Shown here one piece after another: positions 1-64,000 of a stretch of 64,000 nucleotides of DNA (positions within the stretch are counted from its first letter, which is position 1; each line of letters begins with the position of its first letter). The notes under the pieces were generated by a model that was not told the DNA's origin, made no database searches, and saw only the letters and a program-made list of their open reading frames with translations. Source of the DNA: a virus; the IMG/VR virus record IMGVR_UViG_3300025666_000003, positions 1 through 64,000 of that record; one strand, given 5' to 3'. The position numbers and the translations under genes are program-made.

Positions 1-2
1 AG

Positions 3-110
3 AATGGAACTGAATTTAGAGATGTTCCTGTAAAACGTGTTGATGATATAGGATTTAAAATAAATGGAAACTATTATACAGAATTTGATATTGATAGTTT
101 AGCATATTAA
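3..110 (+). CDS. 3' end of a small hypothetical gene truncated by the window start
   Basis: Open frame NGTEFRDVPVKRVDDIGFKINGNYYTEFDIDSLAY ending TAA at 108-110, directly before the junction motif of the next gene. Confidence 0.6.
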   Translation, partial: NGTEFRDVPVKRVDDIGFKINGNYYTEFDIDSLAY

Positions 111-122
111 AACAAAACAAAG

Positions 123-548
123 ATGAGTAAAGAATTTATACCATACGAAGAAGCATTAGCTTTAAAAGAATTAGGGTTTGATGAAAAAACTTTAAATTTA
201 TATAGAAATTTAATAAAAACCACTGTTTTATCATTATTATTTGATAGAGATTCTGTTGAAGAAGATGACTTATTTGAAAACTTTAATGATAATAATGGAT
301 GGTGGTTAAAACATAATGATGCTGAATTTACATCAGCACCAACATACCAACAAGCATTTAGATGGTTTAGAGAGAAGTATGGTTTTTATTCTTTAATATC
401 TATACATAATGATTTTAAAGTAATGCGAAATAATGGGGATTTTGGTAGTTTACATTTTGAATCGGGTAGATACAATACATATCAAGAAGCACAAGATGCT
501 TGTCTTAGAAAACTAATTGAAATAGTAAAAGCAAAACAAAGAAGATGA
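123..548 (+). CDS. Hypothetical phage protein (small accessory gene)
   Basis: 141-aa ORF with an A-rich leader; ATGA overlap with the next gene. Confidence 0.8.
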   Translation: MSKEFIPYEEALALKELGFDEKTLNLYRNLIKTTVLSLLFDRDSVEEDDLFENFNDNNGWWLKHNDAEFTSAPTYQQAFRWFREKYGFYSLISIHNDFKVMRNNGDFGSLHFESGRYNTYQEAQDACLRKLIEIVKAKQRR

Positions 549-895
549 AATTTAAAACAAACTCGCAGTTAAAAAAAAGCAAGCAAGGCAATGTACATTT
601 CAGCTTTTTGTCTATACATTTTGGAAACCGTTCTTTTGGTATTGCTATTTTAGGATTTATGGTAAGTATTTATTTAAACCAAAAAAAGATGAGTAAAGAA
701 GAAGTAAAGTATATAGTATTTGCAGAGGATTCTACTGCTATGATGCAAGAGTCACTAATACAACAAAGTAACCCTTTGACAAAAGAAAGAGCTATTGAGT
801 TTGCAGAAAGAATAAAAGATAGAGATTATTTGTTCTGTGTAACTATAATGAAAAGAGTTAGTAAAGAAGAATTAAACCAAAACAAAAATGAGTAG
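545..895 (+). CDS. Hypothetical protein; probably two cassettes fused in frame (second start at 689)
   Basis: 116-aa ORF containing an internal junction repeat at 675-700; hydrophobic stretch in the first half. Confidence 0.6.
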   Translation: MKFKTNSQLKKSKQGNVHFSFLSIHFGNRSFGIAILGFMVSIYLNQKKMSKEEVKYIVFAEDSTAMMQESLIQQSNPLTKERAIEFAERIKDRDYLFCVTIMKRVSKEELNQNKNE

Positions 896-1112
896 AGGAG
901 AATTCATGGTATCACCTGCAGTGTCTAAAGTTCTTAGAGATATACAAAAGCAAGAAGAAGATTTTATTAAAGGTAAGTCTATAAAGGTAGAAGAGTGGAA
1001 TCAAGAAGATATTCAAAAAGAATATGGACTTATCCTTAAAAAAGAAAGTAAACTTTCATCTAACAATAGAAGAAAGATTTTAGAAATTATAAATCAAAAC
1101 AAAGATGAGTGA
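888..1112 (+). CDS. Hypothetical protein
   Basis: 74-aa ORF bounded by junction repeats, ending NQNKDE. Confidence 0.7.
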   Translation: MSRGEFMVSPAVSKVLRDIQKQEEDFIKGKSIKVEEWNQEDIQKEYGLILKKESKLSSNNRRKILEIINQNKDE

Positions 1113-1485
1113 AACAATTTGGAATGATGAAGACATGATCCATTTTGCTAGAGTAGCAAGTAAAGGTTCATATGGAGACTATCGTGGATGCAATAGTCTG
1201 GTAAAGAAATTAGCTAGATATAAAACATTAATAAAAAATAAACTTATGAGTAGATATACTAAAGAATTAGATAATGGGAAAACTATAGCATATGGTTATG
1301 ATGGGACACTAGGTTATTACTTTGATGTATTTGATGTTCCAGATGATAATGATAGAGAAATCTTATTAATTGAAGAATCTTCTGCATTAACCGGAATGAA
1401 TAATGGTAAAATGATTGAATTAATGGATATATACAAGCTACCTGAATCTCACATAGAGTTGGTAGCTATGGATTTACCAATTTAA
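1105..1485 (+). CDS. Hypothetical protein (possible internal start at 1246)
   Basis: 126-aa ORF starting in a junction repeat. Confidence 0.7.
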   Translation: MSETIWNDEDMIHFARVASKGSYGDYRGCNSLVKKLARYKTLIKNKLMSRYTKELDNGKTIAYGYDGTLGYYFDVFDVPDDNDREILLIEESSALTGMNNGKMIELMDIYKLPESHIELVAMDLPI

Positions 1486-1508
1486 CTTTAATGGAAGTTT
1501 TAATTAAG

Positions 1509-1548
1509 GAAAGTTAAGTCGGCTGATTTTTAATCACCGTTAACTTTC
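1509..1548 (+). other. Intergenic stem-loop
   Basis: GAAAGTTAA/TTAACTTTC, CGG/CCG and TGATT/AATCA pairings with small bulges. Confidence 0.5.
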
Positions 1549-1608
1549 GTTATAACAGGGCCCATTTAGTAGTTTTAAAACTTATTTATTAACCTTAAAA
1601 ACAATTTT

Positions 1609-1704
1609 ATGAAACCTTTATTTATAATAATACCCCAAGTACTACTATGGGGAATAGCTTTAGTAGTTTTAACTATAATATTTATACGTAACACTTCAAA
1701 ATAA
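1609..1704 (+). CDS. 31-aa hydrophobic membrane peptide (not in the ORF track)
   Basis: MKPLFIIIPQVLLWGIALVVLTIIFIRNTSK; A-rich leader; TAATG overlap with the gene at 1704. Confidence 0.55.
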   Translation: MKPLFIIIPQVLLWGIALVVLTIIFIRNTSK

Positions 1705-1901
1705 TGGGAGATGTAGCAGATGCTTTAATTAATGGTAATTTATGTAGCTGGTGTGGAGTTTATTTAGAACCTAATGAAAAAGTTTTTATTATTCCAAGTC
1801 TTGCAGAAGATAACATAATTAACAATACTGAAAATAGAATGCCAAAAAATGGAAATGGTTTTGGTTTACCCGTAGTATGTTCTGATTGTAATAAAAATTA
1901 A
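1704..1901 (+). CDS. Small zinc-finger-like protein
   Basis: CSWC...CSDC cysteine pairs in 65 aa. Confidence 0.7.
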   Translation: MGDVADALINGNLCSWCGVYLEPNEKVFIIPSLAEDNIINNTENRMPKNGNGFGLPVVCSDCNKN

Positions 1902-1966
1902 TATCAGGAGTAAAACGGTCAACTTGTGGGTATACGGGTGTGATACAAACCCTCACTCCTGGTATT
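1900..1966 (+). ncRNA. Candidate structured intergenic RNA element
   Basis: 12-bp closing stem (1900-1911/1955-1966, one G-U) enclosing a GGGT/ACCC hairpin; GC-rich island in an AT-rich spacer. Confidence 0.35.
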
Positions 1967-1996
1967 TTTATTTAATAATTCAAAAATTCATATATA

Positions 1997-2233
1997 ATGA
2001 AAGTATATTACATTAAATATTTTTTAAATTTTAACTATAATATAGAGTTAACTGATTCTTCAGGAGAAATTGTGTTAGGCGGTAGTAGAAGAGTATATAA
2101 TCCTAATACACCAATTAATGATTTACCATATCTTTTACGTAGCTGTAATAGTGAAAGAAGTGCCAAATGGTTTACAAATTTTAATCATGAGCTTCTAAAT
2201 AAAATTAGAAATTATGAATACACTAACAGCTAA
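1997..2233 (+). CDS. Hypothetical protein
   Basis: 78-aa ORF with an A-rich leader. Confidence 0.55.
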   Translation: MKVYYIKYFLNFNYNIELTDSSGEIVLGGSRRVYNPNTPINDLPYLLRSCNSERSAKWFTNFNHELLNKIRNYEYTNS

Positions 2234-2300
2234 TGACTTTTCTAATTTATAATTAGAAGAACCTAGTATATTTTTTTAAGTATACTTTTTCATGACTAGA

Positions 2301-2338
2301 ACAGCATAGGGAAGTGTATATAGCTTCCCTGTTGTTGT
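2301..2338 (+). terminator. Stem-loop, possible terminator or processing site
   Basis: AGGGAAG/CTTCCCT core stem with G-U extensions; weak U tail. Confidence 0.4.
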
Positions 2339-2421
2339 ATTTAGCTATATAATGCCATAAATATTTATTATTTATTAAAATATATTCGTATTATTTACAC
2401 ATTTAACGTTTATTTGTGTAA

Positions 2422-2667
2422 ATGATTTATCAACTACCTAATGGAAAGACAATCTATTTGTCTATTGATGAATATCTTAACTTAACTGATTCAGATATAC
2501 AATACATGGTAGCAAATAATTATGGTGAAGTCACCGTTAATCCATTTACAGGATCAGCTGTTGATTTAAATGCCAAAGAAAAAACATATGATTTTTCAGA
2601 TTATCACAATGATGATGATACTGAAAATGATACAGATATAGATCTAAATGATCTAGAAGGAAAATAA
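2422..2667 (+). CDS. Small acidic hypothetical protein
   Basis: 81-aa ORF with an Asp-rich C-terminus. Confidence 0.75.
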   Translation: MIYQLPNGKTIYLSIDEYLNLTDSDIQYMVANNYGEVTVNPFTGSAVDLNAKEKTYDFSDYHNDDDTENDTDIDLNDLEGK

Positions 2668-2675
2668 TAATCCTA

Positions 2676-2707
2676 CTAGTGTGAGCAACTAGAATTAAAT
2701 CAGCTCA
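2676..2707 (+). promoter_or_regulatory. Candidate H-type mRNA pseudoknot in the leader of the 2743 gene
   Basis: S1 CTAGT(2676-80)/ACTAG(2688-92); S2 TGAGC(2682-86)/GCTCA(2703-07). Confidence 0.5.
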
Positions 2708-2742
2708 AAATCAATTATTTATTAATCCAAAAACCAATTAGT

Positions 2743-3237
2743 ATGGACTCAAAAGTAAGAGTGATGCCTGATTCGTCAGGTGCAGTAATTGTTCAGTCTA
2801 AAAATAATCCAGATTATGGATATATTAGATTAGAACAAGTTAGAACTTTGATAGACGATGAATCAGGTTTCCTAAGAAGAAAGACAGTGTCTACACTTCT
2901 ACACGGAACAGTAGAAGATTTGCAGTTATCAGGCTTCACAGCCAATCAAGAATTACCCGGTAAAGTTATAGTGCAGGAAGCCCTTGAACCTTTCAATAAA
3001 AGGGACCCTGAACGTGAAATCAAAAAAGCTGGTGAAACAGGTATAGTTTTAAAGTTAGAAGGAAATCCTATCTATCGTAGAACAATATATACCACTACAC
3101 CATCAATGGAAGATGTCATTGTTAAACATGATAATAAAGTTGAATTACAAAAAGCTTATGCAGATAAAAATGTAGAAAGTGAAATTAAATCAGCAGTTAA
3201 TCCGGGGAATAGCACATTTGACTTAAATGTTGATTAA
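2743..3237 (+). CDS. Conserved phage protein, possibly ssDNA-binding
   Basis: 164 aa, beta-strand-like pattern, acidic/aromatic tail (STFDLNVD); stand-alone gene followed by a terminator. Confidence 0.55.
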   Translation: MDSKVRVMPDSSGAVIVQSKNNPDYGYIRLEQVRTLIDDESGFLRRKTVSTLLHGTVEDLQLSGFTANQELPGKVIVQEALEPFNKRDPEREIKKAGETGIVLKLEGNPIYRRTIYTTTPSMEDVIVKHDNKVELQKAYADKNVESEIKSAVNPGNSTFDLNVD

Positions 3238-3249
3238 TCTATTCTATAA

Positions 3250-3281
3250 ACAGGAGGTGATAATTCATCTCCTGTATTTTT
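3250..3281 (+). terminator. Rho-independent terminator
   Basis: ACAGGAGGTGA-TAAT-TCATCTCCTGT followed by ATTTTT. Confidence 0.75.
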
Positions 3282-3300
3282 AATTCTAAAAAATAATGTC

Positions 3301-3807
3301 ATGAATAAGTTAAAAGAAAGAAAAGAAAAATTTCACTATCTAGGTGATTTATCTAAATATCAATTAAAGTTACAAGAAACAGAGTATGTTAAATATAAAA
3401 CTGAATCGTATACAGAATATCAAAATTATCTTTATAAGAGAGCTTTGTATGGTTTAAATGCTTTAGCAGAAAAAGAATTAAATAACATTTGTAATAAAAA
3501 GAGAGGTCGTATAAATAAAGTTTATGTTAAAGGTCAAATTGCTATTAATCTTTATAAACAAAAAATTACTAATGATAAGAGTAATAAACTCTTTGAAAAA
3601 TTCTTTCCAGATAGTAAGATTACTAAATATTTAGTTAATCATTCTGAAGTTGATGAAGATTTTAAAAATACATTAACTTTTAAAACTCTTGATATCAACA
3701 AAGAACATATTATATCTATCTTTATAAAAAATGGAATTCTAGCAAAGAATTTCCGTACATTAAGACAAGATCCTAATAAACTTCCAAGATTAAAAAGTGA
3801 AGGTTAA
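3301..3807 (+). CDS. Basic hypothetical protein
   Basis: 168-aa Lys-rich ORF in the operon. Confidence 0.75.
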   Translation: MNKLKERKEKFHYLGDLSKYQLKLQETEYVKYKTESYTEYQNYLYKRALYGLNALAEKELNNICNKKRGRINKVYVKGQIAINLYKQKITNDKSNKLFEKFFPDSKITKYLVNHSEVDEDFKNTLTFKTLDINKEHIISIFIKNGILAKNFRTLRQDPNKLPRLKSEG

Positions 3808-4201
3808 GAAAAAAATATGTGATGGTTGCCAAAAAGAGCAATACATTTGGAAAAATCAGTCTGGAATAAGGTACTGTAAACAATGCTGGAGTCGTCATAA
3901 GCCTAGTGTTAATAAAAAACCAAATACAGTACCTATCCAGGCTGTTTCTCAAAAGAAAAAGAAGAAAGATGAAGAATACAGTAAACTAAGAAGAAGATTT
4001 TTAGAAGAACATTCTTTATGTAAAATTAAAATAACCTCTCGGTGTAGTAATACTGCAACTGATGTACACCACATGTATTCTGGTAATGATAGAATGACTT
4101 TTTATTTAATCCAGAGTACATGGTTACCGGTGTGTAGAAATTGTCATAACTGGATTCATGAGAATCCAAAAAAAGCAAGAATTATGAATTATTTAAAATA
4201 A
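3797..4201 (+). CDS. Zn-finger/HNH-type (NinG-like) nuclease
   Basis: N-terminal CDGC...CKQC; C-terminal DVHH...VCRNCHNWIH. Confidence 0.7.
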   Translation: MKVKKKICDGCQKEQYIWKNQSGIRYCKQCWSRHKPSVNKKPNTVPIQAVSQKKKKKDEEYSKLRRRFLEEHSLCKIKITSRCSNTATDVHHMYSGNDRMTFYLIQSTWLPVCRNCHNWIHENPKKARIMNYLK

Positions 4202-4210
4202 CTGATTACA

Positions 4211-5308
4211 ATGAATAAAGATGAAATGCAAAATGAAGTAATACAGCTGATTAAACCTATGAACCGTGCAGGTTTAGGTATTACAGTTGGTGGAGGTAAG
4301 ACTCTAATTGGCTTACGTGATTTAGATGAAAATTGTACACTTATGAGCAGAGCTTTAGTTGTTGCACCTAAGAAGTCAATATGGCAATCTTGGAAAGATG
4401 ATGCTGTTAAGTTTAATAAAGAACATGTGCTTAAGCACATTGAATTTACAACTTACCTCAGCCTTAGCAAGAAAAGCTCTACAGATTATGATGTAGTATA
4501 TTTAGATGAATGTCACAGCTTATTAGATTCTCACCGTGTGTTCTTAGAAAATTTTAATGGAAGAGTTATTGGTTTAACTGGTACTCCTCCTAGATATGGT
4601 AATTCTGAGAAAGGAAGAATGGTTAATGAATTCTGTCCAATTAAATACGAGTACTTAACTGATGATGCAGTTGATGATAATATTCTCAATGATTATAAAA
4701 TTATTGTCCATGAGCTTAGCTTAGGATATGAAAATGATTTAGAAGTAAATACTAGAAATGGTAGTTTTAAAACTTCTGAATCTAAAAATTATCATTATTG
4801 GAGTAGTAGGATTGACAGTGCATCAACAAGTAAGCAAACTCAAATTGCAAGAATAATGCGTATGAAAGCTATAATGAATTTTACTAGTAAAGAAAGATAT
4901 ACTAGAAGATTGGCAGATTCAATAGAATCTAAATGTATTATTTTTGCAAATACTCAGAGTCAAGCTGATAAACTATGTAACTACAGTTATCATAGTAAAA
5001 ACTCAGATTCTGAACAAAATCTCATTGATTTTAAGAATGGAAATATCACAGAATTATCTTGTGTACTCCAACTCAGTGAGGGTGTAAATATTCCAGAACT
5101 TAAGCAAGGTATAATAATGCATGCTTATGGTAATGAACGTAAAGCCAGCCAAAGAATTGGTAGACTTTTACGTCTTAATCCTGATGATGAAGCAACAGTT
5201 CATGTATTATGTTACATGAATACTGCTGATGAAGATTGGGTTAAAGAAGCTTTGAAAGGATATGATCAATCCAAGGTAACTTGGAAAAACTTTAATATTA
5301 AAATTTAA
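4211..5308 (+). CDS. Superfamily 2 (DExH) helicase
   Basis: Motif I TVGGGKT, motif II DECH, motif III LTGTP, motif VI QRIGRLLR. Confidence 0.9.
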   Translation: MNKDEMQNEVIQLIKPMNRAGLGITVGGGKTLIGLRDLDENCTLMSRALVVAPKKSIWQSWKDDAVKFNKEHVLKHIEFTTYLSLSKKSSTDYDVVYLDECHSLLDSHRVFLENFNGRVIGLTGTPPRYGNSEKGRMVNEFCPIKYEYLTDDAVDDNILNDYKIIVHELSLGYENDLEVNTRNGSFKTSESKNYHYWSSRIDSASTSKQTQIARIMRMKAIMNFTSKERYTRRLADSIESKCIIFANTQSQADKLCNYSYHSKNSDSEQNLIDFKNGNITELSCVLQLSEGVNIPELKQGIIMHAYGNERKASQRIGRLLRLNPDDEATVHVLCYMNTADEDWVKEALKGYDQSKVTWKNFNIKI

Positions 5309-5793
5309 TGAAAATTGATAAAAACACACTAAAATTGGTACGGGCACTAGTAAAACTTACTAGTGTCATTACTGATATTGATGAACTCAAAGACTGCAAA
5401 GAGTATAAATTTCAGTTAAAAAAAGATTTAAATGATTGGTCAAGTTGGTTAGAAGAAAATACAAAAGATTCTATGATTAAACTTACCACAGCAAATGATA
5501 ATATATTGATGAATTTAATTAATATGTATAATAATTTTGAAAATGATTTTTATGCAAAAAATGATTTTACTACTAGAATATTATTAGTAATAGCAAAATG
5601 TAATTCTGCATTACGTGACATTGATTCAATGGATCCTCCATATAATCAATACGTTGGTGCGTTAAGAGTTAAAATCACTAGTATTACAAATAAAAAATAT
5701 TTAAATGCATATATTAGCTATTGTCCTAATGAATTTAATAAGTTATTAGAAAACATGAATAAGTTAAGTGATGAAATAATAGTTGGTACTTAA
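5308..5793 (+). CDS. Hypothetical helical protein
   Basis: 161-aa ORF with TAATG coupling to the helicase gene. Confidence 0.75.
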   Translation: MKIDKNTLKLVRALVKLTSVITDIDELKDCKEYKFQLKKDLNDWSSWLEENTKDSMIKLTTANDNILMNLINMYNNFENDFYAKNDFTTRILLVIAKCNSALRDIDSMDPPYNQYVGALRVKITSITNKKYLNAYISYCPNEFNKLLENMNKLSDEIIVGT

Positions 5794-5820
5794 TAATTTT
5801 TGTAAATTGAAGTAAACAGT

Positions 5821-6060
5821 ATGGTATTGGAAAAAACACATAAAATAACTTTATATAATGATGAAGAACATAGTTTAGCTTTTGTTCAGTCTTGTTTAAT
5901 TAATATATGTAATCATGAACCTATACAAGCAGCACAATGTGCAACTATTGTAGATGGTGTTGGAAAATATGATATTCAAATAGGAAATTTTGATGAGATG
6001 CTTGAAGTTAAGTTTTCTTTTGATGAATGTGGCCTTAAAACTGAAATTAGTGAATCGTGA
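5821..6060 (+). CDS. clpS: ClpS-like N-degron adaptor protein
   Basis: HKITLYNDEEHSLAFVQSCLINICNHEPIQAAQCATIVDGVGK matches the ClpS core (lyNDd...A.q....v...Gk). Confidence 0.75.
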   Translation: MVLEKTHKITLYNDEEHSLAFVQSCLINICNHEPIQAAQCATIVDGVGKYDIQIGNFDEMLEVKFSFDECGLKTEISES

Positions 6061-6332
6061 AAGTAATATGTATAAATGATAAAAACAAACCTAATAAGAT
6101 CCCACAAGATCAATGGTGTAAGTTTGGTGAAGAATACACAGTAATTCGTGTTATAAGACTTCCTTTACAAGAAGATACAATGGGCCTTTTATTTAAAGAG
6201 ATTCAAATGGATAATTCTTGTTTTCCATATGAATTTTATGATGCAACTAGATTTGCAGTTAAGTCGGATATATTTAGTGAATCTGAAGAATCTAAAGAAT
6301 TTAAAGAAGCTGATTTAGACATGATTAATTAA
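6057..6332 (+). CDS. Hypothetical protein
   Basis: 91-aa ORF with GTGA overlap; KVICIND...GEEYTV...YDATRF. Confidence 0.75.
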   Translation: MKVICINDKNKPNKIPQDQWCKFGEEYTVIRVIRLPLQEDTMGLLFKEIQMDNSCFPYEFYDATRFAVKSDIFSESEESKEFKEADLDMIN

Positions 6333-6381
6333 ATTTAAACTTTAAACTTTTAAAGTTTTTAATCCACCTTAACTTAATATT

Positions 6382-6819
6382 ATGAAAGTAAACTTTAGTA
6401 AAAGTGATCTATTAATGTATTTGAATGATAATCCAGATATACAAAAGAAAACTAGAAAAAGAATAGTAATTGATAAAAGAAATTACATTATGGCTATTCT
6501 TCATTATCATTTTAAAATGACTGAAGTAGAACTAGCTTCTATTTTTAAAAAAGATAGATCTTCAATCAACCATGCTAAAAGAATGCCCTATAATTTAAAA
6601 AATGATAAAGATTTTATTTTGTATACTGAAAATCTAAAGAAAAAATTTCCTTATACATTTCCTAAATCAGATTTACCACAGAATGTTAGTAGAAAAATAA
6701 AAGTTGAAAGTTTGTATGATAATACGCAACATAAAAAATTGATTAGATTACGTAATAAGTATTCTTTATCATCAATTAATGAAGTCCTACCTCTTTTAAT
6801 AGATATAATAGATGAATAG
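6382..6819 (+). CDS. DNA-binding protein with a DnaA domain IV-like HTH
   Basis: KTRKRIVIDKRNYIMAIL...MTEVELASIFKKDRSSINHA resembles the DnaA C-terminal signature (R.R....R...M.....S...IG..F.RDHSTV.HA). Confidence 0.6.
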   Translation: MKVNFSKSDLLMYLNDNPDIQKKTRKRIVIDKRNYIMAILHYHFKMTEVELASIFKKDRSSINHAKRMPYNLKNDKDFILYTENLKKKFPYTFPKSDLPQNVSRKIKVESLYDNTQHKKLIRLRNKYSLSSINEVLPLLIDIIDE

Positions 6820-6997
6820 TATGGGAAAAATGAAAGAAATATACATGGATATATATTATAGTATGGATGGAAATATTCCACCAGACTATGATTTTCAAAC
6901 TTACATGTTTAATAGATTACAAGAACAATTAGAACAAGAACAATTTGAAGCAGACGTTTCAAAGCTTAAAAAAGATAAGTTAAATGAAAATCAATAA
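6812..6997 (+). CDS. Hypothetical protein (start may be 6821)
   Basis: 61-aa ORF overlapping the previous stop. Confidence 0.6.
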   Translation: MNSMGKMKEIYMDIYYSMDGNIPPDYDFQTYMFNRLQEQLEQEQFEADVSKLKKDKLNENQ

Positions 6998-7035
6998 ATT
7001 TATTAGTATAATAAAAATTAAATAAACTTAAAATT

Positions 7036-7239
7036 ATGTTTTTTGACCCAAATAGAAGTAAGTTAAGTTATATTAGAAGAAACACTGTATATCTTAGAGT
7101 GTTGTTTGTTACAGTATTATCAGTTATGATTATTGGTGCAATTGCATTAAATCAAAATGAAAAAAGAATGCTTAAAATGGAAAAAGAATTAATTGAGCTT
7201 AACGAAATTGTAAAAGAAGGTTGGTTTGAAGTTATTTAA
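7036..7239 (+). CDS. Small single-pass membrane protein
   Basis: TM segment VLFVTVLSVMIIGAIAL followed by a short coiled coil. Confidence 0.65.
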   Translation: MFFDPNRSKLSYIRRNTVYLRVLFVTVLSVMIIGAIALNQNEKRMLKMEKELIELNEIVKEGWFEVI

Positions 7240-8381
7240 CTTAACCACATAATTTTAGTATTAATATCTGATGCATCTTCTTCTACTAGTTCAAAAAGAC
7301 AAGCTGCTCTACCATCTGAAAAGTTATCCATTATCCAATCTGAAACACCAAAAACCGAGCCTATATTAAAATATGACATTTTATGTCTAGAACAATCTAG
7401 ATCTGTCATATGAAGATCACCCTTTCTTACATGTATTTCATGGTTAGCTATTTTTCTATCTTTAACGTAGTCCATTATAAAAGATTCTACTTCTGCATTT
7501 ATTTTAATAGGAAAACCTTTAAATCGGTTTTTCTTGTCTTTACCATGTGTGATTACAAAAGCTTTATCATAAACTACATAATGTCCAAGAAATTCTTCCT
7601 GATTAATAAAGTTAACTTCAGGCCATGCTATCGTAGCATACTGTTGTAAGCCAAAACAAGCATGCCAACCAAAATCACCTGCATGATTATCATTAGTAAC
7701 ATTAAATATTGTTACTTTGTTAGCTACATTAGCTTTAATTAGAGTTTCATAAAACCATTTGTGTGTAAAGAAATGTACCCTAGCTGCTTCCTTATTAGAG
7801 AGGTTCTGAGGTAAGGTATGACCACCTCGTGTAGTAAAACCATTAAAACCATCTAAAGAGTCTCCTAGATCAGCTAATACAAGCTCATCTAGTTTACCAT
7901 AGGTATGGAAATAGTCCATAACCTTTTCATAGATGGCAACCATTCTTTTATGAAAAATATGTTCATCGTATTTTCTTTTATAAAGAGCATCTGAAGGAAT
8001 AGCTGCACCAATATGTTTATCAGCAGACCACACAATCAGTGTTCTATTCTTTTCTAACTTATCTGATTCTAAATAAATAGGATCCAGATGACCAATATCT
8101 TTTATTATGTCAACCCAATCTTCCTTAGTTAATGGATCTGGATCAATGTCTGCGTTAGTGAAACTTTCACACCATTCTTTTCCATTATACCATCTTGATT
8201 TTAAAACTAAGTTTTCTGATTGGGTTTTTTCTTTTGGATAAGATACTTCTTTTCGTACTATTTGCAGTGCTTTTTTACATCTAGTAACATCTGCCTCTAA
8301 GTGTTGAGCTAATTTACCAGGACCCCATTTAAGGTAACCTGGTTTAGTTCTTAACAAATCTTCGATCTGATTAATTGTCAT
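7236..8381 (-). CDS. Calcineurin-like metallophosphoesterase with a possible N-terminal HTH
   Basis: Motifs ADKH, LGDSLDG, NDNH, THG, GDLH. Confidence 0.85.
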   Translation of the reverse strand: MTINQIEDLLRTKPGYLKWGPGKLAQHLEADVTRCKKALQIVRKEVSYPKEKTQSENLVLKSRWYNGKEWCESFTNADIDPDPLTKEDWVDIIKDIGHLDPIYLESDKLEKNRTLIVWSADKHIGAAIPSDALYKRKYDEHIFHKRMVAIYEKVMDYFHTYGKLDELVLADLGDSLDGFNGFTTRGGHTLPQNLSNKEAARVHFFTHKWFYETLIKANVANKVTIFNVTNDNHAGDFGWHACFGLQQYATIAWPEVNFINQEEFLGHYVVYDKAFVITHGKDKKNRFKGFPIKINAEVESFIMDYVKDRKIANHEIHVRKGDLHMTDLDCSRHKMSYFNIGSVFGVSDWIMDNFSDGRAACLFELVEEDASDINTKIMWLS

Positions 8382-8432
8382 AAGCCAAGAAATTTTATAT
8401 GTTTGCAGCCTGAAAAAGGCTAAGCATTAATA

Positions 8433-8458
8433 TTTATATATATAATATACTAAATTTT
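8433..8458 (-). promoter_or_regulatory. Candidate promoter motif AAAATTTAGTATATTA (minus strand)
   Basis: 16-nt exact match to 62080-62095; upstream of a minus-strand gene. Confidence 0.55.
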
Positions 8459-8463
8459 TACAT

Positions 8464-8826
8464 ATGTTTACATCAAAACTACAAAAGAAGAATGGTAAGC
8501 TTATTTACCAAACAGAAAAAGAAAAGCTTGCATTTAAACTTTTCGTAGATACATTAGAAGAAGGAGATCAAGTTGACTTCTTTATAAATAGATCATCTAA
8601 GGATGCATCATCAGCTCAAATAGCTAAGGTGCACACTTGTATAAGAATATTAGCTGAAGAAGCAGGTTATGCTTTTAATGAAATGAAATTACTTGTAAAA
8701 AAAGAAACAGGATTAAAGTTTGGTGATGAATATAAATCTTTTGCAAAATGTGATAAAGATGAAATAGCAGCTGCTATTCAAACTTGCATACAAATAGGAG
8801 AATTATACAATATTAATCTTGCGTAG
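8464..8826 (+). CDS. NinB-like/hypothetical recombination protein
   Basis: S..Q.A.VH..IR.LA...GY.F.EMK...K...KSFA.C.K.E pattern reminiscent of the NinB family. Confidence 0.45.
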   Translation: MFTSKLQKKNGKLIYQTEKEKLAFKLFVDTLEEGDQVDFFINRSSKDASSAQIAKVHTCIRILAEEAGYAFNEMKLLVKKETGLKFGDEYKSFAKCDKDEIAAAIQTCIQIGELYNINLA

Positions 8827-9127
8827 GAACTACATAACCTTCATCAGTAGGTTCAAGAACTTCTTTATCTTCATAAAGGTTTTCTTTCTTTGCTACTGTT
8901 TCTATCTCAGCAAGCATGCGACTTAAAGTTTGAAAAGCTTGTTCATAAGCATCAAGTTCTGAATATGGTTTTTCCATAACATTCTTGAGAGAAGCTTCTC
9001 TGTTCTTTTCATCATTTGATTTTAACTGAAAAAAAAAGAATAGAGTATTCTTGAGCATTAGATAATATGCTTTATTGACTTTAACGTTAATAATAGCATC
9101 ATTTTTTAGTTCTTTTACTGTTATCAT
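8813..9127 (-). CDS. Hypothetical protein (start re-assigned to ATG 9127)
   Basis: MITVKELKNDAII...; the longer 9154 start overlaps the UDG gene and a promoter-like element. Confidence 0.7.
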   Translation of the reverse strand: MITVKELKNDAIINVKVNKAYYLMLKNTLFFFFQLKSNDEKNREASLKNVMEKPYSELDAYEQAFQTLSRMLAEIETVAKKENLYEDKEVLEPTDEGYVVPTQD

Positions 9128-9131
9128 AACA

Positions 9132-9139
9132 CAAATATA
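9132..9139 (-). promoter_or_regulatory. Bacteroidota-type -7 promoter element TATATTTG
   Basis: Exact TAnnTTTG match 4 nt upstream of ATG 9127. Confidence 0.45.
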
Positions 9140-9145
9140 ATAAAT

Positions 9146-9859
9146 ATGAACCAAACAATTGATATAGAAGAGATAAAAGAAAAATTATATGAACAACTCA
9201 AGCCATCGGGTTGGGGTATTAAACTAAGAAGTTTTATATTTAGTTCTGATTTTGACAATATACTGCTTCAGTTAATAAAACAAACTAAAGAAGGTAAACG
9301 TTTTACACCTAAAATAAAACAATTATTTAGAGCATTTGAAGAATGTCCTTACAGTGAACTTAAAGTAGTTATTGTAAGTCAAGATCCTTATCCTCAATTA
9401 GGTGTAGCAGATGGTATAGCTTTTTCTTGCGGTAACACAAAAGAAGTACAACCTAATTTAAAATATATACAGAATGCTATATTAAATACTGTTTATTCAG
9501 AAGAAGGGTGTGCATTTGATAAAGATTTAAAAAGATTATCTAACCAAGGAATATTACTTCTTAACACAGCTTTGACAACTACTATAAATAGGATAGGTCA
9601 ACATTACATGTTATGGAAACCTTTTTTAGCATATTTATTTGATTTTCTTACCTGGAATAATAATGGATTAGTATATATCTACATGGGAAAGAAAGCTACT
9701 GAATGGCAAACTGCTACTAATGATAATAACTATAAATTGATGTGTTTGCATCCAGCTAGTGCGGCATACAATTCTTCTGAAACTTGGGATTGTAATGATG
9801 TATTTAATAAAACATCAAAGATTATTAAGGATAATTATAACTTTGAAATAAATTGGTAA
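9146..9859 (+). CDS. ung: Uracil-DNA glycosylase (family 1)
   Basis: LKVVIVSQDPYP, ADGIAFS, QGILLLNTALT, HPAS. Confidence 0.9.
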   Translation: MNQTIDIEEIKEKLYEQLKPSGWGIKLRSFIFSSDFDNILLQLIKQTKEGKRFTPKIKQLFRAFEECPYSELKVVIVSQDPYPQLGVADGIAFSCGNTKEVQPNLKYIQNAILNTVYSEEGCAFDKDLKRLSNQGILLLNTALTTTINRIGQHYMLWKPFLAYLFDFLTWNNNGLVYIYMGKKATEWQTATNDNNYKLMCLHPASAAYNSSETWDCNDVFNKTSKIIKDNYNFEINW

Positions 9860-10455
9860 TTATGAAAGATGTATTTAATAAACTTCTTAAAAATTCACTT
9901 TCTCCAAATACGTATTATGTTCTTTACTGCATTAGTGAAAAAATAGTACCAAACAATGGAGTTAGTAAAGAACTTGAAATTAAAAGATTAAAAAGCGATG
10001 ACTGGTTGACAGAAGATCTTAACATTACAGATAAATCTAATTTTCTTTTAAAAGAAATTGGAGCTTTTTTTAAAAACAGTAAAAAGAAGACTTCTAAAGG
10101 TTTAATGGGTGATGATTTTATGGAAAAAATAGAGGATTATTCAGATATTTTTCCTAAATTTAAACTTCCCAGTGGCAAATATGCAAGATCAAATAAAAAG
10201 AATTTAGAAAACTGTTTTAGATGGTTTTTTGACATTCATGACTATGACTGGCAAACTATTCTTCTAGCAACAGAAAGATATGTTAATGAATTTGAATTGA
10301 ATGGATATAAATATATGAGAACTTCTCAATATTTTGTTAGAAAACAAGGAACTGATAAAGTATATGATTCAGAATTAGCTACATATTGTGATGTAGTTTT
10401 AAATGGTGATGAAGATCACGATTCTTCTAATCACTTTAGTGAAAACGTTATATGA
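9853..10455 (+). CDS. Putative replication initiation/helicase-associated protein
   Basis: 200-aa ORF coupled directly upstream of DnaB; function inferred from position. Confidence 0.5.
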   Translation: MVIMKDVFNKLLKNSLSPNTYYVLYCISEKIVPNNGVSKELEIKRLKSDDWLTEDLNITDKSNFLLKEIGAFFKNSKKKTSKGLMGDDFMEKIEDYSDIFPKFKLPSGKYARSNKKNLENCFRWFFDIHDYDWQTILLATERYVNEFELNGYKYMRTSQYFVRKQGTDKVYDSELATYCDVVLNGDEDHDSSNHFSENVI

Positions 10456-11444
10456 CAGAAATCAAAAAATCCAAGAAATGGGTTACACAAAAGAATGGCT
10501 ATTTAGAATCTTTGGAATATCTCCAGGGAAGAATGAATGGTTCTATTTGTAGTATCAGAACACCTTGGCCAAAATTTAATGATGCCCTCACGGATGGGTT
10601 TGAATGGAATACTATAACTGTAATAGGAGGAAGACCAGCAAGTGGTAAAACTCTTATAGCAGAACAAATAATAAGGGAAGCCTTTCCATTAAATCCTACA
10701 GAAAAATTTAGAGTATTACAATTTCAATTGGAAATGCTATCTAGAACCTCTGCTATCAGAGAATACTCTAGTGTCTTAGGAAGAAGTTATAAATACCTCT
10801 GTAGTGCTGAAGTAGAAAAGCTAACAAAGGAAGATCTGAAGAAATGTCATGAACATGCAAAGAAAAGAGTACAGTATCCAATTGATATTGTTGAAAAAGC
10901 TCCTACTATTGAACAGTTCAAAGATATTGTACATGAATATATGTCTGAACATACTGCTGAAAATGGTGAATATACAAAGGTTATAATGACTATTGATCAT
11001 TCACTATTATTTAAACTAGCTCCTACAGAAAGAACTAGAAATGACATGTTAAATAATTTAGGAGAAGCACTTACACATCTTAAAAGAATTTATCCAGTTG
11101 CATTTATTGTATTAAGTCAACTTAATAGAAACATTGATCATCCGGATAGAGCAGAAGATGGAAAGTATTCTAATTATATACTTGAATCTGATATATTTGG
11201 GGCTGATGCTTTATTACAACATGCAGATACAGTTATAGGAATCAATAGACCAGGTAAACAAAAAATAAGATTTTATGGCCCAGATAGATATATAATTGAT
11301 AATGATAGAGTGCTAGTATTGCACTTTCTGAAATGTAGAAATGGTGATACAAGACTTAGCTTTTTTAAAGCTGAATTTGAAAGAATGAGTATTTCAGAAA
11401 TGGATACTCCACCAACACAAGAAAGAAAAATTGGAACCAAATAA
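10452..11444 (+). CDS. dnaB: DnaB-like replicative helicase (SF4)
   Basis: GGRPASGKT, QLEM, IDH, LSQLNR, QHAD, KCRNG. Confidence 0.9.
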   Translation: MTEIKKSKKWVTQKNGYLESLEYLQGRMNGSICSIRTPWPKFNDALTDGFEWNTITVIGGRPASGKTLIAEQIIREAFPLNPTEKFRVLQFQLEMLSRTSAIREYSSVLGRSYKYLCSAEVEKLTKEDLKKCHEHAKKRVQYPIDIVEKAPTIEQFKDIVHEYMSEHTAENGEYTKVIMTIDHSLLFKLAPTERTRNDMLNNLGEALTHLKRIYPVAFIVLSQLNRNIDHPDRAEDGKYSNYILESDIFGADALLQHADTVIGINRPGKQKIRFYGPDRYIIDNDRVLVLHFLKCRNGDTRLSFFKAEFERMSISEMDTPPTQERKIGTK

Positions 11445-11451
11445 ATAAGTT

Positions 11452-11985
11452 ATGAGTTTAAGTACAAATAGTTTTAATAGAAAAGAGAAGACAGCAGAAC
11501 TCATAAAACATCATGCTGATAAAATAAAGGCAAACAATATAGAGAATCCTATATTTATCCCTAAATGTGCATATCAACCACATGGACTAGAGGGATTACA
11601 TTTAGGATTTTTTGATAGTGAGCTGAAAAAAGGTTTAGATATATATACTGAATTTGTTAGTATAGATTTAGAACCTGAAGATGAAGAAAGAAATTTATAT
11701 AAATTACGGGGCAACCCACATTATGAGGAAGAATATGAATCAGCACAACCTATTAAAGTTGGTGGTGGTGTAAGATATTTTGTTCCTGTATCTGAATTAA
11801 TAAAAATTGATTTTCCAGAAAGACAATCATGGCAAGAGGAAGCCGTCTTCCCTAACTTTGATAATATGATGGATCCTGAAAATGATGAACCTTTAGCTAG
11901 AATGACTATTAAAGATTTAGCTGCTATCATGCTAAAGAAGCCTGTTAGTGATAAGAAATGGTTAAATAAAATAATTAAAAAATGA
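11452..11985 (+). CDS. Conserved hypothetical protein
   Basis: 177-aa ORF in the replication operon. Confidence 0.75.
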   Translation: MSLSTNSFNRKEKTAELIKHHADKIKANNIENPIFIPKCAYQPHGLEGLHLGFFDSELKKGLDIYTEFVSIDLEPEDEERNLYKLRGNPHYEEEYESAQPIKVGGGVRYFVPVSELIKIDFPERQSWQEEAVFPNFDNMMDPENDEPLARMTIKDLAAIMLKKPVSDKKWLNKIIKK

Positions 11986-12743
11986 GTACATCTGAAATAA
12001 TATTGCCTACTAAAAAAGTAGTTGCAACAATAAGAAATCCTGAAAATTTAGTAATGTTTTCAAAACCTAAAGTAGGAAAAACAAGTTTATTGGCAGAGTT
12101 GCCTAATTGTTTAATTTTAGATCTTGAGCGTGGGTCAAAGTATATTGATGCTATAAAATTAGAAGCTAACTGTATTGATGACATCAAAGCTATAGGGACT
12201 ACAATAAAAGAACAAGGTAATCCTTATAAATTTGTTGCTGTTGATACTATTACAAAGCTAGATGAAATGGTAGTGCCATATGCTGAACAATTATACTCTA
12301 AAAGCCCCATGGGTAAAAATTGGTTTACTCCTAAGACAGGTGGTAAAGCTAAATATGGAACTATAATAGGTATGCCAGAAGGTGCTGGTTATTATTGGAC
12401 AAGATTAGCTTTTACAAAAGTTACTGATTATATATCAACTTGGGCTCCATATACTATATTTGTAGGCCATGTTAAAGATACTATGTTAGAGAAAGAAGGC
12501 ACAAGCTTTTCGTCTCTTGAGTTAGATCTTACTGGAAAGTTAAAAAGAATAGTTGGTGCTCATGCAGATGGGTTGGGTTATTTGTATAGAAAAGGAAATA
12601 AAAATATTCTAAGTTTCAAGACTGCCTCAGATTTATCATGTGGTGCAAGACCTGAACACTTGATGAATAAAGAAATAGTATTGTCAGAAATGATTGAAGG
12701 AAAACTTGTTACCCACTGGGACGAGATTTACATAGATAAATAA
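11982..12743 (+). CDS. Sak4/AAA_24-type ATPase (recombination)
   Basis: SKPKVGKT P-loop, LDLERG, VAVDTIT, VGH; adjacent to an SSB-like gene. Confidence 0.8.
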   Translation: MSTSEIILPTKKVVATIRNPENLVMFSKPKVGKTSLLAELPNCLILDLERGSKYIDAIKLEANCIDDIKAIGTTIKEQGNPYKFVAVDTITKLDEMVVPYAEQLYSKSPMGKNWFTPKTGGKAKYGTIIGMPEGAGYYWTRLAFTKVTDYISTWAPYTIFVGHVKDTMLEKEGTSFSSLELDLTGKLKRIVGAHADGLGYLYRKGNKNILSFKTASDLSCGARPEHLMNKEIVLSEMIEGKLVTHWDEIYIDK

Positions 12744-12764
12744 ATAACAATTAAATAAAAACAA

Positions 12765-13448
12765 ATGGGATTAAGCACAACAGACTTACCACAAGGTGGT
12801 GGATTGCCAAAAACAATTCAACCAGGAAATTACACATTGAAAATAACAAGTGTATATTTAGATGATTTTAAATTTATCCAAGGAGCTAAACATTTTATTA
12901 TGAATGTTGAAACTGAACCAATTGAAGGATTTGAAGGATTTATGATTGATAAAGATGATCCAAGCAAAGGCCAACATAAAGGTCAGATAGGTAGATTAAA
13001 AGCAAGTCAATATGCATTTGCAGATGGTACTACTAAATCTGGAATTAAAATTGAAAGAGATAGATCTTTCTTAATGTTTTTACAAAACTTGTGTAAAGCT
13101 TTAGGAAAAACAGATTGGTTTTCTGCACAAGATAATAAGCATGATACTATTGAAGAATTTGCAGATGCTTTTAATACTGATGCACCATTTGCGGATGTAT
13201 ATTTAGATTGGTGCATAGCTGGGAAAGAATATGAAAGTAAAAGTGGTTACACAAACTATGATTTATGGTTACCTAAGAATTCTAAGAAAGGTTATTCTTA
13301 TGTACAAGTTGATTCTTCTAAATTATTACAATATGATGAGGCTGAGCATCTTAAAAAGATGGAAGTTACTCCTGTTGATGGATTTGGAAGTTCTAATAAT
13401 ACAGATGTTCCAAGTAAAGCAGCATCAGATTTTAGTTTAGACGATTAA
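12765..13448 (+). CDS. Putative single-stranded DNA-binding protein
   Basis: Follows the Sak4-like gene; N-terminal PGNY..KI motif; acidic/aromatic tail SDFSLDD. Confidence 0.55.
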   Translation: MGLSTTDLPQGGGLPKTIQPGNYTLKITSVYLDDFKFIQGAKHFIMNVETEPIEGFEGFMIDKDDPSKGQHKGQIGRLKASQYAFADGTTKSGIKIERDRSFLMFLQNLCKALGKTDWFSAQDNKHDTIEEFADAFNTDAPFADVYLDWCIAGKEYESKSGYTNYDLWLPKNSKKGYSYVQVDSSKLLQYDEAEHLKKMEVTPVDGFGSSNNTDVPSKAASDFSLDD

Positions 13449-13464
13449 TTTAGTTATATTAAGT

Positions 13465-13495
13465 AAGGGGAGTAATTTCTAACTCCCCTTTTTTT
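13465..13495 (+). terminator. Rho-independent terminator
   Basis: AAGGGGAGT/ACTCCCCTT followed by TTTTT. Confidence 0.8.
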
Positions 13496-13514
13496 GGCTT
13501 TAAACTGTAAGTAT

Positions 13515-14501
13515 ATGATTTCTACTAAAAATTTAGTATTTGATATAAGTGATGTCCCAAGAGAATGGGTGTTTGAATATTATCTCACTTTAGGTGAGAA
13601 ACTTACAGGACAAGATGTGAAAATGAGATCTGCTTTTGGAGTAGATAAACTTCCTTCTATGTTTGTATATTATGATGTGGTAAGTTCTAGCTATAAATAT
13701 AAAGACTTTTCTTCAGGATATCAGGGTAATCATCTTGATCTTGTGCAAAAATTACATTCTCTTCCAAATATTGGACACGCAATTGTAAAAGTTATTGATG
13801 ATTATAATGAATATCTTGTTGATCACAAATACAAGAAGCTACCTGATATTAAACCTCATAGTAAATATAGGGTAACTGATTTTCAAATTAGACATTGGAC
13901 AAATATAGATGCTAAATACTGGACACAATTTCATATTACTTCAGAAGCTTTGGAAAAATATAATGTTGCTCCTTTGGAATATTATAAAATGACTAAAGAA
14001 GATGAAAATGGTAAGTCACATACTATAAAAATTAAAACTAATAGCCTTTATGGTTATTTTAGAGATGATGGTATGTTATATAAGATTTATCAACCTAAGA
14101 TTACGGCAAAGAAATTTATTAAAGTTCGTGATTATATTCAAGGTTCTGAACAATTAAAATATGATGTTAAATATCTGATTATAAATTCATCATTAAAAGA
14201 TTTATTAAGTTTTAATAGTTTAAACATAAGTAACATAGAAACTGTAGCTCCGGATAGTGAAAATACTACACTACCTAAAATAATGATAAATGAATACAAA
14301 GAAAAATATAATAAAGTTATTATACTTTTTGATAATGATGAACCAGGTATAAGAGCTATGGAAAAATATAAAAGAGTATTTGACATTACTCCTGTATTAT
14401 TACCACTAGAAAAAGATTTATCAGATTCTGTAAAAAAATATGGCATAGAAAAAGTCCGAGATGTACTTATGCCTTTAATTAAAAAAGCAATATATGATTA
14501 A
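13515..14501 (+). CDS. DNA primase (TOPRIM)
   Basis: SSLKD, APDSE, FDNDEPG, KDLSD; N-terminal D..PSM...YKDFSSG region without Cys; start set to ATG 13515. Confidence 0.85.
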   Translation: MISTKNLVFDISDVPREWVFEYYLTLGEKLTGQDVKMRSAFGVDKLPSMFVYYDVVSSSYKYKDFSSGYQGNHLDLVQKLHSLPNIGHAIVKVIDDYNEYLVDHKYKKLPDIKPHSKYRVTDFQIRHWTNIDAKYWTQFHITSEALEKYNVAPLEYYKMTKEDENGKSHTIKIKTNSLYGYFRDDGMLYKIYQPKITAKKFIKVRDYIQGSEQLKYDVKYLIINSSLKDLLSFNSLNISNIETVAPDSENTTLPKIMINEYKEKYNKVIILFDNDEPGIRAMEKYKRVFDITPVLLPLEKDLSDSVKKYGIEKVRDVLMPLIKKAIYD

Positions 14502-14733
14502 TATTTATTTCATAACTGTTAAACAATATGAGACATCTATAAAAGATGATGGAATTAGTAGAGAAGAGTTGGCACAAGGAAATGAAAAATTCAATCCTAA
14601 AATATTTAAACAATTAGCTAGCCAAGATGGTTTTAAATATTCTCTTACAGAATATGTAGAAAATTATAATCATGGACTGTTAAGTGAAGAAGTAAATCAG
14701 TCTTTTGCGTATATGGCAGTTTTAATAGAATAA
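14494..14733 (+). CDS. Hypothetical protein
   Basis: 79-aa ORF coupled between the primase and the resolvase. Confidence 0.65.
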   Translation: MINIYFITVKQYETSIKDDGISREELAQGNEKFNPKIFKQLASQDGFKYSLTEYVENYNHGLLSEEVNQSFAYMAVLIE

Positions 14734-14734
14734 T

Positions 14735-15226
14735 ATGAGTAAAATTTATGTTGGAATTGATATTGGTCTTGCAGGTGCATTAGCTAGTATTGATAAAAAA
14801 AATGTAAAGGGTCTTAAAATGCCTATGTTAGGTAAAAAAGTGGATCCGCATGATATAATAAAAGAATTAGAATTATTAAAGCCAGATCATGTAGTATTTG
14901 AAAAACTTGGTGTAATCTTTGGAACCAGTAAAGCAACAGCTTTCTCCATGGGTGAACAGAGTGGAATCATACAAACTGCATGTATTTGTCTTGGAGTACC
15001 TTACACAATTGTACCTGCTAAAGAATGGCAAAAAGCCATGTATACAGGAGTACCTGAAACAAAAAAATCTAATGGAAAACGGGATACTAAAGCTATGGCA
15101 CTGATTGCATGTAAGAGAATCTTCCCAAATTTAGAGTTAACACTGTCTGAAAGAGCTAAAGTAGCTCATGATGGATATGTAGATGCTATTTTAATGGCTG
15201 AGTGGGCTCGTAGAAAAAACTTATAA
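14735..15226 (+). CDS. RuvC-like Holliday junction resolvase
   Basis: VGIDIG, VVFE, P.EWQK, DGYVDAILMA. Confidence 0.85.
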   Translation: MSKIYVGIDIGLAGALASIDKKNVKGLKMPMLGKKVDPHDIIKELELLKPDHVVFEKLGVIFGTSKATAFSMGEQSGIIQTACICLGVPYTIVPAKEWQKAMYTGVPETKKSNGKRDTKAMALIACKRIFPNLELTLSERAKVAHDGYVDAILMAEWARRKNL

Positions 15227-15672
15227 TGAAAAAAGAAATAATTACTAGAAAAGAATGCAATAGATTATTTACTATAATTAATTCATCTGATGGTGAAAAT
15301 GAATACATAGCTCTTAAATTAATAAATGAATCAGATATTATGGAATCTTTAGGATTCATTATTTTACTTTATAAATTTAGCAAAATAGATAACTTAACAT
15401 GGGAATATGATTGTCCCAATGTTTGGAAAAAATTAAATGAAATTCAATTAATTAATAAAGATGAAGAAATAGTAACGCCAACATCTTCAGAAGTTTTAAA
15501 AACTATGATTGCTTATGATTGTGATATGGATGCAATTGCTGAATTTTTAGTATTACATTCTGAGACTTTAGTGAAAACTTTAAAAGTATGGGGCTATCCT
15601 ACAGAATTATTAAATATTAATATAACACTTAAAGAAAATATATATGATGACAAGAGCAGAATCACTAGCTAA
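15226..15672 (+). CDS. Hypothetical protein sharing a domain with the 18204 gene product
   Basis: 148 aa; SSDGENEYIAL...ESL motif. Confidence 0.75.
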   Translation: MKKEIITRKECNRLFTIINSSDGENEYIALKLINESDIMESLGFIILLYKFSKIDNLTWEYDCPNVWKKLNEIQLINKDEEIVTPTSSEVLKTMIAYDCDMDAIAEFLVLHSETLVKTLKVWGYPTELLNINITLKENIYDDKSRITS

Positions 15673-16963
15673 AGCTAGTAAAGATTTAATGTTAAAAGAA
15701 CCTTTTTATGGGTTTTTTCTTATTATGCTTAACAAAATATGGAACAATAAAATTGTCCCTACTGCTGGTGTAAGTAAAAATGGAATAAACTACCAACTTG
15801 CCATTAATGAGCATTTTTGGGATAGTTTGACAGATGCATATAGACTAGGAATACTCAAGCATGAATTATTACATATTGCCATGTTTCATTTGACAACTTA
15901 TCATAATTATACGGATAGGAAATTAGCTAATATAGCTATGGATATGGAAATAAATCAGTATATTGATGAAGCTTGGCTACCATCTGCAGAGATGAGTAAA
16001 GAGGAATATGATGATATGTGCGACTTAACTACTAAAAAGCTGAAAGCAGATTTTGAAGCTGAAATAATTACTAAAGAAGAATATGCTATTGAGGCAGGAA
16101 AGATTCCTGGCAGAGGGATTTTTATTAAAGATTATGAAGAACTTAATCTTGAATTAAAAGCAGGTACTAGATATTATTATGATAAACTAAGACAAGCAAA
16201 AGATAAGAAAAAACAAACTGGAACATCAGGATGTGAAAACTTTGATAAACTTTGTAAATCTCTTGATGGAGGAGATGACCCTACTGATCATGACCTTTGG
16301 GATTTGTTTGATGGAATGTCTGAAGCTGAAGGTAAGATGATGGACAAACAGTTAGATAGATTATTGAAAGAATCTGCTGATCAAGCTAAAAAGAAGAAAG
16401 GTAATGTTCCTGGAGAACTTGTAGACCATATTCTTAATATTGGAATCATTACACCACCAAAATTTGATTGGAGAGGTTACATTAGAAGATTTACTGGAAC
16501 TTCTACAAAAGTTTATACCAAGAAACTTAGACGAAAGCAGAATAAAAGATATGAAGGAAATCCTGGCCTTAAAGTTAAGATGAGACAACATATGCTTTTA
16601 GCTATTGATACTTCAGGTTCTGTTAGTAATGATGAAGTAAGAGAATTTATGAATGAAATTCAACATATTTATAAAACAGGTGTTGATGTTACTATAGTAC
16701 AATGTGATACTGTTATTAAAAGTATCGAACCCTATAAAGGCAAACATGATGATATGAAAATTCATGGAAGAGGAGGGACTGAATTTGATCCCGTCTTAGA
16801 TTACTTTAATGCACATCTTAAACAATATACTAGTCTAGTATACTTCACTGATGGTGAATGTAATGCTGATGTAAAACCCAAAGCTCCTGTTTTATGGGTG
16901 TTATCTGAACAATCAAATATGAATGAAGAATTACCAGGAAGAGTTATTAAATTAGAACTTTAA
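15644..16963 (+). CDS. DUF2201-type metallopeptidase-like plus vWA domain protein
   Basis: HELLH zincin motif, NIAMDMEINQ, MIDAS DTSGS, GRGGT, YFTDG. Confidence 0.9.
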   Translation: MMTRAESLAKASKDLMLKEPFYGFFLIMLNKIWNNKIVPTAGVSKNGINYQLAINEHFWDSLTDAYRLGILKHELLHIAMFHLTTYHNYTDRKLANIAMDMEINQYIDEAWLPSAEMSKEEYDDMCDLTTKKLKADFEAEIITKEEYAIEAGKIPGRGIFIKDYEELNLELKAGTRYYYDKLRQAKDKKKQTGTSGCENFDKLCKSLDGGDDPTDHDLWDLFDGMSEAEGKMMDKQLDRLLKESADQAKKKKGNVPGELVDHILNIGIITPPKFDWRGYIRRFTGTSTKVYTKKLRRKQNKRYEGNPGLKVKMRQHMLLAIDTSGSVSNDEVREFMNEIQHIYKTGVDVTIVQCDTVIKSIEPYKGKHDDMKIHGRGGTEFDPVLDYFNAHLKQYTSLVYFTDGECNADVKPKAPVLWVLSEQSNMNEELPGRVIKLEL

Positions 16964-16965
16964 TT

Positions 16966-18141
16966 ATGAGCAACGTAAAATTAAATGTAGAAGAGCTTAA
17001 GGGATTCCTTAAGCATGTGATTAACAACAATCAGCATATCCAAAAGGAAGGTAAAATACCTACTGCTGTAAATATTGAAGGTGATGCAGGTCTTGGAAAG
17101 ACCTCAGGACTTATTCAATTGGCTGAAGAAATGAAAATGGATACTATTAAACTTAACTTATCACAAATTGAAGAATTAGGTGATTTAGTTGGATTTCCAT
17201 TTAAAGAATTTCTGATGCAAAGAGAAGATGGTAAGAAAGCTTGGGTACAAGAAACACTTATGCCAACATATATTAAGGCTAGATATAAGCCAATAGGTGA
17301 AAGTAGAATGAGTCATGCTGCTCCGGAATGGATTCAAGGCAAGACTGCAGGAGGTTTTCTAATTTTAGATGATTATACTAGAGCTGATCATAGATTTATG
17401 CAAGCTACAATGGAATTAATTGATAGACAAGAATATATTTCTTGGAGTCTTCCTGAAAATTGGCATATCTTTTTAACTACTAACCCAGACAATGGCGACT
17501 ATAATGTTACAGCATTAGATGTTGCTCAGAAAACTAGATTTATAACTACTGAAGTAAAGTTTGATGATAAAGTTTGGGCTAGATGGGCTGAAACTGTAGG
17601 TATTGATGGTAGATGTATTAACTTTTTACTCATGCATCCGGAATTAGTAACTGAAAAAGTTAATCCTAGAAGTATCACTACTTTCTTTAACTCAATTAGT
17701 TCTATTAAAGATTTTGAGTCTGAGCTTCCTTTAATCCAAATAATTGGAGAAGGTTCTGTGGGAAGTGAATTTTCAAGTATGTTTACAATGTTTATTAACA
17801 ATAAGTTAGATCAAATAATAAGTCCTCATGATGCAATGACAATTGCTGATGAAAAGAAAGTGATGATTGCATTAGATGATGCTATTGGAGCAGGAGACAG
17901 TTATAGAGCTGACATTGCAAGTATTATGATTACAAGATTGATTAATTATTCAATTACACATGCTTCTAAAGCTCCTGTAACTGATTCTATGGTGGAAAGA
18001 TTAGTTAAGTTTACAACTGATTGTATGTCTTTTACAGATGATCTGAAATATTATATGATTAAAGAAATAGTAAACGGGAATAAAGTAAAGTTTGCTAAAT
18101 TAATGATGCATAACTCTGTAGTCAAAATGGCTATAAAGTAA
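16966..18141 (+). CDS. MoxR-like AAA+ ATPase
   Basis: GDAGLGKT, GDLVGFP, ILDDYTRA, TTNP, AQKTRF; adjacent to the vWA gene. Confidence 0.85.
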   Translation: MSNVKLNVEELKGFLKHVINNNQHIQKEGKIPTAVNIEGDAGLGKTSGLIQLAEEMKMDTIKLNLSQIEELGDLVGFPFKEFLMQREDGKKAWVQETLMPTYIKARYKPIGESRMSHAAPEWIQGKTAGGFLILDDYTRADHRFMQATMELIDRQEYISWSLPENWHIFLTTNPDNGDYNVTALDVAQKTRFITTEVKFDDKVWARWAETVGIDGRCINFLLMHPELVTEKVNPRSITTFFNSISSIKDFESELPLIQIIGEGSVGSEFSSMFTMFINNKLDQIISPHDAMTIADEKKVMIALDDAIGAGDSYRADIASIMITRLINYSITHASKAPVTDSMVERLVKFTTDCMSFTDDLKYYMIKEIVNGNKVKFAKLMMHNSVVKMAIK

Positions 18142-18159
18142 ATTATATATATTAACCTA

Positions 18160-18190
18160 AAAAGGGCTGGTTTGATATCCCAGCCCTTTT
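18160..18190 (+). terminator. Rho-independent terminator
   Basis: AAAAGGGCTGG/CCAGCCCTTTT. Confidence 0.75.
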
Positions 18191-18203
18191 ATAAATTAAA
18201 AGA

Positions 18204-19994
18204 ATGAGACAAATATTACATATTGAATTAAACTTAGCTGATAGTGACTTTTGGAGTTCACATGATATATCAGATTTAGAAATTACAAGTACTGTACAAC
18301 TTTCACTTCAAGAAAAGTATGAGTATACAACTCAACAAACTGTTGAAGATTCTATATTAACCATTACAGAACAAGAATACGTACCTAATGATAAAGATAA
18401 GTTATATTTTTTACCAGGTGTAAGTGTACCAAGAATTAAATTAAAAGATTTAGCAACAACTAGAGGTATTAAAACAACAAGAAAGATTGAAGATGCTAAT
18501 GCAATTTTTGCATCTAGAGCAACTATAGGTAAACTTACAGAAAATACTTGGAGAAATTATTATAAAACTGAAGATGTTAAAGCTTTTGTAGAAGCTGGTA
18601 AAGATTATTTTGACAGCTTTGATTATGGTAAACTTATGACTGCACTTGAATTTTATACTGAAGATATTATAACTACTGATTATAGTGGAGTGAGGATTTT
18701 TTCAAATGAATACATTCCTTTTGCAATAAAAGTTGAAAATTCAAATGAAAGGTTTCTATTAATTAAAGAAGAAAATTCAGAAGTATGTATAGCTTTAGAA
18801 AGTAGTCAAATAGCTACTATTTATGATGAATCAAAAATATTAGCACACGTTAATGGAGACAATTGTGTAACTATTGATCATGATATGTATATTAATTTAC
18901 ATGATATGTTTGAAAGTAGTGACAGTGATAATCATATATTAGCAATGGAGATAATGGCCAATTCAAATTATATTGAAAGCTTGTTGTATATTGAAATGTT
19001 ATTTATGAATCATTCTCATCAAATGGATAGAAAAGAGAAGAATCATGTAAATTTTAAATCTTTACTCGCTTATTTAAAGAAAGATAAAAGTTATATGAGT
19101 ACTGACTTAGATAAAGTAATGTTATCTCTAAGAGAAAAAGGTATATTTACAAGAGAAAATGTAGAAAAGTTAATGGATTATGAAGCTAAGAAGCATCTAT
19201 CACTTAGTGGATCTTATACTTATTTTTCAATAAAATCTGTATCTTTAAAACCTGAATACTTATCAGAAATTAAGTCTGATCTTGACTTTATACTTCAGGA
19301 TGATTATGTTCCAGTTATTGAAGAAGCACCAACTTTTGATAATACAACAGTTGATGATCAAGAAGAGCTAGAAGAAACTCCTCCAACTATGGAAGAGACT
19401 TATGACTTAGTAGAAGAACAACAAGCTGAAGAATTTGGTGAAATTACTGAAGAAGTTTCCGAAACAATTAGCAAGGATGTCGAGGAAGAATTAGCAGAGG
19501 AGCCTGTAGATTTTGCAGCATTGGCTAATAAATATACATCCGAATCTGATGAGCCGGCCATGGAAGTGGTTGATCCTAAATCTCCAGAAGAATTAGCTGA
19601 GATTGCTAATGCAGCATTTGACGAAACGGGTGTTATTGTTCATACTAAAACCCTTACAAAGGAGGAATGTATTGAAGAGTATGGTGAATTTCTTGACCCA
19701 AAGCAGAGAGAAGCAATTCTTGATGCTGGTTCTAAGATTAAGGAGCCTGTTCCAATCATAGCTCCTACAATAAATCTTCCTGAAGAAAATAATCATCAAG
19801 ATGCATTAGATAAAGCATCCGAAAAAAGTTCAGAAGAATTTATTGAATATCCTGAAATAACTGATGAAGAAGCTGAACATAACATTAAAGCTCAAGAAGA
19901 AATTGATATGATTGAAAATGAAGAAATCATTGAAGAAAGAGAAGCAGATGATATGATTGTAGAACAACATAAATTTGATGAATATGACCTTTGA
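18204..19994 (+). CDS. Hypothetical protein with a long acidic C-terminal region
   Basis: 596 aa; last roughly 230 aa very Glu/Asp-rich; shares a motif with the 15226 product. Confidence 0.8.
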   Translation: MRQILHIELNLADSDFWSSHDISDLEITSTVQLSLQEKYEYTTQQTVEDSILTITEQEYVPNDKDKLYFLPGVSVPRIKLKDLATTRGIKTTRKIEDANAIFASRATIGKLTENTWRNYYKTEDVKAFVEAGKDYFDSFDYGKLMTALEFYTEDIITTDYSGVRIFSNEYIPFAIKVENSNERFLLIKEENSEVCIALESSQIATIYDESKILAHVNGDNCVTIDHDMYINLHDMFESSDSDNHILAMEIMANSNYIESLLYIEMLFMNHSHQMDRKEKNHVNFKSLLAYLKKDKSYMSTDLDKVMLSLREKGIFTRENVEKLMDYEAKKHLSLSGSYTYFSIKSVSLKPEYLSEIKSDLDFILQDDYVPVIEEAPTFDNTTVDDQEELEETPPTMEETYDLVEEQQAEEFGEITEEVSETISKDVEEELAEEPVDFAALANKYTSESDEPAMEVVDPKSPEELAEIANAAFDETGVIVHTKTLTKEECIEEYGEFLDPKQREAILDAGSKIKEPVPIIAPTINLPEENNHQDALDKASEKSSEEFIEYPEITDEEAEHNIKAQEEIDMIENEEIIEEREADDMIVEQHKFDEYDL

Positions 19995-20985
19995 TCCACA
20001 ATTAGAAAAGTTTTATGAAGAAGATTTTTTCTTTAGCTATTCTGGAATTAATAAGTTACTCTTTTCACCAGGAGTGTTTTATAATCATTATGTATTAAAA
20101 GAAAGAGAAGATAGTGTAGATGCTCACCTAGTTGCAGGTAGAGCATTACATTGTATGCTATTAGAGAATGATACTTTTTCGGATCAATTTTTAATAACAC
20201 CCGGAAAGATTCCTACAGGAAATAGTAGGATTATTGTTGATGCTTGTTATAAAGCATTTGAAAATCAACCAGACACAGATTTAGAGCTTACTGATTTTGA
20301 ACAAGTTATATTAGATACATTGTTATCTCTTGACTTACATCAAAAACTCAAAACTGACGAGCAGAGAGTTGAAAAGATGACTATTGATTTAAATAAAGAC
20401 TATTTTAAGTATCTGAAATCTAGAAATGGTAAGGCCCTTATTGGTCAAGAAATGTATGATGATTGTAAAACCTCATTGGAATATTTAAAAGCTAATGATA
20501 AAGTTACATCATTACTTCAATCAGGAGTAAAGAGTACTTTAGAATTTAAAGTATTAAATGAGCAACTTTTACAAATGGATTTGGATACACATACTTTTGG
20601 ATTAAAAGGAATAGTAGACAATATAGTTATTGATTACATTAACAAAAGAGTATTTGTTAATGATCTTAAGACAACAGGTAAATCTATACAAGATTTTGAT
20701 AAATCTGTTGAATTTTACAATTACTGGATACAAGCAGTGATATACAAAAAGCTAACAATAGCAAATTATCTGAAAAACCAAGCAGACATAGAAGATTGGA
20801 CAGTACATGTTACATTTATCGTTATAGATAAATTTAATCAAGTTTATCCATTCCAGGTATCTGCTAAAACGCTGACTAAATGGGAAGCACAGTTTGAAGA
20901 TATATTAGTAGAAATAGATTATCACTATACTAATAAAGATTATACACTTCCTTATAAGTTGGCACAAGGCAATTTTAAACTTTAA
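19975..20985 (+). CDS. PD-(D/E)XK exonuclease (RecE/Cas4-like)
   Basis: SYS, GRALH, E...KGIVDN...NDLKTT, YWIQAVIY; true start may be ATG 19978 or 19984. Confidence 0.85.
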   Translation: MMNMTFDPQLEKFYEEDFFFSYSGINKLLFSPGVFYNHYVLKEREDSVDAHLVAGRALHCMLLENDTFSDQFLITPGKIPTGNSRIIVDACYKAFENQPDTDLELTDFEQVILDTLLSLDLHQKLKTDEQRVEKMTIDLNKDYFKYLKSRNGKALIGQEMYDDCKTSLEYLKANDKVTSLLQSGVKSTLEFKVLNEQLLQMDLDTHTFGLKGIVDNIVIDYINKRVFVNDLKTTGKSIQDFDKSVEFYNYWIQAVIYKKLTIANYLKNQADIEDWTVHVTFIVIDKFNQVYPFQVSAKTLTKWEAQFEDILVEIDYHYTNKDYTLPYKLAQGNFKL

Positions 20986-20988
20986 ACA

Positions 20989-21555
20989 ATGAAGCCAACA
21001 ACAATTTATAAAAAGTATTTTCAAAAATCTAAGATTTTCTTATATCCTCTCTTAGATATTAAACGAGGCACTAGTGTTACTCCTACTCAAACTTACATGG
21101 GTTGGGAAGGATACTATGAACCTAAGGATATGAAATTGATTGCAATGTATCATGTTAGAGAAGATTTTGAATTTCTTAATTTTAATAAGAATGTTCTTCT
21201 TAAACATAGTAGATTATCTGATTGTATTTCTATAGATAACGAAACTACTTTATATTCATTTGACTTTTCTGATATGGAAGAAGAGTGGAATTTATTTATA
21301 GAAGGTAGCTATAGTAAAATGGATTCAAAAATAAAATATAAAATACGTGATTTTTTTGAAAAAGATAGTGGTAATTACATGTATGTAGATAGCTATTTAT
21401 TTCCAGAAAGGTATTTTGAAATATACTCAGATTTATTGGGAACAACTGAAAAACAACTTAGGGCTGTTGGAGAATTATGTACTCCTCCGGATTTAAATAA
21501 AGAAACTTTAATTGCGGAGCCTGAAAATTTGGAAAAAACAAAAATTCTGAATTAA
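20989..21555 (+). CDS. Conserved hypothetical protein
   Basis: 188-aa ORF; KSKIFLYPLL...GSYSK...VGELC. Confidence 0.75.
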   Translation: MKPTTIYKKYFQKSKIFLYPLLDIKRGTSVTPTQTYMGWEGYYEPKDMKLIAMYHVREDFEFLNFNKNVLLKHSRLSDCISIDNETTLYSFDFSDMEEEWNLFIEGSYSKMDSKIKYKIRDFFEKDSGNYMYVDSYLFPERYFEIYSDLLGTTEKQLRAVGELCTPPDLNKETLIAEPENLEKTKILN

Positions 21556-21577
21556 TTTGTATAACAAAAATTAAAAT

Positions 21578-21997
21578 ATGTCAAAAATTAACATAGAAGC
21601 TTCAATGCTTTTAATTTCAACAACCTGGCAAGATGAGCCTTCATTTAAAATGATTCCAATAAGTGAATCATGTCCTTATGTGGAGTGTTTATTTGATCCG
21701 GGAAGTAAAACATTTGTAATAATTTCTAAAACTATTAAAACATCATTTCATATGATGCCTAAACTTGATGACATGGGTGACCCTACTGTACTTAAAACTG
21801 GGAAAAGACCAAATGGTAAAGTTATAAAAGAGCAAAGAGTTTCTCTTGATACTTTTCAAGAACATTATGTAGCAGACATGGAAGATGCAAAAGCAATTAT
21901 AAAAATATTTGCTGTAAATGAAGCTGACTTTGAGTATGCAACTATAGTAGATAAGCCTGCAATTAAGGCTAAGACACCAAGTGCATTAATTACATAA
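21578..21997 (+). CDS. Conserved hypothetical protein
   Basis: 139-aa ORF followed by a terminator. Confidence 0.75.
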   Translation: MSKINIEASMLLISTTWQDEPSFKMIPISESCPYVECLFDPGSKTFVIISKTIKTSFHMMPKLDDMGDPTVLKTGKRPNGKVIKEQRVSLDTFQEHYVADMEDAKAIIKIFAVNEADFEYATIVDKPAIKAKTPSALIT

Positions 21998-22000
21998 AGA

Positions 22001-22025
22001 AAAAGGGGTGTAAAAAGCCCCTTTT
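22001..22025 (+). terminator. Rho-independent terminator
   Basis: AAAAGGGGT/GCCCCTTTT. Confidence 0.65.
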
Positions 22026-22034
22026 AATTTAAAT

Positions 22035-24029
22035 ATGAAAACGCACTGGGTACATGATTATGAAACTATATCAAATTGTTTTGTAGCTGTATTCATCAGT
22101 ATTAAATCTGATGATAATAGAATCTTTGTTGTTCATGATCTTAGAAATGATCTTGATGAATTTATAGAATTTCTTAAACAAAATGTCCTTCATGATGAAT
22201 GGCATTTATCATATAATGGTTTGGCTTTTGATGGTCAGATAACTCAATACATTATAGATCACGCTGAATCTCTTATGATGATGAGTGGTTGTGAAGTAGG
22301 AGAGTGGATATATGATAAAGCACAGAAAGTTATAAATATAAAAAATAGTGGAGAATTTTTAGATTACAGTGAAAGAACTATGGATATACACCAGATTGAT
22401 TTATTTAAATTAAATCATTGGGACAATCCTGCAAAAAGATCAAGTCTGAAATGGATAGAGTACACAATGGATTGGAACAACATAATGGATATGCCAATTC
22501 ACCATAGTACTGAAATTACTACACATGACCAGATTGATGATATAATTAAATATTGTATTAATGATGTTGAAGCTACTAAGAATATAATGAAACTTAGTAA
22601 AAAACATATAGCACTAAGAAAAACACTAACTGATGAATATAATATTCCATTATTTAGTGCATCAGAACCAAGAATTTCCAAAGAATTGTTTTTACATTTT
22701 TTAAGTCAAAAAACTGGTATAAAGAAATGGGAACTAAAACAACTTAGAACAAAAAGAGAAAAGATTGTTATTAATGATATTCTATTAGATTATATAGACT
22801 TTAAAACTGCAACTTTTCAGAAGTTACATAAAAGATTTAAAGAAGTAATCGTATATCCTGATCAAACTAAAGGAGGTTTTAAATATTCTATTCAATATAA
22901 TGGAGTAAAAACTGATTTTGGTCTTGGTGGTTTACATGGTGCTATAGAAAAAGGAGTTTACAAATCTGATAAAGACAATATTATTATGTCTTCAGATGTT
23001 GTAAGTTATTATCCTAGACTTGCCATTGTTAATGAATGGGCCCCAGCACATCTTCCTAAAAAAGAATTTTGTGAACAATACGAATGGTTCTTTAATGAAA
23101 GAAGAAAGATATCTAAAAAAGATATTAGAAACTATGTATATAAGATTATTTTGAATAGTACGTATGGATTAAGTAATGATAAACATAGTTTTCTATATGA
23201 TCCTGAATTTACTATGAAGATTACTATGAATGGACAACTAAGCTTGTGTATGCTTTATGAGATGATAATGGAAAATATTCCAGGAGCTGTTCCATTAATG
23301 CAAAATACAGATGGTGTAGAAACTATTATCCCAAGAGAATACATTGAAAAATATAATGAAATTTGCAATGAATGGGAAAAGCTAACTAATCTTGAATTAG
23401 AACACACTACGTATAGTAAAATGATTATTGCTGATGTAAATAATTACATTGCTGTGTATGATTATAAAGAAGTTAACGAAGAGATCTTTAATGCAATGAA
23501 AGAGGAAAACCCTTTTGATTTGTTTAAAGTAGAGGATGATAAATTTTATTATGCTGGTACTAAATGTACTGGAATGAGATTTGATTTCCATAATCTAGCC
23601 TTACATAAGAATAAAAGTTTCTTAGTAACTCGCAAAGCTCTTTTTAACTACTTTGTACATGGTACGGATCCTAAAGATTATCTGAAAACAAACACTAATA
23701 TATATGATTTCTGTGGAGGAGTTAAAATAAAAGGTGATTGGGAATTTCAAAAAGAATTTATTAAAGATGGTGCATTTGTTGAAGAAAAACTTCAAGATAC
23801 CTTAAGATATTATATATCAAATAGAGGTTCAAAGATTATCAAATGTAATAAGCTTGACGGTAGAAGAACTCAAGTTGAAGCTGGCAGATGGTTACAAACA
23901 CCTTTTATAAGTTATGTTGACAAACCATTTGATGAATATGATATTAACTATGATTACTATTTAAATAAGGTTAACAAAGTGTTACACTCTGTTGAACCAA
24001 TTATTAACCAACTTAAATTAGAATTTTAA
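22035..24029 (+). CDS. polB: Family B DNA polymerase with 3'-5' exonuclease
   Basis: ExoI DYET, ExoII YNGLAFD, ExoIII YCIND; motif A SDVVSYYP, motif B KIILNSTYG, motif C NTDG. Confidence 0.92.
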   Translation: MKTHWVHDYETISNCFVAVFISIKSDDNRIFVVHDLRNDLDEFIEFLKQNVLHDEWHLSYNGLAFDGQITQYIIDHAESLMMMSGCEVGEWIYDKAQKVINIKNSGEFLDYSERTMDIHQIDLFKLNHWDNPAKRSSLKWIEYTMDWNNIMDMPIHHSTEITTHDQIDDIIKYCINDVEATKNIMKLSKKHIALRKTLTDEYNIPLFSASEPRISKELFLHFLSQKTGIKKWELKQLRTKREKIVINDILLDYIDFKTATFQKLHKRFKEVIVYPDQTKGGFKYSIQYNGVKTDFGLGGLHGAIEKGVYKSDKDNIIMSSDVVSYYPRLAIVNEWAPAHLPKKEFCEQYEWFFNERRKISKKDIRNYVYKIILNSTYGLSNDKHSFLYDPEFTMKITMNGQLSLCMLYEMIMENIPGAVPLMQNTDGVETIIPREYIEKYNEICNEWEKLTNLELEHTTYSKMIIADVNNYIAVYDYKEVNEEIFNAMKEENPFDLFKVEDDKFYYAGTKCTGMRFDFHNLALHKNKSFLVTRKALFNYFVHGTDPKDYLKTNTNIYDFCGGVKIKGDWEFQKEFIKDGAFVEEKLQDTLRYYISNRGSKIIKCNKLDGRRTQVEAGRWLQTPFISYVDKPFDEYDINYDYYLNKVNKVLHSVEPIINQLKLEF

Positions 24030-25324
24030 TGGCAACAAGAATCAAAAATACTACAAGAGAATATCTTGGTAGTGTTGAATTACCTGTATACTCTGATACG
24101 TATACTGTAATTTCACATGAATACATTATGGAAAATACACTAGAGCAGCTTGGATTAGCTGGCTTTGGTGTAAGTGATGCATCTTATAGATGTACAGCAG
24201 ATGGTAATATTGCTCAAGGGCTTTATTATCTGACATACAAAAGTGATCCTGATATTGGGATGATGTTTGCATGGTCAAACAGTTACAATAAACAAATGCG
24301 TTTCAAATGTGCAATGGGAGGACATGTATTTGTTTGTTTAAATGGTATGCTTACAGGGGATATGGGTTCTTGGAATAGAAAACATACAGGAACTGCTGAC
24401 CAAGAAGCAAAAGATGCAATAATTGATCAAGTTAGTAATGCACAAGTATACTATGATCAACTAGTATCTGATAAAGATAAAATGAAAGCTGTTCTTCTTA
24501 GTAAAAAAGAACAAGCGGGTCTGTTAGGGATTTTATTTGCACAATATGGTGTAATTACTACTGAGCAAGCATCTATTATAAAACAACAGATGGATAAGCC
24601 AGGGTTTAATTATAATGCAGATAAGAATAGTTTATGGGCGTTTTACAATCATGCTACATTAGCTCTTAAAAAGTCACATCCGAGAACATGGATGGAAGAT
24701 CAAAGAACTTTACATGCATTTATATCCATGGAGTTTGATTTATATAATTTTGATCCTACAGCAGTTGTTGAAGAAGATGTTACAGAAGGTGAAATAATTG
24801 ATCCTGCTCAAACTAATCTATTAGACCAGATTAAAGAGATTGAATCTGATGAATTAGAATTGCCACAAGCACCTAGTTCTCAAGTTGATGTTCATGAAGA
24901 AAGTTTAAATGAACCATTTGATCATACAACTGAAATTGATTCAGACGGTGAAGAGAAATTATTATTAATTGATAAACAAGAAGGTGATGTTTATGTAGGA
25001 CCTTCACCAGATGTTGTAGAACCTAAAATTATTTTAACTAATTCTATACCAGATATTGCAGAAGTAAATACTCCCTTCGGTAGAGCTGACTCTAACCAGA
25101 CAGAGGATATATTATCAAATACAAAAGATGAAAATGCGACACCAGAAGGAATGGATTTATTTTCAGAAAATGCAAATAGAAATAGAGATGGAAATCTTGA
25201 AACTGAAAAAAATTATGATATAAAATCAGAATTAAATAAAGAAGTAAAATCAGAAATAATTAAAGAAAATTTTGAATTTACTGATGATGATAATGATGAT
25301 ATACCATTAAATTTTGACTTATAG
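24029..25324 (+). CDS. DUF932-like domain protein with an acidic tail
   Basis: NSYNK...VFVCLNG...RKHTG...SLWAFYN..T pattern; C-terminal roughly 190 aa acidic. Confidence 0.7.
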   Translation: MATRIKNTTREYLGSVELPVYSDTYTVISHEYIMENTLEQLGLAGFGVSDASYRCTADGNIAQGLYYLTYKSDPDIGMMFAWSNSYNKQMRFKCAMGGHVFVCLNGMLTGDMGSWNRKHTGTADQEAKDAIIDQVSNAQVYYDQLVSDKDKMKAVLLSKKEQAGLLGILFAQYGVITTEQASIIKQQMDKPGFNYNADKNSLWAFYNHATLALKKSHPRTWMEDQRTLHAFISMEFDLYNFDPTAVVEEDVTEGEIIDPAQTNLLDQIKEIESDELELPQAPSSQVDVHEESLNEPFDHTTEIDSDGEEKLLLIDKQEGDVYVGPSPDVVEPKIILTNSIPDIAEVNTPFGRADSNQTEDILSNTKDENATPEGMDLFSENANRNRDGNLETEKNYDIKSELNKEVKSEIIKENFEFTDDDNDDIPLNFDL

Positions 25325-25332
25325 AGTCAACT

Positions 25333-25362
25333 AAAGAGGGAGGTTTTAAACTTCCCTCTTTT
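25333..25362 (+). terminator. Rho-independent terminator
   Basis: AAAGAGGGAGG/CTTCCCTCTTT followed by T. Confidence 0.7.
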
Positions 25363-25388
25363 ACTTTAAATAATTAAAAACAAATAAA

Positions 25389-25673
25389 ATGACAGAAATT
25401 AGTTTTACACCATTAGGTACAAGAGTTATTATAGAACCTAAAGAAATTGAAAAAACAACGAGTGGAGGATTAATCATTCCTGATGCATCTAGGCAACAAT
25501 TACCAGTAGGTATTGTTCTTGCTGTAGGACCAGGAAGAGATGGTGAATCTACAACAGTTAAAAGAGGTGATCTTGTATTATACCGTGAAGGTGCTGGTTC
25601 ACCTACTGTATTAGATGAAGGAACTTTTCTTATGATGAGTGAAAGTGAAATTTACGGAATTTTTAAATCATAA
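25389..25673 (+). CDS. groES: Co-chaperonin GroES
   Basis: PLGTRVII, TSGGLIIPD mobile loop, VLAVGPG, VKRGD.V, ESEI.G. Confidence 0.9.
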   Translation: MTEISFTPLGTRVIIEPKEIEKTTSGGLIIPDASRQQLPVGIVLAVGPGRDGESTTVKRGDLVLYREGAGSPTVLDEGTFLMMSESEIYGIFKS

Positions 25674-25675
25674 AT

Positions 25676-25861
25676 GTGGGAAAAGCTTTTAGATTAAAAC
25701 ATAATCTTTTAAGTCTACCAACTAATGTACAAATCGGTCATAAAAATATGACTTACTGTACTGAAGAAGAAGCTTTAAAAAATATTGAGTACTCCATAAA
25801 AGATTTAAAAGGAGATGAATTAAAAATATTAAATGGTAAATATGAAAGAAAGCATAATTGA
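25676..25861 (+). CDS. Possible small hypothetical protein
   Basis: 61-aa GTG-start ORF filling the gap between groES and the ligase; start uncertain. Confidence 0.35.
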   Translation: MGKAFRLKHNLLSLPTNVQIGHKNMTYCTEEEALKNIEYSIKDLKGDELKILNGKYERKHN

Positions 25862-26930
25862 TTTTTCAAAAAAAATTTATAAAAAAGACTCTAAAAATAA
25901 AATTAGAGTATTACACGTATATACAGACGGAGCTGATTTAATTCAAAAATCTGGATTAGTTGATGGAAATTTAATTGAACATCGTAATACATGTGTTGGG
26001 AAAAATATTGGTAAATCTAATGAAACATCATCTATACAACAAGCAAAGTTAGAAGCTCAAAGTAAAATTGAAACAAAAATGACTACTGGTTATTTTGATA
26101 GTATTGAAAAAGCTGAATCTGAAACAGTGATTCTTCCTATGCTTGCTAAAGATTATAAGAAAGAATTACATAAAGTAACATTTCCTTGTTATATACAACC
26201 TAAATTAGATGGTATGAGAGCATTGGCTCAAGATAATATCTTTAGTCCAATCATTTCAAGAAAAGGAAAGAAAATAGATACTATGGCCCATATTGAAGCC
26301 AATGTTAGTAATCTTGAAACTGAATATACATTAGACGGTGAACTATATGCACATGGTTTAAGTTTTCAAGATAATATGAGATTGATTAAGAAATATCGTC
26401 AAGGAAAAACTGAAACTGTTAAATATCACGTATATGATATTATATCTGATAAGCCTTTTAATGAAAGATTTGCAATATTAAGGGAACTTATAGTAAATTG
26501 TGCTGATATTGAATTAGTTCCTACTTATCACATTATTGATGAAACTGAGCTGAAAAAATTTCATGTAAAATTTATTAATGCTGGTTATGAAGGAACAATT
26601 ATAAGACACAGTAACGCAGGATACAGTATTAATAAAAGAGATAGTCAATTATTAAAGTATAAAGATTTTATTGATGAAGCGTATGAAGTTATAGATATCT
26701 TGCCTAGTGATAAGAATCCAGATCAAGGTGTTGTACACTGTACTATTGGTGGTGGATATCCAAATGTGACTTTTGGTTGCGGAATGAAGTTTTCTCATAA
26801 AGAACGTGAAGATATTTTAGCAAATAAAGATCATTACATTGGTCAAACAGCTGAGATCCGTTTCTTTGAGTATACTGATGATGGATTACCAAGATTTCCT
26901 GTATGTCACGGATTTAGATTAGATAAATAA
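25833..26930 (+). CDS. lig: ATP-dependent DNA ligase
   Basis: PMLA, QPKLDG.R, LDGELY, YHVYD, EGTIIR, LLKYK, PRFP. Confidence 0.92.
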   Translation: MVNMKESIIDFSKKIYKKDSKNKIRVLHVYTDGADLIQKSGLVDGNLIEHRNTCVGKNIGKSNETSSIQQAKLEAQSKIETKMTTGYFDSIEKAESETVILPMLAKDYKKELHKVTFPCYIQPKLDGMRALAQDNIFSPIISRKGKKIDTMAHIEANVSNLETEYTLDGELYAHGLSFQDNMRLIKKYRQGKTETVKYHVYDIISDKPFNERFAILRELIVNCADIELVPTYHIIDETELKKFHVKFINAGYEGTIIRHSNAGYSINKRDSQLLKYKDFIDEAYEVIDILPSDKNPDQGVVHCTIGGGYPNVTFGCGMKFSHKEREDILANKDHYIGQTAEIRFFEYTDDGLPRFPVCHGFRLDK

Positions 26931-26946
26931 CTTAAATATTAATTAA

Positions 26947-27330
26947 ATGAAAAAACAATTAGAACAACTTAAAAAGTTTCATGAAGCTTTTGAACATCCA
27001 GTAGCTGAAAAACCTACATTAGTAGAAAAAAATACTTGGTTTCTTAGAGGAACGCTGCTTGCTGAAGAATTAGAAGAATACGCAGAAGCATGTAATAGTG
27101 GTAATCTTGTAGAAATTGCTGATGCTTTAGCTGACCAATTATATATCTTATTAGGTACTATGCATGTGCATGGTATGGCAGATAAAATGGAAGAAATATT
27201 TGATGAAGTACATAGAAGTAATATGAGTAAATTAGATGAGTATGGAAATCCTATTTATAGAGCAGATGGTAAAATACTTAAAGGTTCTGATTTTTCTGAA
27301 CCTAACATTGCTTCTATAATTACTGATTAA
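26947..27330 (+). CDS. MazG-like/PRA-PH family NTP pyrophosphohydrolase
   Basis: EELEE...EIADALAD.LY, EVHRSNMSK, DGKILKG. Confidence 0.85.
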   Translation: MKKQLEQLKKFHEAFEHPVAEKPTLVEKNTWFLRGTLLAEELEEYAEACNSGNLVEIADALADQLYILLGTMHVHGMADKMEEIFDEVHRSNMSKLDEYGNPIYRADGKILKGSDFSEPNIASIITD

Positions 27331-27366
27331 TAAATTTAATAAATTTAAACATACTATATTTAAACT

Positions 27367-27408
27367 AAAAAGAGAGAAGATGCCTAATGGTGTCTTCTCT
27401 TTTTTTTT
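27367..27408. terminator. Terminator between the convergent gene blocks
   Basis: A-run, AGAGAAGATGCC-TAAT-GGTGTCTTCTCT, T-run; the G-U pairs favour the + strand. Confidence 0.8.
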
Positions 27409-30400
27409 ATTGAAGTTTAGAATTTTCAAATGTTTCTATACTTTTAATAGCTTTAATAGGAGAATAATTCTTTCCTTTAAGTCCAATAGTAGCACCAAAA
27501 TGATTCCATATTTTATAACGTCCTTCTTTTTGCCATTCATATGGACCAGCATCTTGTGAGTATATTGCTTTTTCATCACCACTTAGCATAAGCAATAAAT
27601 CACCAATAATTTTTGCATAATTACCTAATGTTGGACCAAATGCTATAGTAGTATTATTAGTAAATTCTAGCCAATCACCAAGACCCAGACCAGGGATTGG
27701 AATAAAAGCTTCATTCTCTGTTCTAACAGCAATAAGTTGATATAATATATGATTTCCCATATAACCAAACATACCGTATTTATCTTGTCTTTCACGCATT
27801 TTAGCAAATCTATCTTCATCACCTGAATCATATCCAAATAAGAAATAAGTTGCATAAGATAATAAAGCAATAAAAACACCTTCTGCAAATACTTTTCTTA
27901 CTGCAGTTTTTTCTTCAGGTGTCATTAAAGGATAATACTTTTCAGCATCCCATACAACTTTCTTCATTGCTTGTAAAGCACTTATCCAGTAACCTTTTGA
28001 AAGATCACCCATATCCCAATCATATGTATGTTCACCAGTTGTAGTTACATCACTCCAAAAACCTTTTCCTGTTGAACTATACTGAAATCTATTTAAAAAC
28101 ATTGGAACAGCAAATCTTTTATAAAACGTAAATAATCTGTATCCTAAATACTTATTAGCTTGTGCATCATCAACAAGATTATCCATTTGACCATTAAGCT
28201 TTTTACCAATACCCTGTATTTTAAATTTAAAATCTTGGAATTTTTTAGCACTTGATATAATGATTTCATCACCATAATCTAAATCTTCAAGAGCTATTTT
28301 ATTTTTTTTCTTAAGTTCTTCTACTGGTACAGCATATCTTTCTGATATTAGTTCCCAAGTATCACCTTCTATATATGTGTGATTTATTTTTTGATAACTC
28401 CATTCAGGATCTATACCTTCTAAAAGTGTAAGTTGTTGATTTTCATTTAATTTCCATGCATTAATATATTTAACTGATCTTGTCTCACCATTTGGCATTA
28501 CTTGAGTTACATATTTATCATGCATCATAGCTCCAAATACTTGTAAACCTGCTTCAAGATCTGTAAGTCTTCTAAAATCATACATCCAGGTAGCGTCAAA
28601 GAAATCTTTCATAAAAGTTCTTGAACTTGATTTTCCAAAATCTTTACGTGTTTTTCCAGTAATAGGATCAAAGTGTTCCATTAACTGAAGTTCTAAACTT
28701 TTTGGCCCACGTGAGTAGACACCTGTTGCAATCAATTGTGCAACTGCTTTTGCTGACCAAATTCTTCCAGATGCTAATGATTTAAGATTATAATATTTTC
28801 CACCAACTCCTTCAACAATTGATTGAAACATCATACCATATCTATTCTTCATTGCTGAAGTTAAGTCAAGTGCAATAAAAGCTCTACTTGCATTACCCAT
28901 AAGTAGATTTGTTACTTTAACAGCCATTGGATTATCTACTTGAAATTGAGTGTTACCTTGACCATAAAATACTTTATTAACAAGATAATCAACTGCACCT
29001 GCTCGTTTGTTTTCTGCAAGATTTATATTAACAACTTTATTAGCTGCTTTACTCATGTTACTAGAGATCTTATTCATATCTTTTATAACAGTATTTTTAT
29101 TCTCATTTAATGTTTTAGTAATAGATTTTGCAATCGGTTCCAATTCCATTAATGTTTCTTGCTCATTTAATGAGTATAAATAATTATATAAGGATGCTAG
29201 TACATCAGTAGATGTATCTCCTTTTTTAAGTTTATACAAACCTCTTACTGGAACTTTATCAATAGGATTACCTCGCATATCAGTAGGTTCTAACTGTTGA
29301 TTAGCATCAAAATTATGTCCTTCATTATTTTGTTCATAATCTGCTGCATCTTTTTGGACCATTGATTTTATAACAGATTTTAGATTGTCAAATTTTGTTG
29401 CAAATGATTCCTTTGTTTTTCCTGATTGTACAAGCTCAAGTGTTGAGCGCTGTCTAAATCTTGGAAAATCTAAGTATAATTTAGATCTATTTGGCTTATT
29501 GACTTGTAGCTTAAGAAAATTATCTGTAATACTTGTAAGTAACTTAAATTGAGCAACTCCTTCAGCATCATTACGTGCTTCAAGATTTTCATACTCTTTG
29601 TTTATATATTTTGCATCAACTGCTGAATTAGGATTGCCAGGTTCATACTTACGAGGAAGAGGTTGAAAACGATTATCTAAAATAGTTCCTACATAATCAT
29701 TTTTATCTGATCCTGGAGGAATAGTATAATATTTATCTTTTACTTTTGAGAAAGTATATTTCTTATTTGGCACTCCTCTAACTTCAATTGGCTTACCATC
29801 AATTGGATTAATTAAAGTTGTTTTCTTAAAAAATTTTTCTTCACTAGGTAATGTTAATGTCCAAACACTTGTTCGTACCCAAGTTGGTACTTTCTTTTTT
29901 TGTACTTGGTCCCATAACATCATTTGATAATGATTGACATCAAACCATTCTTTAAAAGTTGGATCTGCCAATGCTTGATCTATTAGTAAAGGATTATTTA
30001 TCCAGTCACCTGCATTTTCTTGATTTATTTGATCTATTTCATCACTAGAAAACTCTACAAAACGTTTAGCAAAATTAAATGAATCTACGTAATACTCTGT
30101 AGCCATCATATCTCTTAACTGAGATAATTCTTTATATAACTGACGTTGTCTTGTTACATCTTCTTTACTCATACCTAACGTATTCTGTACGTTAACTAAG
30201 TTTATATATTCTTTTTTTTCTGCTTCTGTTAAAGGATTTGTTTTTTCTTTTATTCTAGTTTCATATGATTCTAAGATATCCATGTCTGCTGCACTTAAAC
30301 CAGTTTTTGAATCAAACTCACCTTTAAGTTTATTAATATCTAATTCTATTTGATGTAGAATTCGTATTTGATTTGGACTTAACTTTTGACCATTAGGTCT

Positions 30401-33391
30401 TCTATCTGTATCTCTGGATAAAGTAACTAAAGCTCTTCGTTGTTTAAATAAATTAGCTAATTCTGCAGCTATTGGTGAGTTAGTTTTATTTCTTTCTGCT
30501 ATTTTATTTAGTTCTGTATATATTTTTCCTGTTTCCTCGTAATACTCATCACTATAACCAATTATAAAATTTCTATCAGTAAACTTTTGTACTGCTTCTT
30601 GAAAAGCTTCTGCATTATCTTCCATGGTTATACCCGCTCCACCTATTTTAGTGTTAACATAAATTTCAAAATCTCTTTGTACTTTTTTTTCATTAGTGTT
30701 AAACTCCATGAATTTAGCAGATTCTTCTTTATACTTTAATCTAACTAAAACTTTACCTAGTGTTTCAGTATCTTTAACAACACCATCTTCAGTATAATAA
30801 CTAAATAATTCATTATATTCTTTTTCAGCAGCTAAGTATTCTGTATTTACATGATCCTCAATGTCTGCCATATTAACATTTTTATAATTGTTCATGGTTC
30901 TTAAGGCAGTCTGTCTTTCAATAAAAGCATCTTGTGAATCAGTTTGACTTACTGTAAAAAGTTTTCCTGTAACTGGATGTTCTACTTGATTAGCTGTTCT
31001 CCATATTTTTCTTACTTCATAGAATTCTTTTTTAAATTCTCTATGCATGTAATCTTCTTCAAATTTCCATATAGCTTCTAAAGCGGTTCTTTCAGCATCT
31101 TTATCTCCATCTATTCTAGCTTTTTCTAAGTCATACTTAAGTTTACCTTGATCAGATCTCCATCCATTACCAAATCTGTTTAAGAATGTGTATACTTCAA
31201 ATGTGTCAAAGGATCCATCTTCTTTTTGAATTGGTACAGTATCTGTAAAAAGCAACATATCAGATAATTGCCTTGTATTATTTGGATTGTAGCCTAATTG
31301 TTTTAAGAAAGGAAGAATATCAGATGCAATATCATTAGCTTGATTATAACTACGTCCTTCAGTTTCTGATAGATTGCTTTTAATAAATCTTGCAAAGCTT
31401 CCAGTAATTGGATCATTCATACTCATATATGGAGTTATCATTGATGTGAATAAACCAATGTCACCTCTCCTACCTTCTATAAAGTCTTTAATTGTATTTC
31501 TGTTAAGTCTTTTAGAATAAAACTCTTGTGCAACATCTTTAAGATACCTAAAGCTTTTGGGAGTATTTGGCAAACCCATTCCTTTTGGTGTTAATACTGC
31601 GTTTTCATTTTCTAAAATTGCTTTTACAGCATTATCAATCTGATCTTGTGTGTACCCATCATTTTTTAAAATACTTTTAATTCTTTCTTCAGCATATTGT
31701 TCAACTGCTTCACTCATATATTCAGTATGTTCAGTAAAGAATTCAGTTGTAAAATCTAACATTAAATTATTAGTAATTTTCTGTGCATTAGAAACTATAC
31801 CTTCTATACTAATAATCTTTTGTGTAAATGGATTCTCTGTTTCAAGATCCATAGCATCTTTTATATCACTAAGAAGTAATGCTTGTCTATTTAAAAATTC
31901 TTGATAATAAATTACTTTACTTATACCAGCTTGAGTTAAATAAGATTTCTTAGTCTTCATTGTTTTAACAATATTTTCTATTTGACTAGAAAATACTTTT
32001 GTTTGTGTTAAACTATTTACAAGAGCAATTGATCTTTCTTTAAATTCTTTTTGCTGAAGCTCCATAGCTAGAGCCATTTTTTCTTCATTAGTTTTACCTA
32101 CAGTTTCATAATCTTTTAGATATTCTTTTATATTAGTAAGAATACTGCTACTACTAGCTAATTCTTCTCTTAATTTCCATGGTGTATTCCTTAACCTAGC
32201 AATCTCTGCCATATTTTCAGAATATGCTCTGTTAAGAGCTTCTTCTAATTTTAATTTATCTTTATCAAAGTTAAGTGTTTCATAAAGTTTTTGCCATTCT
32301 AATTTTACTACTTCTTTAAATTCAGCAAAATCTTTAGGTTTGAGGTTAAGATTTTCTACTATGAAATCTTCACTTACCATCATATTAGCTAATTCTTCTA
32401 AAGTAGTGTTCTCATTAAGTTTGCCTAATACAACTTTTTTTGTTGTCAACTTTCTGATTATTTGCTTAATAGCATAAAGAAGGTTTTTTATAAATTTTTT
32501 AAATCCTTCGTCAGTTTTTGTTAATTCATTTACTTTATGAGTTGCTTTATATTCTAAAGCTGTTACTAAGACTTCCTCCTTAAATCTATCTGATTGATTT
32601 TGACCATATGGATCACTTTCATCAAATTTAAGATTTGGATATCCAGCTTTTACTTGATTAATTACAGTTTCACCATTCTTAGTAAGTGTTAATTGAGTAT
32701 AAAGATTATCAAAAAGTTTTCTATCAGATATAGATATAGCATTAATAAATGGATGCGCAAACTCATGAAGTACATTGGCTACTGTCATTTGACCATCAAC
32801 AAAGTATACTACATTATTATAAAAGAATGCTGGCTGATTATTATATGGTGTAGGTGTATTAGCTAATAATGCTACTGCTTCTTCTGTACTAACCTGATCA
32901 TAGTTTATACCAAAAGCTGCTTTAAACTTATCACCTAGAGCTTTTGCTATTTCATTTGCTTTAAAATTATCAATGCTACTAGCATCATTATTCATTATAT
33001 TCCAATATTGAAATACTTTTTCATTATATAGTTCTCTATTAGTATAATCATAAGTTTTTCCTCCTAACTCCATTCGTCTCATGTCAAGATCTTGAGCTAA
33101 TACATCCATTCTTTTTATTTCAACTTCTTCTGCAAATGAAGTAGCTTCATTCAATTCTAAAATTACTTCATTATCATAGTAATCAGTAATTAAATTTTCT
33201 GAAATAATAATTTGAGCTTCTAAAAGATCTGTTGTACCTACATATCCAAAAGAAAGTACTTTTTCTCTGTAAAGTTTATTCACTGCTGCAGCTACTGATT
33301 TGGCTTTTTTTGGAGATGCACCCATACCTTCAGTTGCTAATTCCTGAATATCATTATACAAACTATCTTTAATTTTTATTCTACAAGGCAT
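27407..33391 (-). CDS. Giant virion/ejection-type protein with a zincin motif, a LysM-like insert and a C-terminal TM segment
   Basis: HEFAH (32753-32767); LysM-like segment 28256-28381; hydrophobic GVFIALLSYATYFLFG; adjacent to the RNAP gene. Confidence 0.8.
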   Translation of the reverse strand: MPCRIKIKDSLYNDIQELATEGMGASPKKAKSVAAAVNKLYREKVLSFGYVGTTDLLEAQIIISENLITDYYDNEVILELNEATSFAEEVEIKRMDVLAQDLDMRRMELGGKTYDYTNRELYNEKVFQYWNIMNNDASSIDNFKANEIAKALGDKFKAAFGINYDQVSTEEAVALLANTPTPYNNQPAFFYNNVVYFVDGQMTVANVLHEFAHPFINAISISDRKLFDNLYTQLTLTKNGETVINQVKAGYPNLKFDESDPYGQNQSDRFKEEVLVTALEYKATHKVNELTKTDEGFKKFIKNLLYAIKQIIRKLTTKKVVLGKLNENTTLEELANMMVSEDFIVENLNLKPKDFAEFKEVVKLEWQKLYETLNFDKDKLKLEEALNRAYSENMAEIARLRNTPWKLREELASSSSILTNIKEYLKDYETVGKTNEEKMALAMELQQKEFKERSIALVNSLTQTKVFSSQIENIVKTMKTKKSYLTQAGISKVIYYQEFLNRQALLLSDIKDAMDLETENPFTQKIISIEGIVSNAQKITNNLMLDFTTEFFTEHTEYMSEAVEQYAEERIKSILKNDGYTQDQIDNAVKAILENENAVLTPKGMGLPNTPKSFRYLKDVAQEFYSKRLNRNTIKDFIEGRRGDIGLFTSMITPYMSMNDPITGSFARFIKSNLSETEGRSYNQANDIASDILPFLKQLGYNPNNTRQLSDMLLFTDTVPIQKEDGSFDTFEVYTFLNRFGNGWRSDQGKLKYDLEKARIDGDKDAERTALEAIWKFEEDYMHREFKKEFYEVRKIWRTANQVEHPVTGKLFTVSQTDSQDAFIERQTALRTMNNYKNVNMADIEDHVNTEYLAAEKEYNELFSYYTEDGVVKDTETLGKVLVRLKYKEESAKFMEFNTNEKKVQRDFEIYVNTKIGGAGITMEDNAEAFQEAVQKFTDRNFIIGYSDEYYEETGKIYTELNKIAERNKTNSPIAAELANLFKQRRALVTLSRDTDRRPNGQKLSPNQIRILHQIELDINKLKGEFDSKTGLSAADMDILESYETRIKEKTNPLTEAEKKEYINLVNVQNTLGMSKEDVTRQRQLYKELSQLRDMMATEYYVDSFNFAKRFVEFSSDEIDQINQENAGDWINNPLLIDQALADPTFKEWFDVNHYQMMLWDQVQKKKVPTWVRTSVWTLTLPSEEKFFKKTTLINPIDGKPIEVRGVPNKKYTFSKVKDKYYTIPPGSDKNDYVGTILDNRFQPLPRKYEPGNPNSAVDAKYINKEYENLEARNDAEGVAQFKLLTSITDNFLKLQVNKPNRSKLYLDFPRFRQRSTLELVQSGKTKESFATKFDNLKSVIKSMVQKDAADYEQNNEGHNFDANQQLEPTDMRGNPIDKVPVRGLYKLKKGDTSTDVLASLYNYLYSLNEQETLMELEPIAKSITKTLNENKNTVIKDMNKISSNMSKAANKVVNINLAENKRAGAVDYLVNKVFYGQGNTQFQVDNPMAVKVTNLLMGNASRAFIALDLTSAMKNRYGMMFQSIVEGVGGKYYNLKSLASGRIWSAKAVAQLIATGVYSRGPKSLELQLMEHFDPITGKTRKDFGKSSSRTFMKDFFDATWMYDFRRLTDLEAGLQVFGAMMHDKYVTQVMPNGETRSVKYINAWKLNENQQLTLLEGIDPEWSYQKINHTYIEGDTWELISERYAVPVEELKKKNKIALEDLDYGDEIIISSAKKFQDFKFKIQGIGKKLNGQMDNLVDDAQANKYLGYRLFTFYKRFAVPMFLNRFQYSSTGKGFWSDVTTTGEHTYDWDMGDLSKGYWISALQAMKKVVWDAEKYYPLMTPEEKTAVRKVFAEGVFIALLSYATYFLFGYDSGDEDRFAKMRERQDKYGMFGYMGNHILYQLIAVRTENEAFIPIPGLGLGDWLEFTNNTTIAFGPTLGNYAKIIGDLLLMLSGDEKAIYSQDAGPYEWQKEGRYKIWNHFGATIGLKGKNYSPIKAIKSIETFENSKLQ

Positions 33392-33411
33392 AATAAAATT
33401 TTTGTTTTGTA

Positions 33412-33424
33412 AATATACTATTTT
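33412..33424 (-). promoter_or_regulatory. Candidate promoter motif (TAGTATATT core)
   Basis: Shares its core with 8443-8458 and 62080-62095; about 20 nt upstream of ATG 33391. Confidence 0.4.
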
Positions 33425-36400
33425 TTAATCGCATTCTGAACCTGATCTTTTTGTTGGAGGTCTACCTGCAGGTTTATTTTCTCCAAATAAGTTAAGTTGT
33501 GTTCCTGGATCAATTGGTCTAAGTTCTTCTCTTACTTCCATAAGTAATTTTGGAAACTCCGTACCCCATCTACTTTTATCTTGAGTATGTGTAAGAACTT
33601 TATTACCTGTAGCTAAAAGTATTTGTAAAGCATTTGGATTTTGTTCAAATGATGATTTTAGTAAATCTTTCATTATTCTAGAAGAGTTATCATCCCAATT
33701 AGTAATATTTAAGCTAGGAATAGTTTTTCCTATTCTTTTAGCTTCTGCTCCAGTAGCAGTAGATAATTTTCTTAAAAATTCATTTCTTTCATTAACAATA
33801 TCTTCTCTAGTTTTTCCTTTAGGGGGAATTTGAAGTGAACTAAAATAATCAGTATATAATAATTTTTCAGCTTGAAAAGCCCCTTCTACGGTTTTAAAAT
33901 TTTCAATTATACCTAAAGCAACTGGCACACTAGATGTTGGTACAAAAGGTCTATTAGCAAAATTACTTAACTCAGCATTTTCGTTAGTACCCGCATATAT
34001 ATTAACAGTCTCACTAGTTGGTTTACTCCAAGTTCCTAATAATTGACCATCTACTGTTACTTCAGAATAATTATATCCCTTAGCTTCCATATTAGCATAA
34101 AGTCTTTTTTCTCCAGTATTATAAGTGCTAGAATCTGTATAAGCTTTATTATCAGTAAGTATTGTTGCTCCAGCTTCTACAGCCTTGATAGCTTCTTTTA
34201 TAGTTCTATCTTGTTGAGTTTTTTGTTGTAACGCAGTACCTCTTTTACCTCCAATAGATACAAATATTACATCATTAGTTGAGTAGTTGCCTGTATTAGC
34301 AAATTCTCCTGCTTGTTGTCTATAAGTTTCTGTAGAACTTCCAGTAATACCTTCACCAAACCCTATATATTGAGTAGCAATACTTGCTTTAATAATTGCT
34401 TTTTTATCAGCAGATTGTATAGGAGTTACAGTAAATAAATTTTTCTTACTAAGCTCACTAGCTGGTTGAGCAAATGTTTTATTCACGGCTTGACTTTTTT
34501 CAGCATTGTGTCTAAGTGTAATACTAAATCTTTTAGACTTGTTACCTTCTGCGTCTATACCATGTTTATAATTAATTTGACCATCTTTACCCATTATTAA
34601 ACCTAGGCCAGACTTCATTGGTATTTCATACCTTTTTCCTCTACCATTAAGAATCATAGTTCTTTCGTCACCAAAACTAATAGTTACAACAGATGGATTA
34701 AGTTTACCCTTATTGTTTAATATTGGTTCATTATCAGTATGGAATCCTATTTTTTGACTACCATCCTTATATTCATTTATAAGAGCCATGTCAAAGTAAC
34801 CTTTTTCAAAACCTAATTCTGTTTCTATTTTAGAAATTAACCTTTGAAGTTCAGGACTTCCTATATTAGCAGATCTTGTAGTTCCAGAATAAGAATAAGC
34901 AGTATCAGAAAAATACATACTTCTCCTACCTTTACCAAACTTATCACTGGCCTTATGCTCAGTCTCGTAAGTATTCTTATATAATTTTTCTATAAAATTA
35001 AATATTTGTTCAGACTCTTCTTTATTAAATACTTGCTTAGTAAATACTTCAGCATCTTCAACATCTACTTTTGTTAAACCTTTTGTATTTACTAAACCAT
35101 TTGTTAATAGTGTAGCTATATCCAGATCTTCAATTACTTGATTTCCCTGTAATATTTTTTCATTTTTATTATTAAATTGTATTCCCGTAGATAAATCAAC
35201 ATTATCAATGTATACTTCTCCTGTAGCTTGATCAACAAGACTATATAGTTTACTTTTAGGAATTAACATCCATTTAGATGATTGAGGAGCTCTTTCATTT
35301 TTACCAGTATTGGTGTTATAAAATGCTTTAAATATAGTTGACGATGTAAAGAATGCTTTAGGTAAACTTCCATTACTTTTTCTTACATACTCATTGAACG
35401 ATTGAACATCTGTATCATTAATAATTTTACTTCCTCTAACAAGCTGAGTTGGTTCTATAGGTGTTGTAAAAATGCTTTCAGATTCTAATACCTTATCTTC
35501 AGGATCCTCTGATCCTTCATATCTATTGACAGCTGCTGAATCTATTAACTCATATAGTATTTGAATACCTTTATTTGATTCACTAAAGCCTGGATTTCTA
35601 TGCTTTGCCCCATATTCAAATGACCATCCTTCTAATTTACTCCAGTCTTCTATTTCTTCATCAGACATTTTTGAAAAATCAATTAGCCTTTTATCAGTCA
35701 CTTTAACTAATAGCATTTGACCTTCACCAATTTTGTCTCCTGACCAAAATTTAATTATTTGTCCAGGTTTTGCTTTAGCCCAATATGCATATGCATCATT
35801 AGTGTAATATCTAGTAGTGGCTGTTCTTTCACCTTGTAAGATAGCTTCAAATGTATTATCTGATACTACGTCATCTCTTTTATTATCACCATACTGAAAT
35901 GACATGGTACCTTCTTTATCAGCTTTATTATAACCATTGTACTCTTCTTCAGATACTACGTAATCTTTATACTTATCTTTTGAAAGTAGTCTACCGTATA
36001 TAATTTCTAGTGTATTATCATTAAGTTGATTTTGCATAAAGCTATTAGATGCATCTTGCATAATATCTGTAAAATCTTGAAATGGTAAAGCTGCATTAAA
36101 TCCATTTTTACTATATCCTATACCATGTTGGTATAACATCACAAGTGGAAACATTTTAAATAATTTACTTATATATGCATTATCTTTTTTATCAGCTTTG
36201 GCATTACCAGTAGATACTTTTTTAATATTAACATCTGCTAATTCTTTTAAATTATGATAATAACTAGATGCCAAGTCCCCTTCTACTCTATTTTTATCTG
36301 CTAATGTAAGTACTTTATCATCACCAATAGTATCAGCAGGTGTAAGTTGTTGAAGTACAGGATACTTAACTTTCAAACTTGGAAAATCTTTTATAACATC

Positions 36401-39400
36401 AAGTATAGTCTGACTAAAAGAATATGTTTCCATTTGCATAAGAAACTTACGGTTAAATGCATTTATTAATGCTCTTTTAGTTAAAAATTCTTCATATGCA
36501 CGTTCAGGTGTTAAGCCACCTGCTTTGATTCGTTTATATTCTTTATTATCTTTTACTAATTCAATTGGATTTTTTAATTTTGTAATTGCTCTTTCTATAC
36601 TATATTTAAAGAAACTAGATTTTTTATTACGTATTCCTGATTCAGAAACAAAAGGATCATTTTCTTCTGTAAATGATGTCAAGCCTCTATTAGTGTATGC
36701 TTTTTCAGCAGTAGATGATCTAAGGTAATATCCATAATCGTAATCATCTGATAACATTCCTGGATTGATAGTTATAATTTCTTTTTCAGAATTAATTTCT
36801 ACTCCACCAGGTATGTTTTTTGTTGATGTATTAACTTTGTAACCTTTATATAAATCTGGATAATCAATTACTTCTCCTTTACTATTTACAAAGTTAGACA
36901 TGCGATTTTGATAGATGTAATTAACTACACCATTTTTAAATTCACGTATAAATTGACTAACAGCTTCTTGATCACTACCATATCTATCTGCTATTCTTGG
37001 TGACCCTAACTTGTCTAAGATAAACTTTGTTATTACAGAATTGTTTCTTAACTTAAATAATGGTTCAAGTAATTTAAGCACAAGTTCATTTTTATAAAAT
37101 GAGCTTAATATTGATTCATTAACTAATGCCAGTACTGTATCTGAATCTACTTTTGAATTAGTCATTAATTCTTCAAGACCTTGTATTTTTCCAACTAATT
37201 CTTGGGCTGTTTTAGATCTTGTAGTATCAGGATTTGCTAATCTTTTAAGTGAATTCAAACCTTTAATTTGCTTTTCAATTTCTAAGAAATGCATAAACGC
37301 AGCTATCTTTGTTTTTTCACTACCTTCACCTTTTACTATTTTATATAATTCATTTTTATTAAAAGTACCAATTCCAGCTTCTTCCATAGCTACACTTGCA
37401 CCTTGATAATATTTACTTGTAGAAACAGGACTTGATCTAAGCTTATAAATTTTATCTCCTTTTTCAGTAATTATAAGATTAATTATAGTATCCTCATTAT
37501 TTAATAGTTGCTCCATTTCTGCTTTTGTAGCAAATTCTGTATTCTTTTTACCTTTTTGATAATATTCTACAATTGATTTTCCTTCTAATACAGGAATTAA
37601 AGCTTTTAAATTTTCAGTATTTACTTTAGCTTCCATAGCTATTTTTTCTTTAGCAGACATTGATTCTGTTAAAGTTTGATCAGCGGCCATATATTTAATC
37701 AATGGATTAGCTATTACTTCTCCTCTTTGAGTAACAATTTCTTCGTAAGCACTGCTAAGCAATCTTTGTTTTTCTGCATACTTACGTACTAATGGATTGG
37801 ATACAAAGTAAATTGCATCTTTAGCTGGAACTCCAGCTTTAAATAAATAAAATAATACTGGTGCAAGTTCAGGATTAGCTTGAATATAAAATATCCAAGC
37901 ATCCGCTTCAACATCTACTAATCCATTTACTGACTCTGAAAATAGATCAGCTATTTTTTCTATACCATCTACTGAATATATATCAGATAATGAAATTACA
38001 GTTTGGTTTTTACTATTTGTTGTTGAGTTATGGCGAAGTTTTAAACGCATTTTATAATCCACATCTATATCAACATAACCATCTTCACTATATATTTGTG
38101 CTTTATAAGATGCTGGCATTTTTGCATCAATTTGATTTAATAATGGGTGCAATGCATTTTCAATTGCAGCAATACCAAGTACTTCTTTACCAATTAAATT
38201 TGCTGAATGCTTATCTAAATTAAAAGGTACTTCTAATGTTCTTGTTGGACTTATTACAATATCATTATTTTTTCCATCAATTCTTGGACCATCATAAACA
38301 TTTTCAAATTTATCAAATTCACTAACGTATTTTTGAAGATCCATAGCTATGGGTCTTAATGTATTTGTTCCTGTAGGTTTGGTAAGTTGTGCAAAGTTTG
38401 AAGGAAGCTCAACTATACCTTTAATAGCTTGGATTAAGTTATTTTCTAAAGCATTTTTCTGATTACGTATTATAACTGATATACCTTTTCCTTTATCTTC
38501 TTTTATTTTACTTATTTCTTTTTTTAATTCTTCATTAGTTACATTAGATGTAATAAACTTTCCACTTGCATCAATGCTTGGCATGAATGTAGTCATCTTA
38601 TCTACATCAAAATCAGATCCATTTTTAACTACGATCTCTGAAGGAAGTATAATTATATTACTTGCTGCTGGATCTAGGAATTCGTAGACTTCCATTGACT
38701 CAATAAATCCTAATGTTTGAGTAGGAATACGTACACCAGCTAATGTTACAGCTTTTCTATTTGAACCATCATCTTGATCTAACCAATTATCATCTTTGAT
38801 CATCTCATTAAGACGCTCCCTTGTTTCTATAACCTCACCATTTATATCTTTAAGATTTAATAAGTTTAGAAAGTCTCCTTGAAGTGCAATTGCAACCTTC
38901 ATTAGTTTAGTCTTACCATTTACTTGATGATAAAACGGAAGATTGTTACTTCCCAGGAATTTTTTAATATCAGCTTTTGAAGCTTTATCAAATTTCTGTC
39001 TTAAAACCCTATCCCATGTACCATTTGTAGTAGCACTAGACACCTGTACAAGTCCTTCACCTTTTACTTTTTGTTTGATTAATCTTTTTTCAATTAAAGA
39101 TATAATAGTTTTTTCAATTGTGTCGGCTTCAAGATGTAAAGACAAATCTATGTTAATCTTATTCTCTTGATTTACACCTATCATCTTTATTAGATGTTTA
39201 GGTACTGCTTTTCTGCCTAATTCTTTATGAATAACATTTACAAATCTATTTAAATCTCCAGTGTATGCTCCATACTTATATTCAAATCCAATATCATTAA
39301 GAAGTTCTATTGTTAAAATTTCTGTGTATTCATCTACAGCATCATCATAAGCTTTGACTTTTTGCTTATCTATACCTACTGGTACTTCACCATTATTATA

Positions 39401-42400
39401 TAAACTTTCAATAATAACTTTACGTAACTGAGTTGCAAAAATTGTTTTCTTTTTAAATTTATTTGGTACTTTAGTTACATCTTTAAGATATTCACCATAT
39501 ATTTTGTTTATTGTAAACTCTATATTATTTACAATATCTTTTTGTTCTTCGTTATCATATATTTTATCAGGAGAACCATCTTTTGTTATTCCAGATACTT
39601 TTGAACCAGACTCAAATACAACATATTGAATATCTTTTTCCATCATTTGCTTATGAAGATTATCCATATCTGATCCTTCACCAACCATAGTAGGAATAAG
39701 AGGCATTAATGAGAATTTATGCATTCCTGTTAAAGGTAGTAGTGCATCTGCTATAGGTCCGTAATACTGAAGTTTGTATACAGGAAAAAATTCTTTTATG
39801 TCTGAAGGATTAATTTCTCTGTTATGTATTATATCTTGAAATAAGTCTTCTTGTTCCGGACTCCATTGTTTAGATAACTTTTTTAACATTCTGTATGTAT
39901 CAAAAGTAATTAAACCTTGACCATCACCTTCTTCCATATTTTTATACTCATCTATATCTCTAGCTACTCTTGATTCAACTAAAGCTTTTACTAATTGAGG
40001 TTTAGTTGGATTTGAACCTAACTTAGATAATTCAATTTCATTTAATGCATCTTTAAGATCTTCTTTAGCAACTTTCTTAAATCTTATTGCATAGTCTTTT
40101 CTCCAAGCATTTGCTATTTCATCAATGTATATACTAGTTCTTTTAACATCTTCAAGTACAGCTGTATTTATTGTTCCATTGTATTTGATATTTTTGTATC
40201 TTGCATCAAGTGTAGTAGCATAACTACCTTTATTCCATACATTTTGTATAAAGTTTTGTGCTGAAATATCTGTTCTCACACCTAATCCTCCAGAAGTAAG
40301 ACCTGTATTTCTTTTATGTAGATGATCTTTAGCGTGATTATACTGAGCCATATCTCCATACAATAAACCTATTGTTTCAAAGTTATGTATGAATGAATTA
40401 TATACATAAGTTCTTACTAAAGCATCATCAATCTCAGCTTCTGTTAATTTATGTACAGCAAGTTTATTTCTAAGTTTTGGATCAATAAATCTATTTTTTC
40501 TAAGTATTGCTATAGAGTTTGTAGTTTGATTATCAAAATAATTTTTAGTGCTCTCTGCCATTTTAGCTTTAAGACTAGGGTTATTATTCAATGCTTCAAT
40601 AAGATCCGTTCCTTCTAGGTTGTAAATTTGATTTTTTATATTATTGTTTAATACATCATCAAAAGCTGTAAATAATTCACCAGCATAATATTCTTTACCA
40701 TCCCATTTCATTCTTCTATTATAGCCTTTATACTTTTTAAATTCTTCTGGATTTGCACGAAATCTTTTGAGTCTTTCAAACTCAGCAGCCATATAAGGTA
40801 ATATTATTTCTTCAAAAGCATAAGTTTCACCTGATCCATTCTTTAATAAAGATTCAAGATCTACATAAAGTTTACTTTGTTCTTGACTAATGGGTCCGTC
40901 AATACCACCTCTTATAACTATACCAAAAGAAGAAGATTTAGAGGCATGTCTAATAAATTCTTGAATACCTTCTTTAAGCATCAAATTCATTTCTTGTAAA
41001 AACTTACCATAGTAATCTAGACCTGTAGTAACAACTCCTTCTTGAATCTCTGCATTTTGTGTACCTGAATCAATAAATAATTCTAAACTTTTATCTTTTA
41101 ATTTATTAAATTGACCACCATCGTAAAAATTAAATAAGTTTTTAAGTATTTGAGATCTTTTTGTAAATGAATTAGTTGCCGGATTAAGATCTGACATGTG
41201 TTTAAATTCATCTTTAGTCCACAAGTCAGTAAGTTTTTTTGCTTTATTTAAAGCATACACTCTTCTACTTGCAGTTTGATCATCAATATGTTCGTATACA
41301 ACATTACCTTCTGGATTCAGTACACTAAAGTTTGCATATTGTGATCCATATTTACCATGTAAAATAGCTATACGTTCTATTTGTGTTCTTTCAGTTATTT
41401 CTTTACCAAAAAGTTCAGTTGATAAACCAGTTGATTTACTTAATTCAGCTACAGGATCTTTTTTAAAGATTTCAATTTGAGTTAACTTAAATTCTTCCTG
41501 CTTTGTAAGTTTATTATTTTCTGCTTTAGTTTGAAGTTGAAGTTCTAATGCAGAAAGATCTTTAATAATACTATATATGTATGGTAGACCGTAGTATTCA
41601 CTACGCATTTCTAACTCATTTTTAATTATTTTTAAGTCATCAAGATTCATTCCCAAGGCTCTTGCAAAAGCTAAACTTTTACTAACGTCAAAGGTTCCTT
41701 TTACAGTGCTTGCATCTTTAAATACATCAGTAACTTTTTGAAGATTTAATTTAGATTTATTATTATCTCTTGTGATAAATCTATTTTCTTCTATTGTTTG
41801 AGTTTTAAAGTTATCACTAAAGCTTCTTCTAAGAAGTCCTGTTTCATAACTTGCTTTAATAGGTTTTAATACATAACCATCTTCAGTATTAAATGCAGTA
41901 AGTTGCATATAAGAGGTTCTCTTTCTTTTGAAAGTTTGCCAAAATGCTGTAGTAATATCAAATTCTGTTTCATGATCAGCAGAATTTGGATTTGGAAGCT
42001 TATATTTAATTAACTGTTCTAATTCCGGAAAAGATTGCCAAAGTAATTTATTATTTAATATTTCATAAGCTTCAACAGGATCTTCAATTCCACCTATAGC
42101 TCTAACAACATTATCCCACATGCTACCATAGTTGACTAATTTTTTAAAACCTAATCTATTATAAACAAAATTTTTATTTTCTTTCTTATGAAGACTACCC
42201 AATACATAAGATACTTCATCTTCTGTACTTTCTTCTAATGATTTTTGACCAACACTTTTATCAGCTATTTGATCTGAATTATTTATTGATTCAGCATCTC
42301 CAACATAACTATCTTCATCTTCCTTTAATTCTTCATTAATTATAGTTTGTCTTTCATTGATAATTCTATAACTACTATTTTCAACAAGGTATGCTAATGA

Positions 42401-45400
42401 ACCATGCTTTTCATTACCAAAGTTTGTAATTACAGTTTGTAGTATTCTTATATCATCTTGTAACTTTGCTTGCTCAGCTGTAAGTATTTTAGTAGTTACA
42501 GGTTTCTTATTATATTCAAGAGCTTTGTATTTTGCTCCACCTTCAATATAGCTTGTATATTGTACAGTAGCATCTTGCATTGAATCAACTACTATTATTC
42601 CTACACGTTTCCCTTTACTGTTGGTTATAGATTCGTGACTATAGAAGTCTCCAATAATACTAATTCCATGATACATTTCACCTTTTAACCTGTCTCCTTT
42701 TTTTGAGCTTAAGTTAAGTTTGTTAAATTCATCAATTTGTGATCTAAGAAATACATACTTGTCATCTCCTGATTTTTCACTAGCAATCATAACAGCTGCT
42801 GCATTAGCTTTAAGTTCTGATAAAGTATTGATTGAATTAAAAGAAACATCTGTTATTTGCCCAAGCTCTTTTTTACGGTTTTCAAGTTGTTTTTCAAATC
42901 TTCCTTTAAGTATTTTAAATGCAATCTCTCTATTACTTATATTCTGCTCCGTTCCAAGAAACATTCTTTTCTTTTTCTTATTACTAAGAATCTCAATACT
43001 ACCTGCTTTACTACCTGGAGCATCTCCATTTTTAATTGCTAATTGATCAACCATTTCAGAAAGAGTTGAGTCAGCACTTTCAACAAATAAATCTGATTCT
43101 TCTTTATTTAAAGCATCTTCTTTTTTATTTTTTACTTGAGATATACCTCTGTCCATTTCATTAAACATGACATTGTCAATCAATGGAGTATACTTATTTA
43201 GTAGTTTTGGATTTTTACTAGAAAAATAAAGTGTATCAAACATCTCTTTAACTGATGAAATATCATAAAGATCTGTAATTACATCTTGTTTAGTTGTATT
43301 TTCAAATACACTTTTAATCCAATTTAGTATTCTTCTAAAGAGTGAATTTCTTTTTGGCCTACCTTTTTTAGCTTTTGGATTTTTAGAAAAAGTTCTGAAA
43401 TCTTCTGCAAGTTCTTCTTCAATATCATAGAAAGACATATCTTTCCATTTACCACCTTTACTTCTTATCTCTTTATATAGTGCAGTCTTTTCTGCTTTTG
43501 TCAAGAACAATTGTGAAAATGCATGCCAAGCTTCATGATACACATCTACCATGTTACCACCCGTATGCTCATTAATTCCTATCTTACCTAACTTACCACC
43601 TTCAAATAATGTAGACCCCGCACTAATAAACTCTGCATAAACATCAGAATTTACAATATTGGCCATTTGACCTAAAGAGATGAAATTTTGTAGTGGAGAT
43701 GTTTTCCACCAATCATCAGCACGTTTAATATCTTCAGATGTTATACCTAACTGATTAAGAATGGTTTTTCTTTTAAGTCCACTTTTTGTATCAAAACCAT
43801 CAAAAAGATCTCCTTCTGATGGATTAATAGTTCCTTCAGGATTAAGTTTTTCAGCGTCTGTAGTTTTAATCTTTTTTGCTTCAAGATCTTTCTTTTGTTC
43901 TTGATATAATTTTGTTCTTGGCTTTTCATTTAATGTGTAATCAGTTTCTTTAATAAAAGCTATTGCCACACCTTCACTATTATATACAGTAATTGTATCA
44001 GTAATATATTCAGTATCTGTTTCAATATCTTCGCTAACTAAAGTTACAGAATCATTAAGTTTTGGCATTACTTTTTTAACAGTTCCTTCATTTTTTTTAA
44101 ATTTTTTAATAATTGATGCAGATACAGGTTGACCTTCAGCATTAAGAATTGTAAATGAACCATATCCTTCACCTTCTGTATTGGTACCTGTGTTTCCAAT
44201 GTAGTTAACTTTAAAATCTTTTGTGTTATTTTCTTCTAGTTTAAGTTCGTTAACTAAATTATCTTTAAGTTCTCTTGTGTATGATCTAAAATTTTCAGAT
44301 TCAATTTCATTTTTTGCTTCATCAATTTCTTCAGTAATCCCTCCTGGTAATGCAAATTGCATGTAAGCATTAAATACTTCTTGAGTTTGGGATGTAGTAA
44401 AAATTTCAGCATGTGCTTTACGTAGTACATCATTAATATAGTCAGCTCTTACAAGTTTTCCATTTTGAAAATCAAAGTAACCTCCGTTAACTAAATCAGC
44501 TCTATAACGCATTCTTGTTGCACTAACTTGACCAACATTTTCAGCATTTGGATTTGTTACAGTTGTTGCAAACATTAAAGCATCTTTAATTTCTTTAAAA
44601 GCTGTTGCTGATGTTAAGTCAACAGGTTTAACATTTTTATCAATTGCACCACTTTTTTCTGCAACTATTTTAATTGAAAACTCATCAGTAGCTGGAATAT
44701 AAGACAATCTGTATCTTCTTATACTTCTTGCCATATTATTATGAATAAATTGCTCAGCAAAATTCATTTTTTCTTTTCCTGTAAGTTGTGAACTAGTTAA
44801 TGCACTTGCTATTTTTCCAGCAATTTCATCAGTCATACGTGGTCTATCAATAGTAAATTTCTTGTTGTCTATTGTAATAGTATGATATCCTTCAGGTCTT
44901 CCTTTTGATTCTACTGTTACTGATGTTAATGAACTATAAATATTTAACAACTCAGTTTCTGATAATCCAGATTCTGATAATGTATCTAAATACATAAACT
45001 TACCTGCTGCAAAACTTTGGATACCTTCATTAATTCCTGTTATTGGAACTAACTTAGCTTCTTTAGTTTTTATAAATTGCTGAGTAAAATTATAAAGATC
45101 TTTTAATTCTTTTTGTTGTTCCTTATCAATTGCATCAATAATATTTTGTTCAGTTTGTTCAGTTTCTTTAGCATACTCTGTTAAAGTCATATCAAATGAA
45201 GCTGCTAACTTATTTGCAATCTCTGCTGGAGTAGTCACTTGTGATTCTTGATTATAAAGACCTTTTGCATTATATCTAGCTCCTTCTTTTCTTACTGTTC
45301 TTGTAAACTGATATACATAACTACCATCTTCAGTAATTTTTCCATCAGTATTAAACTTAACTGGATTACCATTTGCATCAACAATAATCATAGCAACTCT

Positions 45401-46165
45401 TTCATTTAAAGGAGTTACATTTTTATTTTGTTTACCTTTACCCTCAAGAATATAACCTCTTTCAACAGTTCTTTTAGTATGTGCATCTAAATGTTCTGCT
45501 GGAATATCTTTAACAAGTATAGGTTTAAGTTTAAGCACTTGATCTTCATATATAACATCATTTAATCCAGGAACACTTTTAGGATCAACTTGATTACTAA
45601 TATTTCTTATTGTATTAAATATTCTTCTTCTAGTTTCACTTAAAAGTTCTTGTGTGAAGTCTGTTTTATCTTCAGGATTTAATGGATTATATTCTTGCAT
45701 TGTTGTTGCAAGAGGACTAAATGGTCTAAGTCTTAATTCAACAAATTCATTAAGTTTTTCTTCATCAATTACTTCTTTTGGTGTAAGAATTTCTTCTTTT
45801 TTTTCATTAACCAATTTCTCGAATTCTTCTGGAGATAAATCTGGTCTGAATGTTCTCAATGTATTAACAAATCCGTCATCTGGATTTCTAAAAGTTTGAT
45901 TTAATTTTCTTAAATCAGAACCTTCAAGAACAGCATCTTGAGTATCTTGCTGCATAGAAGCTATTGTTAAAAGAGCAGGTAATTGTTGTACAAATTTTGC
46001 AGCATTAGCTTCATTTGTTTTATTTGCTATCTTATCAAACATTATGTTCATATAATTATCAACATTAAAAGGAATATTTTCCTTCATGCCAATCTTTATA
46101 CTTTTATAAGCGTGTTTGTATAATTTTTCTACCTGGTCTACTGTTAATGCACAAGTTATTTTCAT
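33425..46165 (-). CDS. crAss-like virion RNA polymerase polyprotein (zincin, RNAP core, C-terminal ASCH-like/AlkB-like/unknown/NADAR modules)
   Basis: GSDFDVDK catalytic motif (38600-38614) preceded by RIPTQ; DGQG, HKFS and TQLRK motifs; HEAWH (43523-43537). Confidence 0.88.
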   Translation of the reverse strand: MKITCALTVDQVEKLYKHAYKSIKIGMKENIPFNVDNYMNIMFDKIANKTNEANAAKFVQQLPALLTIASMQQDTQDAVLEGSDLRKLNQTFRNPDDGFVNTLRTFRPDLSPEEFEKLVNEKKEEILTPKEVIDEEKLNEFVELRLRPFSPLATTMQEYNPLNPEDKTDFTQELLSETRRRIFNTIRNISNQVDPKSVPGLNDVIYEDQVLKLKPILVKDIPAEHLDAHTKRTVERGYILEGKGKQNKNVTPLNERVAMIIVDANGNPVKFNTDGKITEDGSYVYQFTRTVRKEGARYNAKGLYNQESQVTTPAEIANKLAASFDMTLTEYAKETEQTEQNIIDAIDKEQQKELKDLYNFTQQFIKTKEAKLVPITGINEGIQSFAAGKFMYLDTLSESGLSETELLNIYSSLTSVTVESKGRPEGYHTITIDNKKFTIDRPRMTDEIAGKIASALTSSQLTGKEKMNFAEQFIHNNMARSIRRYRLSYIPATDEFSIKIVAEKSGAIDKNVKPVDLTSATAFKEIKDALMFATTVTNPNAENVGQVSATRMRYRADLVNGGYFDFQNGKLVRADYINDVLRKAHAEIFTTSQTQEVFNAYMQFALPGGITEEIDEAKNEIESENFRSYTRELKDNLVNELKLEENNTKDFKVNYIGNTGTNTEGEGYGSFTILNAEGQPVSASIIKKFKKNEGTVKKVMPKLNDSVTLVSEDIETDTEYITDTITVYNSEGVAIAFIKETDYTLNEKPRTKLYQEQKKDLEAKKIKTTDAEKLNPEGTINPSEGDLFDGFDTKSGLKRKTILNQLGITSEDIKRADDWWKTSPLQNFISLGQMANIVNSDVYAEFISAGSTLFEGGKLGKIGINEHTGGNMVDVYHEAWHAFSQLFLTKAEKTALYKEIRSKGGKWKDMSFYDIEEELAEDFRTFSKNPKAKKGRPKRNSLFRRILNWIKSVFENTTKQDVITDLYDISSVKEMFDTLYFSSKNPKLLNKYTPLIDNVMFNEMDRGISQVKNKKEDALNKEESDLFVESADSTLSEMVDQLAIKNGDAPGSKAGSIEILSNKKKKRMFLGTEQNISNREIAFKILKGRFEKQLENRKKELGQITDVSFNSINTLSELKANAAAVMIASEKSGDDKYVFLRSQIDEFNKLNLSSKKGDRLKGEMYHGISIIGDFYSHESITNSKGKRVGIIVVDSMQDATVQYTSYIEGGAKYKALEYNKKPVTTKILTAEQAKLQDDIRILQTVITNFGNEKHGSLAYLVENSSYRIINERQTIINEELKEDEDSYVGDAESINNSDQIADKSVGQKSLEESTEDEVSYVLGSLHKKENKNFVYNRLGFKKLVNYGSMWDNVVRAIGGIEDPVEAYEILNNKLLWQSFPELEQLIKYKLPNPNSADHETEFDITTAFWQTFKRKRTSYMQLTAFNTEDGYVLKPIKASYETGLLRRSFSDNFKTQTIEENRFITRDNNKSKLNLQKVTDVFKDASTVKGTFDVSKSLAFARALGMNLDDLKIIKNELEMRSEYYGLPYIYSIIKDLSALELQLQTKAENNKLTKQEEFKLTQIEIFKKDPVAELSKSTGLSTELFGKEITERTQIERIAILHGKYGSQYANFSVLNPEGNVVYEHIDDQTASRRVYALNKAKKLTDLWTKDEFKHMSDLNPATNSFTKRSQILKNLFNFYDGGQFNKLKDKSLELFIDSGTQNAEIQEGVVTTGLDYYGKFLQEMNLMLKEGIQEFIRHASKSSSFGIVIRGGIDGPISQEQSKLYVDLESLLKNGSGETYAFEEIILPYMAAEFERLKRFRANPEEFKKYKGYNRRMKWDGKEYYAGELFTAFDDVLNNNIKNQIYNLEGTDLIEALNNNPSLKAKMAESTKNYFDNQTTNSIAILRKNRFIDPKLRNKLAVHKLTEAEIDDALVRTYVYNSFIHNFETIGLLYGDMAQYNHAKDHLHKRNTGLTSGGLGVRTDISAQNFIQNVWNKGSYATTLDARYKNIKYNGTINTAVLEDVKRTSIYIDEIANAWRKDYAIRFKKVAKEDLKDALNEIELSKLGSNPTKPQLVKALVESRVARDIDEYKNMEEGDGQGLITFDTYRMLKKLSKQWSPEQEDLFQDIIHNREINPSDIKEFFPVYKLQYYGPIADALLPLTGMHKFSLMPLIPTMVGEGSDMDNLHKQMMEKDIQYVVFESGSKVSGITKDGSPDKIYDNEEQKDIVNNIEFTINKIYGEYLKDVTKVPNKFKKKTIFATQLRKVIIESLYNNGEVPVGIDKQKVKAYDDAVDEYTEILTIELLNDIGFEYKYGAYTGDLNRFVNVIHKELGRKAVPKHLIKMIGVNQENKINIDLSLHLEADTIEKTIISLIEKRLIKQKVKGEGLVQVSSATTNGTWDRVLRQKFDKASKADIKKFLGSNNLPFYHQVNGKTKLMKVAIALQGDFLNLLNLKDINGEVIETRERLNEMIKDDNWLDQDDGSNRKAVTLAGVRIPTQTLGFIESMEVYEFLDPAASNIIILPSEIVVKNGSDFDVDKMTTFMPSIDASGKFITSNVTNEELKKEISKIKEDKGKGISVIIRNQKNALENNLIQAIKGIVELPSNFAQLTKPTGTNTLRPIAMDLQKYVSEFDKFENVYDGPRIDGKNNDIVISPTRTLEVPFNLDKHSANLIGKEVLGIAAIENALHPLLNQIDAKMPASYKAQIYSEDGYVDIDVDYKMRLKLRHNSTTNSKNQTVISLSDIYSVDGIEKIADLFSESVNGLVDVEADAWIFYIQANPELAPVLFYLFKAGVPAKDAIYFVSNPLVRKYAEKQRLLSSAYEEIVTQRGEVIANPLIKYMAADQTLTESMSAKEKIAMEAKVNTENLKALIPVLEGKSIVEYYQKGKKNTEFATKAEMEQLLNNEDTIINLIITEKGDKIYKLRSSPVSTSKYYQGASVAMEEAGIGTFNKNELYKIVKGEGSEKTKIAAFMHFLEIEKQIKGLNSLKRLANPDTTRSKTAQELVGKIQGLEELMTNSKVDSDTVLALVNESILSSFYKNELVLKLLEPLFKLRNNSVITKFILDKLGSPRIADRYGSDQEAVSQFIREFKNGVVNYIYQNRMSNFVNSKGEVIDYPDLYKGYKVNTSTKNIPGGVEINSEKEIITINPGMLSDDYDYGYYLRSSTAEKAYTNRGLTSFTEENDPFVSESGIRNKKSSFFKYSIERAITKLKNPIELVKDNKEYKRIKAGGLTPERAYEEFLTKRALINAFNRKFLMQMETYSFSQTILDVIKDFPSLKVKYPVLQQLTPADTIGDDKVLTLADKNRVEGDLASSYYHNLKELADVNIKKVSTGNAKADKKDNAYISKLFKMFPLVMLYQHGIGYSKNGFNAALPFQDFTDIMQDASNSFMQNQLNDNTLEIIYGRLLSKDKYKDYVVSEEEYNGYNKADKEGTMSFQYGDNKRDDVVSDNTFEAILQGERTATTRYYTNDAYAYWAKAKPGQIIKFWSGDKIGEGQMLLVKVTDKRLIDFSKMSDEEIEDWSKLEGWSFEYGAKHRNPGFSESNKGIQILYELIDSAAVNRYEGSEDPEDKVLESESIFTTPIEPTQLVRGSKIINDTDVQSFNEYVRKSNGSLPKAFFTSSTIFKAFYNTNTGKNERAPQSSKWMLIPKSKLYSLVDQATGEVYIDNVDLSTGIQFNNKNEKILQGNQVIEDLDIATLLTNGLVNTKGLTKVDVEDAEVFTKQVFNKEESEQIFNFIEKLYKNTYETEHKASDKFGKGRRSMYFSDTAYSYSGTTRSANIGSPELQRLISKIETELGFEKGYFDMALINEYKDGSQKIGFHTDNEPILNNKGKLNPSVVTISFGDERTMILNGRGKRYEIPMKSGLGLIMGKDGQINYKHGIDAEGNKSKRFSITLRHNAEKSQAVNKTFAQPASELSKKNLFTVTPIQSADKKAIIKASIATQYIGFGEGITGSSTETYRQQAGEFANTGNYSTNDVIFVSIGGKRGTALQQKTQQDRTIKEAIKAVEAGATILTDNKAYTDSSTYNTGEKRLYANMEAKGYNYSEVTVDGQLLGTWSKPTSETVNIYAGTNENAELSNFANRPFVPTSSVPVALGIIENFKTVEGAFQAEKLLYTDYFSSLQIPPKGKTREDIVNERNEFLRKLSTATGAEAKRIGKTIPSLNITNWDDNSSRIMKDLLKSSFEQNPNALQILLATGNKVLTHTQDKSRWGTEFPKLLMEVREELRPIDPGTQLNLFGENKPAGRPPTKRSGSECD
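33515..34010 (-). other. NADAR domain within the RNAP polyprotein
   Basis: LSNFA..PF, F.TVE.AFQAEK, EAKRIGK, WD....IMKDLL..SFEQNP....LLATG...L.H, WG...LMEVREEL. Confidence 0.85.
34010..34467. repeat. 14-nt direct repeat CTCACTAG(T/C)TGGTT at 34010-34023 and 34454-34467, bounding one domain
   Basis: 13/14 identity; encodes the P(T/A)SE linkers. Confidence 0.6.
34505..35065 (-). other. AlkB-like 2OG-Fe(II) dioxygenase domain within the RNAP polyprotein
   Basis: YSYSG, LINEYKDG..KIGFHTDNE (HxD), SVVTISFG, YKHGI (distal His), RFSITLR (RxxxxxR). Confidence 0.85.
35545..35910 (-). other. ASCH-like domain within the RNAP polyprotein
   Basis: FEAILQGERTATTR...KPGQII.F...VKVT...EGWS matches the ASCH GxKxxxxR-type signature. 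Confidence 0.7.
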
Positions 46166-46166
46166 A

Positions 46167-49100
46167 TTAAGGACATTCTAAATCGTTAAATAAATCTTCT
46201 TCTATATCATCAATACTAGATGAGTCTGCTACGTCATTGATAGGATCTTTAGCTATTCCACCAGTTTCTGCAAATAATTTTACTGAGTCTGATGTTTGTT
46301 TAATTAATTGCTTGTCACTTTCATTAAGTGGTTTAGATGTTGATATAGCTTTTGTTTTAAATATTGCCACTGTTGTAAAATATTCATTAGGGTTATTAAA
46401 TGTTTTGCTTTCTCCTGTACTTAATAAAGTTACTGTTACTGAATAAGAAGCACTGGACGCTTGCCCATCATCATCATATTCTGGAACTCCTTGAATTTTT
46501 GTAACTACAACTGTATCATACTGTTCTGCAAATAATTCTTCACCTTCAAAGATATCATTTTTAACTATAAGTTGAGTCCCTTCTTCAAGATTATCTAAAG
46601 CAATTTCAATATTAGTTCCTTCATCTAATTCTGCTGTTCTTGCTGTAAGTAAACCAGACATTTTGTTTACTGTCTCTGCGTCTATCTTACCCTCTTGAAA
46701 AGCAATAAGTAACTCACCTCTCAATTGATTAACATCATTTGTTTTAGCAATCATTACCTTAACTTCAGCAAGAGTTATTTTTTTAACTGCAGGTTCTGTA
46801 GATTTTATTTCTTCTTTTGGTTTAGTCTCTTTTTTCTGTTTTCTAGGATTAATTTCTGTTGATCCTTCGGTAGGCTCATCATCACTAAGTTCATCACTAC
46901 TTGTTTCTCCTTTATTGTTTTCATAATTTCCTGTATATAATAATATATTAATAATTTCTAAGTTTTCTAAAGCTTTTCCTATAAGAAGCTTTGGTTGTTT
47001 AAAGAATAATTTACTCATATCAACAATAGCATCTGTAACGTATAAATCTAGAATAAGTTTCTCTTGATCTGTAAGTGGAGCAAATCTGCCAGGTGAATGT
47101 AACTTATTAAGTGCATCTGCAATTTCAGGACTCATGTTTTTATTTAAAACATTATTTATAACACTGAGTGTAATGTAATCATCTTCTGCTAATACTTTTT
47201 CTATATCTTCTTGTTCTATTAACTCATCTTTTGTATTTACTTCAGATATTTCTTGATAATTAATTTTATTTCTCTCTACTTCTACAGCTACAATAAGTGC
47301 TTGATTTTTAATACGTTGTTTAGAATTATTTGCAGGAATAAGTGAAATAATATTACCATCTTTATCTGTAACAATATCATAACTTTGATTATTAACAATA
47401 ACTTTCTTTTCACTTTTTAACTGAACTGTATACTTAGAAGCAATATCTTCTCTTTCCTCAGGAAGATTTAAACCAGCTTCTTCAATTGTAGTTTCTCCTG
47501 TAACATCTGTTAAATATAATGTCTTAGTTGGAGAATATAATTCATACCTAGCAGATTTCTTTTTTCTATTAACTTTCTTTAATCTATATGCTTTTCCTTC
47601 AAAGTAAACATTTTGACCAATCATTTCATCTAATGTAGGATACTCTACTTCCCCAATAATTTCAACATTAGTTTCAGGAACTTGATCACTATCTTGAGCA
47701 ACAGTTTCAGTTAATGCATCAGCTACTTCTGCAGGGAGTTCTTCTTTTTCGTCAATAAGAACTTCTTCTTGTATAGGAATTTTTGTATTAACTTTATCTA
47801 TAAGATCTTGACTTGGGTTTAATTCAAACCATGCTGGTGTATCTCTATTTGTAAGGTTTTCATTTATACTACTTGATTCAATTTTACCAGTGTTAATGTT
47901 AACTTTAGTAAGTAAAGGCATTAGATTTATAGTTGCCTCTACGCCTATCATATTAAATAGTAAATTTTTGTATGCTGTTTGTTGTAATTCGTAAGCTTCA
48001 GTCTTAGAATTTTGTGGATAAACACCACCAGTTTTAGTAAAATGTGACCATTTTGTATCCGCACCTGTTTTAAGATCTACAATATGAAATTGACCAAATT
48101 TATCTACAAGTAGTAAATCTATCTCCCCTGCTATTCTTACATTTTTATCATAAAGTATAAGTCCTTCTGCTGCTATGTAATACGTTCCTTCTTTTATATC
48201 TTTTCTTAATTTAACTAAAGGACCTTTGTTAAAAGTATTATCAAATGCTTCTTGAGTTATAAATGCCCCGTGTATTTTTGAATCCCATATAAATGGTTTA
48301 TCAACGTCCATGAAATAATCTCTAACTAATCCATCTATGTATGTACCTGCATTTCTTTCTTCTCTGTAAGTAGCTTCATTTACATCTTTAGTAAGTGTTG
48401 CTTCAGCATCTTCTTTTGCTAAAGGAATTGTTTTTTCTAAGTCAAGTATTTGTTTACGTATTTCTGCAATACTTTCAGGAGTGCTGCTCTCTAATTTTTC
48501 TTCTTCAAGTATTTCATTTTCTTGACTTTCAATTTGCTGATAAATACGATCAATTTGAATTTGATCAATCTTTTTAGCTTTAAGTCTAGCTTCAATAACT
48601 TCAGCTCTTTCAGCCATTACATCAAATGATATACGTGGAAGTTCATTTGTTCTTGAATAAAGCAAATTCATAAAGTCAACTGCTGTTTCACCAGAACCCA
48701 TTGTAAGTTCATAAGCATTTAATACTTTGTCAAGTGCACCATATGCATATGGTTTTTCTTTTAAATCTTCTAGGCTTCTAGTTACTCTAGAGAATGGCTC
48801 ATGATTAATTAAATATGCTTCTTTTGTCTTTCTTATATTTTCATTAAGCTTTTTTATTCTTTCAACTTTTGCAATAGCATCTTGCATTTCTTGAGTTCTA
48901 GCTATACTTTGTTTGTATGTTAAGTATCTAGATAATTCTCCTAATACTTCAGTATATTCTGCAAACATTAATCTATCTTCATCAGTTTGCTTTTCTTTAC
49001 TTTCAATATCTGTAATAACTTTTTGATAACGTTTAATATAATTTTTAATAGTTGCTTCACTCATTTCTGAAGACTCAAGGATTTTACCATCAATAGCAAT

Positions 49101-52100
49101 CTGTGGTGCAACTGGAGGGCCTTCTTTACTTACATTAAAAATTTCTTCCTGTGTATCATTATATTTTTGAATTATATCAGTTGCTATATCACTTTCCATA
49201 AAAGCTTCTAAGTTATCTTCTGAACTACCTTCATATATTCCAGGTGTAATAACCATTTCATTTTCTAAAGCATCTAAAAGTTCTTGTTTAAGTGTAGCAG
49301 GAAGATTATTAACAGGTGTATACATTGTAACAGGAATGTATTCATCTGATTCATTATCCTTATTAAAGTTTTCAATTAATTCAGCTTCTTTTTTAGCATA
49401 TTCTTTTTCTATTTCTGCTACAGCTGCATCTTCCGGTTTAAGTACTATTTTAAATCTATTAGCTGATTCAAATTTTTCAGTAATATTTTCTATATTTAAT
49501 ACTTTACCTTCAGCATTATCTTGTTTTAACTCTTCACCATCTCTATAAAACACTTCTGTAACAGTGTCAGTTCCTTTTTTATATGTAACTGTAACATACT
49601 CTTTATCTTGAAGTTCTTTAAGAACAACTTTAATGCTAAGTTTTTTAAGTTTAGGTTTTTTAATTGCTCCTAAATCTATTTTAGTTTCAGTTTTAGGAAG
49701 TTCGTCAATCTCAGCCTGCATCTTTTTAGCAAGTTCATCACGTTTTTCTTGAAGAGCTTTTCTTAATGGATGTTTACTTATTGTTTCAACAAGATCTAGT
49801 GCTGCTTTTTGATGAAATAAATTAGCATACTTAGCATAATCAGGACTATTTTCTGTAATTACTTTTTTTCTAGATTCATCATAAAATTCAAGTGGAAACA
49901 AACCTTCTTTTTTAAATCGCACCCAGTCTTCAGGACTTAAGAATATATTATCGTTGGCAAGCTTATTAAGTAATGAATTATCTTCAATGTTATCCATTGC
50001 ATCTTTAACCATCTTATCATAATAATCTTTACGATTTTCATAAAGCTCACTCATCCATTCATAATTTCTTGAAACATGGTCTCTAAAATCAGCTGGACTA
50101 CTTAATAAATTAGCATAAAATGCCATTGATCGTGATTGATGACTTAACCTATGATAATCAACTAATTTATCAAATGCTTCATCTATGTTCTTATTAAAGA
50201 TATGATCATCTGATAATTCTGCTATTGTCTTTAAATAATTTTTAAAGTGTGTTTCAAAATCATTTATTGCTTTGTTATCATTCTCTTCAGTTCTGTATGA
50301 TTCAAATCCTTCCCTTAGTGCTGCATCAAATTCTTCATCTGTTGCTTTTTTACCCATATTTTTTTCAAGATCTACACGGGCTTTCTCTCTTAATTCTGGA
50401 GTTAAAGTTTTTATAAAAAAGTATTCATTAAAAGTTTTTAGACCTTCTTGAAAATTAGTATATGCATTAAGTTTCTTTTCAAGTTTGCCTAATCTTTTTT
50501 TAGATTTTTCATCTGTTAATAGTTTTAATCCTTCAATTTCTGTAGAAAGAATATCTTTTTCATTAGAAAGTCTTTCAAGATCAAACACTGAATTAAGATC
50601 TGTAGACGAAACTTTACTAAAATCAAGTTCTGTAGAAAAGTCTTGCATAATACTTTCCATTCTTGAAACAGTATCAGTAAAACTTTCATTAAAAAAAAGC
50701 GCATTTCTTTGAGCTAATTTCCAAGCACTGTCAAATATACTTGCTTTATTATATGTTTCTGTACCTTTTTCATAGTCATCTAAATTAACAGGACTAGGGA
50801 ATTTTTCTTTAATATTTTTATGTGTACGTTCTATTGAACGTGCTCTAGATATTATACTATCAATTCTATCTTGATACTTCTTACCTGTTCCTTTTTCAAA
50901 ACCAAATGCTTCTTCAAATTCTTCAGGAGTTAAACCTTTCATTGATTCTAAATGCTCAACAAAAAAGTCCATTGAGTTTGTATCTAATGCAAGTGCAACT
51001 TTTTGAATCAACCCTTCTTCTCTGGCATCCATTGTCTCCATCTTTGGAGAATCTTTTGAAATATCATTTACTGAATTTTGAAGTGCTTGATTAAATAATT
51101 TTGATTCAAAGAAATCTTTTGGATCAGAATAAAATTCATTAAGTGCAGCAGCAACATCTTTACCTGTTTTAGCTTTTGCATTTTTGTATTCTGCATATAC
51201 ATCTTTATTAAAAATTTTATTATAACCTAGCTGATAGTTATTAACAACAGCATTCATTGGTTTAGCAAACATACCCATCATAAAACCACTTGCAAAAGTT
51301 TCAAATCCTTGAGCTGATAGTTGAGCATCTATTGCATTAGTAAGTAAACCTTTTGAAAAGTCACTTGTTATTACACTTTCATCAACGTACATTTGCTTAT
51401 AGTAATTTTTACTAAAGTCAGCAATTACATCTTGAGCATTTTCTTGTAAACCTTCACTTACGTTTGCTTTAAAATATCCCATAAAACCTTTTACACTTGT
51501 ACCAAGAGGTTGACTACTAAAATTCTTTAATGCATTCTTAAAACTTTTATCTGTATATTCAAATGCACCTTTAGCAGCAGTTTTTTTAGCTCCTTCTTTA
51601 GTTGCACCTTTTACAGTTTTCTTAAATACTACCTTACCTGTTTCAAGATCAATAACATCACTTATTTTTGAACTTAATGCTTTTTTAAGGCCACGGTTTG
51701 ATCCAAGTACATTAGGCAGAAGTATTTTATTACTAGCAAATATTATTGCTGTATTCCAAAGTAATGCATTTGTACCTGCAGCTTTGGCTTGTTTTGTCAT
51801 TTCTTCTTGAACTTCATTAGTTGGAGCTTCATGAAATTCATTATAATGTTCATCATATAATTCTTGATATAATTCATTCTGAACAAAACCACCTTCAAGT
51901 CTAGCTTCAGATAAAGCCATGTTAGCATTTCTCACATCTCTATAAAATCCACCAGCTGTTTTTGATAGCTTAGCTAAATTATTAATATTATCACCTACAG
52001 ACTCTGCTTTTTTTATATCTTGAATTGCACCACGAACATTTTCAAAAGGATTTATTACCCTACCTACAGATGTTCCCCAAAATGTTCTTGCATTAGAAAC

Positions 52101-52934
52101 ATTATTTAAACCTTTCATTGTTTGATTTACTGCTTTTGTACCATCATACATTAAATCAGCAGTAGCTCCAATCTTGCGTATTTTTCTTAAGTTATTAGCT
52201 GTTGCTGCAAAGAAACTTGCCCCTCCTGTAGCAGGCGTTAATAATGTTCCTGCTATTTCTTCTAATATTGCAGATGTAAATATACCAGCAGTGTATGCAA
52301 AAGACATAGCTGTGTTACTCATAAATGCACCAAAACCATCTTTACTTGATTGACCAATAGCTGCTGCTTCAGCATATTCTTTTGCTGATTCAAGATTTAC
52401 ACTAAAGTCCCCTTTTAAAGCTTTAAATAAACTTTCATAAGTATCCGTGAATCCTTTTGTAAATAAAGGAGCCATTGAATTACTTATCATGACAGATGTA
52501 TTTTCCCACCAACTTGTGTTTGCATTATAGAGAGCTTCATTATCTCTCATTGGTGAAAATCCTAACTTTTCAAACTTTTCTGGACCATACGCAGCATATC
52601 TTTTATAAAAGTTATTACCAGAAGCTCCCGCATTATAAGAAAAAATGCGTGAATGTTGTTCAGGTGGAGCTTCGCCAAGTGCTAGAAGTCTACCTTCTAT
52701 TCCATTAAATTTTTCTTGATATGATGTAGGAACACCTTTATTTACTTTATTTATGTCAGCATTTTTTTTTCTTAATGTTTTAAAGTCTGCAGTAAGTGGT
52801 TCTTGATAAAATTCAGGAAACGAAGGTGTATCTCCTTCAAAAGGTTTTAAACTTTCAGGATTAATATTTTGTGGATTTATTTTTCCAAATTCTGGACCTA
52901 AGGATTCAGTTGCGTCAAATGTGTTATCTGCCAT
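46167..52934 (-). CDS. Giant virion/ejection-type protein with a PD-(D/E)XK nuclease domain
   Basis: N-terminal Gly/Ala-rich hydrophobic helices; IAGEIDLLLVD...IVDLKTG...YELQQTAY at about 47960-48180. Confidence 0.8.
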   Translation of the reverse strand: MADNTFDATESLGPEFGKINPQNINPESLKPFEGDTPSFPEFYQEPLTADFKTLRKKNADINKVNKGVPTSYQEKFNGIEGRLLALGEAPPEQHSRIFSYNAGASGNNFYKRYAAYGPEKFEKLGFSPMRDNEALYNANTSWWENTSVMISNSMAPLFTKGFTDTYESLFKALKGDFSVNLESAKEYAEAAAIGQSSKDGFGAFMSNTAMSFAYTAGIFTSAILEEIAGTLLTPATGGASFFAATANNLRKIRKIGATADLMYDGTKAVNQTMKGLNNVSNARTFWGTSVGRVINPFENVRGAIQDIKKAESVGDNINNLAKLSKTAGGFYRDVRNANMALSEARLEGGFVQNELYQELYDEHYNEFHEAPTNEVQEEMTKQAKAAGTNALLWNTAIIFASNKILLPNVLGSNRGLKKALSSKISDVIDLETGKVVFKKTVKGATKEGAKKTAAKGAFEYTDKSFKNALKNFSSQPLGTSVKGFMGYFKANVSEGLQENAQDVIADFSKNYYKQMYVDESVITSDFSKGLLTNAIDAQLSAQGFETFASGFMMGMFAKPMNAVVNNYQLGYNKIFNKDVYAEYKNAKAKTGKDVAAALNEFYSDPKDFFESKLFNQALQNSVNDISKDSPKMETMDAREEGLIQKVALALDTNSMDFFVEHLESMKGLTPEEFEEAFGFEKGTGKKYQDRIDSIISRARSIERTHKNIKEKFPSPVNLDDYEKGTETYNKASIFDSAWKLAQRNALFFNESFTDTVSRMESIMQDFSTELDFSKVSSTDLNSVFDLERLSNEKDILSTEIEGLKLLTDEKSKKRLGKLEKKLNAYTNFQEGLKTFNEYFFIKTLTPELREKARVDLEKNMGKKATDEEFDAALREGFESYRTEENDNKAINDFETHFKNYLKTIAELSDDHIFNKNIDEAFDKLVDYHRLSHQSRSMAFYANLLSSPADFRDHVSRNYEWMSELYENRKDYYDKMVKDAMDNIEDNSLLNKLANDNIFLSPEDWVRFKKEGLFPLEFYDESRKKVITENSPDYAKYANLFHQKAALDLVETISKHPLRKALQEKRDELAKKMQAEIDELPKTETKIDLGAIKKPKLKKLSIKVVLKELQDKEYVTVTYKKGTDTVTEVFYRDGEELKQDNAEGKVLNIENITEKFESANRFKIVLKPEDAAVAEIEKEYAKKEAELIENFNKDNESDEYIPVTMYTPVNNLPATLKQELLDALENEMVITPGIYEGSSEDNLEAFMESDIATDIIQKYNDTQEEIFNVSKEGPPVAPQIAIDGKILESSEMSEATIKNYIKRYQKVITDIESKEKQTDEDRLMFAEYTEVLGELSRYLTYKQSIARTQEMQDAIAKVERIKKLNENIRKTKEAYLINHEPFSRVTRSLEDLKEKPYAYGALDKVLNAYELTMGSGETAVDFMNLLYSRTNELPRISFDVMAERAEVIEARLKAKKIDQIQIDRIYQQIESQENEILEEEKLESSTPESIAEIRKQILDLEKTIPLAKEDAEATLTKDVNEATYREERNAGTYIDGLVRDYFMDVDKPFIWDSKIHGAFITQEAFDNTFNKGPLVKLRKDIKEGTYYIAAEGLILYDKNVRIAGEIDLLLVDKFGQFHIVDLKTGADTKWSHFTKTGGVYPQNSKTEAYELQQTAYKNLLFNMIGVEATINLMPLLTKVNINTGKIESSSINENLTNRDTPAWFELNPSQDLIDKVNTKIPIQEEVLIDEKEELPAEVADALTETVAQDSDQVPETNVEIIGEVEYPTLDEMIGQNVYFEGKAYRLKKVNRKKKSARYELYSPTKTLYLTDVTGETTIEEAGLNLPEEREDIASKYTVQLKSEKKVIVNNQSYDIVTDKDGNIISLIPANNSKQRIKNQALIVAVEVERNKINYQEISEVNTKDELIEQEDIEKVLAEDDYITLSVINNVLNKNMSPEIADALNKLHSPGRFAPLTDQEKLILDLYVTDAIVDMSKLFFKQPKLLIGKALENLEIINILLYTGNYENNKGETSSDELSDDEPTEGSTEINPRKQKKETKPKEEIKSTEPAVKKITLAEVKVMIAKTNDVNQLRGELLIAFQEGKIDAETVNKMSGLLTARTAELDEGTNIEIALDNLEEGTQLIVKNDIFEGEELFAEQYDTVVVTKIQGVPEYDDDGQASSASYSVTVTLLSTGESKTFNNPNEYFTTVAIFKTKAISTSKPLNESDKQLIKQTSDSVKLFAETGGIAKDPINDVADSSSIDDIEEDLFNDLECP

Positions 52935-55900
52935 TTTGTAAGTCTATATTTGCTTTTCTAACGTTGAACAATTCTGTTATTAAAACTTCTCGTGTATGCA
53001 TAGATAGATTATGTAAAGGTATTGGACGGCTTTCATTTCTATAATCTTTTATATTAGGATCCCATGTTTTATATTTAACCAAAGCTGACCAAGGTGCACC
53101 TGTCTCTTTTGGATTACTTGGAGTAATGTGAAAAGAACCAACATTAGGAACCTCATAAAAATCTCCTGCAGCTCCTTTATATTTTACACTTTGCTCATAT
53201 GGATCCATCCAGCTAGAATTAAATAAATTATTATTAAAATTTAATTTATCTGACATAAAATTAAAACCATTTTTCATAAATTTTTCACCTTCCTCTACTG
53301 TAAATAAATTTTCTTCTTTAACTTCTCCTTTTGCATTTAGAGTAGATATATATGATTCCATCCATTCTTTTTCAGGTATTACTTGCATTCCACCTACTAA
53401 ACCATTTCCTCCAGCTATTGAAAGTGCTTTTATAGTAAAAGGTTTCATTTTATTAAGTGGGTTGTAAAATTCAGCTTCAAAATCTCTCCATGCTAATAAT
53501 ACTTTTTCATTTAATTCTAAATCTCCACTATTAAGATCTGAAGGTTCATCTCCAAGAGCTGCAACACTATTAGTACCATCCCAATCAATATTAGCAAAAT
53601 CTCCTTTAGAAAACTGATTCATTGTTACATATCCTGGTGACATGTATGCTTTAGGGATTACCATTTGGTTTCCAATGCTATTTACGGATAGTCCGGTACC
53701 TCCGTTACCATCTCCATACATATTAATACCAGAAACGTAATCTTTCATTACATCACCATCTTTGTAAACATTATTAATTTGTGTTATTAGATTATCATAA
53801 GTTGTCTCATAATCATCAGAACCTTTTGGTAAAAGAAGTCCTGTACCAGATGCTGCAGCTTTAGGACTATGCATTTGATAATCACCTACTATTTTTTGAA
53901 TTTGTTTTTTATTTTCTTCTGTAACTTCATAAATATCATGTTCTCCTCCAAACCAACCACGTGCACTTTTTGTAAGAGTAACATATTGACTGTCACCCTT
54001 AATGTTTTTCTTCCATAAAGCAGCTTCAGGTTCACCTGTCAGTACTTTAACTTTTCCATCTGCTGTATAAAGATTCACTGTTGAGTTAGCTTGAAGAACT
54101 CCTTCTTTATTTACTTTATTCCATACATTAAAACCATTTTCTACTCTACCCGTTCCAAAGGGACCCTTAGAAGCTCTCATAGCTTTTGCACCAAGTAAAT
54201 CTCTGTAATATAAATAATTATTGTTATCAATTGTAACTGGCTTACCATCTATAATTCTTTGCGTAGGTCTTTCAATTAAATTTCTTGATGTACCATCCGC
54301 TTGTAATTTTTCAATAAATTCAAATTTACTTAATTGTGAACCTGATTCATCAAAAATTGCATTTATATCTTCAGTATTATACCCATTGTCTAGAAGTCTT
54401 CTTTCTACTGCTGCAGCCATTTTAAGTTTACTATCTTGATAGTTTTTTTGATTATCAAGACTTACAGTAAATTTATCAGAGTTTATAATTAAATTTGCAT
54501 GCATTTGTTGTAACACACCTCCATCTTCAGTAAGTGTAGGATTTTCTTTTAAATAACTAGTTACTCTATTAACAATACCTTCTAATCTTTTAGCAGGAAA
54601 GTTTACGCCTTGACTTGTAAAAGCTTCATTTAATTCATGTACAGTTTCATAATCTGGAGTTCCTTGATTTTCTTGTCGGTTTGCTGCATTTTGTTCCCAA
54701 GCTTGCCTTGCGTAATTCCCTACAGGTTTATTTAAAAAATCATACCATTTCCCTTTACCAGTTCCTCCACCAGATTCTTCTTGTCTTTTTACTCTATCAA
54801 TATCAGCCTGCTGCATTCCAAATTGATACGGTTTCTGCCCAGTACCATCACCAGTCCCATTTAATAAATCTTTTATTTCAGCATCAGTTATTAAGTTTTT
54901 ACCTTCTAAATAACCAAAAAATGTTGTATATTCTTCAATAAGAGGTCTGTTAATATTTTCAAGATTATGTTTAGCTTGTTGTTCAGCAATTTCAAACATA
55001 TTTTGGGGTGGTGTAGTTTGTCCTGTTCCTCTTGGTTTAGTAAAAAAAGTGTTATGCATATCAGGATTTTCTACAATCTTACCACTATATGGATCAATTT
55101 TATCTATACCATTATCTAATCTAAACTTTTGTATCATATTTAGCTTTTCACCTGTATTTCTAGCTTTTACTCTAGACATAGCTGCAGCATCTTTAAGCTC
55201 CTGAACTTTATATGGATTAGCTTCAATATCAATACCTGCATTTCTAAAGGCCCAATTCTCAGCACCCTCTTTCATATCTTTTTGCATAAAAAATGAAGCC
55301 ATACCTGCATCTACTTTTTGTCTTAATGATTTAAGATCACCATATGGATTTTCAAAACCTGTTGAAGTAGATAGTGTATTTTGTCCTGTACCAAGAAGTT
55401 TTTGAACGTATTTTGATTGTTCTAAAACAGTTGTATTAATACCTGCACTTTCTTTTAACTTTTCTAAATATGTCATAGATTCAACACTACCATTACCACC
55501 ATCAATATTTTTCTGTACTTCTATTGATTTATTTTTAGTAGCTCTCCCACTATCTTCTAAAGTTTTTACTCTATCTTCATTTAATTTTTTAAGAGTATTA
55601 AAACTAGTTTGAAGGTATTCCATTTCTGCAGCTTCCTTACTATCTCCAAACTGTGCAGCATTATTATATGCAAAATCTTTTCTAGTTACATAAGATTGTG
55701 TTCTATATACTGCACCAATTGCAGGATCAGATCCTAAAGTAGCTTCAAATATTTTATAAAGCGGATCCATAGCTGCTTCACCATTAGTTTTCTTAATGAC
55801 CCATTTACCATCAGGACTAAAATCAATTGATTCAACGTTAAGATCTGCTTTTATAGCTAAATCTTCAATTCTTTCACCTACATTTATGTATGATGTATAT

Positions 55901-56400
55901 TCAGCATTACCAAATGTCATTGATTCTTCATCATTACTTTCTTTGAATTCTTCTCTACGATAATCCATCTCTCTTATACCAGTATCCCAGTATTGAGACT
56001 TCATTTCAGCATCCATAGAATTCTTTAAGCTTTTTGCACGAGATCTTTTTCGCATGTAATTCTTAGTCCATGCCATATCTTTCATAAGAAATTTATTCTC
56101 ATAAAAAGGTTTGAATACTTGACTAGCTTGAGATACGTTTTGTTCTAATGATAAATCTAAACCAGCTACTCTATTTAGATTAAATTCTATATCTTTTAAA
56201 TATTCCTCTTTTCTTTCAATATTTGGTTCTCTTGTAAGATCCGCATACATATACTGACCATACATTTTATTAATTGATTTCCAGTTTTGATCATACTGAT
56301 TTTGCTTAGCCTGCATTAAACCACCATAGAAATTCAAGTCCGGTTGAAAGGGTTGAATTTCTGGTATAAAATCTGTAACTCCTTGAAGATAAGTTGCCAT
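52924..56400 (-). CDS. Large virion/ejection-type protein
   Basis: 1158 aa, no Cys seen, coupled to the 2255-aa gene. Confidence 0.75.
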   Translation of the reverse strand: MATYLQGVTDFIPEIQPFQPDLNFYGGLMQAKQNQYDQNWKSINKMYGQYMYADLTREPNIERKEEYLKDIEFNLNRVAGLDLSLEQNVSQASQVFKPFYENKFLMKDMAWTKNYMRKRSRAKSLKNSMDAEMKSQYWDTGIREMDYRREEFKESNDEESMTFGNAEYTSYINVGERIEDLAIKADLNVESIDFSPDGKWVIKKTNGEAAMDPLYKIFEATLGSDPAIGAVYRTQSYVTRKDFAYNNAAQFGDSKEAAEMEYLQTSFNTLKKLNEDRVKTLEDSGRATKNKSIEVQKNIDGGNGSVESMTYLEKLKESAGINTTVLEQSKYVQKLLGTGQNTLSTSTGFENPYGDLKSLRQKVDAGMASFFMQKDMKEGAENWAFRNAGIDIEANPYKVQELKDAAAMSRVKARNTGEKLNMIQKFRLDNGIDKIDPYSGKIVENPDMHNTFFTKPRGTGQTTPPQNMFEIAEQQAKHNLENINRPLIEEYTTFFGYLEGKNLITDAEIKDLLNGTGDGTGQKPYQFGMQQADIDRVKRQEESGGGTGKGKWYDFLNKPVGNYARQAWEQNAANRQENQGTPDYETVHELNEAFTSQGVNFPAKRLEGIVNRVTSYLKENPTLTEDGGVLQQMHANLIINSDKFTVSLDNQKNYQDSKLKMAAAVERRLLDNGYNTEDINAIFDESGSQLSKFEFIEKLQADGTSRNLIERPTQRIIDGKPVTIDNNNYLYYRDLLGAKAMRASKGPFGTGRVENGFNVWNKVNKEGVLQANSTVNLYTADGKVKVLTGEPEAALWKKNIKGDSQYVTLTKSARGWFGGEHDIYEVTEENKKQIQKIVGDYQMHSPKAAASGTGLLLPKGSDDYETTYDNLITQINNVYKDGDVMKDYVSGINMYGDGNGGTGLSVNSIGNQMVIPKAYMSPGYVTMNQFSKGDFANIDWDGTNSVAALGDEPSDLNSGDLELNEKVLLAWRDFEAEFYNPLNKMKPFTIKALSIAGGNGLVGGMQVIPEKEWMESYISTLNAKGEVKEENLFTVEEGEKFMKNGFNFMSDKLNFNNNLFNSSWMDPYEQSVKYKGAAGDFYEVPNVGSFHITPSNPKETGAPWSALVKYKTWDPNIKDYRNESRPIPLHNLSMHTREVLITELFNVRKANIDLQNGR

Positions 56401-56460
56401 GTCTATTATTTATTATAAATGTATTAAAATTTTATAAGTTTAGTAAACCTATAAAGTTTA

Positions 56461-59400
56461 CTAAAACATGAAAGGGAATACATTTGAACCCATAACATAC
56501 CCACCATCTTGTTGATATTGTGACATTGCATTGTCTACATCACTTCCAGCATAACCAGCTTGTTTAGCTAAAGCATCTCTGGCAGCTTTTTGTGCTACTG
56601 CAGCAGGTATACCTTGATCTAAATATTGCTGGAACCATTCATCATATGTCTTAGCTGTACGTTCACCTGTAAACTTTTTCTTCTCCCCTGTATAATCCAT
56701 TTGACCACCTACAGATGGGTCAACTGAATACTGCGGATACATTTGATTAAGTGCATCTGTTTTCCATCTATTGGTAATTGCTCCTGTATACAATCCTCTA
56801 CCTTGAGCTCTTGATTGAGCCATTGAATTATCATATTGTTGATTAGCAATTGTATTTTGATCATACAATCTTTGATTTTTCTGAGCTTCTAACATACGCT
56901 CTTGATTTCTAACACCTACGTTAGCTTGTTCAAATTGATTTGCTATTCCAACATTTTGTGTATTGTGTCTTGAAATTGCTTCTGCAGTATTTCCTGCTAA
57001 TTGACCTTGTATAGAACTTGCTCTTGCGGATGCTGCTTGTGGTCCTGTAAATTGAGATAAACCTTCCATCATTGAAGCAGCACCTGCTGTAGCTAGATTA
57101 GCATCAAATCTTGGATCAGTAAATGTAGGATCCATTTCTTCAAGATCAACACCTGGTGCCCACGGCATGTACTTGTTGATTCTTGATCTGTCCATTATGT
57201 TACCTGCAATGTTTACTTCATCTTGCAACCACCATGGAGCGGGTCCTCTTGGGCCATCAGGTTCAATATCTACTTCTGTTTTCTTTCTTTCTTTTTCTTC
57301 TTTTAAATCTTCTTCACCATATCCATAGTTACTTATACCAGCTAATTGACCTGCAGTTGTATTTCCATATATTGATTGTGATAAATCATCACTAAAATCA
57401 TCAATAGGTGATACATTTGGAAACCTCTGACCTGTTTCATCTGAAGCACCCATTTGAACATTATTTGCAAAACTACGTAAAGCATACTGTTTATCTTGAT
57501 CTGTATAAAGACCTTTATCAACATTATCAGTTAAAGTTGTATAACCATGGAAAGTAGCTTGTTGAAGTGCTCTTTCTTTTCCGCTAGCTTCAAGAGGAAC
57601 TCCAATCAGCTTTGATGCATTCTGAATAGTAGTCCAACCTTTTTCTTTATACGTTTTGATTAGTTCTTTGCCTTCTTCTAAAGTTTTAACAATTTTTTTA
57701 TTTACCAATTCCTGAGCTGTTTTTAAACCTCTTCCACTATCTATAAATACTCTTGAGTTAATATCATTAGCACCAAGTTTAAGATTTCTTTCTTGATGTT
57801 TTAAGAATGAAGCTATGATTTGATCATCTGTAGGTTTGGTATAACCTCTAGCACTCCATGTTTTACCATACTTTCCAGGTTTTCCATTTTTCCCTTTTCT
57901 TTTATATGATTCTTTATTATCTAAAGCTGCCAAAGTTTGTTTAATAATTTCTGCTCTTACTATAGGATCTTTTACTGAAGCTACTAAAGCCTGATATTGT
58001 CCAGCTTCTACACGAGTAGCGTCTCCACCCCAAGAATCTATATCAGTACCTGAGTATTCAGGAAAAGTATTTTGTGTTTTTGTTATTTTTCTTCTCTTAC
58101 CATCATTACCAATAACTACTAACACTTTATTAGCTTTCTCAGCTTCATTAAATTTAAAATATTTAGCTCTTTTATACTCAGCTTCTGTTTTATAGTCTGA
58201 TCTATTAATAACTATTTCACCTTCCTTTTTTGCTCCACCCCCTTGATATTTATCAAGTTGACCACCACTTCTATAACTTGAATTACCATAATTCATTTCT
58301 GAATTTGGCATCATGTATCCTTCAGGCATCATATGATATCCTTCAGGTGTAGATTCTCCTCCAGTTTGAAATGTTGTTGAAACTCTAGGTTTTTTTCTTT
58401 GATGAAATAAATCATATACTCTATCACCAAATGTTCTATTATATATATCTTCAGCTTCTTGATTTGAACCATATACATTTAAATCTGCATTTGGATTATA
58501 ATGAAAACTTTTATTTCCTTTTTGTACATATTCAGGACTGTTTGTAAATTCTTCAGAATTAGGATCTAATCCAATTTGATTATAAGAAGTATTATCTGCA
58601 TCATTAAGATCATTAGTAGAAAACATAGTTTCTGGTAGTAAAGAAACACCTGTTTGAGCTTGAGGTATAAATCTTTGTAAACTACCTCCATTTCGTGCCA
58701 TTGGCATTTCTTCACAAGGAACACATTTATCTTGCATTATTGTTTGACCATTAGCTAAAGGCATAGGAACTTTTATCATACAAGGACATTTATCAATTGC
58801 ATCCATACTATTTTGTAAATACCCAGGAGTAGGTTTGCCCCAATCCATTCTATGCATCATTCTACGTTGAAAGTTTTTTTCATATTTAACTTTTTCTTCT
58901 GGAGTCATTGATGGATTAGGTGTAGGTGAAATAATTTTTTCAAAATTTTGTCGGTTAAGATTGTATTCATTCTTTTTCTCCCACCAATCTTTTTCCTCTT
59001 GAGACCATTTTGTTGGATCTGAAAGATTAGGATTATCTTTTAAATAATCTATTGTTTCTTGATCATTTTTAAACTCTTTTGGAAAAACTTCTCCATCCTT
59101 TTGATATTTAGGAATAAATCTATTAAGAGGAGCTACTGATTCATAACCGTATCTAGCTAATGGCATTTCCTCCATTGGCTGCTGTTGTTGCTGTTGTTGA
59201 TCCTGTTGAGCTAATTGTTGTTGTTCTTGCAACATCTCTTCTGGTAAAATATCTTGATCAGTAAGCCCCATCTTTTCCATGTAGGGTCTAGCAACTTGAG
59301 GAATACCTTGTTCAAAGTTTTTTAAAGATTCTTGTGCTAAAGCAAGTGCACCGAGTTTCATTTGAAACTCTTGTATCATTAATTCAGCAGTAGCAATATC

Positions 59401-59883
59401 TTTTTTATCAGAATTAGGACTCTGTAAAATTTCTCTATATTTATTAATATCATATTGCTTAGCTAATTCTGCAGGAGTGTATCCTCTTTTAGATTTACCT
59501 TTTTTATCAACTTTACCAAACATTGCTAAGACTTTTGGATCTTTAATCTTCATTTGATTAAAGTCACTAAAGATAAATGTATTAGCTGGAAGATTTAATG
59601 GTGTTCCTCCATTATTATGTCGTTTACCACCAATTACATAAGTTTCTGCAAAGTTATCTCCATTAATATCACCGTATGCAACTTCACCTTTTTCAGCTTC
59701 TAAATTAGCATTTTCCCTAGCTACTGGTTTTAAAGTACGGGAAGTTGATGTATTTTGCATTTTATTTTCATTAACATCTGCACCACCAAAGTTTCCAAAT
59801 TGTTCTGGAACTGTGTTACTATAACCATTTGCAGCGCCTCCTGCTTTAGCTTGCGGTAATCTTTTTATTCTTACTCTACGCAT
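56461..59883 (-). CDS. Virion cargo-type protein with repeated xxGG motifs
   Basis: EAEKGE...GGKRHNNGG...FIFSD domain; Gln-rich tracts; many [YFA][KQR]xGG motifs. Confidence 0.75.
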   Translation of the reverse strand: MRRVRIKRLPQAKAGGAANGYSNTVPEQFGNFGGADVNENKMQNTSTSRTLKPVARENANLEAEKGEVAYGDINGDNFAETYVIGGKRHNNGGTPLNLPANTFIFSDFNQMKIKDPKVLAMFGKVDKKGKSKRGYTPAELAKQYDINKYREILQSPNSDKKDIATAELMIQEFQMKLGALALAQESLKNFEQGIPQVARPYMEKMGLTDQDILPEEMLQEQQQLAQQDQQQQQQQPMEEMPLARYGYESVAPLNRFIPKYQKDGEVFPKEFKNDQETIDYLKDNPNLSDPTKWSQEEKDWWEKKNEYNLNRQNFEKIISPTPNPSMTPEEKVKYEKNFQRRMMHRMDWGKPTPGYLQNSMDAIDKCPCMIKVPMPLANGQTIMQDKCVPCEEMPMARNGGSLQRFIPQAQTGVSLLPETMFSTNDLNDADNTSYNQIGLDPNSEEFTNSPEYVQKGNKSFHYNPNADLNVYGSNQEAEDIYNRTFGDRVYDLFHQRKKPRVSTTFQTGGESTPEGYHMMPEGYMMPNSEMNYGNSSYRSGGQLDKYQGGGAKKEGEIVINRSDYKTEAEYKRAKYFKFNEAEKANKVLVVIGNDGKRRKITKTQNTFPEYSGTDIDSWGGDATRVEAGQYQALVASVKDPIVRAEIIKQTLAALDNKESYKRKGKNGKPGKYGKTWSARGYTKPTDDQIIASFLKHQERNLKLGANDINSRVFIDSGRGLKTAQELVNKKIVKTLEEGKELIKTYKEKGWTTIQNASKLIGVPLEASGKERALQQATFHGYTTLTDNVDKGLYTDQDKQYALRSFANNVQMGASDETGQRFPNVSPIDDFSDDLSQSIYGNTTAGQLAGISNYGYGEEDLKEEKERKKTEVDIEPDGPRGPAPWWLQDEVNIAGNIMDRSRINKYMPWAPGVDLEEMDPTFTDPRFDANLATAGAASMMEGLSQFTGPQAASARASSIQGQLAGNTAEAISRHNTQNVGIANQFEQANVGVRNQERMLEAQKNQRLYDQNTIANQQYDNSMAQSRAQGRGLYTGAITNRWKTDALNQMYPQYSVDPSVGGQMDYTGEKKKFTGERTAKTYDEWFQQYLDQGIPAAVAQKAARDALAKQAGYAGSDVDNAMSQYQQDGGYVMGSNVFPFMF

Positions 59884-59892
59884 AATACAAAT

Positions 59893-62061
59893 TTATATAA
59901 ATTCTAGTTCTCCACCACTATTAATGAAGTCTTCTATATCTTCTTCACTCATATACATTTCATCACCTATCTGTCCACCTTTTTGTGATACACCTCTGAA
60001 TCCTTGTTGATTTGGTCTAAAGTTACCTTGTTGACCCCAGTCACCTACTTTCTTTTTTCTTGTTACAGGGTTAAAAGCTTCAGCATTAGTTTGATCTTCC
60101 AACCATTTGTCTCTTGATTTTTCAGCTGGTTTTTCAAATATGTTACCTATAGTCCAGTTAGCTTTTGCATTAAAACCTTGAACCAATTTTTCACCATCAA
60201 TATTATACATATCTTTTTTTTCATAATCTACATCAGCTTTTCCTTGATTATCTCTATCATTTTGTGTAATTAATCCATCATTTTGATAGTTTCCATCTTC
60301 ACCCATTGTAATTCCAGGTGTATAATTTTCATTTGTAAATGAATTAGTTATGTTTTTCATTAAAAATGGATTTTCAACTTGACTATTAAGACTGCCACCA
60401 ACATCTTCGTTAATATCAAATGAAGGGTTTCCTTGAAAATCTCTACATACACCATCTGCGCCTTTAAAATAACCAGGCTTGCAAGTTTCTAGACCCATCT
60501 GTGCTCTACTTAAGTTACCATTTTCTTGTCTTTGTTCAGGTCTACCTTGACGTACTTTATTCCACATATTTTGGAATACATTAGTACCACCTGTATCATT
60601 ACCTTGGATACCTTGCTGTGTTTTCCATTTCATTCTTTCAAATATATTACCTTCATCTGGAACTTTGTACCCTGCATCAATGGCATCACGTCTTTGTTCA
60701 ACAGTCATGTTTTCTGTATCACGTTTATTAATTCTACCTCTACTGTTAACAGGTGCATCTATCATAGGCATTTGTTGATTACCTAGTCGATTCATCATAC
60801 CATCTGATCCTCTATACATTGTAGGTGCTTCATAATTTTCTAATGCTGCACCAGGTACTATATTTGTTCCATATGTAGTTGTCCATTCTTGTGGTCTACC
60901 TCTTCTGCTTGCTTTAGTTACCTTAGTTTGTGTAGCATCATTGTAATTTATCCCTCCTGTATAAGGATTACCTTCCATATCTCTAGCATTACTGGCTTGT
61001 GCCCAAGAACCTTGGTATTCTACACCTCTGTTGAATGGTATTAAATCTCTCCAATTTCTTTTACCTTTCATTTTTTTATCAAATAAACCAGGATAAATGT
61101 TTTGTCCAGTTGATGTTTTACCAATTATACCACTATTAATTCTTCTTTGATTATTTATTTGCTGATCAATATACTTATCTCTTTCAGCTTGTATTCTTCT
61201 AGCTTCTGCATCATCTTTAACTTCACCTTCTGTTTGATATTTTTGTATACCACCTTTAGAAAATCTTGTAAGATCACCATCTACAAATCCACCATACTGG
61301 TTCATTTGTTGTTGTTCTTGGATCATTGCTTCATACTGCTCTTCAGCTTGCTTCTTTAAACTAGATTCATTTGAAGCTTCTTTAAGACCACTCATAAATT
61401 CTTCCTTAATTCTTTTTCTATCTCCTAGTGCACTATCTGTAATAGTTGCTTTAGTAACTTTAGGCTGTTCAGGTTGACCTACATCACCCATTTGTTTTTT
61501 AGCAAGTTTCATTACATTACTAACAAATTTCTTTTTACTTATTTGACCACCTTTTTTTGCTTCTACAAGTTCATCATCATACAAGTATGACTCATCAAGA
61601 TCTTCATTCATCATTTGATCATTCATCATTTGATTAGCTGATGGTTGTGATTGTATCATTTGTTCTTGCATTCCAGAATATTCAGGAGCTGTTTCTGCTG
61701 CAAGGTCATCTTGTGGTTTTGGAATTCTTTTTTCATTAAATGAATCAACAACTGAACTTATCATTTTAGATAATTCTTCAGGATTTATTTGATCTTTAAG
61801 TTGTTTAAGTAAAGCTTCATAAATTATTTGTGGTTCTTCACCTTCTTCTAATGCTTGTGAAATAACACTAAGTAATTGTTGTTTTGGATCAACTTGTTGT
61901 TGTTGCATAGGTTGCATAGGTTGTTGTTCCATAGGATATTGTGCTTCAGCCATATTACCGCCTTCCTGCACTCTATTCATAAACTGAGCTGTCCTATTTA
62001 CATAAGCTCCTGCTCCTTCTGTAGCACCTCCTGCTTTATATACTCTTACACGTTTCTTCAT
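59893..62061 (-). CDS. Low-complexity (Q/M/G-rich) virion cargo-type protein
   Basis: 722 aa with repeated xxGG motifs; C-terminal tag shared with the 62121 gene. Confidence 0.75.
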   Translation of the reverse strand: MKKRVRVYKAGGATEGAGAYVNRTAQFMNRVQEGGNMAEAQYPMEQQPMQPMQQQQVDPKQQLLSVISQALEEGEEPQIIYEALLKQLKDQINPEELSKMISSVVDSFNEKRIPKPQDDLAAETAPEYSGMQEQMIQSQPSANQMMNDQMMNEDLDESYLYDDELVEAKKGGQISKKKFVSNVMKLAKKQMGDVGQPEQPKVTKATITDSALGDRKRIKEEFMSGLKEASNESSLKKQAEEQYEAMIQEQQQMNQYGGFVDGDLTRFSKGGIQKYQTEGEVKDDAEARRIQAERDKYIDQQINNQRRINSGIIGKTSTGQNIYPGLFDKKMKGKRNWRDLIPFNRGVEYQGSWAQASNARDMEGNPYTGGINYNDATQTKVTKASRRGRPQEWTTTYGTNIVPGAALENYEAPTMYRGSDGMMNRLGNQQMPMIDAPVNSRGRINKRDTENMTVEQRRDAIDAGYKVPDEGNIFERMKWKTQQGIQGNDTGGTNVFQNMWNKVRQGRPEQRQENGNLSRAQMGLETCKPGYFKGADGVCRDFQGNPSFDINEDVGGSLNSQVENPFLMKNITNSFTNENYTPGITMGEDGNYQNDGLITQNDRDNQGKADVDYEKKDMYNIDGEKLVQGFNAKANWTIGNIFEKPAEKSRDKWLEDQTNAEAFNPVTRKKKVGDWGQQGNFRPNQQGFRGVSQKGGQIGDEMYMSEEDIEDFINSGGELEFI

Positions 62062-62068
62062 TATAAAC

Positions 62069-62095
62069 TTTATATATATTAATATACTAAATTTT
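62069..62095 (-). promoter_or_regulatory. Candidate promoter motif AAAATTTAGTATATTA (minus strand)
   Basis: Near-identical to 8433-8458; just upstream of ATG 62061. Confidence 0.55.
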
Positions 62096-62120
62096 GATGT
62101 ATTGTTTAAACTTTATAAAT

Positions 62121-63998
62121 TTAAAATTCTTCTACTACATAACCACCGTCTCTATACTCTTGTATTTCTTCATCACTTAATTCCATTTCTATAAAGTTAC
62201 CACCTTTAGAAAACTTATATGATTTTCCTTTGTCATCACTTTCTAATGCTGCACCAGTTGCTATTGCTCCTGGTATTATACCATATGTTTTATTTAAGAC
62301 ATCTGTAACTGCTTTAATCCAATTTTTACTTCCTACAGGCATAGTAGGACTCATACTAGCAGATCCTGGTGAATTTAAAGAATAAGCATCTAAATAATTT
62401 AAAAGTTTATATATATCATCATATTTTCCACGTTGTAGTTGTCTCCCGCCTTTTACACCTCCCCTGTAATCACCTTTTAAAACCTTATGTTTATAGATAC
62501 CTCCTTCTTCTGAGGGAGCTGACCATTCCCCAAACATGTTTGACTTTGCAAATTCTGTTTCTCCTTCGTTTAATCCTTTCCCCAGCTTTTCAACCATTTC
62601 CTCTGTAATCTCATCTCCCATTTTTAAACCAGCATTTTCTTCTAACCAGCCGATAGCTTTTCTAAATCTAACTTGTTGTTCTGGAGCAATTGATTGATAC
62701 TCTGCACCACCAGGTATACTTACATTTTTATCTTCAGTAAGCTTTAAAGCAGGATAATTATCATATAAAGGTTGACCATGAAGTTTCCCATCTATAGAAA
62801 TATAAGGACCTTTTGAATCACTGAATAAATGATTAACTTCATGGTCTATAACACCTAAAACATCTTCTTTACTTTTATTTTTTAAGTTTCTAGTATTAAT
62901 CGCTATTTTACCATTTCCTTCATATACACCACCCGCTTTATCTCCTAAGTCTTTTAAAGTAATAGAACCTTCATTAAATTCTTTTGTAAATTTTTCTATA
63001 GACTCTGTTACTTCCTCTCTACTTCTACCTGTAGCTTTCATATTATTAGTAATAAACTTATCAGTCGTAAGTCTACTTTTTATTTTTTGAACTATATCAG
63101 CAACATCTTTATTTGTTACTCCTAATTTAGACAAATCTGCAAGATCATTTGATTTTCCTAAAAATTTATTTATATTTGGATCTACTTGATTCATTCTTTT
63201 GTATACTGATACAATTTCATCTACAGGTGTTCCTTGTGCAATTGAATTAATAATTTCAGCTTTAGGTACGGATAAAGATATTTCGTTTAATTTAGGATTT
63301 AGTTTATCTAAAGTACTAAATACTGATTCTAATGTAATAAGTGGAACTTCGTTTTTTAATGCAATCTCTGCAAAATCTTTTAATTGTTCATTTGTTACAC
63401 CTGTTGGTAATTTGTAATCTTGGAAATTACCCATTTTTGGTACAGAATTATTTGTAACATAATATTTTTTATCAATTGATGCAGTGTTTTTTATTACATC
63501 ATCAATTAATTTCTTAGCTAAAATTTCTTGATGCGTACCTACTTTTTTATTTATTAAAGCTTCTGCTTTTTTAAGTTCAGGAATCTTATTAAAAATTTCA
63601 GGACTGCGCCCTTTTAACTTGTCTAAAGTTTGTTTAAGTATAGTTTGATCATAAAAACTAATATCATCAGCAAGAGCTTTTGGAGCTTTTGGAACTTTTA
63701 TATTTTTAGCTGATGCTGGAAGTGCTTTATGAGCTTTTCTTATTGCACGCCATTCTTTAGTTCCTGGTATAAATGCAAGTAAACCTAAGGCAGCTTCTAC
63801 GTAATTTTCATTATCTATTGCCATATCTATGTCACTTGCCCATTTAAGTGGATTACCCATTTGATTAACAAAGTCAAGTGGGTTGGATCCTTGTCCTTTT
63901 CCTTCATCACCATAGCCAAATTTTTCTCGGAAACTTGATGCAGTTGGATCAATTCCTGCATATAACATTTGATTATAGTTTCTTGGCATATTATCTAA
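62121..63998 (-). CDS. Zincin-motif protein, probably 5'-truncated by the window end
   Basis: GGVY...IAIN...DHEVNH (62829-62843)...PEQQVR; the frame stays open upstream of ATG 63989 to the window edge. Confidence 0.75.
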   Translation of the reverse strand, partial: LDNMPRNYNQMLYAGIDPTASSFREKFGYGDEGKGQGSNPLDFVNQMGNPLKWASDIDMAIDNENYVEAALGLLAFIPGTKEWRAIRKAHKALPASAKNIKVPKAPKALADDISFYDQTILKQTLDKLKGRSPEIFNKIPELKKAEALINKKVGTHQEILAKKLIDDVIKNTASIDKKYYVTNNSVPKMGNFQDYKLPTGVTNEQLKDFAEIALKNEVPLITLESVFSTLDKLNPKLNEISLSVPKAEIINSIAQGTPVDEIVSVYKRMNQVDPNINKFLGKSNDLADLSKLGVTNKDVADIVQKIKSRLTTDKFITNNMKATGRSREEVTESIEKFTKEFNEGSITLKDLGDKAGGVYEGNGKIAINTRNLKNKSKEDVLGVIDHEVNHLFSDSKGPYISIDGKLHGQPLYDNYPALKLTEDKNVSIPGGAEYQSIAPEQQVRFRKAIGWLEENAGLKMGDEITEEMVEKLGKGLNEGETEFAKSNMFGEWSAPSEEGGIYKHKVLKGDYRGGVKGGRQLQRGKYDDIYKLLNYLDAYSLNSPGSASMSPTMPVGSKNWIKAVTDVLNKTYGIIPGAIATGAALESDDKGKSYKFSKGGNFIEMELSDEEIQEYRDGGYVVEEF

Positions 63999-64000
63999 GC

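What the first reader, a model, noticed from the sequence alone, without database searches (positions are those of the whole stretch)
27407..52934. Three giant virion proteins have only four cysteines, placed for a head-to-tail disulfide chain
Seen (manual scan of the translations): the 2255-aa protein has one Cys, penultimate (ECP-stop, 46173-46175). The 4246-aa RNAP has two, Cys5 (46151-46153) and the penultimate residue (ECD-stop, 33431-33433). The 1994-aa protein has one, Cys3 (33383-33385). That is 4 Cys in 8495 residues, only at the termini that meet in gene order; the two outer termini have none, and both C-termini read E-C-x-stop. Established: ejected proteins such as the N4 virion RNAP are Cys-free. 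Inference: the proteins are linked tail-to-head by intermolecular disulfides (or shared metal) into one chain that threads through the tail in a fixed order and is released by reduction in the cytoplasm, a redox-cleavable ejection train. I know of no description of this arrangement.
Basis: partly seen in the sequence, partly recalled or inferred. Interest (0 to 1): 0.9.

Follow-up and report, generated by a model that had tools for sequence, protein, structure and literature searches.

The report
Terminal cysteines chain crAss cargo proteins
Three giant proteins of this crAss-like phage, its RNA polymerase in the middle, have no cysteine except one at each end that faces the next protein. Hundreds of relatives keep, lose and regain these cysteines just as expected if the proteins are tied end to end, probably by disulfide bonds like one seen by cryo-EM in a cyanophage.

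Summary
A (2255 aa) has one Cys at -2, B (4246 aa, virion RNAP homologue) has Cys5 and Cys-2, and C (1994 aa) has Cys3. That is 4 Cys where about 92 are expected.

The pattern is a family rule:
- 116 of 120 A homologues, about 80 of 89 B homologues and 49 of 51 C homologues keep it. So do crAss001, phi14:2, p-crAssphage and crAss002.
- In 74 related loci, 131 gene junctions carry both cysteines and 91 carry neither. Only 6 are discordant.
- Extra or split links carry a Cys at both ends.
- Verified A-B fusions have no Cys at the fused joint.
- A recent split by a GIY-YIG homing endonuclease created a new Cys pair.
- The ends are modular, cognate "cap" domains, and small adapter proteins convert one cap type into another.

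Best reading: the caps dock and are locked by a head-to-tail disulfide, giving one linear cargo chain. The bond itself is untested in crassviruses. Cyanopodophage A4 shows exactly such a bond by cryo-EM (gp27 Cys1715 to gp26 Cys5, PMC12002296), so the principle is not wholly new. Threading through the tail and release by reduction remain inference.

This scan has already noted the same pattern in about 100 other crAss-like genomes.

The parts
46167..52934 (-). Protein A, 2255 aa: first link of the chain (crAss001 gp47-like). Its only Cys is at residue 2254. It has a PD-(D/E)XK nuclease motif at residues 1582-1631 (nt 48042-48191).
   Evidence: blastp to gp47, 5.7e-9; 116 of 120 homologues have exactly one Cys, at the C-terminus.
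46170..46769 (-). C-terminal cap of A (last 200 aa). A terminal helix (residues 2241-2251) is followed by a coil holding Cys2254 (codon 46173-46175).
   Evidence: the Cys is the only invariant column in 42 diverse sequences. AlphaFold2 pLDDT 82.6, helix 186-196 of the fragment, then coil.
33425..46165 (-). Protein B, 4246 aa: middle link and virion RNAP homologue (crAss001 gp50-like). It has a zincin HExxH at residues 877-881 (nt 43523-43537) and RNAP DFDVD at 2518-2522 (nt 38600-38614). Further on it has an AlkB-like oxygenase at 3710-3885 (nt 34511-35038) and NADAR at 4061-4204 (nt 33554-33985). Its only cysteines are Cys5 and Cys4245.
   Evidence: about 80 of 89 homologues have a Cys at position 3-5 and one in the last 1-8 residues, and most have no other.
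45788..46165 (-). N-terminal cap of B (residues 1-126, a helical domain). Cys5 (codon 46151-46153) lies in a flexible tail before helix 9-28.
   Evidence: C5 is the only invariant column in 47 sequences. AlphaFold2 pLDDT 84.7, residues 1-8 without secondary structure.
33431..33433 (-). Cys4245 of B, the C-terminal cap cysteine (…S-E-C-D-stop) that faces protein C.
27407..33391 (-). Protein C, 1994 aa: last link (crAss001 gp49-like). Its only Cys is Cys3 (codon 33383-33385). It has a LysM domain at residues 1675-1712 (nt 28256-28369).
   Evidence: 49 of 51 homologues have a Cys at position 3-6 and none has one at the C-terminus.
52924..56400 (-). Protein D, 1158 aa, Cys-free, directly upstream of A. 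It is not part of the chain and marks its start.
   Evidence: the D-like proteins that precede the A-like protein in the related loci have no terminal Cys, and nearly all have no Cys at all.

Best explanation
A, B and C are the RNA-polymerase cargo block of a crAss-like phage. These are proteins that relatives pack into the capsid and inject.

Each protein ends in a modular cap domain. The single cysteine in each cap then forms an intermolecular disulfide. A, B and C are thereby joined head to tail into one nearly linear chain of 8495 residues.

Everything else in the proteins is kept free of cysteine, so that no wrong bond can form.

The likely uses of the chain are inferred, not shown:
- co-packaging of the whole set at fixed stoichiometry;
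- keeping the order and continuity of the partly unfolded proteins as they pass the tail;
- release of the separate enzymes when the bonds are reduced in the host cytoplasm.
For: What the sequence shows:
1. The caps are almost universal in about 260 homologues at 25-60% identity. The Cys is the only invariant column in both cap alignments.
2. The rule acts on the proteins, not on the DNA at the gene junction. In crAss001 the gp47 gene lies on the opposite strand from gp50-gp49, yet gp47 has its only Cys at -3, gp50 has Cys5 and Cys-9, and gp49 has only Cys5. The same holds in phi14:2, p-crAssphage and crAss002.
3. Among 228 unique adjacent gene pairs in 74 loci, 131 have both cysteines, 91 have neither and 6 are discordant. 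Fisher p is 8e-56, not corrected for phylogeny.
4. Extra links of 169-655 aa carry exactly one Cys at each end.
5. Split A genes (L042, L068) have a new pair at the break.
6. Verified A-B fusions (L084, L085) have no N-terminal Cys and none at the joint.
7. In L045 a cassette carrying a GIY-YIG homing endonuclease split a gene. The flanks are 94-99% identical to the unsplit P0247. The split form has Cys-2 and Cys3 at the new ends, and the unsplit form has no Cys there.
8. The caps come in cognate types. Adjusted mutual information between cap clusters is 0.63, reached by 0 of 2000 shuffles.
9. Both cysteines are predicted to lie on exposed, flexible ends.

From the literature:
- In cyanophage A4 the sole Cys of gp27 (1715 of 1717) is disulfide-bonded to the sole Cys of the next gene product, gp26 (Cys5), in the cryo-EM map (PMC12002296).
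- Disulfides do form in crAss001 virions (PMC10172136).
Against: - No bond has been observed in any crassvirus. Neither the crAss001 structural paper nor the preprint of the phi14:2 RNAP paper mentions these cysteines.
- Virions assemble in a reducing cytoplasm, and gut crassviruses live without oxygen. No thiol oxidase, thioredoxin or glutaredoxin gene was found in this 100-kb record, so when and how oxidation would happen is open.
- A4 shares no detectable sequence similarity with A, B or C.
- There are a few exceptions. p-crAssphage gp47 has a C-terminal Cys with no partner in gp46, and the L081 RNAP has Cys3 without an upstream partner.
- Intestiviridae keep 6-7 internal Cys.
- The statistics are not corrected for shared ancestry.
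Confidence: 0.65

Rival explanations
1. Static lock only. The cysteines do pair head to tail, but the bond merely stabilises a folded cargo or pre-ejectosome complex inside the capsid, as in A4. The proteins separate before or during exit and do not travel as a linked train.
For: In A4 the bond sits in a folded pentameric ring above the portal. Cognate docking domains of 120-170 aa would suffice for assembly.
Against: A lock could sit anywhere on an interface. Here the Cys is always within about 6 residues of the N-terminus and about 10 (once 19) of the C-terminus, even at new splits. Fusions replace it by a peptide bond. This points to a need for linear continuity.
Confidence: 0.2
2. Other thiol chemistry. 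The two cysteines share a metal ion or form another covalent link, rather than a disulfide.
For: Assembly takes place in a reducing cytoplasm. An acidic residue often precedes the C-terminal Cys (E-C, D-C).
Against: One thiol per side and no conserved His or second Cys nearby. The only solved analogue shows a disulfide. No N-terminal Cys at position 2 is ever seen, which argues against ligation chemistry. No intein or Hint domain was found.
Confidence: 0.07
3. Third-party anchoring. Each terminal Cys bonds to another virion component (portal, capsid or tail protein) rather than to its neighbour in the gene order.
For: crAss001 tail and portal-vertex proteins use many disulfides. A few caps lack a visible partner.
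Against: The first link never has an N-terminal Cys and the last link never has a C-terminal Cys. Pairs appear and vanish together (131 both against 6 discordant). Cap types covary between neighbours.
Confidence: 0.05
4. The pattern is a by-product of gene-junction sequence (translational coupling signals) or of chance in Cys-poor proteins.
For: A and B are 1 nt apart.
Against: crAss001 gp47 is encoded on the opposite strand from its partner. Spacers vary from overlaps to 130 nt or more. The Cys is the only invariant residue in alignments with about 20% mean column identity.
Confidence: 0.01

Closest known systems
Cyanopodophage A4 (Anabaena phage A-4L) ejection proteins gp27 and gp26 (PNAS 2025, PMC12002296)
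   Same: These are consecutive ejection-protein genes. The upstream protein has its only Cys 3 residues from the C-terminus, after a long terminal helix. The downstream protein has its only Cys at residue 5. A disulfide between them is seen by cryo-EM.
   Different: A4 has one bond between two proteins of an ordinary podophage pre-ejectosome. It has no RNAP, and no chain of 3-5 links, adapters or cap types has been described. No sequence similarity to A, B or C was detectable.
RNA-polymerase cargo block of cultured Crassvirales: crAss001 gp47/gp50/gp49 (PMC10172136) and phi14:2 g067/g066/g065 (g066 is the RNAP gp66)
   Same: The proteins are homologous, are found in virions according to those papers, and follow the same cap rule.
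   Different: The cysteines are not mentioned in the crAss001 paper or in the phi14:2 RNAP preprint that I could read. Here B also carries the zincin domain and an AlkB-NADAR tail.
Phage N4 virion RNAP gp50 with ejection proteins gp51 and gp52
   Same: A giant injected RNAP and its partners, entirely free of internal cysteine.
   Different: N4 has no terminal cysteines at all, so no chain of this kind. Its RNAP is of the T7 type (my own knowledge), not the two-barrel type.
Phage genes split by free-standing homing endonucleases, whose halves reassemble (T4-like phages; my own knowledge, not checked here)
   Same: In L045 and L059 a GIY-YIG endonuclease gene sits at a break between chain genes.
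   Different: Here the two new protein ends each carry a cysteine cap, which suggests covalent rejoining at the protein level.

Membership tests
Crassvirales RNAP cargo block (gp47/gp50/gp49-like) | Two-barrel RNAP catalytic motif DFDxD with I or V at the fourth position | tested here: met
   GSDFDVDK at B residue 2518, the same motif context as crAss001 gp50 residue 1483. D2518, D2520 and D2522 are invariant in 26 homologues.
Crassvirales RNAP cargo block (gp47/gp50/gp49-like) | Sequence homology of the three proteins to gp47, gp50 and gp49 | tested here: met
   blastp: A to gp47 5.7e-9, B to gp50 5.1e-14, C to gp49 6.5e-5. The matches are weak but collinear.
Crassvirales RNAP cargo block (gp47/gp50/gp49-like) | The proteins are present in the virion and injected | not testable with these tools
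   Known only for crAss001 and phi14:2, by mass spectrometry.
Disulfide-linked consecutive ejection proteins (A4 gp27-gp26 type) | Sole Cys at the extreme C-terminus of the upstream protein and at about residue 5 of the next gene product | tested here: met
   for the window; for A4 (Cys1715 of 1717, and Cys5).
Disulfide-linked consecutive ejection proteins (A4 gp27-gp26 type) | The C-terminal Cys follows a terminal helix that can dock on the partner | tested here: inconclusive
   The AlphaFold2 model of A's last 200 aa has a terminal helix and then a coil with the Cys.
Disulfide-linked consecutive ejection proteins (A4 gp27-gp26 type) | An actual S-S bond in the virion | not testable with these tools
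   Needs non-reducing gels, cross-link mass spectrometry or cryo-EM.
Disulfide-linked consecutive ejection proteins (A4 gp27-gp26 type) | Homology to gp26 or gp27 | tested here: inconclusive
   No significant blastp or HMM score. Fold searches with B's N-terminal cap gave only generic helical matches with Z of 5.6 or less.
Split intein / protein trans-splicing | Hint or intein domains flanking the junction | tested here: not met
   Pfam finds no intein or Hint domain in A, B or C. The caps are unrelated helical domains.

The most novel reading that the evidence does not exclude
Crassviruses use a modular plug-and-socket system. Cognate C-terminal and N-terminal cap domains, each with one cysteine, set the order in which megadalton cargo is strung into one redox-cleavable thread. 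Adapter proteins, and mobile cassettes that bring their own caps, let new enzymes be spliced into the injected chain at the protein level.
Probability: 0.4. Interest if true: 0.85.

Novelty: new variant of a known kind. Interest (0 to 1): 0.8.

Why it matters
Crassviruses are the most abundant phages of the human gut. They inject about a megadalton of protein, including their own RNA polymerase, and how this cargo is packed, ordered and passed through the tail is unknown.

A conserved end-to-end tether gives a concrete hypothesis that can be tested directly in two cultured phages, crAss001 and phi14:2. It explains why split and fused gene forms are interchangeable. It also explains the extreme lack of cysteine in these proteins.

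The cognate caps and adapters suggest a general way by which phages add counter-defence enzymes to their injected cargo. They could also serve as a natural toolkit for ordered, reducible protein concatenation.

Tried and rejected
- Megablast and tblastn of B against the phage collection found nothing.
- PHROGs has no family for A, C, D, E, F or G.
- L062/L083, a 4665-aa RNAP protein, looks like an A-B fusion. It has an A-like start, a D-like gene directly upstream, and a single C-terminal Cys. Homology of its extension to A could not be shown: hhalign probability was 0.7% and hmmsearch found nothing. I rely on L084 and L085 instead.
- N-cap HMMs never hit the interior of a protein with their Cys-bearing start, so no fused form that retains both caps was found.
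- Foldseek and VIA-align searches with B's N-terminal cap gave only generic helical bundles.
- Sequence searches of the PDB found only AlkB and YbiA hits for B, and nothing for A.
- A4 caps against crass cap HMMs scored about 0-9 bits.
- No Erv1/Alr, thioredoxin or glutaredoxin gene was found in the 100-kb record. The Erv1 control matched in none of the control genomes either, so that absence is weak.
- Five literature searches found no paper on cysteines of crassvirus cargo.
- The supplement held for the crAss001 paper has no reduced-versus-non-reduced values.
- L081 and L082 were not close relatives of P0081.
Full report
**The observation**

The window is the first 64 kb of a 100,107-bp IMG/VR viral record with 29% G+C. 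On the minus strand lie three huge consecutive ORFs:
- A, 46167-52934, 2255 aa;
- B, 33425-46165, 4246 aa;
- C, 27407-33391, 1994 aa.

A has Cys2254. B has Cys5 and Cys4245. C has Cys3. Both C-termini read E-C-x-stop, and the two outer termini have no Cys.

The 21 other ORFs of the window hold 1.08% Cys. About 92 would therefore be expected in 8495 residues, and 4 are seen. The Poisson probability is about 4e-34, and the chance of that placement is about 1e-10.

**What the proteins are**

- B carries GSDFDVDK at residue 2518, the same motif context as in crAss001 gp50, and matches gp50 by blastp.
- A matches crAss001 gp47 and C matches gp49.
- B also has an invariant zincin HExxH at residue 877. 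Its variable C-terminal tail holds an AlkB-like 2OG-Fe(II) oxygenase and a NADAR domain.
- A has a PD-(D/E)XK nuclease motif and C has a LysM domain.

In crAss001, gp47, gp49 and gp50 are "RNA polymerase-associated" cargo found in virions and assigned to the capsid cargo zone (PMC10172136). In phi14:2 the RNAP and its two neighbours are virion proteins. [quoted passage not shown] A, B and C are therefore the RNAP cargo block of a divergent crAss-like phage.

**Conservation**

I collected homologues from a 5.8-billion-protein set and counted cysteines.
- Of 120 A homologues, 116 have exactly one Cys, within the last 1-6 residues and mostly as the very last residue.
- Of 51 C homologues, 49 have a Cys at position 3-6 and none has one near the C-terminus.
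- Of 89 B homologues, about 80 have a Cys at position 3-5 and one in the last 1-8 residues. Most have no other. This holds down to about 25-30% identity.

In alignments of 47 B N-termini (300 aa) and 42 A C-termini (200 aa), mean column identity is about 20%. In each alignment the Cys is the only invariant column.

Cultured crassviruses obey the rule:
- crAss001: gp47 has one Cys at -3; gp50 has Cys5, one internal Cys and Cys-9; gp49 has only Cys5.
- phi14:2: the protein upstream of the RNAP has one Cys, its last residue. The crystallised RNAP gp66 has only Cys3 and Cys-2. The downstream protein has only Cys3.
- p-crAssphage: gp45 has Cys-2 and gp44 has Cys3.
- crAss002: gp32 has its only Cys at -2. 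In gp33 the annotated start is probably 32 codons too far upstream of M-S-C.

In crAss001 the gp47 gene lies on the opposite strand from gp50-gp49. The rule therefore acts on the proteins, not on the DNA at a gene junction.

**Natural experiments**

I fetched 74 related IMG/VR loci and mapped ORFs and cysteines. Among 228 unique adjacent same-strand gene pairs, 131 have both a C-terminal Cys upstream and an N-terminal Cys downstream. A further 91 have neither and 6 are discordant (Fisher p 8e-56, uncorrected for ancestry). Most of the discordant cases are explained. Several involve small inserted genes. In L075 the single Cys of the A-like protein sits at -19, just outside my 10-residue window.

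Chains vary from 2 to 5 links, and every intercalated link is capped at both ends.
- Proteins of 169-396 aa between B and C have exactly two Cys, for example at 3 and 307, 3 and 289, 4 and 170, or 3 and 209.
- L014 has a 655-aa link with Cys3 and Cys-1.
- In L042 and L068 the A protein is split and the break carries a new Cys pair.

Conversely, L084 and L085 encode single proteins of 4335 and 4340 aa. Each matches A near its start and B (zincin and RNAP) further on. They have no N-terminal Cys and none at the fused joint. They keep the C-terminal Cys, and the next protein starts M-A-T-C.

The clearest case is L045.
- Its 396-aa link is 94% identical to residues 1-374 of the unsplit 2460-aa protein P0247.
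- Residues 197-2232 of its last protein are 99% identical to residues 425-2460 of P0247.
- Between the two lies a cassette with a GIY-YIG homing endonuclease and a P-loop kinase module.
- The split form has Cys-2 and Cys3 at the two new ends. The unsplit form has no Cys in that region.

**Caps are cognate modules**

The 289-307-aa links of L024, L029 and L038 are made of two pieces.
- The first roughly 170 residues are homologous to the N-terminus of long C proteins.
- The last roughly 130 residues are homologous to the C-terminus of long B proteins.

They sit after a B that ends …YIESLKCKL, which is the type that normally precedes those long C proteins. They sit before a protein that starts M-L-S-C-P-x-K-x-S-x-E-W, which is the type that normally follows …L-L-K-x-I-C ends. 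They are therefore adapters from one cap type to another. L066 and L069 show the same logic with other types.

Clusters of C-caps and N-caps are strongly associated. Adjusted mutual information is 0.63, or 0.47 without the large A-to-B class, and 0 of 2000 shuffles reach either value. This covariation argues for direct, specific contact between the end of one protein and the start of the next.

**Structure**

AlphaFold2 models put Cys5 of B in a flexible tail before a helical domain (pLDDT 84.7). They put Cys2254 of A in a coil just after a terminal helix (pLDDT 82.6). Both are exposed, as expected for an intermolecular bond. Fold searches with the B cap model found no informative match.

**Comparison with what is known**

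A look-up in this scan's earlier notes showed the same pattern recorded in about 100 other crAss-like genomes. It also pointed to a 2025 paper on cyanopodophage A4. [quoted passage not shown] From the A-4L genome, gp27 (1717 aa) and gp26 (1114 aa) are consecutive genes, and each has exactly one Cys.

This is a solved two-link example of the same design. I found no sequence similarity between it and the crass proteins.

N4, by contrast, has a Cys-free vRNAP and ejection proteins with no caps. Disulfides are seen in the crAss001 tail and portal vertex. Neither the crAss001 paper nor the phi14:2 preprint mentions cysteines in the cargo, and five literature searches found no such description.

**Verdict**

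- Shown here: adjoining termini carry cysteines that appear, disappear and covary together.
- Inferred from A4: the link is a disulfide.
- Inferred only: the chain threads the tail in order and is released by reduction.

Open problems are when oxidation happens, given that no redox gene was found in this record, which end of the chain exits first, and a few unpartnered caps.

I rate it a new variant of a known kind. The one-bond precedent exists. The multi-link, modular chain with adapters across Crassvirales is undescribed in the papers I could search.

Noticed in passing
window 33554-35038 (-), B residues 3710-4204: The RNAP protein ends in an AlkB-like 2OG-Fe(II) oxygenase and a NADAR domain, with a weak ASCH match upstream. 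Homologues replace this tail with RNase H, a Pif1-like helicase, ART-PolyVal, an AAA_33 kinase and others. It looks like a swappable set of injected counter-defence enzymes, all kept free of cysteine.
   Followed up: partly
L024 21997-22920; L029 21442-22365; L038 22644-23513; L066 16230-16748; L069 15541-16050; L068 19090-19719: Small proteins (169-307 aa) lie between the RNAP gene and the last cargo gene. At least the L024, L029 and L038 links consist of little more than an N-cap and a C-cap of different types, so they act as adapters between otherwise non-matching neighbours.
   Followed up: yes
L045 20713-29249; L059 11711-13050: GIY-YIG homing endonuclease genes sit exactly at breaks in the cargo chain. 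In L045 the cassette split a gene that is whole in a 94-99% identical relative, and the new protein ends carry cysteines.
   Followed up: yes
L087 (crAss002, NC_055828) 10996-11100: The annotated start of gp33 is probably 32 codons too far upstream. An internal M-S-C-T-P-S-N matches the conserved N-terminal cap seen in p-crAssphage gp44.
   Followed up: partly
L086 (p-crAssphage, BK010471) 2072-7209 and 27462-27740: gp47 (857 aa) has its only Cys at -2, but the next protein gp46 has none, so this cap has no visible partner. The same genome encodes a putative thioredoxin (gp39).
   Followed up: no
window 58714-58788 (-), protein E residues 366-390: The 1140-aa protein two genes upstream of A has its only four cysteines as CxC…CxxC, which looks like a small metal-binding knuckle. 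The next protein, D, has no Cys.
   Followed up: no
window 52877-52934 (-), A N-terminus; window 27410-27445 (-), C C-terminus: The two free ends of the chain are themselves conserved. A homologues share M-A-x-x-N-x-x-F-x-P-L-D-P-L-G-P-E-Y-G, and C homologues share a motif like …E-x-F-E-N-L. These may be docking or packaging signals for the whole chain.
   Followed up: no
window 15644-16963 (+): A large HNH endonuclease (phrog_1314, 4.5e-63) lies inside the replication gene module.
   Followed up: no

Follow-up and report, generated by a model that had tools for sequence, protein, structure and literature searches.

Why would an RNA polymerase (RNAP) of a virion-packaged family carry a string of unrelated domains behind its conserved body? 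This question is raised by P0001, which is flanked on each side by another giant open reading frame (ORF; 2255, 4246, and 1994 aa for the three in order) in a virus record of 100,107 bp that is 84% complete according to CheckV. The window, that is, the whole stretch of DNA analyzed, comprises the first 64 kb of this record. CrAss-like phages are among the most abundant phages in gut and marine samples, and the 100-kb record contains crAss-type genes for the portal, the large terminase (TerL), and the major capsid protein (MCP). P0001 is a single minus-strand ORF whose last ~840 residues, from about residue 3410, form a tail consisting of an ASCH module, a module termed U1, an AlkB module, a module termed U2, and a NADAR module. 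The coordinates of these features are collected in the table, and the module borders lie essentially where a preliminary description of the locus had placed them.

The assignment of the polymerase is based on homology. Residues 1523-3322 matched crAss-like RNAPs, including phi14:2 g066, in a tblastn search of a phage collection, with the matching part lying at about 1855-2540. The phi14:2 gene is annotated as 'Catalytic RNA polymerase subunit', and BLASTP aligned its product, gp66, with P0001 over about 680 residues (E 4e-16), placing GSDFDVDKM of P0001 over GSDFDIDKM. By this homology and its DFDxD motif, P0001 is assigned to the crAss-type virion RNAP family, which bears out the earlier claim that the ORF continues past an RNAP core. 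P0001 shares the DFDxD core, the central position among three giant cargo genes, and a pattern of terminal cysteines with phi14:2 gp66 and with crAss001 gp50 (alongside gp47 and gp49). However, gp66, which has 2180 aa, and crAss001 gp50 are without a tail of the P0001 type.

Table 1. Features of P0001 (residue n starts at window coordinate 46165-3(n-1))
Feature	Residues	Window coordinates	Strand	Basis or remark
Whole ORF P0001, predicted crAss-type virion RNA polymerase with modular tail		33425..46165	-	ORF and gp66 homology
Conserved body	1-3409	35939..46165	-	Collinear with P0005, P0007, P0009, P0022, P0046, P0048, 32-42% identity
HEAWH (HExxH), zincin-like motif	877-881	43523..43537	-	No Pfam family assigned
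DFDVD catalytic motif, two-barrel RNAP	2518-2522	38600..38614	-	Aligned to DFDID of phi14:2 gp66
ASCH module; conserved G-E-R-T-A-T-T-R (3445-3452) and WSKLEGW (3508-3514)	~3413-3545	35531..35929	-	
U1, small alpha+beta module after EPTQ linker	~3575-3668	35162..35443	-	Recurs in relatives
AlkB-type Fe(II)/2OG dioxygenase; Pfam core 3710-3885	~3683-3898	34472..35119	-	Pfam and motif residues
U2, highly conserved alpha/beta module, glycine-rich loop SIGGKRG	~3905-4052	34010..34453	-	Recurs in relatives
NADAR; Pfam match 4061-4204; E4094, K4101	~4057-4215	33521..33997	-	Pfam and motif residues
C-terminal peptide, 31 aa, ends ..SECD with Cys4245	4216-4246	33428..33520	-	After NADAR

Three of the tail modules, ASCH, AlkB, and NADAR, are predicted enzymes: their catalytic motifs are intact, and characterized relatives of each remove base adducts. 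The AlkB module matched the Pfam family 2OG-FeII_Oxy_2 (PF13532) at 70.9 bits (cut-off 31.2), covering profile positions 6-194 of 194, and scored 70.5 bits in the genome-wide profile search. Its Fe(II) triad (H3809-x-D3811 and H3868) and 2-oxoglutarate-binding segment (R3879-FSITL-R3885, RxSxTxR) are intact, as the preliminary description had recognized from an HxD/H/RxxxxxR pattern. The HxD aligned with that of human ALKBH2, and the catalytic motif was retained in 14/14 relatives. The module is a predicted oxidative demethylase acting on lesions of the m1A and m3C type.

The NADAR module, likewise anticipated earlier, scored 50.3 bits against Pfam PF08719 (cut-off 35.1; 46.5 bits in the genome-wide search) and matched YbiA (2b3w) and a NADAR structure (8bau) in the PDB. 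E4094 and K4101 lie within VEGAFQAEK, seven residues apart as in characterized NADARs, and correspond in kind to the residues required in E. coli C7 NADAR (E88/K95) and in T4 AdfN (E36/K43). The catalytic motif was retained in 102/114 relatives. The residue at a third catalytic position depends on the subtype: YbiA has Glu, the DarT1-linked NADARs have Asp, and those of phages have His. At this site HMMER aligned T4192 of P0001 with the YbiA Glu, followed by H4193. Since the Asp is absent and T4192-H4193 stands in its place, the module is not an antitoxin of the DarT1-linked type (BC4488/DarG1 subfamily) but lies nearer to the phage type. A neighboring DarT1 gene is a further mark of that subfamily, and the context of this module is a phage RNAP. 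Every NADAR subtype assayed so far strips ADP-ribose from guanine in DNA in vitro. T4 AdfN counters DarTG1 (PMC11825919), and in one study YbiA and T4 NADAR were active in vitro without protecting in vivo. Separate NADAR genes were also found in other crAss-like phages, for example in cr126_1 (47.8% identity) and, as a fusion with a DprA-like domain, in cr130_1.

The ASCH assignment, also proposed in the preliminary description, was decided by structure search alone. The segment by itself scored 19.1 bits, below the Pfam PF04266 cut-off of 21.2 (E 0.0021), and sequence searches of the PDB with profiles A3 and A5 gave no match. The structural model nevertheless has the ASCH (PUA-like beta-barrel) fold, and the catalytic motif was retained in 23/23 relatives. 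The module is most similar to the E. coli N4-acetylcytidine amidohydrolase YqfB (PDB 9kyf), with 16% identity and with Arg where the YqfB motif has Lys. It further differs from YqfB in being embedded within a giant protein, and its activity is a prediction. Since some ASCH domains elsewhere bind RNA and one, ZmASCH, is a ribonuclease, an amidohydrolase function cannot be assigned with certainty.

The remaining modules, U1 and U2, matched no Pfam or NCBIfam family. Relatives of the ASCH/U1 region were gathered through alignments A3 and A4; a search of viral contigs with a single ASCH+U1 segment found no relatives. In a two-domain model of ASCH and U1, the structure-search matches were all taken up by the ASCH part. 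Invariant positions of U1 include F, Y, N, T, G, E, P, and W, together with NVDL.TG. An ART-PolyVal or PARP-type identity of U1 was considered and set aside, the Atlas leads being sub-threshold (0.85). U2 was modeled at a pLDDT of 90.6, and its model had no clear structural match in the PDB or BFVD. Twelve positions of U2, mostly polar, are invariant, and the module is up to 87% identical among relatives. Owing to its conservation and wide distribution, U2 merits study by structural and biochemical methods.

To place the tail in an evolutionary context, 259 relatives were fetched from large protein collections with the tail as query, and the five modules were mapped onto each. U2 occurred in 196/259 relatives and was the commonest module, U1 occurred in 27/259, and these frequencies are skewed toward module-sharing proteins because the tail served as the query. 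U1 and U2, which the preliminary description had listed as two unknown domains, are real autonomous modules that recur alone in other proteins. The module sets are highly variable. The bodies of the closest full-length relatives (P0005, P0007, P0009, P0022, P0046, and P0048) are collinear with that of P0001 and their tails are unlike: P0007 carries U2-NADAR, P0022 carries U1-U2, and P0005 carries U2...NADAR...U1. No second instance of the five-module set of P0001 was found among the 259 fetched relatives. This comparison of tail composition, which the preliminary description had proposed as a check, thus revealed differing tails, and that description had missed both the shuffling and the fact that U2 is the commonest module. 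Module order also varied, with U2 before NADAR 60 times and after it 3 times, and U1 before U2 8 times and after it 10 times. In P0086 and P0091, ASCH is nested within U2. Modules occur on both sides of the polymerase core, and in many relatives they are N-terminal to it.

The modules and the bodies that carry them have different degrees of similarity. The AlkB modules of P0001 and P0004 share 80% identity even though no alignment is obtained between the bodies; for P0001 and P0008, identity is 86% in U2 and just 34% in the body. The same slots in relatives are occupied by ART-PolyVal, Kinase-PolyVal, cpYpsA (SLOG), and zeta-toxin/AAA_33 kinase domains, as well as by SF1 RecD/Pif1-type helicases, DUF7831, and inteins. 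A (Q/K/E)P(T/S/A) linker marks the module borders, being present in 29% of 427 border windows versus 1.5% of 2135 random ones (~19-fold). In P0001 it is found at three sites only (residues 3571, 3900, and 4048), each of which is a tail border. In addition, a 14-nt direct repeat brackets U2 (34010-34023 and 34454-34467); its copies lie 444 nt apart and are identical at 13/14 nt, where 0.01 such repeats are expected by chance. In a small test covering 23 QP[ST] sites of related loci, the codons used were not clearly distinct from background usage and so gave no sign that the linker is conserved as DNA. Conservation is therefore claimed at the peptide level only, plus this one repeat. The tail thus consists of shuffled, exchangeable modules of the polyvalent-protein kind. 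Such sets would be rebuilt through in-frame swaps of whole modules between phages, a pattern expected from a counter-defense kit.

How, then, might such a tail act? Mass spectrometry has placed the phi14:2 g065-g067 proteins and crAss001 gp47, gp49, and gp50 in the virion, with an estimate of about six copies per virion for each giant protein of crAss001. Ejection of the giant proteins of both phages is believed to take place in a partly unfolded state, either before the DNA or together with it. From these homologues and the literature, we infer that the tail of P0001 is packaged, what its modules act on, and that they act beside the polymerase. The tail would travel with the packaged polymerase into the cell, and as polymerases of this family leave the capsid along with the genome, its modules would be present in the cell from time zero. 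Given that the variable modules are followed by a functional C-terminus that is conserved, as is the body before them, the tail is argued to be part of the mature packaged protein.

On balance, we favor the interpretation that the tail is a pre-loaded eraser kit beside the polymerase, clearing base adducts that, if left in place, would stall early transcription. ASCH, AlkB, and NADAR would be physically linked to the enzyme transcribing the incoming DNA, and their targets would be host-inflicted or environmental base adducts on the template or on nascent RNA. A common theme of the three predicted enzymes is the removal of groups from base-pairing positions (N4-acyl-C, m1A/m3C, and N2-ADPr-G). 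Single-stranded nucleic acid, of the kind laid open during transcription, would be the main place where such lesions form. Repair of the whole genome may be beyond a handful of polymerase copies, and at such low numbers per virion an effect confined to the vicinity of the polymerase is the more sensible expectation. The term eraser kit covers only part of the tail, because U1 and U2 have no assigned function. This functional reading is close to that of the preliminary description, in which enzymes that erase base modifications arrive with the genome and could reverse host ADP-ribosylation or damage acquired outside the cell. It remains plausible in light of its precedents, namely homologues in virions, NADAR activity, and T4 AdfN. 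Its DarT1 component is weakened by the missing Asp and by the mismatch between in vitro and in vivo results for NADARs.

A more ambitious version of this proposal is offered tentatively, as we regard it as rather doubtful in its entirety. Hot-swappable erasers would strip acyl, methyl, and ADP-ribosyl groups from the pairing face of template bases as the RNAP opens the DNA, with U2 as a new nucleotide- or nucleic-acid-binding partner and the linkers as sites of in-frame recombination, such that immunity to host defenses that modify DNA would precede phage gene expression. Among the relatives, the module that U2 most often adjoins is NADAR.

Other explanations of the tail must be weighed against the eraser kit. 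In the main rival, the polymerase could be a mere vehicle, and the modules could be independent injected effectors that serve host takeover by acting on host RNA, tRNA, nucleotides, or NAD-derived signals instead of the phage template, perhaps released at the linkers. The kinases, ADP-ribosyltransferases, zeta-toxin-like kinase, and helicases found in the slots of relatives fit this idea, as such domains are host-directed in the polyvalent-protein model. It also accords with the unfixed position of the modules relative to the core, many relatives having them N-terminally, and with the HExxH motif of P0001 and the conserved linkers. We nonetheless consider it unlikely, given that AlkB, NADAR, and a YqfB-like ASCH all remove base adducts, which fits protection better than attack, and that the conserved terminal Cys beyond the tail suggests that the tail stays within the mature chain. 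A second protective reading, housekeeping repair of alkylation and other damage acquired outside the cell with no tie to host immunity, draws on the intact active site of AlkB. Replicases of Flexiviridae, which are plant RNA viruses, carry AlkB domains that are thought to mend chemical damage. Fast turnover and shuffling of modules are, however, typical of conflict systems, and the substrates of NADAR are enzymatic ADP-ribosylations rather than spontaneous damage, which makes repair of this kind improbable as an explanation.

Two further alternatives appear less probable still. NADAR, perhaps with U2, might serve as an antidote to, or regulator of, ADP-ribosyltransferases of the phage itself or of competing phages. 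ART-PolyVal and NADAR do occur in one protein in P0068 and P0080, and YarT-YbiA, a known toxin-antitoxin pair, provides a precedent. However, the 100-kb record yielded no ART-PolyVal or Macro match, a result to be read with the record being 84% complete and with the ART-PolyVal control search matching 0/14 control genomes; we give this role very little credence. Equally remote, in our estimate, is the idea of in-frame cassettes, selfish or neutral, that bring the phage no benefit and owe their spread to recombination at the linkers. The 14-nt direct repeat around U2 would suit such cassettes, as would modules that are far more alike than their carriers and the insertion of ASCH inside U2 in P0086 and P0091. 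Against this, catalytic motifs are conserved (14/14 AlkB, 102/114 NADAR, and 23/23 ASCH), the frames are open, an endonuclease-like or intein signature is absent, and U2 retains its 12 invariant, mostly polar positions.

Several parts of the eraser-kit proposal are known already: polyvalent proteins, the crAss virion RNAP, and phage NADAR counter-defense. The AlkB demethylases of Flexiviridae are likewise fused to a viral polymerase-containing protein, where they presumably keep nucleic acid readable. The polymerases concerned are RNA-dependent enzymes of eukaryotic viruses made after entry, whereas P0001 is predicted to be a phage DNA-dependent RNAP that is probably delivered ready-made. Polyvalent proteins, described by Iyer, Burroughs, Anand, de Souza, and Aravind in 2017 (PMC5512222), are very large, as is P0001, and carry unrelated enzymatic domains shuffled between relatives. 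They are delivered with the DNA, and the P0001 relatives P0008 and P0027 carry their signature ART-PolyVal and Kinase-PolyVal domains. P0001 itself combines large size, several unrelated predicted enzymatic domains, and sets that vary between relatives; none of ART-PolyVal, Kinase-PolyVal, and MPTase-PolyVal was detected in it at E values up to 1. The carrier in P0001 is a crAss-type two-barrel RNAP, which sets it apart from the proteins treated in Iyer et al. 2017, and that paper makes no mention of NADAR, AlkB, ASCH, or crAss-like phages. T4 AdfN (gp30.3, PMC11825919) and the NADAR of P0001 are both phage-encoded, with the NADAR fold, Glu and Lys seven residues apart, and His at or beside the third position. 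Similarity of the P0001 module to Phage_30_3 is weak (E 0.013), and AdfN is a separate protein made after infection, whereas the P0001 NADAR forms part of a larger chain that probably enters the virion before release. The virion RNAP of phage N4 (Schitoviridae) is a giant protein (~3500 aa) that is packaged in the capsid, ejected, and transcribes the early genes; its core is of the T7-like single-subunit type and is unrelated to that of P0001. A Crassvirales review and Yutin et al. 2021 mention only 'large, multidomain proteins', and a full-text literature search found no paper on NADAR/AlkB fusions in crAss-like phages or on a tail of the P0001 type.

If the tail is injected and active, counter-defense enzymes would enter the cell as part of the first-acting phage enzyme. 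The concept of polyvalent proteins would then also apply to the virion polymerase of crAss-like phages, and NADAR-type anti-DarT activity would be delivered without prior gene expression. Furthermore, the hundreds of shuffled variants constitute a natural catalog of candidate anti-defense modules, including the conserved U1 and U2.

A separate observation concerns the cysteines of the three giant ORFs. Together they contain 4 Cys in 8495 residues, whereas the composition of the remaining genome predicts 109 (P about 3e-41). Each of the four is located at an end facing the next protein, namely Cys2254 of ORF A (..LECP), Cys5 (MKITC) and Cys4245 (..SECD) of P0001, and Cys3 of P0287 (MPC); Cys5 and Cys4245 are the sole two cysteines of P0001. 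In cyanopodophage A4, a Cys1715-Cys5 disulfide joins successive ejection proteins in the cryo-EM structure (PMC12002296), and crAss001 virions use disulfides elsewhere. The terminal-cysteine pattern is also present in phi14:2 g067, g066, and g065, and in crAss001 gp47, gp50, and gp49, despite gp47 being encoded on the other strand. Among 175 giant relatives, a Cys lies within the last 8 residues in 157, and interior Cys are absent in 81.

Across the three giant cargo ORFs, namely ORF A (2255 aa), the virion RNA polymerase P0001 (4246 aa) and P0287 (1994 aa), only 4 cysteines were observed vs 109 expected, and all four are terminal, lying at the ends directed toward the neighboring giant protein. 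Most of the 175 relatives show this terminal-cysteine pattern too, as do phi14:2 g067/g066/g065 and crAss001 gp47/gp50/gp49. This arrangement suggests that the giant cargo proteins are joined end-to-end, probably by disulfides comparable to the gp27–gp26 bond observed in phage A4. Downstream of the structural genes lie three more large ORFs that contain zero cysteines; therefore, cysteine avoidance reaches past the three giant proteins. At the opposite extreme, an 839-aa ORF carries 61 cysteines (7.3%) and has no PHROG match.

Coordinates of sequence features (genome, whole 100,107-bp record)
Feature	Coordinates	Strand	Detail
Cysteine codons, giant cargo ORFs	window 46173-46175, 46151-46153, 33431-33433, 33383-33385		
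QLNLF	window 33485-33499		P0001 C-terminal peptide, just past NADAR
14-nt direct repeat around U2	window 34010-34023, 34454-34467		encodes KPTSE and QPASE
HEAWH (HExxH, zincin-like)	window 43523-43537		P0001 residue 877
HEFAH (HExxH, zincin-like)	window 32753-32767		P0287 residue 209, next giant protein
Cysteine-free large ORFs	genome 52924-56400, 62121-64430, 64433-68995	minus	1158, 769, 1520 aa
Cysteine-rich ORF	L051:15792-18311 = genome 79792-82311	minus	839 aa

The C-terminal peptide of P0001 contains QLNLF, which may be a clamp-binding motif. Closer relatives share the ending of this peptide, ..P-x-T-x-x-[DE]-C-x. HExxH motifs were present in both P0001 and P0287, and neither region matched a Pfam family.

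In the tail of P0001, U2, a module without a family match, is exactly bracketed by the direct repeat (13/14 identical, copies 444 nt apart, chance expectation 0.01). Among relatives sharing tail modules, U2 is interrupted by an ASCH module in P0086 (2752-3030) and P0091 (3632-3901), inserted at a loop near U2 position ~54; the same loop holds other inserts in P0031, P0146 and P0151. For U1, likewise without a family match, two observations hint that it may act together with ADP-ribosyltransferases: within residues 3389-3645 of the relative P0008, U1 immediately follows an ART-PolyVal domain, and weak leads for U1 in the ESM Atlas point to ART/PARP.
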